Positions 1 to 64,000 of a stretch of DNA of 64,000 nucleotides are shown here, piece after piece. Both the position numbers and the translations under genes were made by a program. Below the pieces are notes generated by a model that saw only the letters and a program-made list of their open reading frames with translations, made no database searches and was not told where the DNA came from. Location of the stretch: assembly GCF_030684315.1 (NCBI RefSeq), contig NC_081369.1, positions 2,718,689 through 2,782,688 of the forward strand, given 5' to 3'. Within the stretch, counting starts at the first letter, position 1. The number at the start of each line of letters is the position of its first letter. The stretch is from Stegostoma tigrinum. Its lineage: Eukaryota.

Positions 1-925
1 AGCTTGGTGGATGGTTCCTGTCCCTTATCATTAAGGTATACAATATCAGTGTTGGAATCAAACATATGGTTTAGGCCAATTTCACAGATGATTGCTCGAT
101 GTTTCAATGATAGGGAATATATAAGGGACATACCAGGCCTTCTGGCTATTGTTCCTAATGGGTCTCATTGTTGTTATCCAGCCATGTGCCATAAAACACA
201 GATGCCTGAAACAGATGAGGTCGGGTGATAAACTGGCATCATGTTTGCTGCTGTATTAAATTAAAAAATACAAAGAATAGGCTTTCTGTACTGTGACATT
301 GCAATAACTCTTTACCAAAGCATTTAGAAGCATTAAGTTCATAATGGTGAGGTGAAATAATTCTTTCCAAGACAACAAATGTCCGGATTTCAATACATTG
401 GTCACTTCATGTCCTTGTGCTAAACTGTATAGTGGGAGCAGCTTACAATGCATTCGGTTAGCTTGGGCACTCGGATTTATCTGGGTATGATACATTTCCT
501 AAACGATGCTACTAGTAAACTTCCAACCCATGTCAGTCAAAAAACAACTGGCTAAATCTCTATGGGCTAATGATTTCGTCCACATAACAAGTAGTTTAAT
601 AGCTTCCTTGGTTGGTGGCCCAGCTACAACAATTTTATATTGTAGAGTTTCAATACCCATGGAAGTTAACCAATGTATTCCTACCTCTGCTCAGCCAAGA
701 ATAGTGAGGAGTGCATCTCTCTTGCCTTTCCTTTGTTACGTTAATGGTCTGTATTCAGAGCGACAGTGGGCAGTTAAATTATTTCCAATCGTTATCCCCA
801 CTGTCACAGTAAAAACAATATTCGGTTTGAACACTGGAGTACAAATGTTATAAAACTACCAAAAATGGGGTAACTCTGTGGCATTTAATGGGCCTGGATT
901 AAAGATCAACCATAATCATCCCCAA

Positions 926-1384
926 TATTTCTTGGGGAAATGTTTGAAAGAAAATTTCTGAAGAAGGGTCTCGGCCTGAAGATGTGTGTGATTCAGTATA
1001 TAGCTAATTTATTGGACTGAAATACTTAATGCAATGCATGAATTAATAATTAATAATATGATTTAATGTGTGAGTTATAATCTATGCATATATGCATGAA
1101 GGCGAAATGGTTAGGTTAAACTGCAGAGATATACATTAAACATGTGAGTTTCACACTGCCTTTCCTCTCCTTGGGGACTTTGGCAATGGCAGTACTTGGA
1201 GGTCTATCTCGAATACCACGGCACCTGTCTCAAGCCCAGTAGCTTCAGTCCAATGAATGGGGCAAAGTGCCCAACATTATTACCATTCTAAACCTGAAGG
1301 GCCTCAGCCTCCCTGCTCCTCTGATGCTGCTTGGCCTGCACCGTGTTATTTCAGATTCTCCAACATCTGCAGTTCCTACTATCT
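926..1384. mobile_element. Penelope-derived mini-element inserted in pol, itself interrupted by an LTR-derived copy
   Basis: 15-bp TSD CATAATCATCCCCAA at 911-925 and 1385-1399. The equivalent pol sequence near 30018-30035 is uninterrupted. The ctgaagaagggtc...gatgctgcttggcctg...catctgcagttcc family signature is present. Confidence 0.8.
977..1295 (+). repeat. 319-bp near-identical copy of 2304-2622 (internal LTR segment)
   Basis: Direct comparison shows two substitutions. Flanked by CCTGAAG at 975-981 and 1293-1299. Confidence 0.92.
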
Positions 1385-1668
1385 CATAATCATCCCCAAG
1401 TTGGTTTGTGTCCCATTATCTCTGCTGCATTTTGACTCATCTGCTTAGCACCCAGCATATGAGCCACTACCAGGCAACATCACGCTCAGGAGCTGTGTCC
1501 CAAAGTCATAGTAAGAAACCAGTGCAGTGATGAGGTGTAATTGAGTTGTAAGGGATGTGCATCTTCAATAACCCAATGTCATCATAAAGTTTTGGGCCAT
1601 TTCTTTCGCAGTCCAGGTTTGCAGCTCACTGATTTTTTTTTTCCTCACTTTTTCAGGAATCACATGCT

Positions 1669-2099
1669 CTACCCAACCCATTGTATTCTCAGCAAAATAA
1701 CATTCTGGTTAGATTTCTGGGTTTTCTTAAGAATAAACTCTGAACCTCTATTCTGAAGCTGAGTCAAAGTTGCTATGTCAATGGCGAATGGGTCTTCTAA
1801 AGAGCCACATAGCAATATATCATCAATATAAAGGGCTGTTATATCACTGGAGAGAGAAAATATCTCCAGATCCTGGCTATTAAACCATGGCAGAGAGTTG
1901 GACTGTGCAAGTAGGCCCCTTGCAACCCACAAACTGTGTGCTCTCTGCCCTCCCATCTGGAAGGAAACTGATTCTGTGAATTCGCATCAAGGGCAATGGA
2001 GAAGAAAGCATGAGCGTGGTCGCGTACGGCATACAGTTCATCAGTTCCCAATGACACTAACTCCAGTAATGTTACAATATCTGGGAGAGCTGATGACAA
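1669..2099 (-). pseudogene. pol: Frameshifted retroviral reverse transcriptase fragment (ERV-L/S-like)
   Basis: LPDIVTLLE..YAVRDHAHAFFSIAL..SQNQF..WEGRE...YLHSPTLCHGLIAR and ITALYIDDILLCG, split over two frames. Confidence 0.85.
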
Positions 2100-2244
2100 T
2101 TCTGCTCCTAATCTCTTTACCAGCTACAGACAACCTAACACACTGAATTAATCATGAAAGGGCTGTCCGGAAACACTGAATGTTCCAACAGTCAAAGTGT
2201 CCTCTTCTTGAATATTTTGCTCAGATGCTGCTCGCAATGCCCAA

Positions 2245-3097
2245 TGCCTTTTTAGGCTGAAAGTCCCTAACTTGTTCTTGTAGGTCTGATCAAAATAATG
2301 ACATGAAGATGTGTGTGCTTCAGTATATAGCTAATTTATTGGACTGAAATACTTAATGCAATGCATGAATTAATAATTAATAATATGATTTAATGTGTGA
2401 GTTATAATGTATGCATATATGCATGAAGGCGAAATGGTTAGGTTAAACTGCAGAGATATACATTAAACATGTGAGTTTCACACTGCCTTTCCTCTCCTTG
2501 GGGACTTTGGCAATGGCAGTACTTGGAGGTCTATCTCGAATACCACGGCACCTGTCTCAAGCCCAGTAGCTTCAGTCCAATGAATGGGGCAAAGTGCCCA
2601 ACATTATTACCATTCTAAACCTAATGTTAAATGCTGTTTTTCTATGTTGTCATGTTTTCAATGGTTTTCCAGGCATTTTGCTGTGCAAGAACAAGTTATA
2701 AAATTGAGGTGCCAGTGTTGGAATAGGGTGGAGACAAAGTCAGAAGTCACACATACCAGGTTATAGTCCAAAAGGTTTGTTTGAAATAACAAACTTTGTG
2801 AAGGATGCTCCTTCCTCAGATCATTTTCACCTGATGAAGGTGCAGCTGCTGGAAAGCTTGTGACTCCACAAACCCTGTCGAACAATAACCTAGTGTCCTG
2901 TGACTTCTGGCAGAAACAAAAACACTTTCATAGTAGCTCCTTTTTTAACTGAATAATGCAGTTTCCCTCCTCGACAAAACAAGCTGTTTTGCCATAATCT
3001 TGTGATTTCCACTTGTCCTCAACTGCACATTTTCAAGTCCAATTAACCCTTATGGCTTAGCTTTAAGGTCTGTTCTGGAGATGTTTTAAGCCTCACA
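2245..3097 (-). repeat. 5' LTR of ERV copy A (contains a palindromic Penelope-derived insert at about 2738-2911)
   Basis: Aligns by eye with 28571-29223 and 32993-33826, sharing the cacactgcctttc..ggggactttggc.atg, tccaatga.tggg and ccaattaacc blocks. Confidence 0.75.
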
Positions 3098-3680
3098 CTT
3101 ATGGTAGTATGGCAACCAGAGCTGCACACAGTGGCCAGCTGTGGCCTTACCCAAGTCCTGTACAGCTCCAACCTATCCACCTTGCCCTTATAAATCTACA
3201 CTATTACTACTGAGAAAATATTTTCTGTATGTCTTCTTAATGACTCTGTTGAACTGCCCTGCGAACGTATGAATGTGTGGACAGAGCCCCAAACTTTTCC
3301 TGTTCCTTTGAGCTTCCTCATGTCATGCTCTTCAGTGACTGTCCCTGTCTTGTTACTTCTTCCAAAGTTTACTGATATCTTTGCATATTTTCAGAGTTAC
3401 ACTTAAGGTCTGTTCAAAATCTTTCCCTTCTCACCTTAAACCAAATCCCTCCAGTTTAGGACTCCCACAAACTGGAAAAAATACCTTAACTATTTACACT
3501 ATCCAGAGCCCTCATGTTTTTAAAAACCTCTCGAAAGTCACCTCTCAGTCTCTAAGGTTTCAGAGAAAATAGCCCCAGCCTATTCAGCCTCTCTCTGTCA
3601 CTTGAACCATCTAACCCTGGCAACATCCTTGCATATCTTTTCCGAATGCTTCCAAGTTTAGCAACATCTTTCCAAGCGCA
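3098..3680 (-). mobile_element. CR1 LINE 3' fragments
   Basis: accagagctgcacacag..gctgtggcct and cagcctattcagcctct..ccctggcaacatccttg are typical reverse-complement CR1 ORF2 3' blocks. Confidence 0.7.
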
Positions 3681-4212
3681 AGGACACTAGTGTTTTTATG
3701 GCAAACACAATTCCAAGTTTTTGTTGAATTCAAATTTCACCAATGGACTCGCGGCATTTAAATCCAAGAGCCAAGGGCTTGGCGTTGCCTCTTGTTAGTC
3801 CAATGAACTATGAATATGCAAGTACCTCCCCTCAACAGTTAGATTGGTTGCACATGGAGAAAGATTTTCTTTAAACATGTGTCAATTAATTTGTGTTCCA
3901 AAGTGAATCTCAGAGAACGCCATCCTGTTATAACTGGAATCTGATCTGAACTATTTTTAATTGAATCCTGCCAATGTTGGATGTCTTAATTATCTTTTTT
4001 GCTTCATCTGCTTTTATTTTCCCAAATCTTTATGATTTGAATCCAACCGCATCAAGGAAAACTGAGAGGAAAAATTGACATGTGAGATTTTCATGTCCAG
4101 TATTAGAATATTAGCAAGGCAGTTTAGTGGGAATCAAAGTATGCAATATTTAAATTTATATGTCTCTGATTTCCAATACAATTTCCAATTTTAATTGGAT
4201 GTCATTGAATAG

Positions 4213-4326
4213 ATTTTGCCACTAAAATCAGTGTGGCTATTGTTGCTGTATGTGCCACTGGAGCACTTGCAATTCTATTATGCACGGTGATGATTATGAA
4301 GTGTCTTCCATTCATTATATCTAATA
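4213..4326 (+). pseudogene. TM exon (a) of upstream receptor paralogue copy 0: (D)FATKISVAIVAVCATGALAILLCTVMIMKCLPFIISN
   Basis: 114 nt, phase 1/1, AG acceptor, donor reads GC. Codon-for-codon homologous to the TM exon at 34132-34245 and in the same position downstream of the shared ERV/CR1. Confidence 0.8.
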
Positions 4327-5655
4327 GCATGAATAATGATATGCATACTAAATGAAATAACTTGTATACAAGCATTGATTAAGCAACTTGAAGAACATTC
4401 ACATAATTGGGTAATGAAATTTGACTTGTCCAGTTAAATTAAATAAATGATGTAAAACTATTACATTTGTGTGCCTTCAACACGAACATTACATGATCAG
4501 ATTCATAGCTTTAGTATGCAAAAGCCTATCTTTTCAGATCTGAAGATAGTCCAGTGAATTTCACTGAAGAAATAATATTTTCACAGCTTCAACACAAACT
4601 AAATAATTGCACCTGTGTTCAACATTTTGAGTTACATCCTGAATCCAGTCAACATATTATACCTGTGTCTATGTGAATGGCATGATAAATTGCCATCTTA
4701 CTGACGAATGCAAGCATCACACCTTTATTGTCGCTAGATTCAAAGGATAAAGCAAGAAATTCTACTCAACACAAAGATGAGGTAAGGCCTTCAGACATCA
4801 ACTTTGCTTCAAAATTCATCTGAATGATCCAGAGACTGCAATCAAAAATATCTATGATAACCTATCTGGACGGAAGTTAAAAAGTTTTTTTGTCATGACA
4901 AAAGTACAAACTAAATTTTCATATCAACATAACATACAGGAAGAAGTGATTGACAGTATCAGACACTTACAAGTATCATACTTGTCAAGAAAAATTCACG
5001 TTTCAAAATTCTCTTAAAAGAACATTGTTAATTATTATTTGTTACATGTTGCTAGATGGACATAGTTGTCTATCTATTCCTCGACAAAACTGCTCCAAAT
5101 AAGTATACCTAACACACTCTGAAAGTCATTCTTCACAGCTTTAGTGCTTGTTAGTTTGTCAAACCTATGTCTTGATTGAACCCTTGAACCCAGCCATGAT
5201 TGTTGCAAAGCTTATGTACTGCACTTTACTGATCATTTTACTTTGTCTTTACTTCTCATTACTACTAGTGTCTGTGGCTTATAAACTACAGCAAATGTTT
5301 CATCCTGCTTGCTGCTTCTTCGCTCCACTATAGAAGATTTTTATTTTAAATTCTGACCTGTAATCCTAAGATACAGATCCCATACATTTCATTGATCTAA
5401 TAATAACATATCTTTTTTTTTCTTTTGTCTATCCTAAATATCATTGAAAAATAAGTCCTCCTGATTATCCTGCAGTGACAATTTTGTAATGTCAGTTGCA
5501 TCATAGCCAAAAATCTCTATTTATTTGCTTTTAATCATTTATCTTGCATCAGTGTTACAAGCAGTTTAGTGGGAATCAAAGCATGCAGTATTTAAATTTA
5601 TATGTCTCTGATTTCCAATACAATTTCCAATTTTAATTGGATGTTCGTTGAACAG

Positions 5656-5769
5656 ATTTTGCCTCTAAAATCCGTGTTGCTATTGTTGCTAGATGTGCCA
5701 CTGGAGCACTTGCAATTCTATTATGCACGGTGATGATTATGAAGTGTCTTCCATTCATTATATCTAATG
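5656..5769 (+). pseudogene. Duplicated TM exon (b) of copy 0: (D)FASKIRVAIVARCATGALAILLCTVMIMKCLPFIISN
   Basis: Lies within a ~220-bp duplication (4119-4337 vs 5561-5780, about 11 differences by manual count). AG acceptor, GC donor. Confidence 0.8.
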
Positions 5770-6751
5770 GCATGAATAATTACACTGCCCTTGAAATTGT
5801 ATTATTTAACACGATTTTCAAATTTTGCTCATGCTTATCTTCATTTCCCCTGCTCCTGTCAAGTTCTCACTCCACATTTCAATGACTCAGGTGTAGACTT
5901 GCAGATCTCAGGGGAATGAAGAATTGCTAATGTTAAAGTAATATTGCATAAAAAGTCTGAGAGCATATATGTAAAACAAATTTAATATGTTCTTTGAATG
6001 AAAGGGTCAAAATTGGTGAACTGTTAAATTATTTCATTACTCGCTATGTGGCCAGGATCCCAATGGATCTATTGCCTCATATTTATATGTTAACAAAACA
6101 TATTTAGATAGAAATTATCACTTTGCTGGAAAACTTTGTGCAGTCATTTCGTGCAACTGAAAGATTCAGTGGAATTGGATTGCATGTTTATCCTCACTAA
6201 AAAGAAACCTTCACTGTTCTATTTATTATCATTCAAACTTTAATATTTAAATAATTATGGAGATCTAATTATTTCATTTCTGTTTAACTTAGCAATAAAT
6301 GTTCGCTTCTCTCAGTATAATTAACATATTAATTTAAGCATAGAGCAAAAAATATGAGGGATGCCAGTTTGAAGCTAATTAATGTACCAGACAACCAACT
6401 ATAAGGTAGAGCTTTAGTTATTGCACACAGTTTGAATTGTACTTTTATTTCTGAATGAAGAGGCATGTATTTAAGTAACACAATTCAACTTTGTAAAAGA
6501 AATTCAGATCAATTCCATCGAAAGCTAAAACAAAATGTTCACAGTATCTGCAACTTGTAACAGGATGTAATGTTGAATGACTTCTGTATGAATGTTAAAA
6601 ATGGAAAATGTTGAATTAATACAATCATTTTGTGCGCCGGAAACTGAATTTTGCAGGGTTCCTCTTCTATTTTTTTTTGATGTTCTCAACCATAAATTTT
6701 CCCAGTTTGCAACCAACGTTACATCAGCCTTGGTCAGCTCCAAGCTACAAG

Positions 6752-7192
6752 GTCAGAAATGACACAACACCAGGTGAAAGTGCAACAAGTTTCTTTGAAA
6801 ACACACGCTTTCAGAGCCTCAGTCCTTCTTCAGGTGTAGTGAGAGAGGTAGTATGTGACACAGAATTTATAAGCAAAAGATCACAGGGTCACCCCACTGA
6901 TCAGGATGTATTAAACAAACCTGAGGTGCTGTGAAATTTTCAATTCATTGGAAGGTTTTAATTGATAAAGATGTGTGTGTGAATCCCCAAATTCCTTTCA
7001 AGTCACTGTCCTCAGAGAACTAAACGTTTTGTTAGTGTAAAGCAAAGGTGACATTTTAGGACAGACAATGTGTGTTAGGTGTGAGGCCTTGTTTACAATC
7101 GGTTTGCATTTTGGTTTGGGGTCAGACTGGTTTTATTTCTAAAATAGGAATTTGTAAAATGCCCCATTGACTGACTGTCTATAAATTGATAA

Positions 7193-7271
<79 letters not shown>

Positions 7272-7432
7272 ACTTGGGAGAGACAGAGAGAGTGAATATT
7301 TGCAGATACCTGAAGAAAGGCTGAAGCTCTGAAAGCTTGTGTTTGCAAATAAACCTTTTGGACTATAACCTGGTGTCGTGGGGCTTCTGACCTTGTCCAC
7401 TCAATTCCAACATCGGCACCTTCACATCATCA
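6752..7432. mobile_element. Penelope-derived element with inverted ends, containing a (TG)n tract
   Basis: acaacaccagg..gctttcagagc..ttcttcagg at the left is the inverse of cctgaagaa..gctctgaaagc..cctggtgtcgtg at the right. Confidence 0.55.
7195..7270 (+). repeat. (TG)38 microsatellite
   Basis: Perfect dinucleotide run. Confidence 0.97.
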
Positions 7433-7440
7433 GCAAATAA

Positions 7441-8402
7441 TAACAAAGTGTGGAGCTGGATGAACGCAGCAGGCCAAGCAGCATTTCAAGAGCACAAAAG
7501 CTGATTTTTTGGGCCTAGATGCTTCATCAGAAAAGGGGGATGGGGAGAGGATTCTGAAATAAATAGGGAGAGAGGTGAGGTGGACCGAAGATGCATAGAG
7601 GAGAAGATAGGTGGAGAGGAGAGTATGGGTTGGGAGGTAGGGAGGGGATAGGTCAGTCCAGGGAGGACAGACAGGTCAAGGGGGCGGGATGAGGTAAGTA
7701 GGTAAGAAATTGAGGTGCAGCTTGAGGTGGGAGGAGGGGATAGATGAGAGAAAGAACAGGCTAGGCAGACGGGGATGAGCTGGGCTAGTTTTGGGATGCA
7801 GTGGGGGGAGGGGAGATTTTGAAGCTGGTGAAATCTACAGTGATACCATTGTGCTGCAGAGTTCCCAAGCAGAATATGAGTTGTTGTTCCCGCAACCTAC
7901 GGGTGGCATCATTATGGCACTTCAGGAGGCCCAGGAAGGATATGTCGTCTGAGGAATGGGAGGGGGAGTTGAAATGGTTTGCAACTGGGAGGTGCAGTTG
8001 TTTGTTGTGAACCAAGCAGAGGTCCTCTGCAAAGTGGTCCCCAAGGCTCCGCTTGGTTTCCCCAATGTAGAGGAAGCCACACCGGGTACAGCAGATGCAG
8101 TATACCACATTGGCGGATGTGCAGGTGAATATCTGCTTGATGTGTAAAGTCATCGAGGGACCTGCAGCCCAATGGTATCCATGTGAATTTCACCAGCTTC
8201 AAAATCTCCTCTCCCCCGACTGCATCCCAAAGCCAGCCCAGCTCATCCCCGCCTGCCTAACCTATTCTTCCTCTCACCTTTCCCCTCCTCCCACCTCATG
8301 CCGCACCTCCATTTCGTACCTACTAAGCTCAACCTGCCCCCTTGACTTGTCCGTCCTCCCCGGACTGACATATCCCCTCCCTACCTCCCCACCCATACTC
8401 TC
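7441..8402 (-). mobile_element. Penelope-like element 3' part (GIY-YIG endonuclease) with an inverted duplicate of its 3' end at 8159-8402
   Basis: ORF 7785-8153: FTCTSANVVYCICCTRCGFLYIGETKRSLGDHFAE..PVANHFNSPSHS. Segment 8159-8402 is the reverse complement of about 7620-7870. Confidence 0.9.
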
Positions 8403-9355
8403 CTTAGGGTGGTATCATTGGCCCAACCATCTTCAGCTGCTTCATCAATGACCTTCTCTCCATCATACAACCAATAGTGGGGACAGTAGACATTTATTGC
8501 AAAGTGTTCAGAAACATTTCATGTCCAAATGCAACAAATCTGGACAATAACCAGGTTTGAGCCGACCAGTGTTGATTGTGCGACACAAATGCCAAGCACC
8601 GACTATTTCCACTTAGAGAAAATCTAAAAATCACTCTTTCACACTCAAAGACATTATCATCACTGAACCCTCCCCCAGCCCCCGTACAAACATCATCGAA
8701 GTTACTGTTGACAGAAACTCAGCTGGATTTGCCACATCAACACAATTGCTCTAAAGGCAGTTAGAAGCTTGGAATACTATGATGAGTAACTCACCCCTTG
8801 TCTGCCCAAAGTTTGTCCACCATGTACAAGGCACAAGTCTGAAGTTTGATGGAATAATCCCCAGTTGCTTGGAAAGATGTAGCACCAAATACACTCAAGA
8901 AGCTTTACACCATCCAAGACAAAGAATCCATTTGATTGACGTCACATCCCCAAATATCCATTCTCTCTATCACAAGCACACAGTGGTAGCAGTGTGCACT
9001 ATCGACACGATGTAGTGCAGAAAATCACCAAAGATCCTCAGACTGCATCTCCTAAATCCATGACCGCTTTCACCCTGAAGGATACGGGCAACAGATATTT
9101 GAGGACACCACCAACTACTCGTTCCCCTCCAAGCCAATCACCATCCTGACTGGGAAGTATATCAACATTCCTTCACAGTCGTTGAACCAAGATCCTGGAT
9201 TTCCCTCACCGAAGGTATTTTGGGTCTGCCTACAGCACAGGGACTGCAGTGGTCAAGAAGACAACTGACCAACGCCTGCTGAAGAGCACCTACAGCACAA
9301 CAATAAATGCTGGCTAGCCAGCAGTGCCCACATCCCACGAATGAATAAATAAAAA
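8403..9355 (+). mobile_element. Decayed LINE 3' end (CR1/L2-superfamily, second family)
   Basis: Degenerate RT C-terminus and 3' end caataaatgctggctagccagcagtgcccacatcccacgaatgaataaa. Homologous to 10430-12370 and 58415-59225. Confidence 0.7.
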
Positions 9356-9915
9356 TGTTATTAGAATAGTTAGGTGGAGATTTTTGACTAACACACATCT
9401 GATGGGCTGATGGGCCTTTTTTGTGCAATCCATCCTGATGAACCTATGACCCTGTGATTCTAAAAGTACAAACAAATTTGAAAACCCTGGATAATGAAAG
9501 CCATGAAGACCAAAACAGGCACGATTTATAATGTTTCAAAAAAGGAGTCAGTTCAGAACGATTAGGAAGTAACAAAGAATGAATAGGAAGTAATTAGGAA
9601 GCGTTAGAGGGATTTATTCCAAATTCCAGAGCCTAAACATTTTGGTTCGAATCTTGAATGTGATACTTGAAGCTGATATTCCCTCGGTATATTTCTGTGA
9701 ATAATCAAGAGAGAGAGAGGAATCACACTCTCATGACCAGGAATTGAAATAAGCAGTTAAGTCAAACCTATAGATGTGAGAGGGAAGAAAGTTATTTCTG
9801 ATGTTGCAGCATAGTTAAGTTATAGGTTTATATTTCTAATATGCATTTCTGCACTATTTAAAATGTGATACAATAGCTTGGAATTTTCTATTTTGGCTTC
9901 ATATAGAATAGGGTG

Positions 9916-10270
9916 ATCATAGAATCTGGACATTGTGGAAGCAGCCATATAACCCATTGAGTCTGCGCTGAGACCCTGAAGAACGTCCCATCCAGACTCG
10001 CCCCCTCACCCTATCCCTCTCACTCTGCATTACCACGGCTAATCCATCTATCTGCACATCCTTGGAAGCTATGGGCAATTCAGCATGGCCTAAGCTGCAT
10101 ATCTTTGGACTGTGGGAGGAAACGGGGTGGGCGGGGGGAGGGACCTGGAGGCAACTCATGCAGATGCAGGAAGAATGTACAAATTCCACACAGACAGATA
10201 CCCAAGGGTAGAATTGAGCTCAGGGCCCTAATTCTGTAAGGCAGCAGCGCAAAACACTGTGGCATCATGC
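9916..10270 (-). mobile_element. HE1-type tRNA-derived V-SINE
   Basis: Reverse complement of the V-domain core (tgtgtggaatttgtacattcttc..tttcctcccacagtccaaagatatgcag) and a CR1-like tail. Confidence 0.85.
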
Positions 10271-10429
10271 AACCCTTGTGTGCAATCTTGTGTGTAATAA
10301 TGTATTTTTTAATGTTTTTGATAAGATGACTTGGCATCATTGTGCACGTGTTTCACTGAAAGAATGCCTCATAAAAATAAAGCACAACATATTTTCTGTG
10401 AAAACTCTGTAATGGTGTGTGCCTGTCAC

Positions 10430-12370
10430 TGTTTGGACCAGCATGTATTGCCCATCCCTTATTGCCACTGAGATATTGAGCTGTTTTCTTGAACCATTGC
10501 AGTCTATGTGTTGTAAGCTAGCCCTCAATGTCATTAGGAAGGGGATTTGAAGAGTTTGACTCAATGTCAGTGACGGAATGGTAATATATTTCCATGTCAG
10601 GGTAGCAAGTGAATTGAAGACAACCTTTCAGCTTGTGGTGTTCCCACGTGTCTGATTGCATTATCCTTTGAGAGGGAAGTGGTTGTGTGTTTTGAAGGTG
10701 AAGTCTACGGAGTTCTAATGGATTTTTAACGTGCATCTTGTGGGTGAAACACACTGATGTTACTGAGCAGCAGTGCTGGAAGGAGGAAAAATTTTGGGTT
10801 GCCTAACAAACAGGTTGCTTTTGTTTCCAGCTTTTTGAGTGCGCTTGGAGCTGCATTCATCCAGGAAAGTGGGGTGCATTCCACTACACTCTTGACTTGT
10901 GCTATGTAGATGGTGAACAGTCTTTGGAATTTCGGGAGGTGAGTTACCTACTGTAGGATTCCCAACCTCTGAACTACTCTCATAGCAATTGTATTTAAAT
11001 GGATAGTCCAGTTCATTTTCTGGTCAATGGTAAACCCCAGGGTTTTGCTAGTAAGGCATTCAATGATGGAAATGGCATTGAAATGATTTGGGACAATGGT
11101 TAACTTGTTTCTGGCATTTGTGTGGTGCAAATGTTTCTCACTGTGTATTCTGTCACAGTGGATATTGTAGAATTTAGATAAACATTGCTTCAGTTCCTGG
11201 GCAGTGAATGGTCCTAACTGATGTGAAATCATGAATGAATGTCATCAATTCTCATTTTATGATAGATGGAAGATCATTAATGAAACAGGTGTAGAAGTTT
11301 GGGCCGAGGACATACTCTAAGGATCTCCTGCAGAAAGTCCTTGCTGGGGAATCACTGACATTTGACCACCACAACCATCCAACTTTCTGCCAATTTCTTT
11401 TGCGATCAATGGAGAGCCTGTCCCTGATTCACATTGATTCCATGTTTGTGAGGGGTTCTTGATGCCACTTTTGTCCAAATGTAGCCCTGATGTCAAAGGC
11501 TGTCTTTCTCGCCTCAGCTCTGCCATTCAGATCTTTTGCCCATGTATGAACCAATGCTATAATGCAGTCAGGAGCTGAGAGCACTCGCCAAACTGGGTAT
11601 CAGGTTATTGATTAGCAGGTGCAATTTGAGAAAATTGTTGTTCATACTTCCATGACTTTACTGATTTCTCAATGTATGCACAGGACAACGTGCATGTATG
11701 AAATGTGATGTATGAAATTACCTGGAAAAATTTCCATGTTGTCAGGTCGGTATTTGTAGCTATCCTAGAACAACTTGTCTAGGGATGTATCAATTCCTAT
11801 AGCACCTGTCTTCAGTGCTAACACTGGGATAGTGCTGGGGCCTATAACCTTTGCAGTACACACTGTTTCCAACTGTTTCTTGATATTACATGCAGTGAAT
11901 CAACTGGCTGAAGACTGGCATCTGTGCTGTGGTTCTGTGAAGGAGGCTGAGTTGGATCACCCACTAAGAACTTCTGACAAAGGTTGCAGCATGTCCTTCA
12001 GTTTTATTATTTGCACTGATGCACTGGGCTCTTTCATCATTGAGGATGAAGATACCTGTGGAGCCTCCTCCTCCTGCTGTGAGTTGCTTAATTGTTCACC
12101 ACCGTGCATGACTGGATGTAACAGGATTGCAGAGCTGAGATCTGATCCATTGTTTGACGGATCATTTCGCACAATCTGTCATTTGATGTATATATTGTTT
12201 AGCACTCATGCTGTCCTGTTTGATCGCCTTGCCTCATTTCTATGTGGGCCTGGTGCTGTTCCTGGTGTGCCCTCCTGTGTTCCCCACTGAACCAGGTTTA
12301 ATCCCCTTGTGTGATGGTAATGTTTGAATGACTTTGTGCTGGCCCGTGAGTTTGTAGACTGTGTTGAAGT
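10430..12370 (-). mobile_element. Decayed LINE ORF2 (CR1/L2-superfamily, second family)
   Basis: Remnant peptide LGFTIDQKMNWTIHLNTIAMRVVQRLGILQ and the family 3' end near 10430-10470. Confidence 0.7.
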
Positions 12371-12379
12371 ACAATTCAC

Positions 12380-13930
12380 CTTCTCTGTATCCACTCCATC
12401 TGGGCCTCTCAGTCATACATAAAGTCCAAATAGATCCTGTCATCCTTGTAAATCCCATGGAATATAGACCCAGCATCCTTAACCTCTCCCCGTATTACGA
12501 GCCTTTCATTTCCCAAGTCATTCTTGTAAACCTTCTGTGGAACACCTCCAACACCAGCGTATCCTTCCTTAGATACAGAGCCCAAAACTACTGGCAATAT
12601 TCCAACTGTGATCTGATCAAGCCTCATACAGCCTCTGCTCTTGTATTCTTGCCCTCTTGTAATGAATGCAAACATTAAAGTTGAGTCCCTAACCACTGAC
12701 AGAACCTGCATGTTAACCCTCAGGGATTCCTGATCAAGGGCTCCTAATTGTCTCATTTCACCATGTACAAAACAGCCTGTGTCTCTACTCTTCCCATCAC
12801 AGTATATAACTTCACACTTTCCTACATTATATTTCATCTACCACTTCTTTGCCCACTTGCTTCGCATGTTAAGTCCTTCTACAGCCTCCCCTCTTCCTCA
12901 AACTGCCCACCCTTCTACCTACCTTTCTGCCTTCTGCAGAAGTACCAACAATTCCCCCATTTTGTTTGCCCAGGTAGTTTATGGATAATATGAATAGTTG
13001 TGATCCAAACACTGACCATCGTAGAGGTACTCAAGTCACTAGCTGCCATTCTGAAAAAGCCCCCTTTATCCCCACTCTCTGCCTTCTGCCAGTCAGCCCG
13101 TGCTATCCATGGTCTCTTCATTTGCAGCCTCCTGTGCAGTACCATGTCAAAGGGCTTCTGGAAAAATCCAAATAGATCATCACCACTGGCTCTCCTTTGG
13201 CTAAAAGGAGAGTTCTGAGGAAGGGTCACTGGGCCCGAAACATTAACTCTTATTTCTCCCCCACAGATGCTGCCAGGCCTGCTGAGCTTTTCCAGAAACT
13301 TTGTTTTTGTTCTCCTTTGGTTAAATTGTTCATTATCTCCATAAAGTATTCTGACAGATCCAGCAGGCATGAAATCCCCTTGATGAAACCATGCTGACTC
13401 AGCCATATTTTACCGTTCACTCCCAAGTACTCCACAAACTCATCTTAAATATTGGCCTTTATAATCTTATGAAGAACCGAGGTCAGGCTAACTGGCTTAT
13501 AGTTTTTAATCTTCCACCTCCCTTACTTCTGAAACAGGAGTGCTCTATTAACCATTTTCCAGTCCTCTGGGACACTTTCTAGCTTCAGTGATTCCTGAAA
13601 GATCACTATCAATGCTTCTACAATCTCTTCAGCAATTTCCTTCAGAATTCGGAGTGTAGTCTCTTAAGTCTACATTATGCATCCACCTTCATAGTTTTCA
13701 GTTTCCCCAGCACATTCTCCTTAATGATCTCCATTACACTTACCTTTGCTGCTTCACTCTCTTGAAGTACTAGCATGCTGCTGGGGTCTTCCACTGTGAA
13801 GACAGAGGCAAAGCACCTGTTCGGTTCCTCCCCCATTTCTTGTTACCCAATACTAATTATCCAGCATCAAATTCCAGGAGGACAACACACTTGCCATTCT
13901 CTTAACTTTTGAAAATCTAAAAAAAACTCT
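12380..13930 (-). mobile_element. Decayed CR1 LINE ORF2 (Penelope-derived insert at about 13200-13310)
   Basis: MKYNVGKCEVI, SQHGFIKGISCLLDLSEYF, MLAFITRG-like remnants. Confidence 0.85.
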
Positions 13931-13957
13931 TGTAATCTCGTTTTACAAAATTGCGGG

Positions 13958-14485
13958 GAGACATCATGTTAGGGTGAGAGATGGACAATGTCCATATATG
14001 GGGAATTGGAAAATGGGGAGAGGGAGCATGTAGGATGAGCAAGTTGGTGAGGTTGACAGGGTGATAGGATTATTTGGGAGGGAGCAAGACAGATCCAAGC
14101 ATATGGATCTATAGACCAAACAATAATGAGGAGAGGGATCAGGGAGGAGGTGAGGTGGATGAGGTAGAGAAATATGAATTAGGAGAGTGTGATGAGGATA
14201 GGGTAGCGATAGAAAGGGAGAGGGATTGAATGAAGTTTGGAAAGGGTGGAGAGAGATAGGAGGAGGTTTGGGGGTGTAGTCTGTGGGAGAGAAAAAGAGT
14301 GGTGGAGCAGTAGGAAATGTGAGGAAAGGGATAGAAGAAAGCAGAGAGGGAGCCAAAGGGAGGGACAGCAGTAAGAGGGGAAGAGAGCAAGAGGAAAGTG
14401 AGAGATGAGTTAAGGGAGAGGGGAATTGCAGAAAGGGAAGGAGAGATGGTAAGAAAGATAGAGAAGGGAAGTGAGCCAGGGAAAA

Positions 14486-14526
<41 letters not shown>

Positions 14527-15421
14527 GAAGACTTAGACAGGGATAGAGATTTGTGAGAAGTGAAAGTGAGATAGAGGAAGAGAATGAGGGAGCAAAGCAA
14601 AAAGAGGGAGAATGCAGATGGGGGCATGTGGGGGGAAGTAGAGAGAGCAGAGGAGATGGGCAGGATGATGGAGATAAAGGAGATAAGTGAGGATTAAAGC
14701 GGAATGGGAACGACTCATGAAGCAATGCAGAGCGAGAGTGAGAGTGATACAGAGAGGGCAACAGTGAGAGCATAAGGAAGAATGGAGGAATAAAGTAATG
14801 GCCAGAGAATAAGAGAGATGGAAGAGGAGGAAGAGCTGGTCGAAAGAAGCAGATGGAGTGGTTGAGCAAGGACGTAGGTGAGAGTGCACGAAAACCTAAG
14901 GCACAGAGGATGGGGAGTTGTGAAGGGAGGTTATGAGACAGAGGGTACAAGTGGTGGGTAGGGTCAGAGGGAGAGAGAAAGTGGGAGGTGGTCAAGAGAA
15001 GAGGAAATTTGGAAAGGCAGGTTGAGTGTGAGGCAGAGACCAATGAAGGACAGAGAATAAAGGAAATGCAGGTGGTGCAGTTGAGAGAGAAGCTGACCAG
15101 AGGAAGAGAGTGCAATGATTGGGGAGAGGAATGTTGCTAAGAGAGTGAGTGCACATTCTGTGCAGAGGGAAAGAGTGCCATAAGATGGCAGGAGAGAGGG
15201 AGGGGGACAGAGGGAGAGAGCAGATGATAATGCAAATCAGTGGAGAGATAGTGACTGGTGGAGGAGAAGTGGTGGGATACAAGGTGAGAGAGAGGATAAG
15301 AAAGAATAATGCAGTAGGGAGAGTAGGAGTAAGAATGGGAGGGTCAAAGTGTGGATGTATCAGTGAGTTTACAGGAAGCAGACAAGATAATGGAGGGTGA
15401 GAGGACTCTGAGTCAAGGAAG

Positions 15422-15487
<66 letters not shown>

Positions 15488-15560
15488 GGAGAGACAGAGA
15501 GATAGAGAGAGAGGTGAAGGATTGGCAGTGGGAGAGTTTGGGTTTGTTCTACATGGAGAT
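13958..15560 (+). repeat. ~1.6-kb purine-rich (GA) low-complexity tract with (GA)n at about 14488-14522 and (GT)n at about 15425-15472
   Basis: Strong G/A bias on the plus strand. Confidence 0.9.
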
Positions 15561-15585
15561 AAGTGGGTCAAGAGGGAACAATAAT

Positions 15586-17672
15586 GGCAGATATTTCTGG
15601 ATATAATGCAGAAGGTGCAGGATCAGTTTATTCCAAAGAGGAAGAAAGATGGGTGGCAGTGGCTGACAAGCGAAGTTAAGGACTGTAGAAAGATAAAAGA
15701 GAAGAAGTATAACATAGCAAAGACGAGCGGAAAGCTGGAAAACTTTTAAAGAGCAACAGAGGATAACTAAAAAGGCAATACACAGAGAAAAAAAATGAGG
15801 TACAAGGGCAAACTGGCCAAAAATATAAAGGAAGCTAGTAAAAGCTTTTTTTAGGTATGTGAAATGAAAAGAAATGGTTAAAACTAAAATTGGGCCCTTG
15901 GAGACAGAAACAGGTGAATTTATTGTGGGGGAACAACGAAATAACAGAGGAGTTGAATAGGTACTTTGGATCTGTCTTCACTAGGGGAGACACAAGCAAT
16001 CTCCCAGATGTTATCGTGGCTGAAGGCCCTAGGATAATGGACGAACTGAAGGGAATTTATATTCGGAAGGAAATGGTGTTGGATAGACTGTTAGGTCTGA
16101 AGGCTGGCAAGTCCCCGGGACCTAATGTTCTGCATCCCAGGGTACTTAAGGAGTGGCTCTAGAAAACATGGACGCATTGGTAATCATTTTCCAATGTTCT
16201 ATAGATTCAGGATCATTTCCTGCGGATGGGAGGGTGGCCAATCTTGTCCCACTTTTCAAGAAAGGAGGGAGAGAGAAAACAGGGAATTACAGAGCAGTTA
16301 GCATGACGTCAGTGATGGGAAAGGTGCGGGAGTCAATTATAAAAGATAAAATTACGATTCATTTGGATAGCAGTAACATGATAGGTCAGAGTCAGCATGG
16401 ATTTATGAAGGGGAAATCGTGCTTGACTAATCTTCTGGAATTTTTTGAGGATGTAACTATGAAGATGGACAAGGGAGAGCCAGTGGATGTAGTGTACCTT
16501 TTTAGAAATCCTTTGATAAAGTCCCACAGAGGAAATTAGTGAGCAAAATTAGGGCACATGGTATTGAGGAAAAAATACTGACTTGAATTGAAAATTGGCT
16601 GGCTGACAGGAAGCAAAGAGTAGTGATAAACAGGTCCCTTTCAGAATGGTAGGTGGGGACCAGTGGGGTTCAACAAGGTTCAGTGCTGGGACCGCAGCTG
16701 TTTACAATATATATTAACGATATAGATGAAGGCATTAAAAGTCATATTAGTAAATTTGCTGATGACATAAATCTGGGTGGCAGTGTGAAATGTGAGGAAG
16801 ATGTTATGAGAATACAGGATGATTTGGACAGGCTAGGTGGGTGGACGGATGCATGGTAGATGCAGTTTAATGTGGAGAAATGTGTGGTTATCCACTTGGC
16901 TGGCAAGAATAGGAAGGCAGATTACTATCTCAATGGAGTCAAGTTAGGTAAAGGGGAGGTACAATGAGATCTAGGTGTTCTTGTGAAGCATGCAGGTACA
17001 GCAGGCAGTGAAGAAAGCTAATAGCATGCTGGCCTTCATAACAAGAGGAATTGAGTATAGGAGCAAAGAGGTCCTTCTGCAGCTGTAAAGGGCCCTGGTG
17101 AGACAGCACCTGGAGTACTGTGTGCAGCTTTGGTCTCCAAATTTGAGGAAAGACATTCTGGCTATTGAGGGAGAGCAGTGTAGGTTCACGAGGTCAATTC
17201 CTGCAATGGCGGGACTATCATATGTTGAAAGGTTGCAGCAACTGGGCTTGTATACACTTGAGTTTAGAAGAATGAGAGGGAATCTGATTGAGATGTATAA
17301 GATTATTAAAGGATTGGACACTCTGCAGGCAGGAAGCATGTTTCCCTGATGGGGGAGTCCAGAACCAGAGGACACAGTTGAAAAATAAGGGTTCAGCCAT
17401 TTAGAACAGAGTTGAGGAGAATCTTCTTCACCCAGAGAGTGATGGGCGTATGGAATGCTCTGCCCCAGAAGGCAGTGGAGGCCAAGACTCTGGATACTTT
17501 CAAGAAAGTGACGGATTGAGCTCTTCAAGATAGTGGAATCAAGGATTATGGGAGAAAGCAGGAACAGGATACTGATTGTGTATGATCAGCCATGATCATA
17601 ATGAATGGTGGCGTTGGGTCAAGGACAAAATGGCCGACTCCTGCATCTATTGTATATTGTCTATTGTCTATT
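15586..17672 (+). mobile_element. 5'-truncated CR1 (HER1-like) LINE with frameshifted RT and intact 3' end
   Basis: GLKAGKSPGPNVLHPRVLKE, PLFKKGGREKTGNYRAVS, SQHGFMKGKSCLTNLLEFFE, GSVLGPQLFTIYIND, KFADD, HLEYCVQLWSP. Ends in a (TATTGTC)n tail. Confidence 0.95.
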
Positions 17673-18676
17673 TCACAGAATGTTCAACATGATGGAAGGT
17701 CCAGATAGAGTAGATGTTGGAAACAGTTCTCATCATTGACAGGAGATTGGATAATTGGTAGATAATTAATTTCTGATTTATGTTGCCATGGAGAGAATAG
17801 TCAGGCTTTTAATAAAGATTGATACATGAAGGTAGATAAGGGATATACGGGAACACATACCTCTTCAGTTGCAACATAAATAGTGAAACTGAGACTAAGG
17901 ATTTGATGTGTCAAAGAGTGCCTTGGATGTGAAAATGTTAGAGTGGAATCCAATAAGAACTTTAATGTGGTCTTCTATTTTACTCCCAGCACTGTTGGTA
18001 ACATATCCATTATGAGCAGTTGGATTGATTCACAAAGTCCATCCTTGCATGGTTTTAAAAAATTGCTTTTCAAGAAATCTGGAGAATCAGACAAAGTGGA
18101 AATGTAGATGGCTAAATTAAACATACATGGTTATGAATTAAATGATTCCTTAATGTAATTGCACAGCCAGATTAAGGTCTATTTTGGCGAAACTCAGGTG
18201 AGGCACAGACAGTGATGTGTTGCAATCTTCTTCTGACATTACAAAGTGAAACTTGCAGCCAACTTTATGATGCTGTTCAACTATTTGCTATGAAATACTG
18301 CAGAGTTCACTACTTACATTCTCAAACTGTGTACCAGTTGCCCTGTGACAGTTGGGACTTCATGCATGCCAAACGGTAAATGCAGCAACTGAAAGATATG
18401 TCTCAACAATTTCCTAGTGAACAGTTCAGGTATATAGTTTTCAGTACTGCCATATCCAGTTGTGAGACGTGTTGAACAATGAAACTACTTACTGGAGTCG
18501 GCGGCTCCACAAATATTCTCAATCTTAATGATTTAGAAACCAACACATAAGTGCAAAAGGTGAGGCTGAATTATTTGCAACAAAATTCAGCCAGAAGTGC
18601 TGAGTGGATGGGCATATTGACCGCATCTAAATATCTAAAGCGTCACTAGTACCTGTCATCAGCTGATCCTGCAAAG

Positions 18677-19421
18677 CCAATGTGGTATACTGCATCCATT
18701 GTACCCGGTGTGGCTTCCTCTACATTGGGGAAACCAAGCGGAGGCTTGGGGACCGCTTTGCAGAACACGTCCATTCGGTTCGCAATAAACAACTGCACCT
18801 TCCAGTCACTAACCATTTCCACTCCCCCTCCCATTATTTAGATGACATGTCCATCATGGGCCTCCTGCAGTTCCACAATGATGTCACCCGAAGGTTGCAG
18901 GAACAGCAACTCATATTCGACTTGGGAACCCTGCAGCCCAATGGTATCAACGTGGACTTCACCAGCTTCAAAATCTCCCCTTCCCCCACCGCATCCCTAA
19001 ACCAGCCCAGTTCGTCCCCTCCCCCCACTGCACCACACAACCAGTCCAGCTCTTCCCCTCCACCCACTGCAACCCAAAACCAGTCCAACCTGTCTCTGCT
19101 TCCCTAACCTGTTCTTCCTCTCACCCATCCCTTCCTCCCACCCCAAGCCACACCTCCATCTCCTACCTACTAACCTCATCCCACCTCCTTGACCTGTCCA
19201 TCTTCCCTGGACTGACCTATCCCCTCCCCACCTACCCACCTATACTCTGCTCTCCACCTATCTTCTTTTCTGTCCATCTTCGGTCCGCCTCCCCATCTCT
19301 CCCTATTTATTCCATAACCCTCACCCCATCCCCATGTCTGATGAAGGGTCTAGGCCTGAAACGTCAGCTTTTGTGCTCCTGAGATGCTGCTGGGCCTGCT
19401 GTGTTCATCCAGCCTCACACA
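18677..19421 (+). mobile_element. Penelope-like element 3' part (GIY-YIG C-terminus and terminal hammerhead motif)
   Basis: ORF 18682-19107: VVYCIHCTRCGFLYIGETKRRLGDRFAEH. CTGATGAAGGG..CCTGAAACGTC at about 19338-19365. Confidence 0.92.
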
Positions 19422-19663
19422 CTACTGATGTGTCCATCCTTGTTTCAGTGGTTTCTCACCATGAGCCTCTGATCTTCAGGGTAGCATCCTCCTAGGCAGA
19501 CTTCAGGATACACAATGATGCAGAATCACTGACCAGAGACTGATAGCCAAGTTCTGTAGCCTCAATGGTGATCTTGTGTTCATATTGTGCTGCAGGCTAC
19601 TCCACCCCACTGTTCTATATCTGTAAAATATTCTTTACTGGCATGTCTTGCCATCATTATCAT

Positions 19664-19841
19664 NNNNNNNNNNNNNNNNNNNNNNNNNNNNNNNNNNNNN
19701 NNNNNNNNNNNNNNNNNNNNNNNNNNNNNNNNNNNNNNNNNNNNNNNNNNNNNNNNNNNNNNNNNNNNNNNNNNNNNNNNNNNNNNNNNNNNNNNNNNNN
19801 NNNNNNNNNNNNNNNNNNNNNNNNNNNNNNNNNNNNNNNNN
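19664..19841. other. Assembly gap (178 N)
   Basis: Run of N. Confidence 1.
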
Positions 19842-19849
19842 TAAGTCTT

Positions 19850-20207
19850 TATTCTTTTTATTCATGGGCTGAAAGCATCTCTGGCCGGGGCAGCATTTAT
19901 TGCCCATCACAAATTGCTCGGAGGTCAGTTAAGAGTCAGCCACATTGCTGTGGGTCTGCAGTCACATGTAGGCCAGGCCAGCTAAGGATTGCAGTTTCCT
20001 TCCCTGAAGGACATTAGTAAACCAGATGGGCTAATACGACAATTGACAATGGATTCATGGTCATCATTAGACTCTTAATTACAGATATTTATGGAATTCA
20101 TATTCCACCATCTGCCATGGCAGGATTCAAACTCCAGTCTCCAGAACATTGTCTGGGTCTTTGGATTAATTGTCCAGCGATAATACCATGAGGTAATTGC
20201 CTCCTCT
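19850..20207 (-). mobile_element. Deu-domain SINE (SacSINE1-like)
   Basis: Reverse complement of the element at 54735-55065, including the Deu core (gttaagagtcagccacattgctgtgggtctgcagtcacatgtaggcc). Confidence 0.75.
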
Positions 20208-21864
20208 AAATCTATGGGGTGAATCATTTCATCCAAAATGTTTGTCTATTTGCTGATGAATTCTGTCTGGTTCAAGAACACACACTTTGTAGTCACAGCC
20301 AATCATTGTGGCATTTTATATATTCCTGCTTTCTGAATGAAACCAGCCTGATTTCAGGTTAGAACTTGGAGACAAATTCTGAACAAGACCTCACACTTAC
20401 AATTCAGTGCCTGACTTGAGATGTCAACTTTTGTGTCTCCAGCTGCGTGAAGTTTGGAAAGTGAGGCTGACACTGATAAAATCTTTAATTGTCTCAGGGC
20501 AGTGACTTGAAACAGATTTTGCAATGTGCGTCTTAATCAATAGAAACTTGCTTCACCTTTCTAACACAATCCTCCAGCATCCATTTTAAGCTTCTTCACC
20601 CCACACACCAGCTGAATGATCCTTTGATCTCTCTGTCTATAAACTCTGTGTCTGTGTGTGCTCTTACACTGCACCTGACAAAGGTATGTTGCTCTGAAAG
20701 CTTGTGATTTAAATAAACCTGCTGGACTATAGCTTGGTATCATGTGATTTTTTACTTTGTTTGCCCTACTTCAACACCAGCACCTCCACAAAAACAGAGT
20801 TCCCATTTCAAATCCGATAAGAGTGAAGCAATCATACCACATACCGAGACTGGGGCACTTGAGTTTTGAAGAGAGACTGGATATTCTGGGACGTTTTTCA
20901 CTGGAGCATAGGAGGCAAGGTGTGACACTATAGATGTTTACAAAATCATGAGGGGCACACATTAGCAAAGAGCAAAGGTCTTTTCCCTAATGTCAAGGAG
21001 TTTAAAACTTTGAGTCCCAATTTTAAGGTACGAGGAGCAAGATTTAAAATGGGCATGAGGAGCCACAAGTTTTCACACAGGGTCTGGGTCATGCCTGGAA
21101 TGAACTGGCACAGGACGGGATGGATGCGTGCACAATGCAAGCAAGTGGGACTAGTTTAGTTTGTGAAGCTTGGCCAGCCTGGACATTTCGGAGTGAAGGA
21201 TCTGTTTTCATGCTCCATAACTCTATGGAAGAAACTAACTGAGGGTGGGGCAAAGGTGACTTCTCCTGATATCAAGGCCACAATGGACTGACTTCAGCTG
21301 ACTGGCCAGCATTCCTTTCCCATCCCTAGATGCCCTTGAAAAGGATGTAGTGAGTTGACTTCTTGACTTGATATGGTCCACCTGCTGAGGTTTGACCCAC
21401 AATTTTATTAGAGAGGGAATTCCAGGATTTAGACCCAACCTCAGTGAAAGAATTGTGATATTTTTTCAGGTCACGATGGTGAGTACCTTGGAGGGGAACT
21501 TGAAGGTGATGGTATTCCCATATATCTGCTGCCCTTGCCCTTCCAGATTGAAATGGTCCTGGATTTGGAAAGTGCAATCTGAGAATCTTTAAAGAATTTC
21601 TGCACTGCATCTGGTAGAAATTGACGATGCGCTGAGTCAAAACTTGACTGGAGCCTTCCATCGCGAATCTTCTGATGTGTAAACAACAGAATGTGCTTCC
21701 TAACGGAGTAGCCCCAGTGAAGACCCGAGGCTAAATAATGGATTTTTTTTTTTGCTCTCTTTGCTTTGATTTGGGGTTCCAGCCGCATATTGGATTACTT
21801 CTCTCCCAATCACATTAAATAATTCTATTAGTTTATTTCCTGATCCCATCGCAAGTTACTGATT

Positions 21865-22330
21865 GGGCAGCATGTTGGCACACTGTTAACTCATAGCACT
21901 AGGGACCCAGGCTTGATTCCAGCCTCGGGCGACTGTCCGTGTGGAGTTTGCACATTCTCCCCATGTTTGCCCGGGTTTCCTCCGGGAGCTCCAGTTTCCT
22001 CCCACAGTTTAAAGATGCACAGGTTAGATGGCTTGTTAATGCAAAATTACCCGCTGGGGAGAGGATAGGTGAGTGAGCCGTGGTTAACGTCAGGTTAAAG
22101 AGCTTGCGTGGGATGCTGGTAGCGGGTTCAGTGTGGACTCGATGGGTACTGTGAGGATGTGATTCAAAGGCAGACACAATGCACAGAAGAGTTTGAATGA
22201 TCCAGGTCTTATCATGTAATTGATGTAAATTGGAGAATATTCATCGGGGCCATTGGGTGAGAAATTGTTTAGAGGGTCTGTGCGGACTCGATGGACCGAA
22301 CAGACTCTTTCCACACTGTAGGGATTCAAA
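21865..22330 (+). mobile_element. HE1-type V-SINE with a duplicated or extended tail
   Basis: gtgtggagtttgcacattctccccatgtttgcccgggtttcctccgggagctccagtttcctcccaca core. Confidence 0.85.
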
Positions 22331-22714
22331 GTTGATGCCTCGTCTGAAATGACAATTAAAAGTCATCTATAGTTTATCCGTGAAAGAAGAAACAAAGTTT
22401 GCAACTCTTCACAAGATGCTATTTTTCTGGAAACTTTGAAGTCGATTTATTCGGCAAGCCTTGCACTGGATACGCCCCTTCGTTTCCAATGTTGGAGCCT
22501 GAGGTGAGAAACACACGATGACACTTCGAAGGTAGATGCTACACAGAAATGGCTGTTGAAAGTATCTCAGTTAATTTACTGAAAATATACAAACACCTGA
22601 CATGAAGTCACTTCAAAGCAGAAACGCGTTTTTTTTTGTGCACAGCGCATTAACAAAAACACTGAACGAACATGTTGGTCCTCCTGACTCAGAGAGCAGC
22701 CTGTGAGCCAGCGA

Positions 22715-22790
22715 CATATCGGTTTATTGTGCAATGCGTCCCAATCAGCCGAGCGGACAGGCAAGTGGAAACTTTCTAGAGTTGACTCAG
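22715..22790 (+). promoter_or_regulatory. Non-coding block conserved between copy 1 and copy 3 upstream regions (candidate cis-element)
   Basis: tcggtttattgtRcaatRcgt..tcagcYgagc..acaggcaagtggaaa also occurs at about 54646-54705. Both lie about 2.8-2.9 kb upstream of a leader ATG. Confidence 0.4.
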
Positions 22791-23351
22791 GTCACGAAAT
22801 ACAACCTCCTTTGACTGCAGGGTTCATACTTCTGTTCAGAAGTTCCAAACACTTTTAGTTCACTCTCTCGGTTTTGATCAACTTTAACTTCCAGTAATTT
22901 ATATTTCGTTTTGATAATTAGCACAATAGCTGCTGCTCTTTGCTCAACACACACAAAAAAAACACCCGATCCGTCCAACAGCGGAGCAGCTCAAAAAGCC
23001 GCATTTCTCGAATTTGAGAACTGATAAAAACAGCTCAATTGTTGAAGGCCTCGGCTTCAGGACCACACACATGCCTAACCATTGGTTTTTCTGTACAGCT
23101 GCAGACAAACATCTGTCTGACAATGTGGCTGTGTCAGTTACTGGAGGAAGAGTCACCGGACTCGGAAAAATTTACTTTGATATTTTCTTCACAGATGCTG
23201 CCAGACGAGCTGAGTTTCTCCAACAACTTCTATTTCTGTTTGTGTTTTATTGAACAATGTTATGAGCTAATAAATGCATTAGAAGCTCGTGATTTTTAAA
23301 AAAATTTCTGCCAGGTTCTTTGTGTTCTTTCCAGACAACGTTATCGAGTTG

Positions 23352-23581
23352 ACAAAGTGTGAAGCTGGATGAACACAGCAGGCCAAGCAGCATCACAGGA
23401 GCACTAAAGCTGACGTTTCGGGCCTAGACCCTTCATCAGAGAGGCTCTCTGATGAAAGGACTAGGCCCGAAACGTCACCTTTTGTGCTCCTGAGATGCTG
23501 CTTGGCCTGCTGTGTTAATCGACCTTCACACTTTGATATCTTGCATTCTCCAGCATCTGCAGTTCCCATTATCTCTGATCA
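23352..23581. mobile_element. Palindromic Penelope-derived mini-element with two oppositely oriented hammerhead motifs
   Basis: Arms are inverted repeats around 23440. 11-bp TSD TTATCGAGTTG at 23341-23351 and 23582-23592. Confidence 0.88.
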
Positions 23582-24714
23582 TTATCGAGTTGGCTCTTGA
23601 AATTAAACCGACAATACAACCCTTATTGTGATGCTTTCACAGAATGTGGATATTGTTAGCTGGTCCAGTATTTATTGGAAACACTGAAATGCTCCTGACA
23701 AAGCCGTTTCGGGCGGCCTTCTCAATCTGCTGTCGGCAACGTGGCGCAGATCAACCGAGTGAGCAATTGCGGAGAGAATACAGGAGGGTTTCGGAAGCAG
23801 GGCGGGAGATCGCTGCCTGTTGATCCATATCATTGCTGGGAAATGCATTACTTCTCGCTAAACATTAGAATTCAGGAGTTTGCTGAAATCCCTCTACTTG
23901 CCGACACGGCTTCAGGTCCCACACAACTGAGAAGAACGGCATCAGGACAAAGCAGTGAAATTGATAGAAAAGATATTCAGCGTCTGAAAGCTTCAAGAAA
24001 CAAACACTATCTCTTGATATGAATTTTTATGGATTCCCCAAAACACAGAATTAACGAAATGTTATTCACTTTTTTTACACTGGAAATCTGAATTGAACAC
24101 ATCCCAGTTTACATCTCAATGCGCTTCATAACGAAAGAGCAGGAGCAGTCCGAAGCAATCTCTGATCTCCACTTTGCATGCGCTCCATGACAGTGTCACC
24201 GTCGTGGATTTGATGGATTTCTGAGAGAAATATTCAGTGCAGCGTCTTCGTGGATGTCAGCGGGTGTCGGCGCGGGGGAAAGTGGAAACTTTGTACCACG
24301 TCTGCCCGAAACATCAGCAAAATTAAGCAAATCCACATCATTCACGCACCGGCGTGACAGCGCTTTCATTTAACTAGACAAACTACTACCTGCGAGTCAG
24401 AAATCATACGACATCTGGTTCGAGTCTAGCAGGTTTATTTGAAATCACAAGATTTCGGAGCTCAGCACTTTCCCTGATGAAGGAGCAACACTCCGAAAAC
24501 TTGTGATTTCGAATAAACCTCTTGGACTGTAACCTATGACTTCTTTGTCCACCCTACTGTAACATTGGAAATAAAAACGGTGAGATTTCTCGCAATGATG
24601 TCATTGATCCAATGACCAGGACAAATACTTATTAAGTTTATACACGAATGACATCAGTTACATAATAAATCCTGGTATTTTTCAAATCCTAAATTAAATG
24701 CCAAACGCCGTTAA

Positions 24715-25016
24715 ATCATAGAATCCCTGCACTGCAGTGCATCGAGCCTCCGAAGACCATCCCACCCGATCCCCGTTATCCCACCACACCGCCAGTCCAC
24801 ATTCCCGCGGCTCGCCCACCTTTGCCTGCAGATCCCTACACACTGCGGACAATGACCAATCCACCGAACCTGCACATCTTTGGGCTGCGGCAGGAAACGA
24901 CAGGAACCCATCAGACACGGGAAGAATGTGCAAACCCCACACAGATAGTCACCGTCTCGAAAACGAATCCCTGGCACTGGGAGGCAGCAGTGCCAACCAC
25001 TGAGCCACCGTACCAC
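24715..25016 (-). mobile_element. HE1-type V-SINE
   Basis: Reverse complement of the tRNA-like head (ggtacggtggctcagtggttggcactgctgcctc) and V core. Confidence 0.85.
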
Positions 25017-25475
25017 GAAACATGTGTTTTCTTTGAAAGGGCCTGAGTTGTATCCTGTGGCTAAATTAAAAATCTGAGAAAAAAAAATGTTCAAAAGTAA
25101 TGGATATTATCGCTATGTGGACACGGGTAAAAACCTAAAGACTGGAGTTTTGTATTGGTCTGACCGATATTGCACCCAAGCCTGGTGGGTTATGTGAGTG
25201 GATATTGACAGTGTCAGTAGCTTCAACATCTCGACCTAGATTTTGCTCCAAGTGCAGTTGTCTATCCGTGTTATCACTTCCGCTCACTGTTACCACAACT
25301 GGGCCGCAAATGAAAACGCCTGCATGTTGCGCCCTCGGCAAGGAATTAGTCACGTGCTTCTTGACGGCAGACAGACGCAAGTGATTAAAATCGATGCATA
25401 ACTGATATTCCAATAAACGTTCATCAACTCTCTTCTTACATCCAATGTATGAGCAGCCAGAGTTTTATTGTTGCT

Positions 25476-25530
25476 ATGTTTGTAAGTGGGTCACTGTGGA
25501 ACTTATGTTTTCTGTGCATTTCATATCCAG
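25476..25530 (+). pseudogene. Copy 1 leader exon MFVSGSLWNLCFLCISYP
   Basis: 55 nt from ATG to a phase-1 donor G|GTACAC. Same length and donor context as the copy 2 and copy 3 leaders. Confidence 0.8.
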
Positions 25531-25858
25531 GTACACGCTCTTTCTTGCAGTGTTTGAATTTTTTTATCAAGACGGAAGAATAATTGAACTGATATTTGAC
25601 GGATGATCGGGCACTTTTTTTCGTATGTTTTTCACGTCAGATTTCATTGTCCCAAGAATCCTCTGGATAAGTGAAAACAATATTTGCATAGTTCAGTTGG
25701 GGCAGAAATTCAGACAGTGGAGGAGAATTCAAAGAGCAAAACATGCTAAATTGCTACCATATGAATGTATTAAATTAATTATGTTACTTCACGTTGCTGC
25801 TGATGTTCCTTGTTTAAGCATTATGTATATATATATCCTATTTATCTTTTGTTAACAG

Positions 25859-26170
25859 TTGCTTTGTGCACTTCGGACAATGTCATACCGGAGTTTAGGC
25901 AAATCAAGACCATGATAAATACAACAGCTATCATGCGATGCCATTTCTCCTTCGAAGTCAACCATTCAAACGCAGATGTGTTCTGGTACAGATAAGGCAG
26001 TGAGACGCTTCTAAAGGAAGGCAGAAGAATACTCTTCAATGTAAAGAGAGGGGGAGCCTACCTTCATCTCTTTAATGTGACTGTCCTAGACGCTGGCACA
26101 TATTACTGTAGAGTCAAAAATCAGCATCAAACGTTCTCAGGGAAACAAGCTACACAACTTGTTGTCTACG
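25859..26170 (+). pseudogene. Copy 1 V-set exon with germline G strand
   Basis: ..TAIMRCHFSF..DVFWYR*GSETLLKEGRRILFNVKRGGAYLHLFNVTVLDAGTYYCRVKNQHQTFSGKQATQLVVY. Cys, Trp and DxGxYxC motifs. AACAG acceptor, G|GTAAGT donor, phase 1/1. Confidence 0.92.
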
Positions 26171-26870
26171 GTAAGTGTCACCGCAGCAAACGTGAAGTTT
26201 TGGTTCCGTTGAAGAGTGAATGCGAGTTGGCAGTTTCATTTCCATAAATATAGACAAAGAATATAAAATCGCTCACTTCTTCGGAATGTCTTGTTCACTA
26301 ATGTGGTAAAAGAAGAAATCATCACCAGCGACAGGACACAGTTCAGCAACTGTACTGTATCAGCAAAAGGTATTTAATTTTGTTTTGCATCGAAAGCTAA
26401 TGCAAAACTTCCAAGTGAAGCACTTTTTTTACAATCTAAGCATGGAGTAACAGAGCGAATTGTCCAGAGGTTATTGGCAATATTAAGCCCGTTAAATGTC
26501 ATTTTATTTTCAATTTGAAAAGCCAAGTTCCTATTCCCCTTGTTTGGACTGCGACCGTCTCAATGCCTGCAATCCAGTTCCCAAACTGCCAATTGCGAGG
26601 AGTGTACAATATGAAAGTTCAAACATATTTGCATTAATTAATATGGGCACAAAGTAGTATTCAATTTTGCAGAATATGCAAGTGATGTAACAATTGCATT
26701 AGGAGGTCCCGACGTGATAAAGGTAACAGCAACCCCTACCAGTGTAAATAGCAACAATCAATGCAGCTGCGATACCCAGAATTAACAATTGGTTCGTTCA
26801 TTAAATCGTTTCATTTTGGAATAAAAGTCTAATGTTCACATGTATTCAAATGTTGTTATTTACAATTCAG

Positions 26871-27176
26871 CTTCACCAGCTCCCCTGAAAATTGCATCGA
26901 TCCACTCCAAAGACCCTTCACCTGCTTCTTTCAAGCTGCAATGTAGGACATCTGGCTTTTATCCGGAAGACTTTAAACTTATTTGGTACAGAAACGGTGC
27001 ACAAATCTTCACTGGATTTAGAAATGTACAGCAGGCAAAAGGCGAGGCACTTTCTGAAGTGGTCAGTTCCCTGGACGTGCCAAATATACCCGAAAGTAAT
27101 ACAGTCTACATGTGTCAAGTCTATCACGTTTCGATCTCATTTCCAGTAAATGCCAGCTACACTGTTACAAAAGAAG
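26871..27176 (+). pseudogene. Copy 1 C1-set exon (reading frame intact)
   Basis: FKLQCRTSGFYPEDFKLIWYRNG...VVSSLDV...VYMCQVYHVSI. C1 signatures CxxxGFYP and YxCxVxH. TTCAG acceptor, G|GTAAGA donor. Confidence 0.95.
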
Positions 27177-27346
27177 GTAAGATTCTATGCCACGTTGTAC
27201 GGTAATCTTTTAGACATTGTTTTAAAAGTTTGCCGAACTTCGAAGAGATTACTGCAGTCAATTCCCTCTGATTATAGCCATCCTGAAATTTGATACTGTT
27301 GTCTGGTTAAAGCTTTCCTTTCTTCAGGGGTGGAGTGGACTTGTTG

Positions 27347-27708
27347 GGCGGCACGGTGCGTCAGTGGTTAGCACTGCAGTCTCACAGCGTCCGGGGCCGG
27401 GGTTCGATTCCAGCCTCGGGCGATTGTGTGTGTGGAGTTCGCACATTCTCCCCGTGTCTGTGTGGGTTTTCTCCGGGTGCTGCGGTTTCATCCCACAGTC
27501 CAAAGATGTCCTCGCTCGGTGCATCGGCTATGCTAAATTTCCCGTAGTGTTCAGGGGTGTGTGGGCTAGAGGGGGCTTGGTTCTGGGTGGGATGCTTCAA
27601 GGGGCGGGGTGTGTGGGCTAGAGGGGGCTTGGTTCTGGGTGGGATGCTTCAAGGGGCGGTGTGGACTTGTTTGGCCTAAGGGCCTGTTTCCCCACTGTAG
27701 GGAATCTA
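27347..27708 (+). mobile_element. HE1-type V-SINE with an exact 52-bp tandem duplication (27554-27605 / 27606-27657)
   Basis: gggcggcacggtgcgtcagtggttagcactgc head, V core and a directly visible repeat. Confidence 0.9.
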
Positions 27709-28084
27709 GTCTCATCATTAGGCTTATTCCGAATGTGTTGTCAGGTGAGGTATTGCCAAAAGCGAATATTCGCCATTGAGAGGTCCCATAATTTTAATAA
27801 AAAGCAGAATGCTGCAATTCATTTCAGAAGATACGTTCAGGGTTAAATTCAATACCTGGATACGTTGAAGAGGGAAAACGAGATAGAGACGAAAATCAGT
27901 CAATAAATGTCGAGGTGGAAAAACACAGTTGGTCAGAGAGCATTCAAGGTGCAGGAAAGTCAATGTTTCAGGCTGAAGTGTTGAGTTTCCTGCTCTTGGG
28001 ATGCTGTCTGACTCGCTGTGCTTTTGCAGCTCCACATTTATTGATTCTAGCTTCCAGCATCTACAGTCGTAACTTTCTGAGAGA

Positions 28085-28570
28085 TGAATATCATCATGGT
28101 GTATAGCCCAGAAACAGACCTTTGGTCCATTGGGTGTAGCCCATCTATTTAAGAGGAAAGGTTAAAATACACAGGTCACACTTTCCAGTACTTGGCACAC
28201 AGCCTTGAATGTTGTGAAGTTTTCATTGCTCGTCCACGTCCATTCCTATTTCTACCTTGCTCTACCCTCCCAGGTAGTGAATTCCTGACGCCCGACATCC
28301 TTCCCCATTTCGTTCTAAATCTCTTGCCTTTCCCTCCACAAATTATGACCTCACGCTATTCACCCTTCAACTAAAGAGAACAATTGCTTTTCATCCACCC
28401 TGTCAATGCCTTCATCATCATGTGCACCTCAATCAGGCCTCACCCCAACCTTCTGTGCTCTAAAGAAAACAGTCCGTGCTTCTCCAGAAATTTCAAAGCT
28501 CAAATGTTCCTAACCAGACAGCACCCTGGTAAATCTCCGCTGCACTCTCCCCAGTGCTATCAAATCTTTC
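28085..28570 (-). mobile_element. CR1 3' fragment split by the provirus (continues at 33827 to about 33960)
   Basis: ...ctctccccagtgctatcaaatctttc joined to ccttcctatagagtcgtgactagaaccgcacacagtattc reconstitutes the CR1 consensus. Confidence 0.8.
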
Positions 28571-29223
28571 CGTTTTGTTAGGCCTATAGTGTGTAACGGA
28601 TTATTTTAAGGTCTGATGGAAATGATTACAAGAAGACAAACAGATTCATTATTTCGCTAATTTATTCAGTTAATACTTCATGCTTATATGAATTAATAGT
28701 CGACATTTTAAATTATGGACATGTATTAAAGTTAAGAGGATAGGTTAAAACACTCAGATATATGTTTAAAAAGTGATTCTCACACTGCCTTTCGGACTCG
28801 GCGGGGACTTTGGCGATGATAGCACTTGGAACTCTATCTCAGGTTCCACGGTGCCCGTCTCACGAACTCCAGCCCAAAGCTGAAAATCCAATGACTGGGT
28901 CAACGTCCCCAATATTAATACTGTTTTGAATGTACTATTACACGCTTTGTCACCATTTCATAAGACGTGCAGTACTGTCCCCGGTATTCCACTGTGCAGA
29001 AAAGAAGCTGAAAAACATCTTCCAGATGGCTCCTTTTTCACTGCATGTCACTGTTTCCCACCCAATGTCATGCAGTTACGTCTGAGTCAAAGAAGGCCGT
29101 TTTTACGCTAAAACTATCATTTTCCACTTGTTTTCAGTTGCTGAATTCCGCGTCCAATTAACTCATTAATGGTTAGCCCTGAATGGTCTGGTTTGAAGAT
29201 GTCAATTCTAAGTCGACATTACA
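28571..29223 (-). repeat. 3' LTR of provirus B
   Basis: Homologous to 32993-33826 and ends ..CATTACA on the plus strand. The adjacent caacaccc is a degenerate PPT (GGGTGTTG on minus). Confidence 0.78.
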
Positions 29224-29599
29224 CAACACCCAGTGATGTCTTCAAAATAGATTATCAAAACCTTATACAAGCACGTACATGCTGGTCGTCAGCTCCAAGT
29301 TCTTTATACATGCGGTATAGTTTACAGGCCATTATACATGTACATAAAGACTAGAAACAAACAGTTTACAATAATGTAAACAACTGGATACCATAAAAGT
29401 TAGCGTACTGCTGAAACTTTTGGTGACCACCTGTTAAATATGACCCACTAATGATACATAGTAAGGGTTCCTACGTTGTCAACTTTGTGAATCAATTGAT
29501 CGCAGCTTTGTTATGGCAGTTCCTTGCTATAAGAAGCCGTGGTGTAATGTTGTCAAGTAAGAACTGATCTGCTGGTGCTCTGGCAAGGAAAGCCTGCCA

Positions 29600-30830
29600 C
29601 TTCTAAAATATCACATGTGTGGGTGCTATGAGCAAACTTCTGAACCCTGTCGCTCAAAAACCAATTGCTGAATCTCTACGGGCTAATGGTTTTCCCCCCA
29701 CAGCAAGTAGTTTAATACCTTTCTCAGTAACTTGCCTAGCTTTAGCAATACTAGTTTATAGAGTCTCAATACCCACGGAAGTTAACAAATCTATTCTCGC
29801 CTCTGCTCAGCCTAGAATAGTGACGAGTACATTTTCCCTGCCTCGCCTCTGTAACGTTGACCGCGTGCACACCGAGCGGCAATGCGAAGGTTATTTATTA
29901 CTCTTCGTTAGCTCTGCTGTCACGTTTTAAACAATATCCGGCTTGGAGTGCAAGTGTCATACAACTGCTGAAGATGGGGAACTGTGCAACACTTAATGGA
30001 GCTGAATTCATGGCCCACATAACTATCCCCAAGATGGTTTACGTCCCTTTATCTCTGTCGTAATTTGACACACCAGCTGATCATCCCGCATATCAGCCAC
30101 TGCAGGGTAATACCTCTCTCAGGAGCTGTTTCTCAAAAGTCTTAGTAAGAAACAAGTTCTGTGGTGAGGTGTAATTAGGTTAAGTGAGGCACATGCCTTC
30201 TCCAATAACCTAACATCGCCACAAAGCTTTGGGTCATAAGAGGTTTGAGCCTGAACCTCACTGATGTTATTTCTCACATTATCTGAAATTACATCCTCTC
30301 CCCTGTCCATTGTATACTCAGCAAAATAACACACCGGCTTGGTCTCTGCATTTTCTTAGGATTAATTTCCCAGCCTTTATTCCGTAGGTGCTGAGTTAAA
30401 GTAGCCGTGTCTTCTGCTGTTGCTTCCTCTGAAGGGCCATGTAGCAATGTATCATCAAAATAAAGGGCTGTTATATCGCTGGGGAGAGGGAACATCTCCA
30501 GATCCTGGCTATTAAACCATGGTAGAAAGTTGCACTGTTCAAGTCGCCCTGCAGAACCTACAAACTGAGTGTCCTCCGCCCTCACTCGTGAAAGCAAACT
30601 GATTCTGTGAATTCTCATCAAGGAAATGAAAGCATTAGTTTGGTAGATTCTGGCAAACCATTCATCATCTCCCAATGACTGTTGCTCCAGTAATATTACA
30701 ATCTCTGGGAGAGCCGATGGCCAACGCTGCGATGTGTTAGTTTAACCGTCAGTCAATGGCCGCCATTCTCCAGTTACCAACCGGTTTCTGTACTGACCAT
30801 ACAAGGCAGGTATACAGGAAGACAGCAGAT
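29600..30830 (-). pseudogene. pol: pol remnant (RT and RNase H)
   Basis: DITALYFDDTLLHGPSEE..LTQHLRNKGWEINPKKMQRPSRCVILLSIQW matches the class III RT pattern YIDD..RGWEINPxKIQGP..FLGxQW. Confidence 0.85.
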
Positions 30831-31499
30831 CATACAGCTTTTCCTGTCACTGACCCTTCAATCGTATCTGCGATATCCTTATGTCCTCAATACTGCTCAC
30901 CGTTAACAATTCGTGAAGGAATGGAATGTATTGGGGTTCCCACTTAGCTTTCCCAACTACCACATTCATCACCATTCATACACCAAAACAAGACTTTCCT
31001 ACTTCGGTTCATACTTCCATCCCCCTCACAACATCCATCAGCATAATATTTTTACTTATGCTGCATATTAACACAGATACCATCCGCGGTGGTCTATTCT
31101 CCATTACCAATCGCACCAGTGCCCGTCCCGCCGGTGTTTCTGCTTTCTCAAATCTATTCATCATCGTCTTACTTCCCGCGTGTCGGGAAGATAGCAAGCC
31201 AAGCTACAATGTGCTGTTTATTCCCATTTTTCCAATGAATTGTGACACTGAGTCGACTCCCCCTTTTGATCACACCTCAGTGTCCCGGCCACTTACCCAG
31301 TGGAGGGAAGAGGCTTCAGAATCAGAATTGGGGTCTCACACCATGGGAGGGGTCAATGTCCCGTTTGGTCCCTTACCGGACTTACAAATCTTCTTCCAGA
31401 GGGAACATATAACACTGATGGTGATACCATGTATTTTCTGTCTATTTCAGACCTGTCTGTGCCTGCTTTCCGTAAAACGGTAAACATTTCATTTTGCTG

Positions 31500-32350
31500 A
31501 CTTTCCCCATTCGCTTCCCGTCCTTCCCTGGGTTTCCCTTGTTACCATTCTCCTGCATGAGCTTGGCGCACTTCCGTATCCACTTACTGTCCAAACAACA
31601 TTACAACTTCACCGCCTGGTCGGCCCTGAGCTCGCCCCAACATTGCTAGCAGCGTCCCTCTGAGATGACTTGGTCCAATGTGCATGAGCTGGATTCTCAT
31701 TCGAGTCGTGAAAGCTTCTTGGTCCATCCCTGGAAATTGTTCGTGTCCAATCCCATTAGTGCAGCGAACTCTGGAATCGGGCTCTTCCCTTGTGATCTTG
31801 TCCGCCACCAGACAGCTTCCTGCTCCCATTACATGAAAGGTCCGGATACTTAGCTCTCACTGCTATGCGTATCCATGCAGCTCATGCTTCTGTTCCCTGT
31901 GTTCCATGTAGAGCATTCTGTGCAGCTGTGTATTTCGACAAGGCTCCTCATCATTGAGAGAAACATGAGATGCCACGGAGTCCCAGAGCCGGGTTATCCA
32001 AGCTCCCAGTGCCCTGCTTTCTGCAGGGAGATTTTCCCCCAAATCCTGCAATTCTGACAGTGGTAATCCCGCATAATGCGAGCATGCTGTGGGCGGTCTG
32101 CTGGCCGTGTCCCCTTAGCAGTGTTAGTTACTAGCGGGCGCGCTGACACTCCTCCCCAACAGTCTGCACGTGCTGCAAATCGGATGAATATGAGTCCCAG
32201 TGATTGGAGACCAGTTGAAGTTAATAAAAACGGCACTTCAGCTGGATTCACTTTCCATTTTTTTGCGGCTCTCCCACTTTTTGTGCTGTAATGTGGCCAT
32301 TTTGCAGGTTTTACAGTTTGACTGTTCTTACCAGCCCGGCAGTTACACAC
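31500..32350 (-). pseudogene. gag: gag remnant
   Basis: LGAWITRLWDSVASHVSLNDEE and DQEAFTTRMRIQL..P..LRGTLLAML resemble ERV-L-type gag blocks (WxLRxWD). Confidence 0.65.
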
Positions 32351-32972
32351 ACCATTGTTCTGCCCTTCTCACACTCGGATCACTTAATCTGCACAATCCT
32401 TTCTCCCCCCGCACTCCAAACCTCCCCCCCACCCCCAACCAACAACCACCATTGTATACATAGTGCCCCCTAAAGACTTCACCAGCTCTGGTGAAGGGTC
32501 GTCTCGACCCGAAATGTTAACTTGCTCTCTCTCCATGGATGCTGCCTGACCCGCTGCGATTCCCACTACTTTTTGCTTTCATTCCAGCCTTAACGAGCCT
32601 GATTCTACTCGGCTTTATCTGCTCTTTCCTGAGCCGTCCGAGCCACCCTCGCCAGCGCAGCGGACAATGTCCCTTTTGCCTCCTTTCAATCTCGCACTTC
32701 CCGGGGCAGCATACGGGAGGCCGCTCAGCAGGATCCACCTCATGTGGGTAACACCCTTGGTTTACTTTGGGAAACCTATTTCTCCGAGACAGTCCTTCCT
32801 GGCACCGAGTCATCCCTTGGGATTCTGCTCCTAATCCCTTTCCCAAAACTAAGTGGTCCTGCCGCAGATAACTAGTCACTAACTCAGGGAACCAATGATT
32901 ACAGGACCATCCCGGGAGACAGAACGCTTCCAGAGCCAAAATATCCTTCATTTTCTTCAACATTTTGCTCAG

Positions 32973-32990
32973 ACTCTGCACACAGCACCA
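32973..32990 (-). promoter_or_regulatory. Primer-binding site, tRNA-Ser-like
   Basis: Minus strand TGGTGCTGTGTGCAGAGT, 2 nt from the LTR end. 14/18 match to the complement of vertebrate tRNA-Ser(CGA) as recalled (TGGCGCTGTGAGCAGGAT). Copy A retains GCGAGCAG at the same place. Confidence 0.65.
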
Positions 32991-32992
32991 AA

Positions 32993-33826
32993 TGTATTGT
33001 TCAGGTGCTAGTATCTAACTGGCTTTTTTAAATTCTGGTCAAAATAATTACTGGTGTATTTCAATATGTACAATGTATTGAGCTAAAATACTTGATACAT
33101 AACTGAATTACAACTGAGAAGCAGTGAAAACTGGCGAAGTTGGAGTCATAGATAACACAGTGTGGAGCTAGATGAACACAGTAGGCCAGGCGGCATCAGA
33201 AGAGCAGGAAAGCTACTTTTCGGGTCAGGACCCTTTTTCAGAAGTGAATTTCTGAAGAATGGCTCCGACGGAAGCATCAGCTGTCCTGCTCCTCTGATGC
33301 TGCCTGGCCTGCTGTGTTCATCTAGCTTCACATTGAATTACACCCTTTCGTTTACACTACACGTATATTAAAGCCAACCGGTAACGTTAACCTACTAAGA
33401 TATATATTAAGCATGTGAGTTTCACACTGCCTTTCCGCTCCCCGGGGACTTAGGCGATGTCAGTACCTGGAGCTCTCTCTCCAATTCCACTGCGCCTGCC
33501 TCACTCCCAATAGTGAAAGTCCAATGAGTGGGGCACAGTCCCTGATATGAAACCTGTTTTGAATCTAATGTTACATACTATTTCACAGTTTGGTCGTATT
33601 TTCAACGCTTTTCCACGCATTCCACTGCGCAATAACAGGTTAAAACACTTTCAAGGTGGTTCTTTTTTAATTGCATAATATTGTTTCCCTCCAAGCCGAA
33701 AGATGCTGTTTTGCAGTAACCTAGTAATTTTCTACTTGTTTTCAATTGCACATTGTCGTGTTCAATTAACCCTGAACGAATCATTCTCACCGTCTGTTTT
33801 GCAGATAGTTTTAAGCCAACACTACA
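32993..33826 (-). repeat. 5' LTR of provirus B (Penelope-derived insert at about 33113-33333, TSD TGAATTACA)
   Basis: TGTA...TACA termini, homologous to the 3' LTR. Confidence 0.8.
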
Positions 33827-34131
33827 CCTTCCTATAGAGTCGTGACTAGAACCGCACACAGTATTCCCGCTGTGGACTAGGTCCTAAAACTCCAAAGTAA
33901 CCTCTCCCCTCTTATAATCTGTACCATTCCAGACAAAAACATGTGCCCTGTATGTTTCTCTGTGGCTCAGCTGAACAAAGAGACTGCAACATTGAAATTC
34001 TGAGACTTTATGTACTCTTTGTATCGGATATGCAAGACTGTACAATTGACAATGATAGACATGACATTTAAACCTGTATATTTACAGCTTCTGTTCTAAT
34101 TCCTAATTTTGAATTTATATTCACATTACAG

Positions 34132-34245
34132 ATTCTGCTTCTAAAATCAATATTACTATGGCTGCTACTGGTGCTCTTCGTGTACTTGTAATTCTCATAT
34201 TGACAGTGATGATTGCCAAAGGGGTTCTGATCTTTATCTCTAAAG
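34132..34245 (+). pseudogene. Copy 1 TM exon (D)SASKINITMAATGALRVLVILILTVMIAKGVLIFISK
   Basis: TTACAG acceptor, AAG|GTATGA donor, phase 1/1, hydrophobic stretch. Homologous to 4213-4326. Confidence 0.85.
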
Positions 34246-34661
34246 GTATGAACAGGATAGAAATGATACACTGAAATTAGTGTATTTGGGAGCTGAATTT
34301 CTGAATTGTACAATTTAAATGACGATTTTATGTGAAACCTCTTTCAAACATATACCTTGCTTCACATCAAGTATGGAGTAAGAAGATTTGAAGTTTCAGT
34401 TTGAGAAATTGGATGAGTGCAGGTCAAAATTGTATTGATGAAATTCATTGCTGAAAGAATTTTCTGTTGCTTCAACTCAGAAAACATAAATTCAAAGCAT
34501 CTGTGTGTAACATTTAGAGCTCTATTGCTGAACTGTTGTTCCTGTTGCATCCTGTTTATAAACACTGATTAGTATTCGAATTGTTTTTGGTTTCGTTATT
34601 TTGCTTATGCGTACAAATTCAGCCTTTATTGTTGGTGAGTAATGTCATTTTTATTTCTCAG

Positions 34662-34707
34662 GTAGGAGAAAGAAAAATCAATCAATCGAACTCAGTATGA
34701 AGATATG
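34662..34707 (+). pseudogene. Copy 1 short cytoplasmic exon (..EKSINRTQYEDM in the frame compatible with the next exon)
   Basis: Pyrimidine-rich TCTCAG acceptor and ATG|GTGAGG donor. Entering the YEDM frame from the TM exon needs a 1-nt shift. Confidence 0.55.
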
Positions 34708-36021
34708 GTGAGGCCAATTTCCTTCATTGTGTTTATTTTAATTTTTAAGTCTATTTGAACAAGTTGAGCTGAGAACACAAACGTGTATTCCTAACATTTC
34801 AGGAAGAGTCTTGAACGTTTCATCAGCTCTCAAAAACACAGCATCAGCTGAATAAAAGCACAATAAAGAAAATAGAATGTAATCAGAAGTTTCACGAACT
34901 TGCAACTGTTTCAAATTGTCAAACATAGCTGCCAAGTCGCCTTGAGTTCTGTTTTCATTCGCACTAACCAAGTGACAGCATACTGAATAATTTTGCTACA
35001 TTGGTTACAGACATTATAATCAATGTTGGTTAAATTGGGCTGATGACTGTTTGAATGGTAGGTTCCCAGGTGCAAGTAGCAATGAATCCTCCTCCCCACC
35101 CCCCTTCCTTTCTACGCTATTCCAAATTAACTCATGCATTAGTCTGAGTTTGGTGATTTTGTCTGACTTCTACCAAGCGACTCTACCAAAGAGCTCAATA
35201 TGCAGACAGCTTGCAAAAGTTGGCTTCTTTAGAAAGCTTTTTATTGTAGGCTGTCTCGCAGTTCGTGCAACGTGCTTCAGCACCATGCAATCTTGGAAAA
35301 CAAATAATCAAGCTGGTGGAGTGATGCAACCCTCTCTCATTTTTAATTTTCAACATGTGACTGTCAGTGACATGTGAGAGGCAGCTCCATGTCTGTGGCA
35401 CCTGAAAAAGAGCAGGAGGGACTTATTCAGAAAAAAATTTTTGGCAAAAGTTGAAATCTTTGGTTGATCACACCAAGGGACACAGCACAATTACACATAT
35501 TTATTCTTGTTTACAGTTGAATGCAGAGTATACCAGCAGATTGCCTCTTTAAATGCATTTTAAAGCAGTTAAAGTCTTTAAATCAAATGGACCACTTTCT
35601 TATCTCTGTTTCAATGGTGGATCTGAATTTGCTTTTAAAAAAAAACTTCATTCTCCTTCGTTGAGTAGAATGCTGCAAAAAATACTCGACTCTTTCATTG
35701 CATCTGATACCTGCAGCTCCTCCCTGACAGCAATGTTGCTAAATGATCTGGACTGCAGTCAAGAAAGCTGGTATGCTGCTGGGCTCTTGACAGGATGCAA
35801 TTATTGGCACCAAATACTGGCCTTGTCACTGACGTTCACATCCTATTTAAAAATAGTATATTGTGCAAAATAGACCCACTTACATGCTGTAGCTGCAGCA
35901 AAATTTAAATTCCTTTCTTGGAGGTCTTCAAAAAATTATGCCAAAGAATTTACTCCAATACTACACGTCTTTCTGTGAAAATGTTGCAGCTGCACTGGTG
36001 TAGGTGACAGAATAAAGCCCT

Positions 36022-36049
36022 CTGATGAAGGGTCTAGGCCCGAAACGTC
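36022..36049 (+). ncRNA. Minimal hammerhead ribozyme motif (Penelope type), best-preserved copy
   Basis: CTGATGA-A-GGG(TCTAGG)CCC-GAAAC-GTC: catalytic core, 3-bp helix II, palindromic ACGT in place of helix III, GUC cleavage triplet. Confidence 0.7.
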
Positions 36050-37503
36050 AGCTTTTGTGCTCCTGAGATGCTGCTTGGCCTGCTGTGTTCATCCAGCTCC
36101 ACACTTTGTAATTTTGGATTCTCCAGCATCTGCAGTTCCCATTATCACTCCTCTGATGTACAGATGCTTTGTTCAGCCTGTGTTTTATTGTTTCACGAAC
36201 TGTGGATCAGATGGAAAGAGAAAAAAAATCTATGATTGAGAATTACCTCACAGATGACCAAAGAGTCCATTTTAGAGCCCTGAAATATTGCAGTTAACGT
36301 TTTAGACAAAAGTCACATTTTTCATTGACACTCACCTGATCATTTTCCTTCCTAAAGAATTGACACTTTTCTGACTTAATACATCAATAATTTACTTTGA
36401 ACATATGATCTGGCATCAGGTATACCTTGTGAATCCTTTGAAAGCATGTTGTACCTTCGTCTTCACTTCACACTTCGACACCTTTATTTATGACCGTTTA
36501 GATGGCCCATTGAAATAATTACCTTTCCTATCCAGAAGGGACCAAGGTGATTCTAAAATTAATTTTCTAATTGCATTGTTAAGGACAGTTATTCCTTCTG
36601 TCTAATTGACCTACTAATGTTACAAATTTGAGGTGAGGGAAAGGTTAGCCAAATCCTGCATCATCTATCATCCAAATGAAAGACATTCGTAACAAAAGCA
36701 GAAATTGCTGGAAAAGCCCAACAGGTCTGGCAGCATCAGGGAAGAGAAATCAGAGTTAATATTTCAAGTCGAGTCACCCTTCCTCAGATCGATGTTGCTA
36801 ATATATTTCAAATAGTCGCCACTTATTATTTTAGTATGAAGCAGCGGGAACTGAGACTTTTTATATCATTATTATATAAAGACAAAATTATTTTTGCCTT
36901 ATTTAATAAACGTTACTGCATGTTCAATTTGTAACACAATGTATTGGAACAGGAATTCACCTCTCAGAATTCAAAAACCTAATTACATTGAACTGATGAA
37001 TGCACTTTTCAGCAGAGCACTGCACCATTTCCCCGGTAACTTTACATTAAAATTATATCAACATTTATAGTTTTGAAAGGTAATGTTTACTTGTGATTAA
37101 GTGGATATTCCAGGCAAGGAACAGTTCAGAGTAAGAAACTGTAAAGTTTAATGATTGTAACGAAGTGTTAGCAAAGCCAGTACAACAAGCTATAGCAACA
37201 AATTACTGCAGATACTGAAAACAACAAAGGCTGGAGACCACAGCAGATCAGACAGCATCCACGGTGAGAGAGCAAGCTAAAATTTTGAGTACTGGTGGCT
37301 TTTTATCAGAGCCCAGATGAAGGGTCATTTAGTCTGGAAATATTCGCTTGCTCTCCCTCTGCATGGGAATTGTTTGACCTGCTGTGATCTCCTGCAGTCG
37401 TTGTTTTCAGTATAACGAACCAATTGTTCATGTCAAGAATGCACAATTGACTTTTTACTCCAAAACAAAATAATCAAACGAATGATTAATCTTGACTTTG
37501 AAG

Positions 37504-37612
37504 AGAAAACGAGAGATGTCTGAGGATAAGGGGACTTTTGCAGCTCTTGATCAAGTTGGTTCTAAGGATGACTTAATATCTAAACAACAGGAAGAAATCA
37601 CAATCTCTCAAG
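37504..37612 (+). pseudogene. Copy 1 cytoplasmic exon RKREMSEDKGTFAALDQVGSKDDLISKQQEEITISQ
   Basis: AG acceptor, AAG|GTACAT donor, open frame. GTFAAL and ITISQ look like Tyr-less ITIM relics of the last-exon motifs. Confidence 0.6.
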
Positions 37613-37744
37613 GTACATTAAAGATCATATGTGTCAATAATAAGTTTGTTTCTCATAATGAGTTGATTTTGAGCTGATCTTTGCATAGTTTTCATCTCGA
37701 ATGATTTAAGTGAATGGTAATTCTACTTCAATGTTGTTTTTCAG

Positions 37745-37862
37745 ACAAAACAGAGAATGGCTAACTTACCTTGCTCTGAAATTCAGTGATTCCAGTACAT
37801 CATTGAAATCCAAGCATGAAGAAAAAAGTGCAGCGTACACAGCGGTGAAAAGCAGTCACTAA
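37745..37862 (+). pseudogene. Copy 1 terminal exon with ITIM-type motifs: ..LTYLALKFSDSSTSLKSKHEEKSAAYTAVKSSH*
   Basis: TTTTTCAG acceptor. LxYxxL plus YTAV 24 residues apart. Phase-1 splicing gives DKTENG*, so the motif frame is shifted by 1 nt. Confidence 0.75.
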
Positions 37863-40800
37863 ATTGGGAAAACAAAACATATTTAAAAGATAGAAGCACA
37901 GATTTTATCACAGATTTTTTTTCAATCAATTTCAATCTGTTATTTTTCTCATCTAAACCCAATCAGAACTTTGCAAATATGTAGATGAATTTCTTCCTTT
38001 TAAATAATGTCACCCGGAACAAGTTCATTTCAGCTTTAAATTTCGCAAAACAGGAAAACTAAAAATTGCAATTGAATTAATTCCATATGTCAAGGATCTC
38101 CTTATTCCCTTTAAATCTGCACGAAGTTTGATATATTAGTCATTAAGATAATTATTGACTTTTTTCTGAGCTTGTGTACTGTCAGATATTCATCGTAATT
38201 CTGTTTATACTGGCAACGCGGACAACGCTGATATTTTCTTTCCCTTTCTCCAGTCTCTGCACTTGAGCGAGAAATGATCGGCTTTACTGTGACAAATGTT
38301 TGCGAGGTTTCTGTTGGTGAACTGTTCTTAACTTGTTTGCGTTCCACTGTCTTTTCTGCATGAATTGATACTTCGCTCTGCTTTCTTTGTTGCAGCAGTT
38401 TTAATCCTGTTTGTACATTCGCTGTTGCTGTGAGAAAGGCCTTGTTGATTTTCCCTTGTCCAGAAAGCTGAAGTGATCTGTCTAATATTTCGATGGTTCA
38501 TTTTGCTTAGTTAATTTGCTTAAGTTCATAATTGGCAGTTTCTTCTTCAAATTTTAATTCAATGTAGAGTGGCACCGTGCCCAGACAATGCAGACTGATA
38601 CTCCATGATTGATCCCCCATTGTTTACCATTGCACTCCCATTATAATATGGTACAGTACGACAAGATGGCATGACTGATGAATGTTTCTGAATCATGAAA
38701 ATCTGTTCTTTATTGAAGTGGGAATGAAATCAGAGAAAAAAGAAATCAGTTTACATTTAAACAAATCATGTTGACATATGCCTAAGCAATTCTTTCAATA
38801 CAGTTGTGTGTTCTATTCTCAGAAATGGCATATAACTAATACAGATTCCAAAAAAATTGCAATGAATCACCGTTAATACAGTGAACTTTTCTTCAGGTTC
38901 AATTGTTCAGGAAAACAAAGCAATCTAATCTATTAACATTGCTGACATGAATGCATTCTGTGGCTTCCGTGTCAAAAGGTAACAAATACAAAATCATGAA
39001 AATGAATTATCAGTCTGAAGAGTTTTGAAAAATTGCTTAAAAGTTGTGAATTGTTGATGGAGAGGCAACACAGATGATGACAAATTCCGTTTGTCTTGTG
39101 GGAAAAGATGGACAGATGCAAAGAGGAACAGGTTGGTCAATTGAAATATATAAAATCATGAAGGGTTTTGACCAGGTAGATGTTTCCTCCCATGGGAAAA
39201 TGTAGAACTATGGATCATGGTTTTTTTAAAAAATCAGAGTTAGACCATTTAAAACAGTGACAGACAATTTTCTCTCGCAGATGCCTGAGTCTTTAGAACA
39301 TTCTTCTGAGAAAGGTAACAGAAGCAAGTTTCTTGAATATTTTAAAGTCACAAACTAATAAATCCAGTGGAGCAAAGAGGTGAAAGATTATCAGGAATGC
39401 TGTTTGAATGTAGGTTTGAGGTGACAGTCAGATTCATGATGACCTTGTCTGAACAACCTTTTTTGGTTTGGTCTCCCAAATGAACTGGCTTCTCATACCA
39501 GTCTTCTTATTGAATATGTGGAATAACAGAGCAGACTAGAGAGGCTGACTGACCTAAATTTGCTTCTAATTCCACTGTTCATATGAACCTCTGCTGATTT
39601 CCTCACATGTAAATAAAAATGCTGACATGGTAGAACTGTGGGAAATCATACATTGCTTTGGATTTTCAACAGCTAAATCATAACATTCATAACATAGAGG
39701 AGTTTATGATGAAATGAGCATACTCAAGTGGGTGTTGGGTGACATTATTGCCTTACAATGAGCATACTTTTGTTGTTTTTAAACAAGAATTGTTTGTAAG
39801 TTATCAGTTGCAGATATCTTACCATTTCATGTTGTGTAATGTTAACAGTGTTTCTTCCTGCGTCACATATAAGATCAGGAAGCACATGAACATTAATTCA
39901 TTCCCTGAGTGTATAAGCTTAGCTGATGGGCAACAAACAGAAAGCAGATTTTGAAAGAAGGACCATGTTTGGCACTGTAGAGTCGAATTGTTGGCGTGAA
40001 GCAAAGTTCCGAGTTTGGACGTCAGCTATTACAGTTTGATGTCAGCTAAAAAATAGAAGGGGCCTTGGGTAATGTATCGACATGCACTCAACATGAAATT
40101 TTCGGAAGCAAAGTGAGTCAATCTGCATTTAAGGCTGTGAATAGGACACCAAACAGTGTAAATCAGTTTTGCTAAAGTGTTGGTGTAGGAGCATATTGCC
40201 AACTGGGGTCAAGGCTCAGGAGACAGGCAGGAAGATGTTTATTCAGACAAAAAACCAGTTGATGCAGGGAGAGGGCCAAAGAATCTTCCCTGAATCAAAA
40301 GGGAGATCAATGGCACATGCTGATTTTTCCAGTCAAAATACAACATTTTACATATTTTCTGTGAAAATATTCAATTACAGATTGGTCACTGTCCTTCCCC
40401 ATTAATCCATATGTCCAATCCCATGGGACACCTAATCAAGGATGGGCAATCCCATGGACAGCCCCAGGTTCCCAAGAACTTATTATAATCTCTAGGCCTT
40501 GGGATCTTTCTGCATATCCTAATTGTTCATATTCCAAAGTTACTGGCTACACTCTTTCAGATCTGTCTCAGGCTTGAGTTCTACTATTTATTGTATTACA
40601 TGTGCCTTTTTTAAAAATCAGATTCAGCCATTCCTCTAATATTTCCCAATGTACTAATTAGATAGTAAAAATACAAAAGACAGTTAGATTTAACTAATAG
40701 CTATCAGGTTAATTTCTATTATAAAGTTAGTTATACAATGTAAAGTTGTACAGCTATTTGTACTGCAAGCACTTTGTAATTAATGGGTTGTGAACAATCT

Positions 40801-41097
40801 GTCTTGCTCAGGCGGTAAGACAAAGTGTTTCCTGAGGCTAATTAACTTTCACATACAAACTTAAATACTTTTCCCCTCATGCTTGTATTATGCTTTGGTT
40901 ATATGTTCAAACTACTTCCCTGATTAAGGACGTCTTAAAGAGAGTCTATTGAATATTGTAAGTTGTTTCAAAGGTGCAAATATTGACTAAAAAGCAAACT
41001 TAGCTGCAGTTATTTGCAGCTCTTTAGCAAGTTAAAGAAAGTTAATCTCGCTGGGCTGAGACTGACACTTGGCGTTATTTGTTTGCAGAGATCATCA

Positions 41098-41601
41098 TAA
41101 GACCATAAGACATAGGAGTGGAAGTAAGGCCATTCGGCCGATCAAGTCCGCTCCGCTATTTAAATCATGGCTGATGGGCATTTCAACACCACTTCCCTGC
41201 ACTCTCCCCGTAGCCCTTGATTCCTTCTGAGATCAAGAATTTGTCGATCTCTGCCTTGAAGGCATCCAACGTCCCAGCCTCCACTACACTCTGCGGCAAT
41301 GAATTCCACAAGCTCACCGCTCTCTGGCTGAAGAAATGTTGTCTTATTTCAGTTTTAAATTTACCCCCTCTAATTTTAAGGCTGTGCCCACGGGGTCCTA
41401 GTCTCCCCGCCTAACGGAAACAACTTCCTAGCGTCCACCCCTTCTAAACCATACATTATCTTGTAAGTTTCTATTAGATCTCCCCTCAACCTTCTCAACT
41501 CTAATGAGTACAATCCCAGGATCCTTAGTCGTTCATCATACGTTAAACGTACCATTCCAGGGATCATCCGTGTGAATCTCCGCTGGATACGCTGGACATC
41601 C
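41098..41601 (-). mobile_element. CR1 LINE 3' end
   Basis: IQRRFTRMIPGM..TYDERLRILGLYSLELRRLRGDLIETYKIM and a (CATAAGAC)n tail. Confidence 0.92.
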
Positions 41602-41865
41602 ATTCCTTTGGGGCTGGCATTAGTTGCTCATCCATCCATCAGCACCTTCTTATCAGAACTGTCTCAGATGATCGGTGGGAAGATTCTTTTGCTGACCTTG
41701 AAATAGTTTTGTTCGTAGGTACAAGTCAGTTTCACTCAAATGCTAGAGCAGGCTTTCCCAGTTAGTTTTAATACTTGTCGACCATTTTGTACCTTTCAAA
41801 CATGCGCTGTTTTGGTGAAGCTGGTACAGGTCACTTTGTATGGGCAGGTACAGGATGCCCCCACA

Positions 41866-43493
41866 CTTCTTTCGCAATAGCGTAACTGACATTTGCTGGA
41901 AATGAGTTTGACATGTGATGCACTTCACAAGTGTAAACTGTTTCACACTCGACTGCCTCTGACACCGCTAAGGTGCTGACGGCCTCATGAAGTCCGTTGG
42001 CGTTTACTTGTTGTTCATTTCTAAATCCAGTCGAGACTTCTGCATTGTTTTTGTGCCAAGTAAGATTCAAGTCTTTGGGTAAAAGGCAGAAGTCCTGCAC
42101 CGCAGAATTGAAGAAGCTTCTTCTCACGGTGCCGGCGCAATTTTCAGGGGAGCTGGTGAAGATGCATTCTCACGCATACAAGTGAGGTACATCTAAACAT
42201 TAGAATCCTACTCCAATGAATTAATGAACAAGTCATCTGTCTGTTTGTGGCACAGTTTCGTAGCCAGTACTTGCTTAGAGAAAATATTACATTTGACATG
42301 TGGCAAAACCCCTGCACCCCCACAAAATGATTGACGCACCATTTCCAAGTTCAATGAAATTAGTTTTAACAATGTACATATGAATTATTACAAATATGTC
42401 TGGGATGTCATTCTGCATCCTTCTCAGAACAACCGGTTTGGAACTGGAGTCTCAATCACAGAAACTGCGACAGTCATAGTCCAAACGATGCGGACAGCAA
42501 TTTTATTTTTACTTAGATACCGGATATTCAAAATCTACAATACTGCATGTAACATTTGTATCTTTTCAAACTGTTTCCCGATGCTTAGATTAGAAAAGAA
42601 AAAAAATAGGTGGCTTCGAAATTTGGTATTAACTTATTCTGCACAAGATGCATTTCAATCAAGTGCAGATAGTTTTTTTTTACACTGTGGAGGTTTCCAC
42701 AAGTTTCTCACGCTGTTGATAATTTCATTTTAAATAAGCTGAAGTTTTATGTGAAGTGCAACAAAAACACCATGTTTGTTTGCGGTCACGGATACCATCT
42801 CTAGGAAGTTGCACAGCAGTTTCTTTCCCAATTGTTCGATGCTGATAATTGACAAAGCAGTAATATGTTTTAGCTTCCCGGGCAGTCATTTTCAGAAGTT
42901 TAAAGTCGAGCTGCTCCTCTAACTACAGTGAATAACTTTCTGCTATCCTCCTGCAGAAAGCTATTACTGCCTCCTCTCCACCAGTAAGCGACAGCATTTA
43001 AATGGTCAATTTTAAAGGAGAAATTACATAGCATGAGAACTGATGAACCTCTCTGCGCAGTTATTCATCTAAGATCTGAGTTTCCTTTGACCGAAATGCC
43101 CACAGCAACTATCAATCAAGCAAACACACTGAGATTAAACAAGAAAGACGGTGTGCCCAAATAGCATCTTTGTTCCAAGTCATTGATCCATTAGCAACTT
43201 ACCATGCTTAGTTCACTCCAATTCTCCATTTTTTTAAACTACTGTCCTCATTGAATGTCATATGTTCTCCACCCCCCCGCAACACAGCTGCAAATGAGTT
43301 CTGTGAATACTTTACTTGCACATAAAACACAAAAATGAAAACGAAATTAAATGTCTGCATAGTTTTCCAATCTAGCTTTAAGTTCACGCTGCGCCTTGAT
43401 TATGAACAGTTCACATATAATTGAAAAAAAAACTGTACCTGCGCACGCGATACACAGCATACCGACATTCGGATGTGAATAATGTGTAGACAA
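41866..43493 (-). pseudogene. Ig-superfamily receptor copy 2 (inverted): leader 43439-43493, V 42796-43108, C1 41866-42161; truncated after C1
   Basis: Leader ATG changed to TTG. V: SSVLMLCNFSFKIDHLNAVAYWWRE..EAKTYYCFVNYQHR, with a stop and frameshifts. C1: SPAPLKIA..LRCRTSAFYP/KDLNLTWHKN..VYTCEVHHMS, with acceptor AG changed to AT. Confidence 0.9.
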
Positions 43494-43511
43494 TTGACAG
43501 TGAAAATCTGA

Positions 43512-43739
43512 GCCAACACAGTGGGGAGCTGGAGAAACACATGAAGCCAGGGAACATCAGAGGAACAGGATAGTTGATGTTTCAGGTCGGAACCATTGTG
43601 CAAAACTGACTTTTCTGAAAAAGTGTCCTGGCTCGGAACATAAACTTTCCTGCTCCTCTGATGTTCCTGGCCTGATGTGTTCCTGCAGCGACAGACTGTA
43701 TTGTCTCTGACTTCAGCATCGGCAGTTGTTGGTCTCTCC
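43512..43739. mobile_element. Palindromic Penelope-derived mini-element just upstream of the copy 2 start codon
   Basis: Inverted arms, with TSD GAAAATCTGAG on both sides. Confidence 0.8.
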
Positions 43740-44173
43740 GAAAATCTGAGACTGTCTGTTGAGTCTGAGAACAGCATGAATTGTTTAATGCTCATCTCTG
43801 TTTCTAATTTAATCATGCATTTGATTCCTGAATGAAAATAAAACATGCAAACCTTTTCAAATAAAGTCTGCTGTTGTTTTTGCCACCAGGAACGATAACA
43901 GCAATGACTACACTAGTCAGGATACAGGAAGTATTTCAGGGGTTCTGCCAGGGCTTGAAAGTAAGGCCGAGGACCGACTGGATGGGCTAAAGTCTTTGTC
44001 AGTGGAATCAACACAAGCTGAGTGGTATTTGATTGGAATAAACAAAACCGGCCGGGCCGAGGCGCAGTGGGTGGGGAAAAGGTTATTTACCTTCATACAA
44101 AGGTCAATCAGTCAATGGTTACGCACTGAGAGATGGGTTAACCAAGCAATAGTGAAACAGCTTATCCCAGAGT

Positions 44174-44361
44174 ATAAGATAATAAAATGTGAGGCTGGAT
44201 GAACACAGCAGGCCCAGCAGTATCTCAGGAGCACAAAAGCTGACCTTTCGGGCCTAGACCCTTCATCAGAGAGCTCCTGAGATGCTGCTGGGCCTGCTGT
44301 GTTCATCCAGCCTCACATTTTATTATCTTGGATTCTCCAGCATCTGCAGTTCCCATTATCA
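44174..44361. mobile_element. Young palindromic Penelope-derived mini-element
   Basis: Near-perfect arms. 13-bp TSD CTTATCCCAGAGT at 44161-44173 and 44362-44374. Confidence 0.9.
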
Positions 44362-44865
44362 CTTATCCCAGAGTGTTGTAGCTGTCTGGAACCCACTGCC
44401 TGAAAGAATAATAGACACAGACACCTTTGACAGTTTTTTTGACTGCATATGTTCTTGAAGCGCTGTAATCCATGGAGTTTCACATTAAATCCTGGGGAGT
44501 GAGATTGGGCTTGGCTGCTCCTTTCTTCATTGGCACAGACACGTTGCTTCTCTGTGTTGTAAACTTTTTCTAATTTTGTGAACAAGCAGATGACTGTTGT
44601 TAATATAATTTGAAGGATGTAGGGATTTTGGGTGAAACTACTGCTACAGTGGTATTAAAATGAATAAAATGGGGCACAATTAATACCCTCTGGCTCCGAT
44701 AGGACTGAAAGGACTGAGCTAGAGTGTCAGATTAACCTGTCTGAAATCCCCTTCCTCATTAATTTTCAGGATCATGTCTTTGACTCTCAGATAATATATG
44801 TTCAAGTCATTCGCTGTGACTCTTCTGTGTGACCCTTTTCCCCAATAACTCCCAATGAAGATATT

Positions 44866-45115
44866 AGAGATAGTAGGAATTACAGATGCTGGAGAATCTG
44901 AGATAACAAGGTGTAGAGCTGGATGTGCACAGCAGGCCAAGCAGCATCAGAGGAGCAGGATAGCTGATGTTTCGGACCTCAACCCTTCTTCAGATTTCTG
45001 ATTTCTGATTTCTTCAGAAATCTGAATTAGAGTCTAGGCCTGAAATGTCAGCTTTCGTGCTCCTCTAATGCTGCTTGGCCTGCTGTGTTCATCCAGCTCT
45101 ACACTTTCTTATCAC
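44866..45115. mobile_element. Palindromic Penelope-derived mini-element
   Basis: gtgtagagctggatg..cagcaggccaagcagcat arm and its inverse. Confidence 0.85.
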
Positions 45116-48100
45116 TGAAAGTATTATGTCTGTTTGACTAAACTAATGAAATTAATTATTAGTTGGTACAGATTTGTCTCTCTGCCTCTTTGTGTTGAGC
45201 AAATAATTGTTGTCAAAGGTGGTAACCAGGCAACATCATTTGCATGAACAAAAACTGTTGGAGATCACAGCCGATGATGAGAAGTTGCCTTGTGAGATAC
45301 GATTCTCCTGAGTTTGTAATCGCTGTAGTCATCTCGGTAATGGGAAGTGGTAATATTCAAAAATACTTTGCAAGTGCACTCCTTGGTTAGAAGATAGACA
45401 TTCCCAAATCATAATATGGATCACCCATCTCAGAAGACAGACCACCTGACTGGGTCCTGAATTCCAGTTACACAACCACTTCCAAGCAGCACATCGGATA
45501 GACATGAACGCATTGCATGCTCTCATTCATGAAGATGCTCACCATCAGTTTCCCAAGATCCTCAACATCACAAAAAAAAGGTTTTGTTTTCTTTTACATC
45601 AGCCCATTACCAACTCATATTTGCTGTTTGGGTTGAATACTCATGGTGGTAGCCAGGCACAGATTCCTAATGCATGGTGTCGACACTGACACATCAAAAA
45701 TATATATTCATAGAAACATGTGAAATTAAAGGTAATTAAAACTTATCAATGGTTTACAGAATGCATGCTTTATCTTCTTCTGTGTTGAACAAATTCCAGA
45801 CAAGTTTATAATTGAACTTCTGTTTGATTATTGATTGTTTTGTGAAATTACTGAGAGTATGAATGATCTTCATTATTATAAAACAATGATTAAACGTGCA
45901 CTTTACTTTTGATTGAAATGAATGTTGAAGATGATGATGTCCTTATTGTGGATCAAATGCAAGATGAAAACTATGGCATTTTAAAGTGTCTTTACTTGCC
46001 AATAACACAAGCTTTCAGATATACTAAAGGATAACTTAGTAAATTTGAAATACACAAATCATAATGCCCCTAAATTAATCTCTCTGTTACCATAATAAAC
46101 AAAATAGCTTCAACAAGAATCAAATCTCTGTGGCCTGTGGTGAACTCATGTCAGTCATTCATGTTGTCACATGCACATTGTTGAATGGTACTGGAATAAA
46201 TATACAAATGTTTGTATCATAGACACGCTAACTGTTATTTTGGTAAAGTCACTTCGTAAGTATAAATATCTTAACACAAATACAACACTAAATAATTGAA
46301 AGTTACAAGTTAAATGTGTGCATGTAGAGTTATCAGAAATGGCAGACGTGGCTTAACTGAATTTATGGTCTTCTCCTGCCATGGTGACCAGATCCAGCTG
46401 GAACATGATGCCAGAGAACCAGATTAATGTGGGTGCCTTCTACCTGTCTTTATTAATAAACCAGCAAGCCACTAATTACAAAGGTAATGAAGAATTGACA
46501 GTAAATTTTGAACTGTTTATTGAAGCCCACTTTATCTGTATTTATAGATATATCAAAGGGAAATTTCAAAGCACAATTTAGGAATGAGACAATATATGAA
46601 ATCACTGTTATAAACACCTGATTCTTATGTTCTTTTCATGCCCATCCCACACTGTTATAGTGGACACTGTCTGGTTTCCAAAAAAACATACTGCCTTGAG
46701 ATTCTGTGAAATAGGCCACTCCTCATACACTTTCAAACTGGTTATCTGAAGAAACCAACTAATTTTCTATAATCTTGCTCCTTGCAGAAATATTGATCAT
46801 GATCTTGATTCTACCAGTTTACATTCAGAGAAAAGCTTCTTTGAATGAAAGGAACCAACTATTGTCAGGACACATTTGAGTAAACATCACTCTACAACTC
46901 CACATGGGGCTGAGTCAACTCTACCTATATTTCACTGGAGCCTATAGGAAGAGAAATTCAAAGCTGAATTATTGAGATGATCTTAAAGATCAAGTAACGC
47001 AGAGAGAGTCAGTTAATCTGCTTCAAAGTTAACAACACATTATCTGTTAAATGAAAGTTAAATAACTGCAGAATTTTATGAGAATACAATGCTTAAAAGG
47101 AACAGGAAATATGCGCCAGAACAGGAAGGTGCACAACTGTGACATGCGACAATAAACTGAGGCAAATGTTCAGACAACTTACCCAACCTGAACTTGCTGA
47201 CAGGAAACAACACATATGTGATGGCAGTGCCAATGAAATGTAACATACAGCCCACAGCAAAAATAAATGTTTTTTTTTGTTTTGTTCCTTTGGATTGGAG
47301 ACATGGCTTGGACATGAGTCAGAAGATGCAACAATTGAATTTACTGCACAGATGGGGTGGACCACACTCCCCTGGCAGTTCTTTCTTCAAGGAAGCTCTC
47401 TGATAAAGGCACACATGCTATCAGTGCTTCACAGTGCTATTCTTCCAATGAATTGGAAACAAGAAGTGTACTCTAGTTCATTGGCCACTGGTAACAGCAC
47501 TGGGGAAAGTGGACCCTGACTTGTAGTTGACTGTACTGCAGAGGGCCAATGTTTTTGCAGATGGCAGAACTATGGGAATAGGAAAGGTTTCAATCTAAAT
47601 AATGGGTCAAAGGATCACTCGTGTGTTTTGCGGTATGTTAAAGGGCAAAGACAAGTCAAAAGAGGAAAACAGGAAACAGGGAATTGAGGGTCCAAGAATA
47701 GCAACATGGATACAGTTTCAGAAAAAAAAAGGAACTTAGGAGTTCACTAAGAATCATGCCTAGGAATTTGATTCTATCGGATTTGGCTCATTGTTGTCAC
47801 ATGTACCTAAGTAAAGTGAAAAGTTTTGCTTTGAAAACAGCACATGCAGATCACAGCAAACAAGGACATAAAGATTATAGGGTGCTCAGACAGGGCAAGG
47901 CACACAGGTTACACTGCACAGGAGATGTACAAAGCAAGGTCAACGATACAGGATCAACATTATTTGAAGTACGAGAGATCTGTTCAGCAATATTATAACA
48001 ACAGGGACAAAATTCTGATGAAGGGCCCTGACCTACTGTATTCGTCCAGCTCCACACTGTGATGACTCTGACTCCAGCATCTGCAGTTCTTGCTGCCGCT

Positions 48101-48529
48101 GAACAACCGGGAAGAAGCTGTTCTTGAACCAGTTGGTGCGTGTGTTCACACAATAAAACAAGTACAAAGATTCTAGATTTGAAAATACCACAGCATTCTG
48201 ACTAAAATAAGCAAATTAAGACCACACATTGATGTAAATAACCATGATGAATAGTGATTAATGTCAGTGGATTGGAGATGTTACATTGTAGTTGACATGC
48301 AGGCTGGGTGGGTTAGTTACAGGGATTGAGTAGGCCAGTGGGTCTTGGTAGGATACTCTTCGGAGGGTCATTGTGAGCTTCAGAGCCAAATGGCCTGCTT
48401 CCACACTGAGCCCACCATAATTCTAATCCTGTTGCTTTCGATACACTCCTTCTATGAAAGCAACTAACTGCTCCAGCTCATAGTTTGACTTTGAACAGCA
48501 GGCTATTTCAGCCAAAAATCTTCCTAAGC

Positions 48530-49040
48530 CATTTTGTGTCAAATGAGATCCACGGTCAGTGGGTAACAGAGAGGCAGGTATGTAAACATTTAACTCAGGC
48601 ATGTAATCGTAATGATAATAATAATCATAAGTTAGGGATATTAGGGGATTTCCACTTCCCCAATATTAATCGGGATAGTCATAGTGTAAAGGGTTGAGAG
48701 AATACAGATGTTTAAAATCTATTCAGGAGGTTTTTTTATGACAAATGTAGAATGTCCGACAAGGGACAGGGCGGTGCTGGACCTCATTCTGGGGAACAAA
48801 TCCAGCTGGTGCTTGAGGTGGTAATGGGAGAACATTGAAGTGATAGCAGCCAAATCACAGTATGGTCTCATGTTCATCATGGAGAAGGATAAAAATAGTC
48901 TGCAAAGAAAGGTTTTGCCACTGTTATTAAAAAGAGGCAGGATCTGACCAACATAGACTGAGAAGAGTTACTTCTGGGTAAATCTACAGCACGTCTGTGG
49001 AGGGGTTGGAGGAGAGAGATGGTAGAATGTTGCTCAAAAA
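48530..49040 (+). mobile_element. CR1 ORF2 endonuclease-region fragment
   Basis: ILGDFHFPNINRD and PTRDRAVLDLILGN remnants. Confidence 0.75.
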
Positions 49041-49529
49041 TGAAATGAGGAGAGTAAAGCATTCATAGTGTTCATGCCGGAAATACCCTGCTGAAGATGA
49101 GCACTTGACTCATTTTCTGGTCGGTTTTCCAAATGAACTGGAATCTGAGAGGAATTCTGCATGAATGTTATCTAAATAGCATCATGTGACATCTGATTGC
49201 AGATGTGTGCTCAGATTGATACCTGTCGATGGCCCTTCAGTACTTTGCACGATCCTGTAGAGATGGAAAACTTCCTTCATTTTCACCACCATTTCACTTT
49301 TTGAATGTGCAGCGCTGGTTTAAAATTCACGACAATGCACATTATTGTGATGTTAGGAATGGCTGACTGTCCTCAGGCATATTTCCTCCATCCACTAAAT
49401 TTGTTACATTTCTCATTTTCTAAAGAGAAAACTGAAATAACAGCACAGAGACTGGAATCCAATCACAAACCCTCCATATATTTACATGTGTACAGTACAC
49501 TGGCTGTGGCCATTCAGCTCAGAGTCAGG

Positions 49530-50140
49530 GATAAAAGTAACGTTGCTGGAAAAGCCCAGCAGGTCTGGTAGCATCTGTAAAGGAAAAAACAGAGTTAACT
49601 TTTGGGTTCTGGTGACCCTTCCTCTGAACTGATGGTGGCTGGGAAAATATCAGTTTATATGCAGAATATGGAGTGGTTGGGGGGTGGGTAGGGAGTAAAT
49701 GTTAGGATAAAGTCTAAAGAGAGAGAAAGACAGCTGGGCAGATAAAGGAGTTGCTAACGATCAGTCTGCGAGGGTGAATAGTTGTTAATGAGGACTGTTC
49801 GTGATGAACAATGGAAAGGTGTGTAATGGCAGGCTATGTGGTGACAAGGCCCGGTGTGTGGGGTAGGGGGCTAGGACATAGGCCCAAAAATTATTGAAAA
49901 TGATATTGAGTCCGGAGGGCCATCGGGTCCCCAAGTGGAAAATGATGTGTTGTTCCTCCAGCTTGCGTTGGGCTTCCCTGGAAGACTACAGCAAGCCAGA
50001 GACAGAGATGTTGGCCATGGAACAGGGTGGTGCATTACAGTGGCAGGTGACAGGTAGTTCAGAGTCTTTTTTGTGAGCACAACGTAGATGTTCTGAGAAG
50101 CGGTTGCCAAGTTCACACTTTGTTTCCCCATTTTGTAGTC
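49530..50140 (-). mobile_element. Penelope-like element 3' fragment (second subfamily)
   Basis: Degenerate GIY-YIG tail and terminal gttaac.ttt.gg..ggtgacccttcctc motif. Confidence 0.7.
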
Positions 50141-50169
50141 AGCCAAGAGGGAGGAGATTCTGAATGCTA

Positions 50170-51110
50170 TATTTACAGTCTTTTTCCAAAATAACCAGTA
50201 CACTACTGCAATACAGGACAGTTTATTTTCCAGAGCACCCGTGTTTGTGTGTGTGTAGGAGCAAGACACAGTAAAAACACCAGTTGTATCAATAATTTTA
50301 TTAATATTCCACCGCCTGGAAAAACGCCAGTGACAGTCAGACCACTGGCTGCGGCAATATTCATGTGAAAGGAAAAGTGAAGTGGTGGGGGGGGATGAAA
50401 TCCAAATAGAATTGGAAGGGGTATAAAGTGCCACAACACCCGCAGTGCCCATTGCTCCCTAAAGGCATCGAGAATGTCAGTGCAGACCATGTGCTCCTTT
50501 TCCAGGGACACCCGAGCTTGAACATAGCCATGAAGAGAGCAGACGGTCAGTTTAAATAACCCCCTCCATGGCGTGCTGTGTGGTTCTGATAACGACCAGC
50601 TTGGCCAGGCCTGGGAGCAGACGCACGAGGGGATCCTCTGACCCATCCGTCCCCTTTCGCATCGGGTGCCCAAAGATCAGGATTTGAAGTGCCACCAAAA
50701 GCAGAGGAGAAGGCCTTTAAGGTAAGTGAAAAAGGAGTGCAAATGCCCACACCCAATGTTCACATGGTCCACGGACTCCATAGTGCCACAAAACAGACAG
50801 TTGGGCTGGGAGTCTGTGAAACACTGAAATCTGTGCTTACTTGGAACTCTGTGTGCAACACCCTACTCCCCCAGACCCCTGAGGGAAAGGGGAGGGCTCC
50901 CATGTCGAGAGCCCTCTTCTGGGGATCCCCACCGCCTGGTGGTAAATGGGCACAGCAAGGTATGTCCGGGCGGCGGATGAATGAGAAGAGGTGGATGGTG
51001 TACAGCAGAAGTCTGTACAGGGGTTGCCCTACCTATATTGGTCAGCCAGGGCTCCCTAATTGGCCCAGGTTAACAGCCTCAGTCAAGGACCTCACAGTCA
51101 ATGAGATTCA
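50170..51110 (-). mobile_element. Tx1-type LINE ORF2 C-terminal fragment
   Basis: SLHGYVQARVSLEKEHMVCTDILDAFREQWA resembles the Tx1/L1-clade C-terminus. Confidence 0.6.
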
Positions 51111-51639
51111 CTTCATACCGGTCATTACACAAGTAATCAATTATTTTTCCAGACCACCTCAACTCTGACTTTCCTCGAACAAATCGAAACTGTGTTTCCA
51201 CTTGAATATCAACCCTTTTTTATTCTTCCTGATCTATTTTCAGATTTTTAGACAAATGACAATGGAACAAAACTCCAGGTATTCAATCCCACTTCCCTAT
51301 TATTTCTTCTCTTTGGAGCTGAATTATTTGCTGTGGACATTTGTATATTTCCACCTTGTTATATTTGGAACAATCAAGGGATCTTTCTGGCTTCTAATAT
51401 TTCTCATAATCACGTTGCTTCTAAAGGTCAACATATGGAAATATTGCATCCATTCCCATGTGTATATTGTAGGACACTTGGTGTAAGGTCATAATCCCAT
51501 CTTTACACCAGTGTACTGCCCCAAGACTCTCAGGGTGATAACTATTATCGGGTTAACTGACAAAACATTTCCTCAGTCAAAATGTTTAGTCTCCACCACA
51601 GATGCCTTTTTGATATCACAGAGTCCATTTATTTCATGA

Positions 51640-52108
51640 GATGATGTTGCCAGGGTTGGAGTGTTTGAGCAGTAGGGAATGGCTGAACAGACTGGGGACA
51701 TTTTCCCTGCAGTGTCAGAGGCTGAAGGGTGACAATATAGAGGTTTACAAAATCATGAGGGGCATGGACAGAGTGAATGGTCAATGTCTTTTCTCCAGGG
51801 TGGAGAGGCCAAAACATGAGGGCTACGGTTTAAGGTGAGAGAGAAAATATTTAGATGTGACTTAAGGATCAACATTTTCGCACAGAGGGTGGTGCATGTA
51901 TCACCTGGGTTGCCAGACAAAGTGGTGGAGGCTGGTACCATTCCAATATTTAAAAGGAATCTGGATGAGTACATGGATAGGAAAGGTTTTAGGGATTATA
52001 GGTCAAGTCCTGCCAAATGAGACAAGATTAATTTGAGCATTTCTGGTCAGCATTGAAGAGTTGAACCAAAGGGTCTGTTTGCCAGCTGTACAACTCTGTG
52101 ACTCTATA
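51640..52108 (+). mobile_element. CR1 LINE 3' end
   Basis: MLPGLECLSSREWLNRLGTFSLQCQRLKGDNIEVYKIMRGMDRV and a ctctgtgactctat tail. Confidence 0.88.
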
Positions 52109-52696
52109 ATAGGTCTTTTACAATGCACGTAAAAGTCTTGCGGAGAATTCATATCAAAGAAGAAATTCTAACCAATGTCAGAAGGCTGATACGATTCCAA
52201 TTTCAAAGGATAACAAGTTGAATTTATATTGCATCTTGTATATCACAGGCTGGAATCAAGGTAAATATTGACTCAAACTTAGCATCAACCCCACACTTCA
52301 GTTACAATTAAAAATGTAATTAATGACATGTATGCAGTATGTTGCCATTTTCCCAAGTTTATTGATATATTTGAAACCTCATGTCATTTGAAGTGCATTG
52401 CAGCAGCGTGTAAATTTATTAGCATAAATAAGGCAGATGGAAATACACATTTCCCCTTAGTAGAGGCATCAATAACAAGGTGTACACCTTTAAGATGAGG
52501 AGCAAATGATTTAGAGGGGTTTGAGGGACTTCATTTCATACAGGGAGTTGTGGGTATTTTGAGCTAACTGTCGAAAAGAGCATAGAGATGGGAAACCTTG
52601 AGACATTTCAAAAAAAATGTAGGTGAGAAGTTGAAACCATGAAGCAGACAAGGCAACAGGCCAAGTGCTGGGAAATGGGATTAGAATAAATAGACA

Positions 52697-53035
52697 TAAC
52701 AAGGCGTAGAGCTGGATGAACGCAGCAGGCCAAGCAGCATCTTTGGAGCAGGAAAGCTGACGTTTCAGGCCTAGACCCTTCTTCAGAAATGGGGGAGGGG
52801 GAGGAGGTTCTGAAATAAATAGGGAGAGACGGGTTTGTGGATCGAAGATGGATAGAGGACAAGATAGGTGGAGAGGAGACAAACAGGTCAAAGAAGTAGG
52901 GATGGAGCCAGTAAAGATGTGCATAGGTGGGGAGGTAGAGAGGACATAGGTCAGAGGGTCTAGGCCCGAAACGTCAGCTTTCCTGTTGAAATGCTGCTTA
53001 GTCTGCTGGGTTCATCCAGCTCCACACCTTGTTAA
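52697..53035. mobile_element. Penelope 3' end with inverted terminal arm
   Basis: Same family as 7441-7700 and 60527-60760, closed by an inverted ggtctaggcccgaaacgtcagc arm. Confidence 0.8.
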
Positions 53036-54734
53036 ACTCATAATAGACTTCATTTTGTGAAACAGATTAATCAAAATATAACCTGACAACAATCTTATGT
53101 TTGATCTGTACGTGATTTCAAACACCAGAAAGTAGCTGGGAACTGCAATACTATAGAAAGCTACACCGAGTCACAAATAGTAATGTGATACAAGCAAAAT
53201 CAAGGAACCTTCACTTTTTCTCAGAGCTTATTCTGATGAGTCCATTTGGGCCAGCAATCTCCAAGCATTCAACAATAGACTACAAATAGAGTTTCTGAAA
53301 CTGAGTTCATAACATAGCACCTTCATGTCAGAAAGAGATCTTCAATCAAATGATAGGTATGTGGAGAAAATAAATTGACTCTATTCTTCTGGGCTGGACT
53401 AGAGTAACAAATTCATCACAGATAAGCACAGCAGTTGGGTGAGGCGTTATGGGGAAAGGTTGTTGATGAGCATTGACAGTAGGTATATGGATAAGAGGGG
53501 AAGATCAGTTCAATGGGGTCAGATGTCTAGGCCTGTGGTGGGAGTGTTAGATATCTACATGTAGTACTTAGTTCCTTTGGGTGAGGATCAGTTTCCTGGA
53601 GTGGTCTAAGTTAAACAGATCTGGTAAGATGGGGCTGTCTGCCAAGGTGGAATGCAATCTGTTAAACAGGAGTCAGATTTTTCATTCAACATGGGTTACA
53701 GCAAGTTTTATTCTTTTTTTTCCCCTCGTGACACACAGAAACGTAGAATGTCGGAGCAGGAGCAGGCCATTCAGCTCTTTGAGCCTGGTCATTTCTATAC
53801 AATCCTGGCTGACCATCCAATTCAGTCCCCGTTCCTGCTTTCTCCCCATGTCAGATGGTCTGTTAAGAACAACTATATCTACACGTTTCTTGAAAGTCTT
53901 CAATATTTTAGTCTCAACAGTTTTCATGTAATTAACAAGTAACATGGAAATAACAAACAGATATTGTGCTCAAGAGCCTCAATGCATTTGGCAGTGCCTG
54001 TGCAAACAAAAAGAAATAGAGTTAACACTTCCTGTCCAGTGTGACTCTTCTTCAGAGCTGCTAAGTTAGCTGGAACCCTCTGATGCCCTTGACCATAATT
54101 CAAAGTGTGATCTGTTTCAGGAGGCTCCAGGCACCAGATGACTTCCTACCGGAAATGTCAACGTCCCAGATACGTAACAAAATATCGGTAAGTCGTGGCT
54201 TTCAGACATTCCAGTCACACCTAGTCTCCGAGTATCCAGAAACTGGAAGAGCTAAGCTTCATGCAAATACCCAATGATAATCATTGTATTGGTGAATGAA
54301 TAAACGCAACTCATGCTTGTTTATATGACTTTTTTTCCTGTACATTTCATTGCAACGTTTTTTTTAATCGCACCTCAAACTGGGCATTTACCAAAGGTGA
54401 ATGTGGTGCAAGAAATATTTCTCAGATACCAGACACCCAAGTGTTTCTTCGAATATTCTTCATATAACAAAAATTTCTTCTCTACTGAGAGCTACTTTAT
54501 GAATTTCTAATTCGTTATCAAAGAGACCACCTGCTGACGTGCATATGTGCACAACCCAGTTAAGGTCACTGCATCAAGGTGAACTGCCATCTGTGGCAAC
54601 TGACAGCAGGTTTTGCTGAAAAAAATGTGCAACATGGAACCATCTACATTTCGGTTTATTGTACAATACGTACCTTCAGCTGAGCTTACAGGCAAGTGGA
54701 AATATTGTAGGGCTGAGCTGAATACGTAAAGCAC

Positions 54735-55065
54735 AGGGAGGCGATGGACTAGTGGTATTATCACTGGACTGTTAAGCCAGATGCCAGGTAATGTTTTGAG
54801 GACCTGGGTGCGAAACCCATGATGGCAAATGGTGGGACTTGAATTCAATGAAAAATCTGGAATTAAGAGACTCATGTTGACCGTGAAGCCATTGTACAAC
54901 TGTCAGGGAAACCCCATCTGGGTCACTAGAGTCCTTTAGAGAATGAAACAGCCATCTTTACCGGGTCTGGTCTTCATGCGATCCACACTCAGAAGAATGA
55001 GGTTGACTCTTACCTAACCTCTGGGCAACTAGGGATGGGAAATAAGTGATGGCTTAGCCAGTTAA
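54735..55065 (+). mobile_element. Deu-domain SINE (SacSINE1-like)
   Basis: gggaggcgatggactagtggtattatcactggact head, Deu core and gggcaactagggatggg tail. Confidence 0.75.
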
Positions 55066-56584
55066 TCTTCATCTGATCAATGTTGGCAAAAACAAAATTC
55101 CATTACAGACATAATTGTTTTGTTTACTGATACTTCCACTGAGCATCTAGCCTTTGAAATGTTTTAGATTTCAACTACTTACACATTTTGTAATTGAACT
55201 GCAGAGTTACTGGCTCTCTTTCTACTCCAGGATTTATGCTAAATGATCCGAACAACATTGCAGCAGATCACAGTTCTGTCGTCAGTCCTTTCACATTTAT
55301 TGATTGATGGAAAACAAGAAGGCACATGCAGATTCTCCAGGATCTGCAGTTCCCACTGTCTCTAAAGCACAGGCATGACAGGATGAGGAGACATCATCTA
55401 TTTAATAGTGGGGTCAAGTTATGATTGTGGGTCTGGTCTATCCAATGTGCTTCTGAGAAGACCATAGGTAATTTGAATCCAGGAGCAACTCAGAGGATCA
55501 CAATTCAAAGGTGGTGATCCATACTGTGACTCGGGAAGCCTATATTGTTTACAAGGAGTACAATTGCATGTTATTATAGAACATTTCCACTCGCAATTAT
55601 CTTGATGAATGCAGCTGTAACAACACTCTAGAGAATGACATTGTTCAGGACAAAGCAGCTCGTTTGACATAAAAACACAATATCTTAAATTATCACTTTA
55701 CCTCATGGACAATAATAGCAGTTTAGAAGGAAACAAGCTGATCTGGACAGTCATTAACATGGTTCACACAGACAGTGAATGAATATGAATAACACATATA
55801 AACAGCAATTCTGTTATGTATTTAAAGTGAAATATTCCATATTATACTAAACCTACTTCTGAACATCTTTGTGAGAAAAGGAAAACAACAAATTGAAACA
55901 GTCACTGATTTACAGCCATTTACATGTTCCAAGATACTTGGAATGCCAGAGAGTCAATGGATTCCCGAGACAGAAAATTCTCAGTCAAGTTTCCTGGTGA
56001 TGGGAGTATGTCGCAATCGGACTAAGGCAGAACATTGGAAAGAAGGTTGTAGAAGCATCAAAACAAACAAATCATTCAATCACCAATTCATAAGTCATGT
56101 CAATGAAAATATTTAGAAATATACATAAACACAATAAAATAAGTAAAAATAAGTAACCCAACATAAAGATCAAGTCCTTCTCAATTTTAAATTTGTGATT
56201 AATATCAGTTATTTGATAAGTCCTAGAATATTCCTTGCACCAATCTGGTGCCTTCCTCGCTCTGAACAAATTGTGAATACCAGTTGTTGGTGAAAAGGTG
56301 TTACTAGACAGTAGTCATTGATAACAACTTGTATGTAGATTGTTCGAACGAAATGCAGTCAAAGACATGATTCTCTAACGTAGAAACTTTTAAAAGTAAG
56401 AAGGAAAGGGATTTTGGCAGGTTAATCTAACATTGCTGCTCAGTTCTTTAGGATATAGGAGTGAGAGATTTGTAACTGCCTCCCACTTTCCTGCTCGCAT
56501 TCTCAGGATGCAGTAGTAGCTCACCTCCATGTCCCTAAAATTGCTACAGTTACAGTAGTCTGCTTCTTCACAACAGTTTTTTTT

Positions 56585-56888
56585 TAGATTAGTTTCTCTG
56601 CAGTGTGGAAACATGCCCTCCGGCCCGACAAGTCCACACTGCCCCTTGGAGCATCCCACCCAGACCCATCAGCCTATAACCCACACACCCCTGAACTCTA
56701 TGGGCAATTTAGAATGGCCAATCCACCCAACCTGCACATCTTTGGACTGTGGGAGAAAACCGGAACAAACCCAAGCAGACACGGGGAGAATGCGCAAACT
56801 CCACACCAACAGTCGCCCGAGACTGGAATCAACCTGGGTCCTTGGCGCTGTGAGGCTGCAGTGCTGACCACTGAGACACCGTGCCGCC
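56585..56888 (-). mobile_element. HE1-type V-SINE
   Basis: Reverse complement of the ggcggcacggtgtctcagtggtcagcactgcagcctcacagcgcca head and V core. Confidence 0.9.
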
Positions 56889-58414
56889 TAAGTTTCATTT
56901 AAGAAGTTAATCACACTGGAAAACAACAACACTTGATTGTGCCCACAGAACAAGGAGCCAACAAATCAAATCATATTATCGAGGATTTAATGTGAAGCAT
57001 TGCACTTAAAGGGCACGTCCAAGCAAAAAGAACTTGTGAAATGATCAATGGTGTCTGTCTCTGATATCCGTTCAGGCAACAGGTTCCAGATAACTCCCAC
57101 ACTCTGGCATAAACTGTTTAATCATCTCCCCGTTAAGCTTTTCCATCAACTTCTTTAAATCTATAATTCCCAAATCACTGACCTCAATATAACGGCTAAT
57201 GACCTCTTCCTCATCTACTATGTCTCGGCTCATCTCTGTTTTATGCATCCCAATGAAAATCGCTCTGAGGCTCGTCTTGTTTCAACGTCAAAAACTTAAT
57301 CTAATCCAATCAAGTCCCAACAACAACCTACTTCATACCTCTGCACCGCTCGGAGTGTCATCATTTTTGTGGCGGTTTTCAGTTACAAAATCAGCAGTTC
57401 ATAATTGAAAAGACATGCAGTTTTTGAAGTCAAAAAATAATCATGTGCTTGTTGACTCACACATACGTAAGTGTTTAATCTGGAGACAGAGACAAGCGTT
57501 TCAGAAGCATTTGTCTTTCCTGTTCTCAGTCACAAATGATGGTCTCAGATTTTACCCGCAACATGTCTGTGTGGCATTTACTATGGGATGTTTATCTGCT
57601 GTGTATCTTGTGTGCAGGTACACATTTCTTGTGCTGCGCATTCGCTGTTCGTGATCAAGTCGCAACGTGCTCTGACAAGCACGTTTAATAAATGAATGGA
57701 TATTTCTTTTTATTGTTGTCTCTTTCTTTCAAGTATTCCCAGAACTCGTTTGACACTGGGTCTGTCAGAAAAAAAAAATCAGTTATGACAATAGTTTAAA
57801 AATGGGAAAATTAATTGAAAAGTAAAATTTGGTAAATTGCTTTCGCCACAGTGACCAGGAATAATGATGTTATTTGAATTGTGCAGAACGTCCTTCTTGC
57901 TTAATCTCTGTGTGTTTCCTTGGTTGACAGTTGCTGTGGGCAATTCGGCCAAAGAGAAAATGTGCAGAGAGATTCTTCAGTTCGCATGCAATGCCCTTTC
58001 TCTTTTGAAATCGATCTCTCAAATGTTGTTGCTTACTGGTGGAGAGAAGGTAACAATACCTTTCTGAAGAAGGATGACAGGAAGTTATTCGCTGTCGTTC
58101 GCGGAGCAGCCTACATTGGTCTTGTGAATGTGACTGCCCGGGACGCTGGAACATATCACTGCGCAGTCACATTTAGCATCAAATGGTTGGTAAAAATGCT
58201 GCTGTGCAACTTGCTGTATATGGTAAGTGTCACCGCAGATAAACACGGAGTCTTAGCTGCTTAAAAACAAACAACAGCAGTAAACATATCAATTTGTTAG
58301 ATCCAGACATATTGTGCAAAATATTTGCACTTAGTTAAAATGAAATGTGTTCCAGAATGCGGAAACTTTGAAGAACCAGTAAAGCATCAAAGTTTCAGAC
58401 CTACATTGTATTAA

Positions 58415-59225
58415 AAATAAATCACTTGTGGGATGTGGGCATCACTGGCTGGCCAGCATTTATTGCCTGTCCCTAGTTGCCCTTGACAAGGAGATTGTGA
58501 GCTGCCTTCTTGAACCACAGCATTCCATGTGCTGTAAGTAGACTCACAGCATCATTTTGGTGGTAAATGACAGGTTTTGATCCAGTGAAACTGAAGGAAC
58601 AGTGATATATTTCCAAGTCAGGATGGTAAGTGACTTGCGAGAAACTTGCAAATGCTGGTGCTCCCACATGTTTCTTGCCCCTACCCTTCCAGATGGTCAT
58701 GATTGTGGTGTTGGATGATATTCTCTCAGGGTTTTTGGTAAATTTTTGCAGTGCATCCTAAAGATACACACTGTTGCGACTGAGTATCTGTGGCGGAGTG
58801 ACTGAAAGTGGTGCCAATCAAGTGGGCAGCTTTTTCCTAGATGGTGTCAAACTTCTTGAGTACTTTTGGACCTACAAGCATACAGGCAAATGGAGAGCAT
58901 TCCAACACACTCCTGACTTGTGCCTTGTAGATACTGGACAGGCTTTGGGGAGCCAGCAGTTGAGTTACTTGCTGCAGTATTCCCAGCCTCTGACCTACGG
59001 TTCTATTTAAATGGATGGTCCAGTTCTGTTTCTGCTCAATGGTAGCCCACAGAATGTAGATAGTGGGGAACTCACTGATGGTGATGCCACTGAATGTTAA
59101 GGCATGGATGGTTAGATTGTTTCTTATTGGAGATGGTGTTTGCCTGGCATTCATGTGGCCTGCATGCTCCTGACAACATTTCAGTCCAAGCCAGGATGTT
59201 GTCCAGTTCTTGTTGCACTTGGACA
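58415..59225 (-). mobile_element. LINE 3' end (CR1/L2-superfamily, second family) in the copy 3 V-C1 intron
   Basis: NWTIHLNRTVGQRLGILQQVTQLLAPQSLSSIYKAQVRSVLECSP. Confidence 0.85.
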
Positions 59226-60526
59226 TCGGTTGTTTTAGTTTTATGTATTTATGCATTATGCAGGGAAATTGATAGCAATACTTTAAATTTTTTTTGTATT
59301 TGAATATGGAGTGACAGGATGAATATCCTTGAAATTATTTGCAGTACTATGTGTTTTGAAATTGACGAAGCCAAGTTCTCAGTCCCATCACTTGGATGGT
59401 TTTTAGTTATTTTCTGGGATCCGGGTCCAATTCCTCACCCTGTTTGCAAAAGAAAGGTGCAGTATGACTAATCAATCATGTTTCTATTCTTAAGTAGTAA
59501 CAAATTCTGGAAACTCTTTTTTCTCTAAAAACACAGGAAGTATATTGAAAGTAATTGAAGTTTTTTTTAATTTAATGTGACAAATATGATATCAATTTCC
59601 TGTGCTGCTCATAAGTATAAATAATGCAACTGTCGCGCAGGAAATGAATTGTTTTGTTCATTTGAAAAGTACGTATTTTTGATGAAGACGCAACGTTGAT
59701 TTTACTAATTTGTATTATTTTCCATTCAGCTCCACCAGCTCCTCAGAAAATTGTCTCCATGCCATCCAAAGACTTCCTTTCTGCTTTGCTCAGACTCTAG
59801 TGCAGGACGTCTGACTTCTACCCAAAAGATGTTAACCCTACTTGGCACTAAAATGGTGCAAACAGCTTGACAGGATTTAGGAATGAACAGCAAGCAAAAA
59901 CTGAGGATCTTTATGAAGTCATCAGCACCTTGGGATTGCAAGAGTCCCTTGCGAGCGGGAAAGTTTAAACTTCTTAAGTATATCACATTTCAAGCTTATT
60001 TCCAGCAAAAGCCAGCTATATTGTTATGAGTGTAGGTAACATTTTATAGTGTGTTACATTAAATGCTCATGTGTCATTCAAAATGGTGAAATACGTAGAA
60101 AGTGGTTATGATAGTTATTTGCATGTGATTGTGTCAAAGTTGAATTTGGTTGCACTTGTAGGGATTAAGAGTTTTCTTCGTCTGCGTTGTTAGGAGCTGA
60201 TGTGCAGTTATCATGTATGACTTGGCAAAAACAAGAGATCTCTCCTGAGCAAAGGCCATGGAATTAATTTTATTTATAAACTTACAACGGGCTGAAAGGT
60301 CAATGTTAATTCTTGAAAAAGAATGGTCATATTGAATTTAAGTTTTCCATGAACCCCTCTCATCCAATAGTTCCAATTTGTTTTCCCATTCTTCAGATTG
60401 CCACATGCTTGATTAAATTCTGAACATATATTCAGAGCTGATTGGTTTGTAGCTGCAGAGAGAGTAAAATTATAAACTGAAGTTTATACCTTCGAGACAC
60501 TCAAGCAAATCTGAAAATAAGAGACA

Positions 60527-61522
60527 ACAAAGTGTGGAGCTGGATGAACACAGCAGGCCAAGCAGCATCTTTGGAGCACAAAAGCTGACGCTTCTGGCCT
60601 AGACCGTTTTTCAGAAAAGAGGGAAAGGGAGAGGATTCTGAAATAAATAGGGAGGGGGGCGGACCGAAGATGAATAGAGCAGAAGATAGGTGGAGAGGAC
60701 AGTATGGAGGGGGGGAGGTAGGGAGGGGATAGGTCAGTCCAGGGAGGATGGACAGGTCAAGGGGGCAGGATGAGGTTAGTAGGTAGGAAATGGAGGTGCT
60801 GCTTGAGGTGGGAGGAGGGGATAGGTGAGAGGAAGAAGAGGTTAGGCAGGCAGGGACGAGCTGGGCTGGTTTTGGGATGCGTGGGGAGGGGAGATTTTGA
60901 AACTGGTGAAATCCACATTGCTACCATTGAGCTGCAGGTTTCCCAAGCGGAATATGAGTTGCTGTTTCTCCAACCTACGGGTGGCATCATTATGGCACTG
61001 CAGGAGGCCAAAGATGGACACATCATCTGAGAAATGGGAGGGGGAGCTGAAATGGTTCGTGACTGGGAGGTGCAGTTGTTTATTGCGAACCGAGCGTAGG
61101 TGTTTTGTAAAGCAGTCTCCAAGCTTCCGCTTGGTTTCCCCAATGTAGAGGAAGCCACACCGGGTACAGTGGATGCAGTATACCACATTGGCAGATGTGC
61201 AGGTGACCATCTGCTTGATGTGGAAAGTCATCTTGGGGCCTGGGATGGGGGTGAGGGAGGAGGTGTGGGGACAAGTGTAGCACTTCCTGCGGTTGCAGGG
61301 GAAGGTGCCGGGTGTGGTGGGGTTGGAGGGGAGTGTGGAGTGGACAAGAGAGTGCCAGAGAGAGTGGTCTCTCCGGAAGGCAGACAAGAGTGGGGATGGA
61401 AAAATGTCTTTGGTGGTGGGGTTAGATTGTAGATGACGGAAATGCTGGAGGATGATGCATTGGATCCGAAGGTTGGTGGAGTGATATGTGAGGTCGAGGG
61501 GGATCCTGTTTTGGCGGTTATT
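60527..61522 (-). mobile_element. Penelope-like element 3' part (GIY-YIG domain in an open frame)
   Basis: RIPLDLTYH..FPCNRRKCYTC..FHIKQMVTCTSANVVYCIHCTRCGFLYIGETKRKLGDCF. Confidence 0.93.
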
Positions 61523-62670
61523 GCTTGTATGAAGGTATAATACTTTTTCATGAGACAATCGAAAATACGTTGCATAAGTTCTCAATGACTTCCTACCGTC
61601 GTTGTTCTGTGATAAAAACAAGGCTTTTAAAAGCTTAGCAATTTCAGAATTAAAGACTTCCGGCTGCTTCTGACGAGAGTTTGAGTGCCATAGGATCTCA
61701 ACAGTCAGAATGAAGTGTTTCTCATAATCCGATGTCATTCAGTGAAACATGATTTGAAACTGGGAAGAAGTGGATTAAAGACAAGTTAATAACGCAAAAT
61801 CAGAAATTCCTGAAAAATCTCAACGAGTCTGGCAGCATCTGTGGAGAGAAATCAGAGTTAACGTTCACGTCCAGTGACCCTTCCTAAGGATTCAATGACA
61901 CAAAGTCATCCAGGCGAACCGAGCGCCAAAGGATGTAGAATTACTTTCCACAGGTCCTGCAGGAGACAGATATGCTCCACTGGGTGGGACATTAACGGAG
62001 ATGCTGTTTAGGTAATGGTAGAACTGGAATAGCATCATTGCGTGATGCATGCATGAAGTATTTTGGAAATACAGAAACAGACAAACGTTTGAATAGAGAA
62101 TGGGTTTTGACAGAACAGTTTTCTGTCAGCAGGTGGAATTGGGGATGGGGTGATGAGGGGCGGTTGATAAACTGAGTACATCAGAGATTAGGTTTAACTC
62201 CGAAAAGTAAAATACCCGACTTTAAAGGAGGCTATTTACTTTGGAATTGGAAAATGGTTTGATGTGTTAGTTGTGAAAGCACTTGGCAATTAATGCATTG
62301 ATGGCCAACGGCCCAATGGTATTATCTGGAGACACATGTTCAAATCCCGCTGTGGCGACCGTTTTCCAGATCTGGAAAAGATCTTTCGTGGGAGAAAATC
62401 GCCTCCCTTCTCTGGTCTGGCCTGTATGAGACTCCAGACTCATTGTAAAGTGGTTGACTCTTAACTGCTCTCTGGGCAATTGGAGATTTTGATTTATTAT
62501 TGTCACTTCTACGGAGGTACAGTGACAAATGTTGTTTTACATGCTTTACAAGTACATCGGAACGTACAGGTGCATCAGGGTAACAAGATGCATGTTCGTC
62601 CGTCCCTTTGTTTTGCTGTTGGAATGTACTAGTAGTGTTTTAATACATATTTCCATCAATTTATTCGCTA

Positions 62671-62909
62671 TGCCACCAACTCCACATCTGCCCGATCAGT
62701 TCCTCACTCTCCTCTGCACAACAGGGGAAATTCATGTAGTTTGGTATACATCTGAGATCAACGCAACAGAAGTGTGGAAAGAGGGGAGTTTGTTTAAAGT
62801 TCCCAGTGTTCTCAATCGTGTGGAGAGCGGATCGGCTTTCCGTGCTAGATTTTCCACACAACACTCAAGCCCCCAGCTAGTGTCAGTTACACGATTCAAG
62901 ATGAGAAAT
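62671..62909 (+). pseudogene. Decayed second C1 exon of copy 3
   Basis: PPTP..LTLLCTTG(deletion)IHVVWY..LFKVPSVL..SGSAF, then by frameshift C*IFHTTLKPPASVSYTIQDEK and a T|GTGAG donor. Parallels CQVYHVSISFPVNASYTVTKE of the first C1. Confidence 0.7.
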
Positions 62910-64000
62910 GTGAGCCTTTATTACTGTTTCTCAGACCCTAGTGTTGTGCGACATCCCGTGACCTATTTGATTCATTTTTAAAGTGTGATAGTGAAAAGCG
63001 CCACTGTCTGTAGCTTTTGCTTTCTTTTTGGCGAGGAACCTGACAACATGGCGTGATGTAAATTTGGTGGTACAACTTAGAATGCGGACTATAAATTTCG
63101 TAGCTAATCCATTTCATTCTCATGGCCTGAATTATTGACGATAGACCAGTGACATTGTGCATTTATTAGACATCACTTCATTTCACAGCATCCATGGACT
63201 TTCTACATCAAGATTTTTGCATGGCTTCTAATGACAGATGCAGAAGTGCAGGTCAAAGAATTGTTGAGAATCAAATTAAAAAAGACTTTAGTTCGATTCA
63301 GATGTGATCTAAACTCGATTTACATTTGGGAGGTTGCATAAAGTTTGCTTTGGCAATGTAATCGAAATAAACAGGGCTCATGACAGGTATGTTGGGGTAT
63401 AAAATAAGCGTGAGTAATAGAGCAGAGAAACTGCTGTCATTACGTTCAGAAAACTAAACGCCTGAAATCACTGGTATGACAGTGTAACAAAATCTAAAAT
63501 ACTGGTTGACTAATAGAGCCAAATCAATAAAACAAAATGGCTTTAATTAACCTGTCATTAGTAAGTGTCGTCTTGATTCTGTAACCCAGTCCTGGGCACT
63601 TGGTGAGAAAAATCTGAAGAATGTCCATCGGTTACTATACGTTTAAAAGAAAATTTCCAAAGTTATTGTGATTTCAGCATTTAAAATGGATAAACGTCAG
63701 AAGGTATTAATTACACAATGAAGGGGCCAGACTGTGTACATGTAGGTTTTATTTATCATCCCATTCCTTTTATTAAAGTCAATTGACTTTTTCCTGTATA
63801 GTTGTGGTTAATTTTTGAGCCACAATACAATAGTTGGCCGGTGTGCAAAAGCCTACCTAGATCCTCAAAGGAGGTGGGCTCTACCTGCTGCGTGTGTTGG
63901 TCACTGTTTTCAAAACGATCTAATTCTCAGCTGTTTCTATTATTTTTGTCTAATTACTTTTCTGTAATTTACACAGAGCTATTTAATTAAATTTAATAGA

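Follow-up and report, generated by a model that had tools for sequence, protein, structure and literature searches.

V-C1 copies of the window

The window is the whole 64,000-nt stretch of Stegostoma tigrinum DNA analyzed here (NC_081369.1), and all coordinates are positions in it. It contains three V-C1 copies, all of which are real and all of which are broken, together with a separate C1 relic and a further broken member. G1, G2, G4 and G8 are family genes used for comparison.

Copy 1
25476..25530, plus strand: leader exon, 55 nt, phase 1, ATG to GT donor; 55/55 identical to G1
25859..26170, plus strand: V exon, phase 1; G strand inside the exon, without GxG; 308/312 identical to G1
26871..27176, plus strand: C1-set exon, open; 306/306 identical to G1
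34132..34245, plus strand: TM exon, open; Arg codon at 34179-34181; lineage differs from that of the ectodomain
34662..34707, plus strand: tail exon 1, 46 nt, 1 nt short of the 47-nt exons of G2, G4 and G8
37504..37612, plus strand: tail exon 2, relic; two tyrosines gone, 2 nt short
37745..37863, plus strand: tail exon 3, relic; an 11-nt deletion precedes LTYLAL and YTAV
Copy 2
43439..43492, minus strand: leader relic, 54 nt, without ATG
42806..43107, minus strand: V exon, ends approximate; stop and frameshift
41866..42161, minus strand: C1 exon, ends approximate; stop, deletions and frameshift
Copy 3
57563..57617, plus strand: leader exon, 55 nt; 87% identical to the leader of the paralogue G4
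57931..58222, plus strand: V exon; 19-nt and 1-nt deletions
59730..60037, plus strand: C1 exon; four stops
Other relics
62650..62909, plus strand: fourth, separate relic, from another subfamily; C1 exon with a frameshift and an approximate start
4213..5767, plus strand: further broken member; duplicated TM exons (4213-4324, 5656-5767) and tail exon 1 (4740-4781)

The six motifs quoted in the preliminary description of this DNA are all present in the window. Its phase-1 V exon with a G strand and true C1 exon are confirmed for copy 1 by Pfam V-set (35.2 bits, cut-off 26) and C1-set (32.6 bits, cut-off 21). The J motif is absent from the window copies, as GxG occurs in 0/3 of them versus 25/46 V exons family-wide. 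The supposedly common 55-nt leader is common to copies 1 and 3 in length but not in sequence (33/55 identical), and copy 2 has only its 54-nt relic. The end point 62909 belongs to the fourth relic and not to the three copies; a TM-like exon matching this relic lies just right of the window, and the C1 exon of the member at 4213..5767 lies left of it. Copies 2 and 3 have several stops and frameshifts across their V and C1 exons, and a TM exon was looked for and not found for either. Recombination signals in the window amounted to four weak signal-like matches, none at any V exon end.

In copy 1, the V, C1, TM and three tail exons have AG/GT ends, and the lesions are spread over four exons. The V exon has an in-frame TAA at 25993-25995, where G1 has GAA. 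The TM exon is 81% identical to that of G2, with an identical Arg codon, and 64% identical to that of G1; the same Arg is also present in the Hemiscyllium protein P0174. This arginine was not mentioned in the preliminary description. In the tail, the spliced frame reads GRRKKNQSIELSMKI-stop, giving a 15-residue tail that stops at the next exon junction. YEDM is out of frame and is not a signaling motif; it aligns with HDDV/QEDG/HKDE in paralogues, and its exon measures 46 nt where the lineage has 47. LTYLAL and YTAV are unreachable because of the 1-nt deletion in tail exon 1 and the 2-nt and 11-nt losses downstream. Thus, the TM and tail exons earlier assigned to copy 1 exist, but their motifs are out of frame, and the ITIM-type tail it was thought to keep gives way to another reading: by its exons, copy 1 is of the Arg-membrane, short-tailed type.

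Copy 1 is a chimera. Its leader, V and C1 exons are like those of G1, an intact four-tyrosine (ITIM-type) gene at 2.422 Mb of contig C19, 0.3 Mb from copy 1, and its Arg TM exon and decayed tail are of another lineage. Trees of the ectodomain and of the TM and tail place it in different lineages, each with 100/100 support, and the alternatives are rejected (p-AU 0.0004 and 1e-59). The identity peak between copy 1 and G1 is broad (97-100% over 25.0-28.0 kb, with flanks of 83-99% on either side), and therefore unequal crossover explains it as well as conversion does. A reading of copy 1 and G1 as haplotype duplicates was rejected; the flanks differ by up to 18% and the tails are unrelated.

Family size and membrane classes

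Contig C19 carries at least 46 V-C1 loci, counted as exon pairs within the C19 DNA examined; both exons are open in 30/46 and 16/46 are broken. They form two clusters, at 2.1-3.0 and 9.2-10.3 Mb. The window's own cluster is not decayed as a whole, since both exons are open in 16/29 of its pairs. The earlier idea that these non-rearranging V(J)-C1 genes form a shark family under birth and death, with intact members elsewhere in the locus, such as G1, is upheld. In the trees, this family appears as an expanded clade and not as an ordinary one-to-one orthologue, as had also been proposed. Members occur in sharks, rays, a skate and a chimaera, with one coelacanth relative. The gene plan consists of an unsplit V exon with the G strand, one C1 exon per gene, a TM exon and tail exons, and both GxG glycines are present at 90% or more in 27 aligned family proteins. 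A TM exon for the gene at 2.135 Mb was looked for and not found. The strongest C1 matches in the genome lie on contigs other than C19.

The locus lies outside the MHC, and a suggested check for MHC synteny gave OSGIN, NUDT21, AMFR and FTO as neighbors, a neighborhood that we take to be that of human 16q. The portion consulted of a reedfish chr9 table has fto, an AMFR-like gene and nudt21, with no named Ig-like gene adjoining nudt21 (PMC10751288 supplement).

Two membrane/tail classes are found, one with two to eight tail tyrosines (four in G1, G8 and G13) and one with a membrane Arg and a short tail. A tyrosine exon was not found behind 4/6 Arg genes and was found behind 5/6 non-Arg controls. 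In database proteins, at least two tail tyrosine motifs occur in 0/17 Arg-TM rows versus 33/64 other rows, where short tails in many rows may be truncated gene models. Arg-TM short-tail proteins are present in at least seven genera, and in Heterodontus, an Arg/short-tail protein and a tyrosine-tail protein are 87% alike. The Arg of copy 1 and G2 is mid-membrane, deeper than in the other Arg class, and G2 keeps one ITIM-type motif beside it. The Stegostoma genome has two zeta/gamma-type adaptor exons; complex prediction for the G2 membrane segment with two copies of the gamma-type adaptor segment scored 0.12, where the mark is 0.34.

Near-identical V exons on unlike tails

Among 27 genes, the mutual-nearest V pairs of at least 95% identity join an Arg TM to a non-Arg (uncharged) TM in 4/4 cases. 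The chance of this is 0.01-0.03, in a test framed after the data were seen, on 27 genes and leaving out those without a found TM exon, among which are the 98% V pair G5/G6 and also a tandem array at 9.2-9.6 Mb. The identity tract is confined to the V or the V and C1 exons in three of the four pairs, and in two pairs it ends near exon borders. Besides copy 1 and G1, the first cluster holds the Arg gene G2 (NCBI model P0180) and G8 (P0004 over its exons), with 308/309 identity in V and 600 nt of identical intron; the remaining intron is 80-88% and the leader 80% identical. In the second cluster, the pair at 10.224/10.255 Mb has 99.0% identity in V, 98.6% in C1 and 70-74% in intron tiles, and the pair at 9.914/9.865 Mb has 95% in V, 86% in C1 and 65% in TM. 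Both pairs of the first cluster lie in opposite orientation and both of the second in the same orientation. The dN/dS ratio is about 0.9 for V versus about 0.3 for C1.

Because the V pairs are mixed in 4/4 cases, three with V or V and C1 tracts, its members probably act as paired receptors, in the manner of SIRP or CEACAM; of the two options offered earlier, inhibitory or paired, paired is the better. The broken genes of the window belong to a large family of V-C1 membrane receptors in cartilaginous fishes, whose genes do not rearrange. From their motifs, members with two to eight tail tyrosines are predicted to inhibit via SHP-type phosphatases, and membrane-Arg short-tail members to activate via an FcR-gamma/CD3-zeta-type adaptor. 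The two kinds probably share their binding V exons through gene conversion, and the fast change of V may come from pressure by ligands, probably microbial. Copy 1 would formerly have been the short-tailed Arg partner of G1, and a single recent substitution in V, as read in this assembly, would have disabled it, although it could have been already dead and converted passively. Siglec-5/14 and 11/16 are homogenized inhibitory/activating pairs with null activating partners. In Xenopus and human CEACAM pairs, the binding exon is likewise homogenized between inhibitory and activating genes, and the converted Xenopus pairs are described, in the part of the source consulted, as oppositely oriented (PMC5112662). 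CEACAMs have an unrelated domain set, and their activators carry their own ITAM in place of a TM arginine.

A purely inhibitory family that simply undergoes birth and death, in which the Arg and tail loss are steps of decay and conversion is a neutral by-product of clustering, would account for the many broken copies (16/46 pairs), for the damage to four exons of copy 1 and for G14, which lacks an ATG and has a stop in the tail as well as a charged TM. It is improbable, however, given the Arg-TM short-tail proteins of at least seven genera, the copy 1/G2 Arg common to Hemiscyllium, the tracts that stop near exon borders in two pairs and the mixed composition of all four. Even less credible is that the proteins are B7-H6-like ligands and not receptors, although some members are automatically named NCR3 ligand-like and the predicted V-C1 rod superposes on B7-H6 with 2.7 Å over 183 residues, with Fab light chains at about 10 Å in Foldseek. 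The Z-scores are within about 1 of each other (14.7 versus 13.7), and the family (99/98) and B7-H6-like proteins (99/98; three rows so labeled by our reading) form separate clades. Moreover, the tyrosine tails, TM arginines and GxG motifs suggest signaling receptors. SIRP is absent among the 50 structure matches listed, which excludes nothing, and single-domain PDB searches gave generic Ig matches only.

Relatives and origin of the family

The family resembles several known systems. NKp30 has a TM Arg, as in the Arg class, but it is a single V domain and MHC-linked. B7-H6 shares the V-C1 rod. Rearranging Ig/TCR genes have V split from J, whereas here the G strand is inside the V exon; a special closeness to the antigen-receptor ancestor is not borne out by the trees. 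In the C1 tree, the family is a clade apart from Ig/TCR; the V-only tree gave no resolution. NITRs are also clustered, with a J motif inside the V exon and inhibitory and activating forms, but their second domain is I-type and that of the family is C1-set by Pfam. A synteny idea involving NITR was dropped; the holostean NITR neighbors are runx1 and donson, and no cartilaginous-fish homologue is reported in the part of that source consulted (bioRxiv 2021.06.11.448072). UrIg and UrIg2 of sharks are non-rearranging VJ genes followed by C1, and UrIg2 is the second match in a PDB profile search. UrIg, as described in the portion consulted, is a secreted protein with several C domains whose gene maps to the MHC or the antigen-receptor complex (PMC12227049), whereas the family is membrane-bound with one C1 and putative signaling tails.

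SIRP-alpha/beta/gamma, the source of the family's automatic NCBI names, share the J-like V exon, C1, a four-tyrosine tail and clustered inhibitory and charged-TM members. They differ in two C1 domains (as in P0183 and P0184) versus one per gene, in their location on the NSFL1C/SNPH chromosome versus C19 and in the TM of DAP12-linked SIRP-beta, which has Lys where the family has Arg; the family has at least 46 loci and is ungrouped with SIRP in trees. A possible but unlikely origin is as the cartilaginous-fish sister of SIRP, an early genome-doubling duplicate that kept one C1; this is compatible with pairing. SIRP-alpha clusters are the two top feature matches (0.95), SIRPs are the best non-fish matches of the family profile and occupy the third and seventh places of the PDB profile search, and the two tyrosine pairs of the tail are similarly spaced. 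Contigs C19 and C23, the latter carrying NSFL1C, each have one COX4 paralogue. A grouping with SIRP, of which only two were sampled, is not rejected (p-AU 0.09-0.11). SIRP adjoins NSFL1C, and no competing shark SIRP is seen there because the 200 kb around NSFL1C on C23 has no Ig V or C1 matches. On the other hand, the best trees leave the family and SIRP unjoined, the two C1 domains inflate the SIRP profile scores, no Stegostoma locus stands out above Ig C1 domains with a penguin SIRP query and the COX4 gene is at least 42 Mb from the clusters. SEP-domain and syntaphilin genes lie on C23 and C5, and we know of no found cluster neighbor with a paralogue adjoining SIRP. A search for the CD47 family, run without a working control, gave no matches. 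With one C1, no Ig gene near NSFL1C and unresolved trees, the family is not shown to be SIRP.

Somewhat less probable is an origin by expansion of PRARP or of a bony-vertebrate VJC1 gene, with only the expansion and pairing being new. The PRARP plan, likewise non-rearranging, is VJ-C1-TM-ITIM/ITSM and equals that of the family. The coelacanth protein P0164 has this plan, its C1 groups with the family (97/92) and the top 28 of its 66 matches in the Stegostoma genome are family loci. However, the family is on the FTO contig, and C14 carries another, separate VJ-C1 gene that lies 2.2 Mb from a CD3-zeta-type exon and is presumably the better PRARP candidate by synteny; its grouping with the family is unsupported (64/0). 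To our knowledge, there is no large paired PRARP/VJC1 family. The parts consulted of PMC10751288 and PMC11599192 give the names PRARP/VJC1, and the former ties PRARP, NKp30 and UrIg to the MHC and its paralogues, whereas the family locus lies outside. Our literature search found no description of the family; key PRARP/VJC1 papers beyond its reach may describe it or an orthologue.

Tentatively, the family may represent an undescribed ancient paired system of gnathostomes. As a VJ-C1 lineage located away from the MHC paralogons, it would be no younger than the split of sharks and coelacanths. Its approximately 50 cartilaginous-fish genes would be an NK/myeloid counterpart of SIRP, LILR and NITR that uses FcR-gamma-type adaptors, exon-sized conversion would repeatedly have remade activating copies from inhibitory ones, and the family may be a 2R sister of SIRP.

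Antibodies and T-cell receptors go back as far as the cartilaginous fishes, the oldest group to have them. In the portions of the literature consulted, the shark non-rearranging VJ genes named are UrIg, UrIg2 and NCR3 only, and no NITR is reported. Since the proteins are already public under automatic names (SIRP-like, tapasin-like, B7-H6-like), the gain is in recognition and mechanism and not in new sequence. With its inhibitory and charged-membrane forms, this set of about 50 VJ-C1 receptors offers candidates for innate self/non-self sensing in sharks, and paired-receptor gene conversion would date to the cartilaginous-fish lineage. Models of antigen-receptor origin would need to place a VJ-C1 lineage outside the MHC paralogons. 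If the family is a 2R sister of SIRP, VJ-C1 receptors would have been on a second ancestral chromosome before antigen receptors arose.

The three V-C1 copies and copy 1 as a chimera

The window, C19:2718689-2782688, holds three paralogous V-C1 receptor genes, as first described. The three V and three C1 exons are mutually 68–73% identical in a self-comparison of the window. All seven exons of copy 1, the most complete, have AG/GT ends.

25476-25530: copy 1 leader exon
25859-26170: copy 1 V exon, containing a single TAA
26871-27176: copy 1 C1 exon
34132-34245: copy 1 TM exon
Starting at 34662, 37504 and 37745: copy 1 tail exons
7.4-8.4, 16.1-19.4 and 60.5-61.7 kb, plus many short copies: LINE-/Penelope-like and SINE/MITE-like spacer DNA

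Both the V-set and the C1-set domain of copy 1 exceed the Pfam cut-off. Several stops and frameshifts interrupt copies 2 and 3, neither of which yielded a TM exon. The spacers are filled by LINE-/Penelope-like fragments and a short SINE/MITE-like family, labels given by sequence reading.

The feature noted earlier is genuine but misread in part. Every motif quoted in the preliminary description is present in the window, but the ITIM-type tail attributed to copy 1 does not hold. YEDM aligns with a non-tyrosine stretch in paralogues, both tyrosines are gone from the second tail exon, and LTYLAL and YTAV follow an 11-nt deletion. The first tail exon has 46 nt instead of the 47 nt in the C19 paralogues G2, G4 and G8, so that a spliced product would stop after 15 tail residues. 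The non-rearranging character agrees with the lack of a recombination signal at any V exon end; four weak matches lie elsewhere in the window.

Copy 1 is a chimera of two lineages. Compared with G1, a C19 paralogue in opposite orientation, its leader (55/55), V (308/312) and C1 (306/306) exons and two introns (97% and 99%) are nearly identical, but the TM exon reaches 64% and the tail exons 62–73%. From 34 kb on, copy 1 matches the G2/G4/G8 lineage best, at about 75–80%. Eight-gene trees place the ectodomain with G1 and the TM and tail with G2/G4/G8, both at 100/100, and swapped placements are rejected (p-AU 0.0004 and 1e-59). At TM position 17 the codon is for Arg in copy 1 and G2 and for Gly in G4 and G8; the Arg recurs in Hemiscyllium P0174. 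Identity to G1 is 97–100% across 25.0–28.0 kb and 83–99% around it, and this broad peak does not distinguish crossover from conversion.

Arg and non-Arg genes in the C19 clusters

The family has one exon plan, two TM/tail classes and homogenised exons. Arg genes have an arginine in the TM exon and a short tail; non-Arg genes have an uncharged TM and often a tyrosine tail. G2, an Arg gene with one ITIM-type motif and a frameshifted end, differs from G8 at 1 of 309 V bases, with 600 intron bases identical; identity is 80–92% in the leader, C1, TM and the rest of the intron. Cluster 2 has two further pairs. The Arg gene at 10.224 Mb is 99.0% identical to the 10.255 Mb gene across V and 98.6% across C1, and their intron tiles reach 70–74%. 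The Arg gene at 9.914 Mb and the gene at 9.865 Mb are 95% identical in V, 86% in C1 and 65% in TM. The Arg TMs of the 10.224 and 9.914 Mb genes are mutually nearest. Among the 27 genes with V and TM exons, all four mutual-nearest V pairs at 95% or above join an Arg and a non-Arg gene; shuffling gave 0.010 with six Arg genes and 0.028 with eight, in a test that was framed post hoc and left out genes without a found TM exon, including G6 (V 98% to G5) and the 9.2-9.6 Mb array.

A tyrosine-exon profile found no match within the 5–24 kb downstream of four of six Arg genes. Relics remain behind the Arg genes copy 1 and G2, and the profile matches behind five of six non-Arg genes. Two or more tail tyrosine motifs occur in 0/17 Arg rows vs 33/64 others among the 81 TM-bearing database rows, which include isoforms and truncated models. 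In four related genes, one of them broken, dN/dS is 0.92 in V and 0.31 in C1 exons.

The C1 exon has 52 matches in the zebra shark genome, 49 of them on C19, and the V exon 30, on C19 only. We examined about 860 of the 930 kb of cluster 1 (2.10–3.03 Mb), 380 kb of the 1.1-Mb cluster 2 (9.17–10.27 Mb) and 20 kb at 13.68 Mb. Profiles found 46 V-C1 exon pairs (29, 16 and 1, respectively), a lower bound that leaves four more C1 exons at 9.30–9.53 Mb uncounted. Both exons are full and open in 30 of the 46. A GxG-type J motif ends 25 of the 46 V exons and is lost in the window's sub-lineage. Intact members do lie elsewhere in the locus, as anticipated: G1 (2.42 Mb), G8 and G13, when modelled as spliced, each give an open frame whose tail carries four tyrosines. 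G8 exons match zebra shark protein P0004 at 100% and G13 exons P0002; the G2 model is P0180.

Several loci showed further peculiarities. G13 (2.84 Mb) has a GC donor at the leader, which may explain the differing N-terminus of the public model P0002. In G5 the donor after tail exon 2 is not GT, and G6, a 98–99% copy of it (both 2.63–2.64 Mb) without a TM exon, is possibly a secreted form or a truncation. In a tandem array at 9.22–9.61 Mb (L014-L018, L020), near-identical V-C1 units, at least six in number, repeat about every 78 kb; the stretches examined yielded no TM exon. Two members, at 13.68 Mb (L179-L180) and 9.78 Mb (L156-L157), have a PWWIY-type TM. Both members (P0177, P0106) are conserved among sharks and rays and early-branching in the tree; the 9.78 Mb tail is without tyrosine motifs. 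Just left of cluster 1, at ~2.093-2.095 Mb (L212:3117-5046), broken retroelement frames read as gag-like had no Pfam match. Nor had a glutathione S-transferase-like exon left of cluster 2, at ~9.135 Mb (L226:4500-4730).

Distribution, kinship and genomic position

Members were sought with P0002 as query and a 27-protein profile, and 20 of 150 library matches were looked up. They occur in the sharks Stegostoma, Rhincodon, Chiloscyllium, Hemiscyllium, Heterodontus, Heptranchias, Scyliorhinus and Cetorhinus, and in Mobula, Hemitrygon, Hypanus, Pristis, Amblyraja and Callorhinchus. Named members lie on one contig each in Heterodontus, Heptranchias, Mobula hypostoma and Callorhinchus. Automatic names include SIRP-alpha-like, tapasin-related, NCR3 ligand-like and uncharacterized. 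The plan is also that of one coelacanth protein, P0164; the first 28 of its 66 zebra shark matches are all family loci. In the supplement of PMC10751288, a reedfish chr12 cluster (7.5–11.7 Mb) with a similar mixture of automatic names, SIRP-alpha-like and tapasin-related, is interleaved with KLR-like lectin genes.

SIRP-alpha clusters rank top in a feature search (0.95). In the V+C1 tree (33 rows), the 24 family rows are united at 99/98 and the coelacanth branches next (87/87). In the C1 tree, family and coelacanth join at 97/92, separate from SIRP and from Ig/TCR-, MHC- and B7-H6-like rows, outgroups being labelled by sequence reading; V-only branching is unresolved. A family+SIRP grouping is absent from the trees, yet not rejected (p-AU 0.09–0.11). 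A penguin SIRP query singled out no zebra shark locus. The family differs from SIRP in lacking a V-C1-C1 ectodomain and a place beside NSFL1C. NSFL1C- and SNPH-type genes, known as SIRP neighbours, map to C23 or C5; the 200 kb around the C23 NSFL1C-type gene gave neither V nor C1 matches. C19 and C23 each carry one COX4 paralogue, so the family is possibly a 2R sister of SIRP. The predicted structure of P0003 is a V-C1 rod (pLDDT >90 across most of both domains). It superposes on B7-H6 at 2.7 A and on Fab light chains at ~10 A; the Z-scores differ by about 1.

A link to the MHC was not supported. The family lies outside the MHC, and C19 carries an OSGIN exon (3.078 Mb), NUDT21 and AMFR exons (10.28–10.35 Mb) and FTO (24.1 Mb), genes found on 16q in human. 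Reedfish fto, an AMFR-like gene and nudt21 lie together on chr9, according to the PMC10751288 supplement.

Other loci were seen outside the clusters. A separate non-rearranging VJ-C1 gene at C14 32.14 Mb (L184), whose V ends QVDFEIPPPSQSARGKGTRITV, is a candidate shark PRARP/VJC1 or NKp30 relative. It has a second C1 copy at 31.99 Mb (L183), and a CD3-zeta-type exon, at 34.3 Mb, lies 2.2 Mb away. C60 8.30–8.44 Mb (L193) has at least four V exons, of which the one examined has a joined, J-like end (GNGSKLFIT), on a contig with IgL-like C exons. A V plus C1-like gene at C19 32.49 Mb (L189) groups with B7-H6-like proteins (95/89) rather than with the family, and C20 34.19–34.48 Mb (L185-L186) has genes with several consecutive C1-type exons.

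Proposed signalling and meaning

ITIM pairs recruit SHP-1/2, and NKp46, LILRA, GPVI and Fc-alpha-RI each use a TM arginine to pair with FcR-gamma or CD3-zeta. By analogy, tail tyrosine motifs of inhibitory members would recruit SHP-1/2, and Arg members would pair with an FcR-gamma or CD3-zeta type adaptor; the genome has two zeta/gamma-type TM exons. Copy 1 would have been the short-tailed partner of G1 until its recent stop. The family probably works like SIRP or CEACAM pairs. SIRP pairing is described in PMC3716694. Inhibitory and activating CEACAM genes undergo exon-restricted conversion, which counters pathogens exploiting the inhibitory one, according to PMC5112662.

No description of the family was found in the literature searched, although other papers on PRARP/VJC1 may contain one. 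SIRP, PRARP and ITIM have 0 occurrences in PMC12227049 as searched, and a term search found neither SIRP nor ITIM in PMC3964593 and its supplement. The chondrichthyan VJ-C1 family is apparently unrecognised so far. The window itself is a pseudogene patch, useful as a pointer to this large family of putatively paired receptors outside the MHC.

Follow-up and report, generated by a model that had tools for sequence, protein, structure and literature searches.

What kind of retrovirus left the decayed provirus found in a shark genome, how did it come to lie where it does, and how old is it? We addressed these questions in a 64,000-nucleotide stretch of the Stegostoma tigrinum genome (the window), in which the provirus (copy A) occupies positions 28571..33826 on the minus strand and carries a pair of ~650-bp LTRs. 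The answer that we consider very probable is one ancient class III integration, kin to the element Rh_ty_ERV3, that was later copied together with a receptor gene and decayed neutrally. The termini of copy A and its target site are as follows:

28385..28570, minus strand: left half of a split LINE, running on into the right half on the repeat copy at 17047-17338
28566..28570, plus strand: left target-site duplication (TSD), 5 bp, or 6 bp with 28571 counted in
28571..29228, minus strand: 3' LTR, outer terminus decayed, AATAAA present
32993..33826, minus strand: 5' LTR, TGT...ACA ends, later repeat insert at ~33116-33345
33827..33831, plus strand: right TSD, 4/5 identical to the left one
33827..33925, minus strand: right half of the split LINE, continuous with the left half on the same copy

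The two LTRs, already recognized in the first-pass annotation of this DNA, align over ~600 columns with a local score of 390; 200 shuffles averaged 72 and peaked at 101. The 5' LTR keeps both its TGT...ACA ends and the 3' LTR is eroded at its outer terminus; the ~230-bp later insert in the 5' LTR is a repeat with 24 other matches inside the window. No clear polypurine tract is left in copy A. The two flanks are consecutive segments of one other repeat copy (17047-17338), which bears out the earlier placement of the provirus in a split LINE (one that we take to be CR1-like). The 5-bp TSD described at that time is imperfect (4/5 positions, or 5/6 if longer; chance ~0.017 for 4/5). Its length is 5 or 6 bp, because the flanks, when aligned to the intact repeat copy, overlap by 6 positions and 28571 may be part of the duplication. 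Contigs from two samples cross both junctions with 0-9 differences, thus excluding an assembly artefact, and none of the joints listed skipped the entire provirus. Summed contig depth was ~1-6x that of the flank and is not readable as copy number; bisulfite runs reached <1x depth on unique parts of the locus.

Between the LTRs, copy A retains a reduced set of retroviral regions:

32973..32990, minus strand: primer binding site (PBS) of the tRNA-Ser (TGA/CGA) type, 2 nt past the LTR
31400..32080, minus strand: gag remnant of the ERV-L/Rh_ty_ERV3 type, without a Cys-His box
30780..31400, minus strand: decayed stretch in the expected place of the protease, no DTG/DSG motif remaining
30120..30771, minus strand: frameshifted RT remnant with the start of the connection/tether (RVT_1 E 7e-5, under the Pfam cut-off)
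30000..30110, minus strand: deletion junction shared by copies A and B, the pol connection/tether fused to env
29250..29990, minus strand: env remnant, most of the ectodomain gone, 10 stops in the frame read

The gag and RT motifs noted earlier (WITRLWD; Y(I/F)DD, GWEINPKKMQ and IQW) could all be located, at 31980-32000 (WITRLWD), 30451-30462 (YFDD), 30346-30375 (GWEINPKKMQ, with GWEINP at 30358-30375) and 30307-30318 (SIQW) in copy A, and as YIDD at 1819-1830 in a second copy, B. A CCHC box was found in 0/3 frames of the copy A gag, although decay may also have erased such a box. RNase H and integrase are missing, removed by deletion in both copies. The Atlas confirmed the RT (0.96, RVT_1) without giving its class, and a profile search of the PDB placed MLV/XMRV RTs on top, weakly (E 0.016-0.07). 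Single-sequence searches of the PDB with the RT returned chance matches only, no RT relatives emerged from the protein database, viral contigs or metagenome contigs, and a full-text literature search for GWEINP retrieved no paper.

ERV-L elements have a PBS of the Leu type. That of copy A matches Ser-tRNA ends at 13-14/18 positions, as the first-pass annotation had proposed (14/18), with the tRNAs taken from non-host genomes. Under the PBS motif, 72/79 tRNAs were Ser (again not the host's, and without a control motif), and the top single scores (15/18) belonged to 5/79 tRNA genes typed non-Ser. The 64-kb window contains no tRNA genes. Reading the Ser-type PBS as a pointer to HERV-S did not hold: XtERV-S is Ser-primed yet related to ERV-L (PMC8278194), and the RT of copy A is nearer to ERV-L by hand count.

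We made these counts from the PDF text of Fig. S1 in PMC8278194, in 7 of its 22 labelled RT rows, the sole ERV-S row being chimp. Over ~66 residues of the RT palm, identities were ~35 with guinea-pig ERV-L, ~32 with MuERV-L, ~25 each with XtERV-S and chicken ERV, ~21 with AKV, ~17 with chimp ERV-S and ~12 with BFV. GWEINP occurs in 2/22 rows, both ERV-L, and HSPTLCHGL of copy B recurs in XtERV-S. The gag of copy A agrees with Rh_ty_ERV3 at 32/57 ungapped positions in the best block (by eye), and the S2 Fig text of Xu et al. (2018; PMC6001957) has the label of this whale-shark element next to those of HERVL, MuERVL and HERVS under clade Huo, a placing that follows label order rather than topology. 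These hand comparisons support the assignment of copy A to class III ERV, in the ERV-L/ERV-S group (clade Huo). Thus, the group named in the first-pass annotation stands, and within it the RT is nearer to ERV-L than to ERV-S (~50% vs ~26% identical, by hand). Its proposal that an ERV-S/L-related lineage infected cartilaginous fish is right but already published (PMC6001957, PMC11089739): cartilaginous-fish ERV RTs are mostly clade III (PMC11089739), and copy A adds one locus.

The env remnant of copy A has a decayed cleavage site with a fusion-peptide-like stretch (29759-29848) and a hydrophobic, anchor-like stretch (29306-29392). The env of copy B matches protein P0004 (E 2e-4 among 1.84 billion proteins) and aligns to residues 4-214 of P0006 from the sawshark Pristiophorus japonicus, with a score that none of 200 shuffles attained in either of two frames. 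Together with the gag agreement with a whale-shark ERV, this homology makes a shark host likely. Two other candidate relatives (P0003 and P0005) were discarded because their matches were repeat-driven and unrelated. The gamma-type motifs CX6CC and ISD had 0 matches in six frames and four proteins (P0004 and P0006 partial). Pfam searches of env and its relatives returned nothing, PF00523 included, and neither PDB sequence searches nor viral contigs matched env. Atlas matches to haemagglutinin (0.83) and a Monjiviricetes fusion protein (0.76) lay below the lead threshold of 0.9. Two AlphaFold models had pLDDT values of 35-36, too low for use, and Foldseek with the first of these found no match at E 0.001. 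By its motifs, the A/B env is of a non-gamma type, and the open-licence literature held no description of a type like it.

Copy B lies at the start of the window:

1..3105, minus strand: copy B, duplicate of the copy A insertion, env (2-915) running off the window
1385..2105, minus strand: RT
2225..2242, minus strand: PBS
2245..3105, minus strand: 5' LTR

Its gag and pro are deleted, leaving just 119 nt from PBS to RT. The RT at 1669-2099 had been taken for a second member of the family; it belongs to a duplicate of the same insertion, for the two copies have in common ~1.1 kb of outer flank, the junction and the internal deletion. Private sites number 97 for the two 5' LTRs vs 69 and 62 for the remaining LTR pairs. 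Because the same deletion junction occurs in both copies, RNase H and integrase, along with the beginning of env, were lost before the locus was copied. Pooled dN/dS between A and B is 0.93 (CI 0.61-1.51, 193 codons). Contigs ~85% identical point to further copies in the genome.

An Ig-receptor gene of V-C1-TM layout, one of three paralogs in evidence, holds copy A in its C1-TM intron, in antisense orientation:

25859..26170, plus strand: Ig V exon of the host gene, one in-frame stop
26870..27177, plus strand: Ig C1 exon
34132..34246, plus strand: transmembrane (TM) exon, paralog in B at 4213-4327
34662..34706, plus strand: short cytoplasmic exon, predicted from splice signals
37746..37862, plus strand: putative last exon, two ITIM-like tyrosine motifs by our reading
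57930..60035, plus strand: third paralog (C), with a V exon at 57930-58222 and a stop-containing C1 exon at 59730-60035

The C1-TM intron of paralog C extends beyond the window. The host gene, the env remnant and the loss of RNase H/integrase were absent from the first-pass annotation.

In the history that we propose, a clade Huo retrovirus (class III, ERV-L/ERV-S group) related to Rh_ty_ERV3 of the whale shark would have integrated once in the germ line, bringing gag-pro-pol-env, a Ser-tRNA primer site and a non-gamma env. It landed in the LINE fragment within the C1-TM intron, antisense to the Ig-superfamily receptor gene, and lost RNase H, integrase and the env start prior to copying of the locus, as the common junction shows. 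Tandem receptor genes duplicating or exchanging then generated copy B and, judging from the ~85%-identical contigs, probably more copies elsewhere. Both A and B would afterwards have decayed neutrally into what is presumably now inert intronic DNA.

The LTR distance of copy A (K2P) is 0.38 in one alignment and 0.44 (CI 0.375-0.517) in another, 0.39 without CpG sites and 0.36-0.42 by segment. The range of 0.36-0.44 puts numbers on the earlier impression of very diverged LTRs and an old insertion. A distance of ~0.4 is >10x that of LTR-dated elephant-shark ERVs (d = 0.024-0.033; PMC4422223). On a whale/zebra-shark clock it corresponds to roughly 160-360 My, uncalibrated, and by this borrowed clock copy A is probably older than 150 My. 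The rate of 2.2e-10 per year in PMC4422223 is unusable for copy A; it yields an impossible ~860 My, and clocks are therefore unreliable at this locus.

How the copies arose and how old they are can be read in other ways. The A/B distance is 0.26-0.35 in the provirus (RT 0.26, CI 0.22-0.31) and 0.32-0.51 in the host flank, an excess that plain duplication does not predict. Had the genes duplicated first, with the provirus-bearing intron later moved between paralogs through either gene conversion or unequal crossover, an exchange that broke off close to the TM exon could account for the high values there (0.44 in the exon, 0.51 with CI 0.42-0.63 in the intron after it); the A/C exons are at 0.37-0.41. 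This alternative is a serious one, if the less probable, because the values for the intron stretch immediately ahead of TM (0.32) and for the LINE half (0.43) have wide intervals, and flank values could be inflated by selection on exons and by gapped, AT-rich alignments. Somewhat more doubtful is an insertion much younger than its LTR distance, in a fast-evolving region or with LTRs from different, recombined proviruses. Shark substitution rates do increase toward chromosome ends (PMC13100897), and the low distances of the dated shark ERVs and the impossible age obtained with their rate would fit; yet the TSD matches, the LINE is continuous across the site, the A/B distance is independent of the LTR pair and removing CpG sites hardly lowers the LTR distance. 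If a deleted, non-autonomous family had been mobilised in trans and A and B had integrated independently, both the identical internal deletion and the similar copies elsewhere would be explained, but this reading is largely refuted already and has very little left to recommend it: A and B occupy the same spot in the same LINE fragment with a common downstream TM exon, the 5' LTR of B is nearer the 5' than the 3' LTR of A, their divergence is neutral and another copy has a contig linking the host intron to an LTR.

Lineage admits alternatives of its own. A specifically ERV-S (HERV-S-like) origin would agree with the Ser-type PBS and with the env, which is associated with ERV-S and lacking in ERV-L (PMC8278194). 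We regard it as improbable given the low palm count with chimp ERV-S (~17/66 vs 32-35 for ERV-L, by hand) and the Ser PBS of ERV-L-related XtERV-S; the dUTPase that discriminates ERV-L from ERV-S falls in the deleted part. Less credible still is a Ty3/Gypsy element, class I ERV or lokiretrovirus. The top PDB profile match (MLV/XMRV RT, E 0.016) and an env without gamma-type motifs speak for it, PMC7947760 describing lokiretrovirus env as unlike retroviral env. Against it are the RT stretches specific to ERV-L, a gag resembling clade Huo ERV, the lack of CX6CC/ISD and env relatives that do not match PF00523. We rejected class I ERV on the AKV count (~21/66, by hand) and the env motifs, and Ty3/Gypsy indirectly, via gag, RT motifs and env, from an alignment without a Ty3/Gypsy row.

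Conserved exons of a duplicated host gene flank the locus, so its age is testable by orthology, and such dating could set a firm lower bound on the age of class III retroviruses. The A/B env is neither absent, as in ERV-L, nor gamma-type, as in XtERV-S, and its fold would bear on how often retroviruses acquired or swapped env. A bolder reading, which we judge unlikely, has a late-Palaeozoic or early-Mesozoic, ERV-L-like provirus of a canonical retrovirus, with both LTRs, TSD and PBS still visible and datable by the receptor-gene duplications, carrying a lokiretrovirus-like env homologous to paramyxovirus-type F proteins. If true, this would suggest that an env of that kind was present in the ancestor of class III, ERV-L afterwards losing it or XtERV-S exchanging it for another.

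Among known systems, ERV-L (HERV-L, MuERV-L) resembles copy A in the RT palm (~50% by hand), GWEINP, the YIDD of copy B, the missing Cys-His box and the TGT/ACA LTR ends, and its 5-bp TSD is compatible; it differs in lacking the env that both A and B carry, and the A PBS is Ser, not Leu. The dUTPase after integrase, an ERV-L trait, corresponds to a region deleted in both copies. ERV-S/HERV-S shares the Ser PBS and an associated env but only ~26% RT palm identity (hand count). Lokiretroviruses, with no report from cartilaginous fish in the available part of PMC7947760, have by that source a similar env layout (basic cleavage site, fusion peptide, long helices, membrane anchor, no gamma motifs), whereas the RT and gag of copy A are ERV-L-like and its env has no PF00523 match. 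Xenopus XtERV-S (PMC8278194) is alike in its class III gag-pol, Ser PBS, presence of env and local genomic duplication of the provirus, and its 5-bp TSD is compatible; it is, however, intact and recent, with a gamma-type TM whose CX6CC and ISD are missing from the A/B env and two relatives. To the gag agreement with Rh_ty_ERV3 can be added SELQDLG and DQEAFT, motifs with a single occurrence each in as much of the 452-consensus file as could be searched. Compared with that element, on its gag part, copy A is far more decayed and without RNase H/integrase, yet it retains LTRs, PBS and env.

Provirus A lies antisense in an intron of a host V-C1-TM gene (gene A), between the C1 and TM exons. The features used here are:

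28571-33826, minus strand: provirus A
28571-29228 and 32993-33826: LTR pair of provirus A, alignable over about 600 columns
32973-32990: primer binding site (PBS) of provirus A, 2 nt beyond the LTR
1-3105, minus strand: copy B, a second copy of the provirus
26870-27177: C1 exon of gene A
34132-34246: TM exon of gene A, encoding a lysine
57930-60035: paralog C, a third receptor gene, C1 exon with stops

The first-pass annotation had proposed two very diverged LTRs and a 5-bp target duplication in a split CR1. The LTRs are borne out by their alignment, whose local score was 390 when none of 200 shuffles scored above 101, and the computed LTR-LTR distance is indeed large (K2P 0.36-0.44): 0.38 by one estimate and 0.44 (CI 0.375-0.517) by a second, 0.39 without CpG sites and 0.36-0.42 per segment. 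The 5' LTR has TGT...ACA ends and carries a later repeat insert of about 230 bp (33116-33345). This short, abundant repeat recurs at about 24 further sites in the window, is very deep in contig data and frequently forms head-to-head pairs, giving imperfect palindromes of about 190 bp. The flanks are consecutive pieces of one LINE fragment, which we take to be CR1, and an unsplit copy at 17047-17338 shows their continuity. The split element thus stands, whereas the duplication is 5 or 6 bp long: 4/5 positions match, or 5/6 with base 28571 included, and a 6-position overlap on the unsplit LINE copy is set against an LTR register favoring 5. The two junctions are continuous in contigs of two samples, which carry 0-9 differences. 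An assembly gap (N run) was met in the ORF listing at about 19660-19840.

Copy B interrupts the same LINE fragment at the identical position, and the two copies have about 1.1 kb of outer flank in common, including a paralogous TM exon. Their 5' LTRs share 97 private sites, compared to 69 and 62 for the other LTR pairings. The divergence between A and B is neutral (dN/dS 0.93, CI 0.61-1.51, 193 codons). These similarities indicate that A and B represent one insertion, copied along with the host gene. The distances fit such copying poorly, as the flanks (0.32-0.51) exceed the provirus (0.26-0.35), and transfer of the provirus between already diverged paralogs is therefore a live alternative. 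Further contigs show about 85% identity and one connects host intron to LTR, pointing to more paralogous copies. At its pol/env junction copy B contains a repeat element (929-1384) holding a 319-bp, 99.4%-identical copy of its 5' LTR (977-1295 = 2304-2622), which was either duplicated locally and recently or created by misassembly.

The V-C1-TM genes are Ig-superfamily receptor genes arranged in tandem (25344-37862, 4213-4790 and 57435-60035). The V exon of gene A has one in-frame stop, and its putative last exon presumably encodes two ITIM-like motifs. Paralog B has a local duplication of its TM exon (4119-4337 and 5561-5780, 95% identity). The provirus-bearing intron also contains a tRNA-derived SINE (27340-27660), which we assume to be HE1-like and in which 52 bp are perfectly duplicated in tandem (27554-27657). 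Two copies of another element (60509-61738 and 7429-8164, 86% identical) carry a 298-aa minus-strand frame that had no Pfam match and looks to us Penelope/GIY-YIG-like.

The first-pass annotation, made from sequence only, contained neither an env remnant nor a pol deletion. Both copies pass into env about 130 nt beyond the pol connection motif, and no RNase H or integrase motifs are left in either. The copy B env frame matched a Logan env-like protein (P0004, E 2e-4); the remaining two of its three matches were dismissed as unrelated repeats. With P0004 as query we retrieved P0006, an uncharacterised sawshark (Pristiophorus japonicus) protein (59%), and residues 4-214 of P0006 can be aligned to copy B env in each of two frames, neither score being attained in 200 shuffles. 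In copy A most of the ectodomain is gone; what remains includes a hydrophobic, anchor-like stretch and the region of the cleavage site and fusion peptide. Neither CX6CC nor ISD was found in six frames and four proteins, which sets the env apart from the gamma-type one of the Xenopus ERV XtERV-S. We take its layout to resemble F-type fusion proteins, a likeness neither backed nor countered by Pfam, PDB, Atlas or two low-confidence predicted folds. P0004 and P0006 are uninterrupted but partial, had no Pfam or PDB match, and offer a better start than the window remnants for defining this envelope type. The accessible open-licence literature yielded no description of it, and the RT and env of the whale-shark ERV Rh_ty_ERV3 may bear on this.

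The history began with integration into the LINE fragment; RNase H, integrase and the env start were lost before the locus was copied. Thereafter gag/pro was deleted in B and, independently, the env ectodomain in A, and both copies decayed neutrally. The antisense intronic placement was probably tolerated, and spread may have occurred via duplication or exchange among receptor genes rather than virus replication. The provirus today is probably an inert fossil. On a borrowed, uncalibrated whale/zebra-shark clock (dS 0.0612-0.111 over ~50 My in the accessible part of PMC13100897), LTR distances of 0.36-0.44 translate to ~160-360 My and A/B distances of 0.26-0.33 to ~120-270 My. The same part reports higher substitution rates towards chromosome ends. 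LTR-dated elephant-shark ERVs have d = 0.024-0.033 in the portion seen of PMC4422223, whose rate we rejected for this locus as yielding an impossible age. Great age is thus a lead rather than a result.

The PBS had been matched to tRNA-Ser at 14/18. Using a degenerate motif from both copies, we scanned metagenome contigs, which supplied the comparison tRNAs in place of the host set, and found at least 122 loci. Among the matches listed, 75 loci overlapped 79 tRNAs, 72 of them Ser (45 TGA, 24 CGA, 2 GCT, 1 GGA). Each PBS copy matches Ser tRNA ends at 13-14/18, in line with the original count. Among the matches listed, five non-Ser-typed genes reach 15/18 with one PBS copy. Against these metagenome tRNAs, the PBS is likely of Ser type.

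The earlier motifs (WITRLWD, Y(I/F)DD, GWEINPKKMQ and IQW) were all located. Pfam detected RVT_1 weakly, Atlas recognised the RT, and sequence-database searches found no RT relatives. A PDB profile search placed MLV/XMRV RT on top (E 0.016-0.07), which points against an ERV-L assignment; we know of no solved ERV-L RT structure. No Cys-His box was found in the gag region. By hand comparison of the copy A palm (~66 residues) with 7 of the 22 alignment rows in PMC8278194 (Fig. S1), identities were ~35 for guinea-pig ERV-L, ~32 for MuERV-L, ~25 for XtERV-S and a chicken ERV, ~21 for AKV, ~17 for chimp ERV-S and ~12 for BFV. GWEINP occurs in two of the 22 rows, both ERV-L. Copy A gag matches the visible portion of Rh_ty_ERV3 by eye at 32/57 ungapped positions, with more motifs in common. 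By label order only, Rh_ty_ERV3 falls in clade Huo, a group containing class III ERVs, immediately ahead of No_fu_ERV1, HERVL, MuERVL and HERVS (PMC6001957, S2 Fig). Hand residue counts, gag match and label order make it very likely that the provirus belongs to the ERV-L/ERV-S group, and it would have worked like its members. Of the proposed ERV-S/L-related class III identity, the group is upheld by the palm counts and gag, and ERV-S itself is disfavored by its RT (~17 versus 32-35).

The provirus differs from ERV-L proper, in which the PBS is Leu, in having an env, and from ERV-S in its RT. XtERV-S combines Ser priming, a 5-bp target duplication and local duplication (PMC8278194, as far as available), and the provirus departs from that type in an env lacking gamma-type motifs. 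In the sources as accessible, clade Huo has hosts in all major vertebrate groups, clade III accounts for most ERV RTs of cartilaginous fish (PMC11089739) and a whale-shark ERV beside ERV-L/ERV-S is already published (PMC6001957). Viruses of the ERV-L/ERV-S group are, by these sources, already known in sharks, and this locus adds one member.
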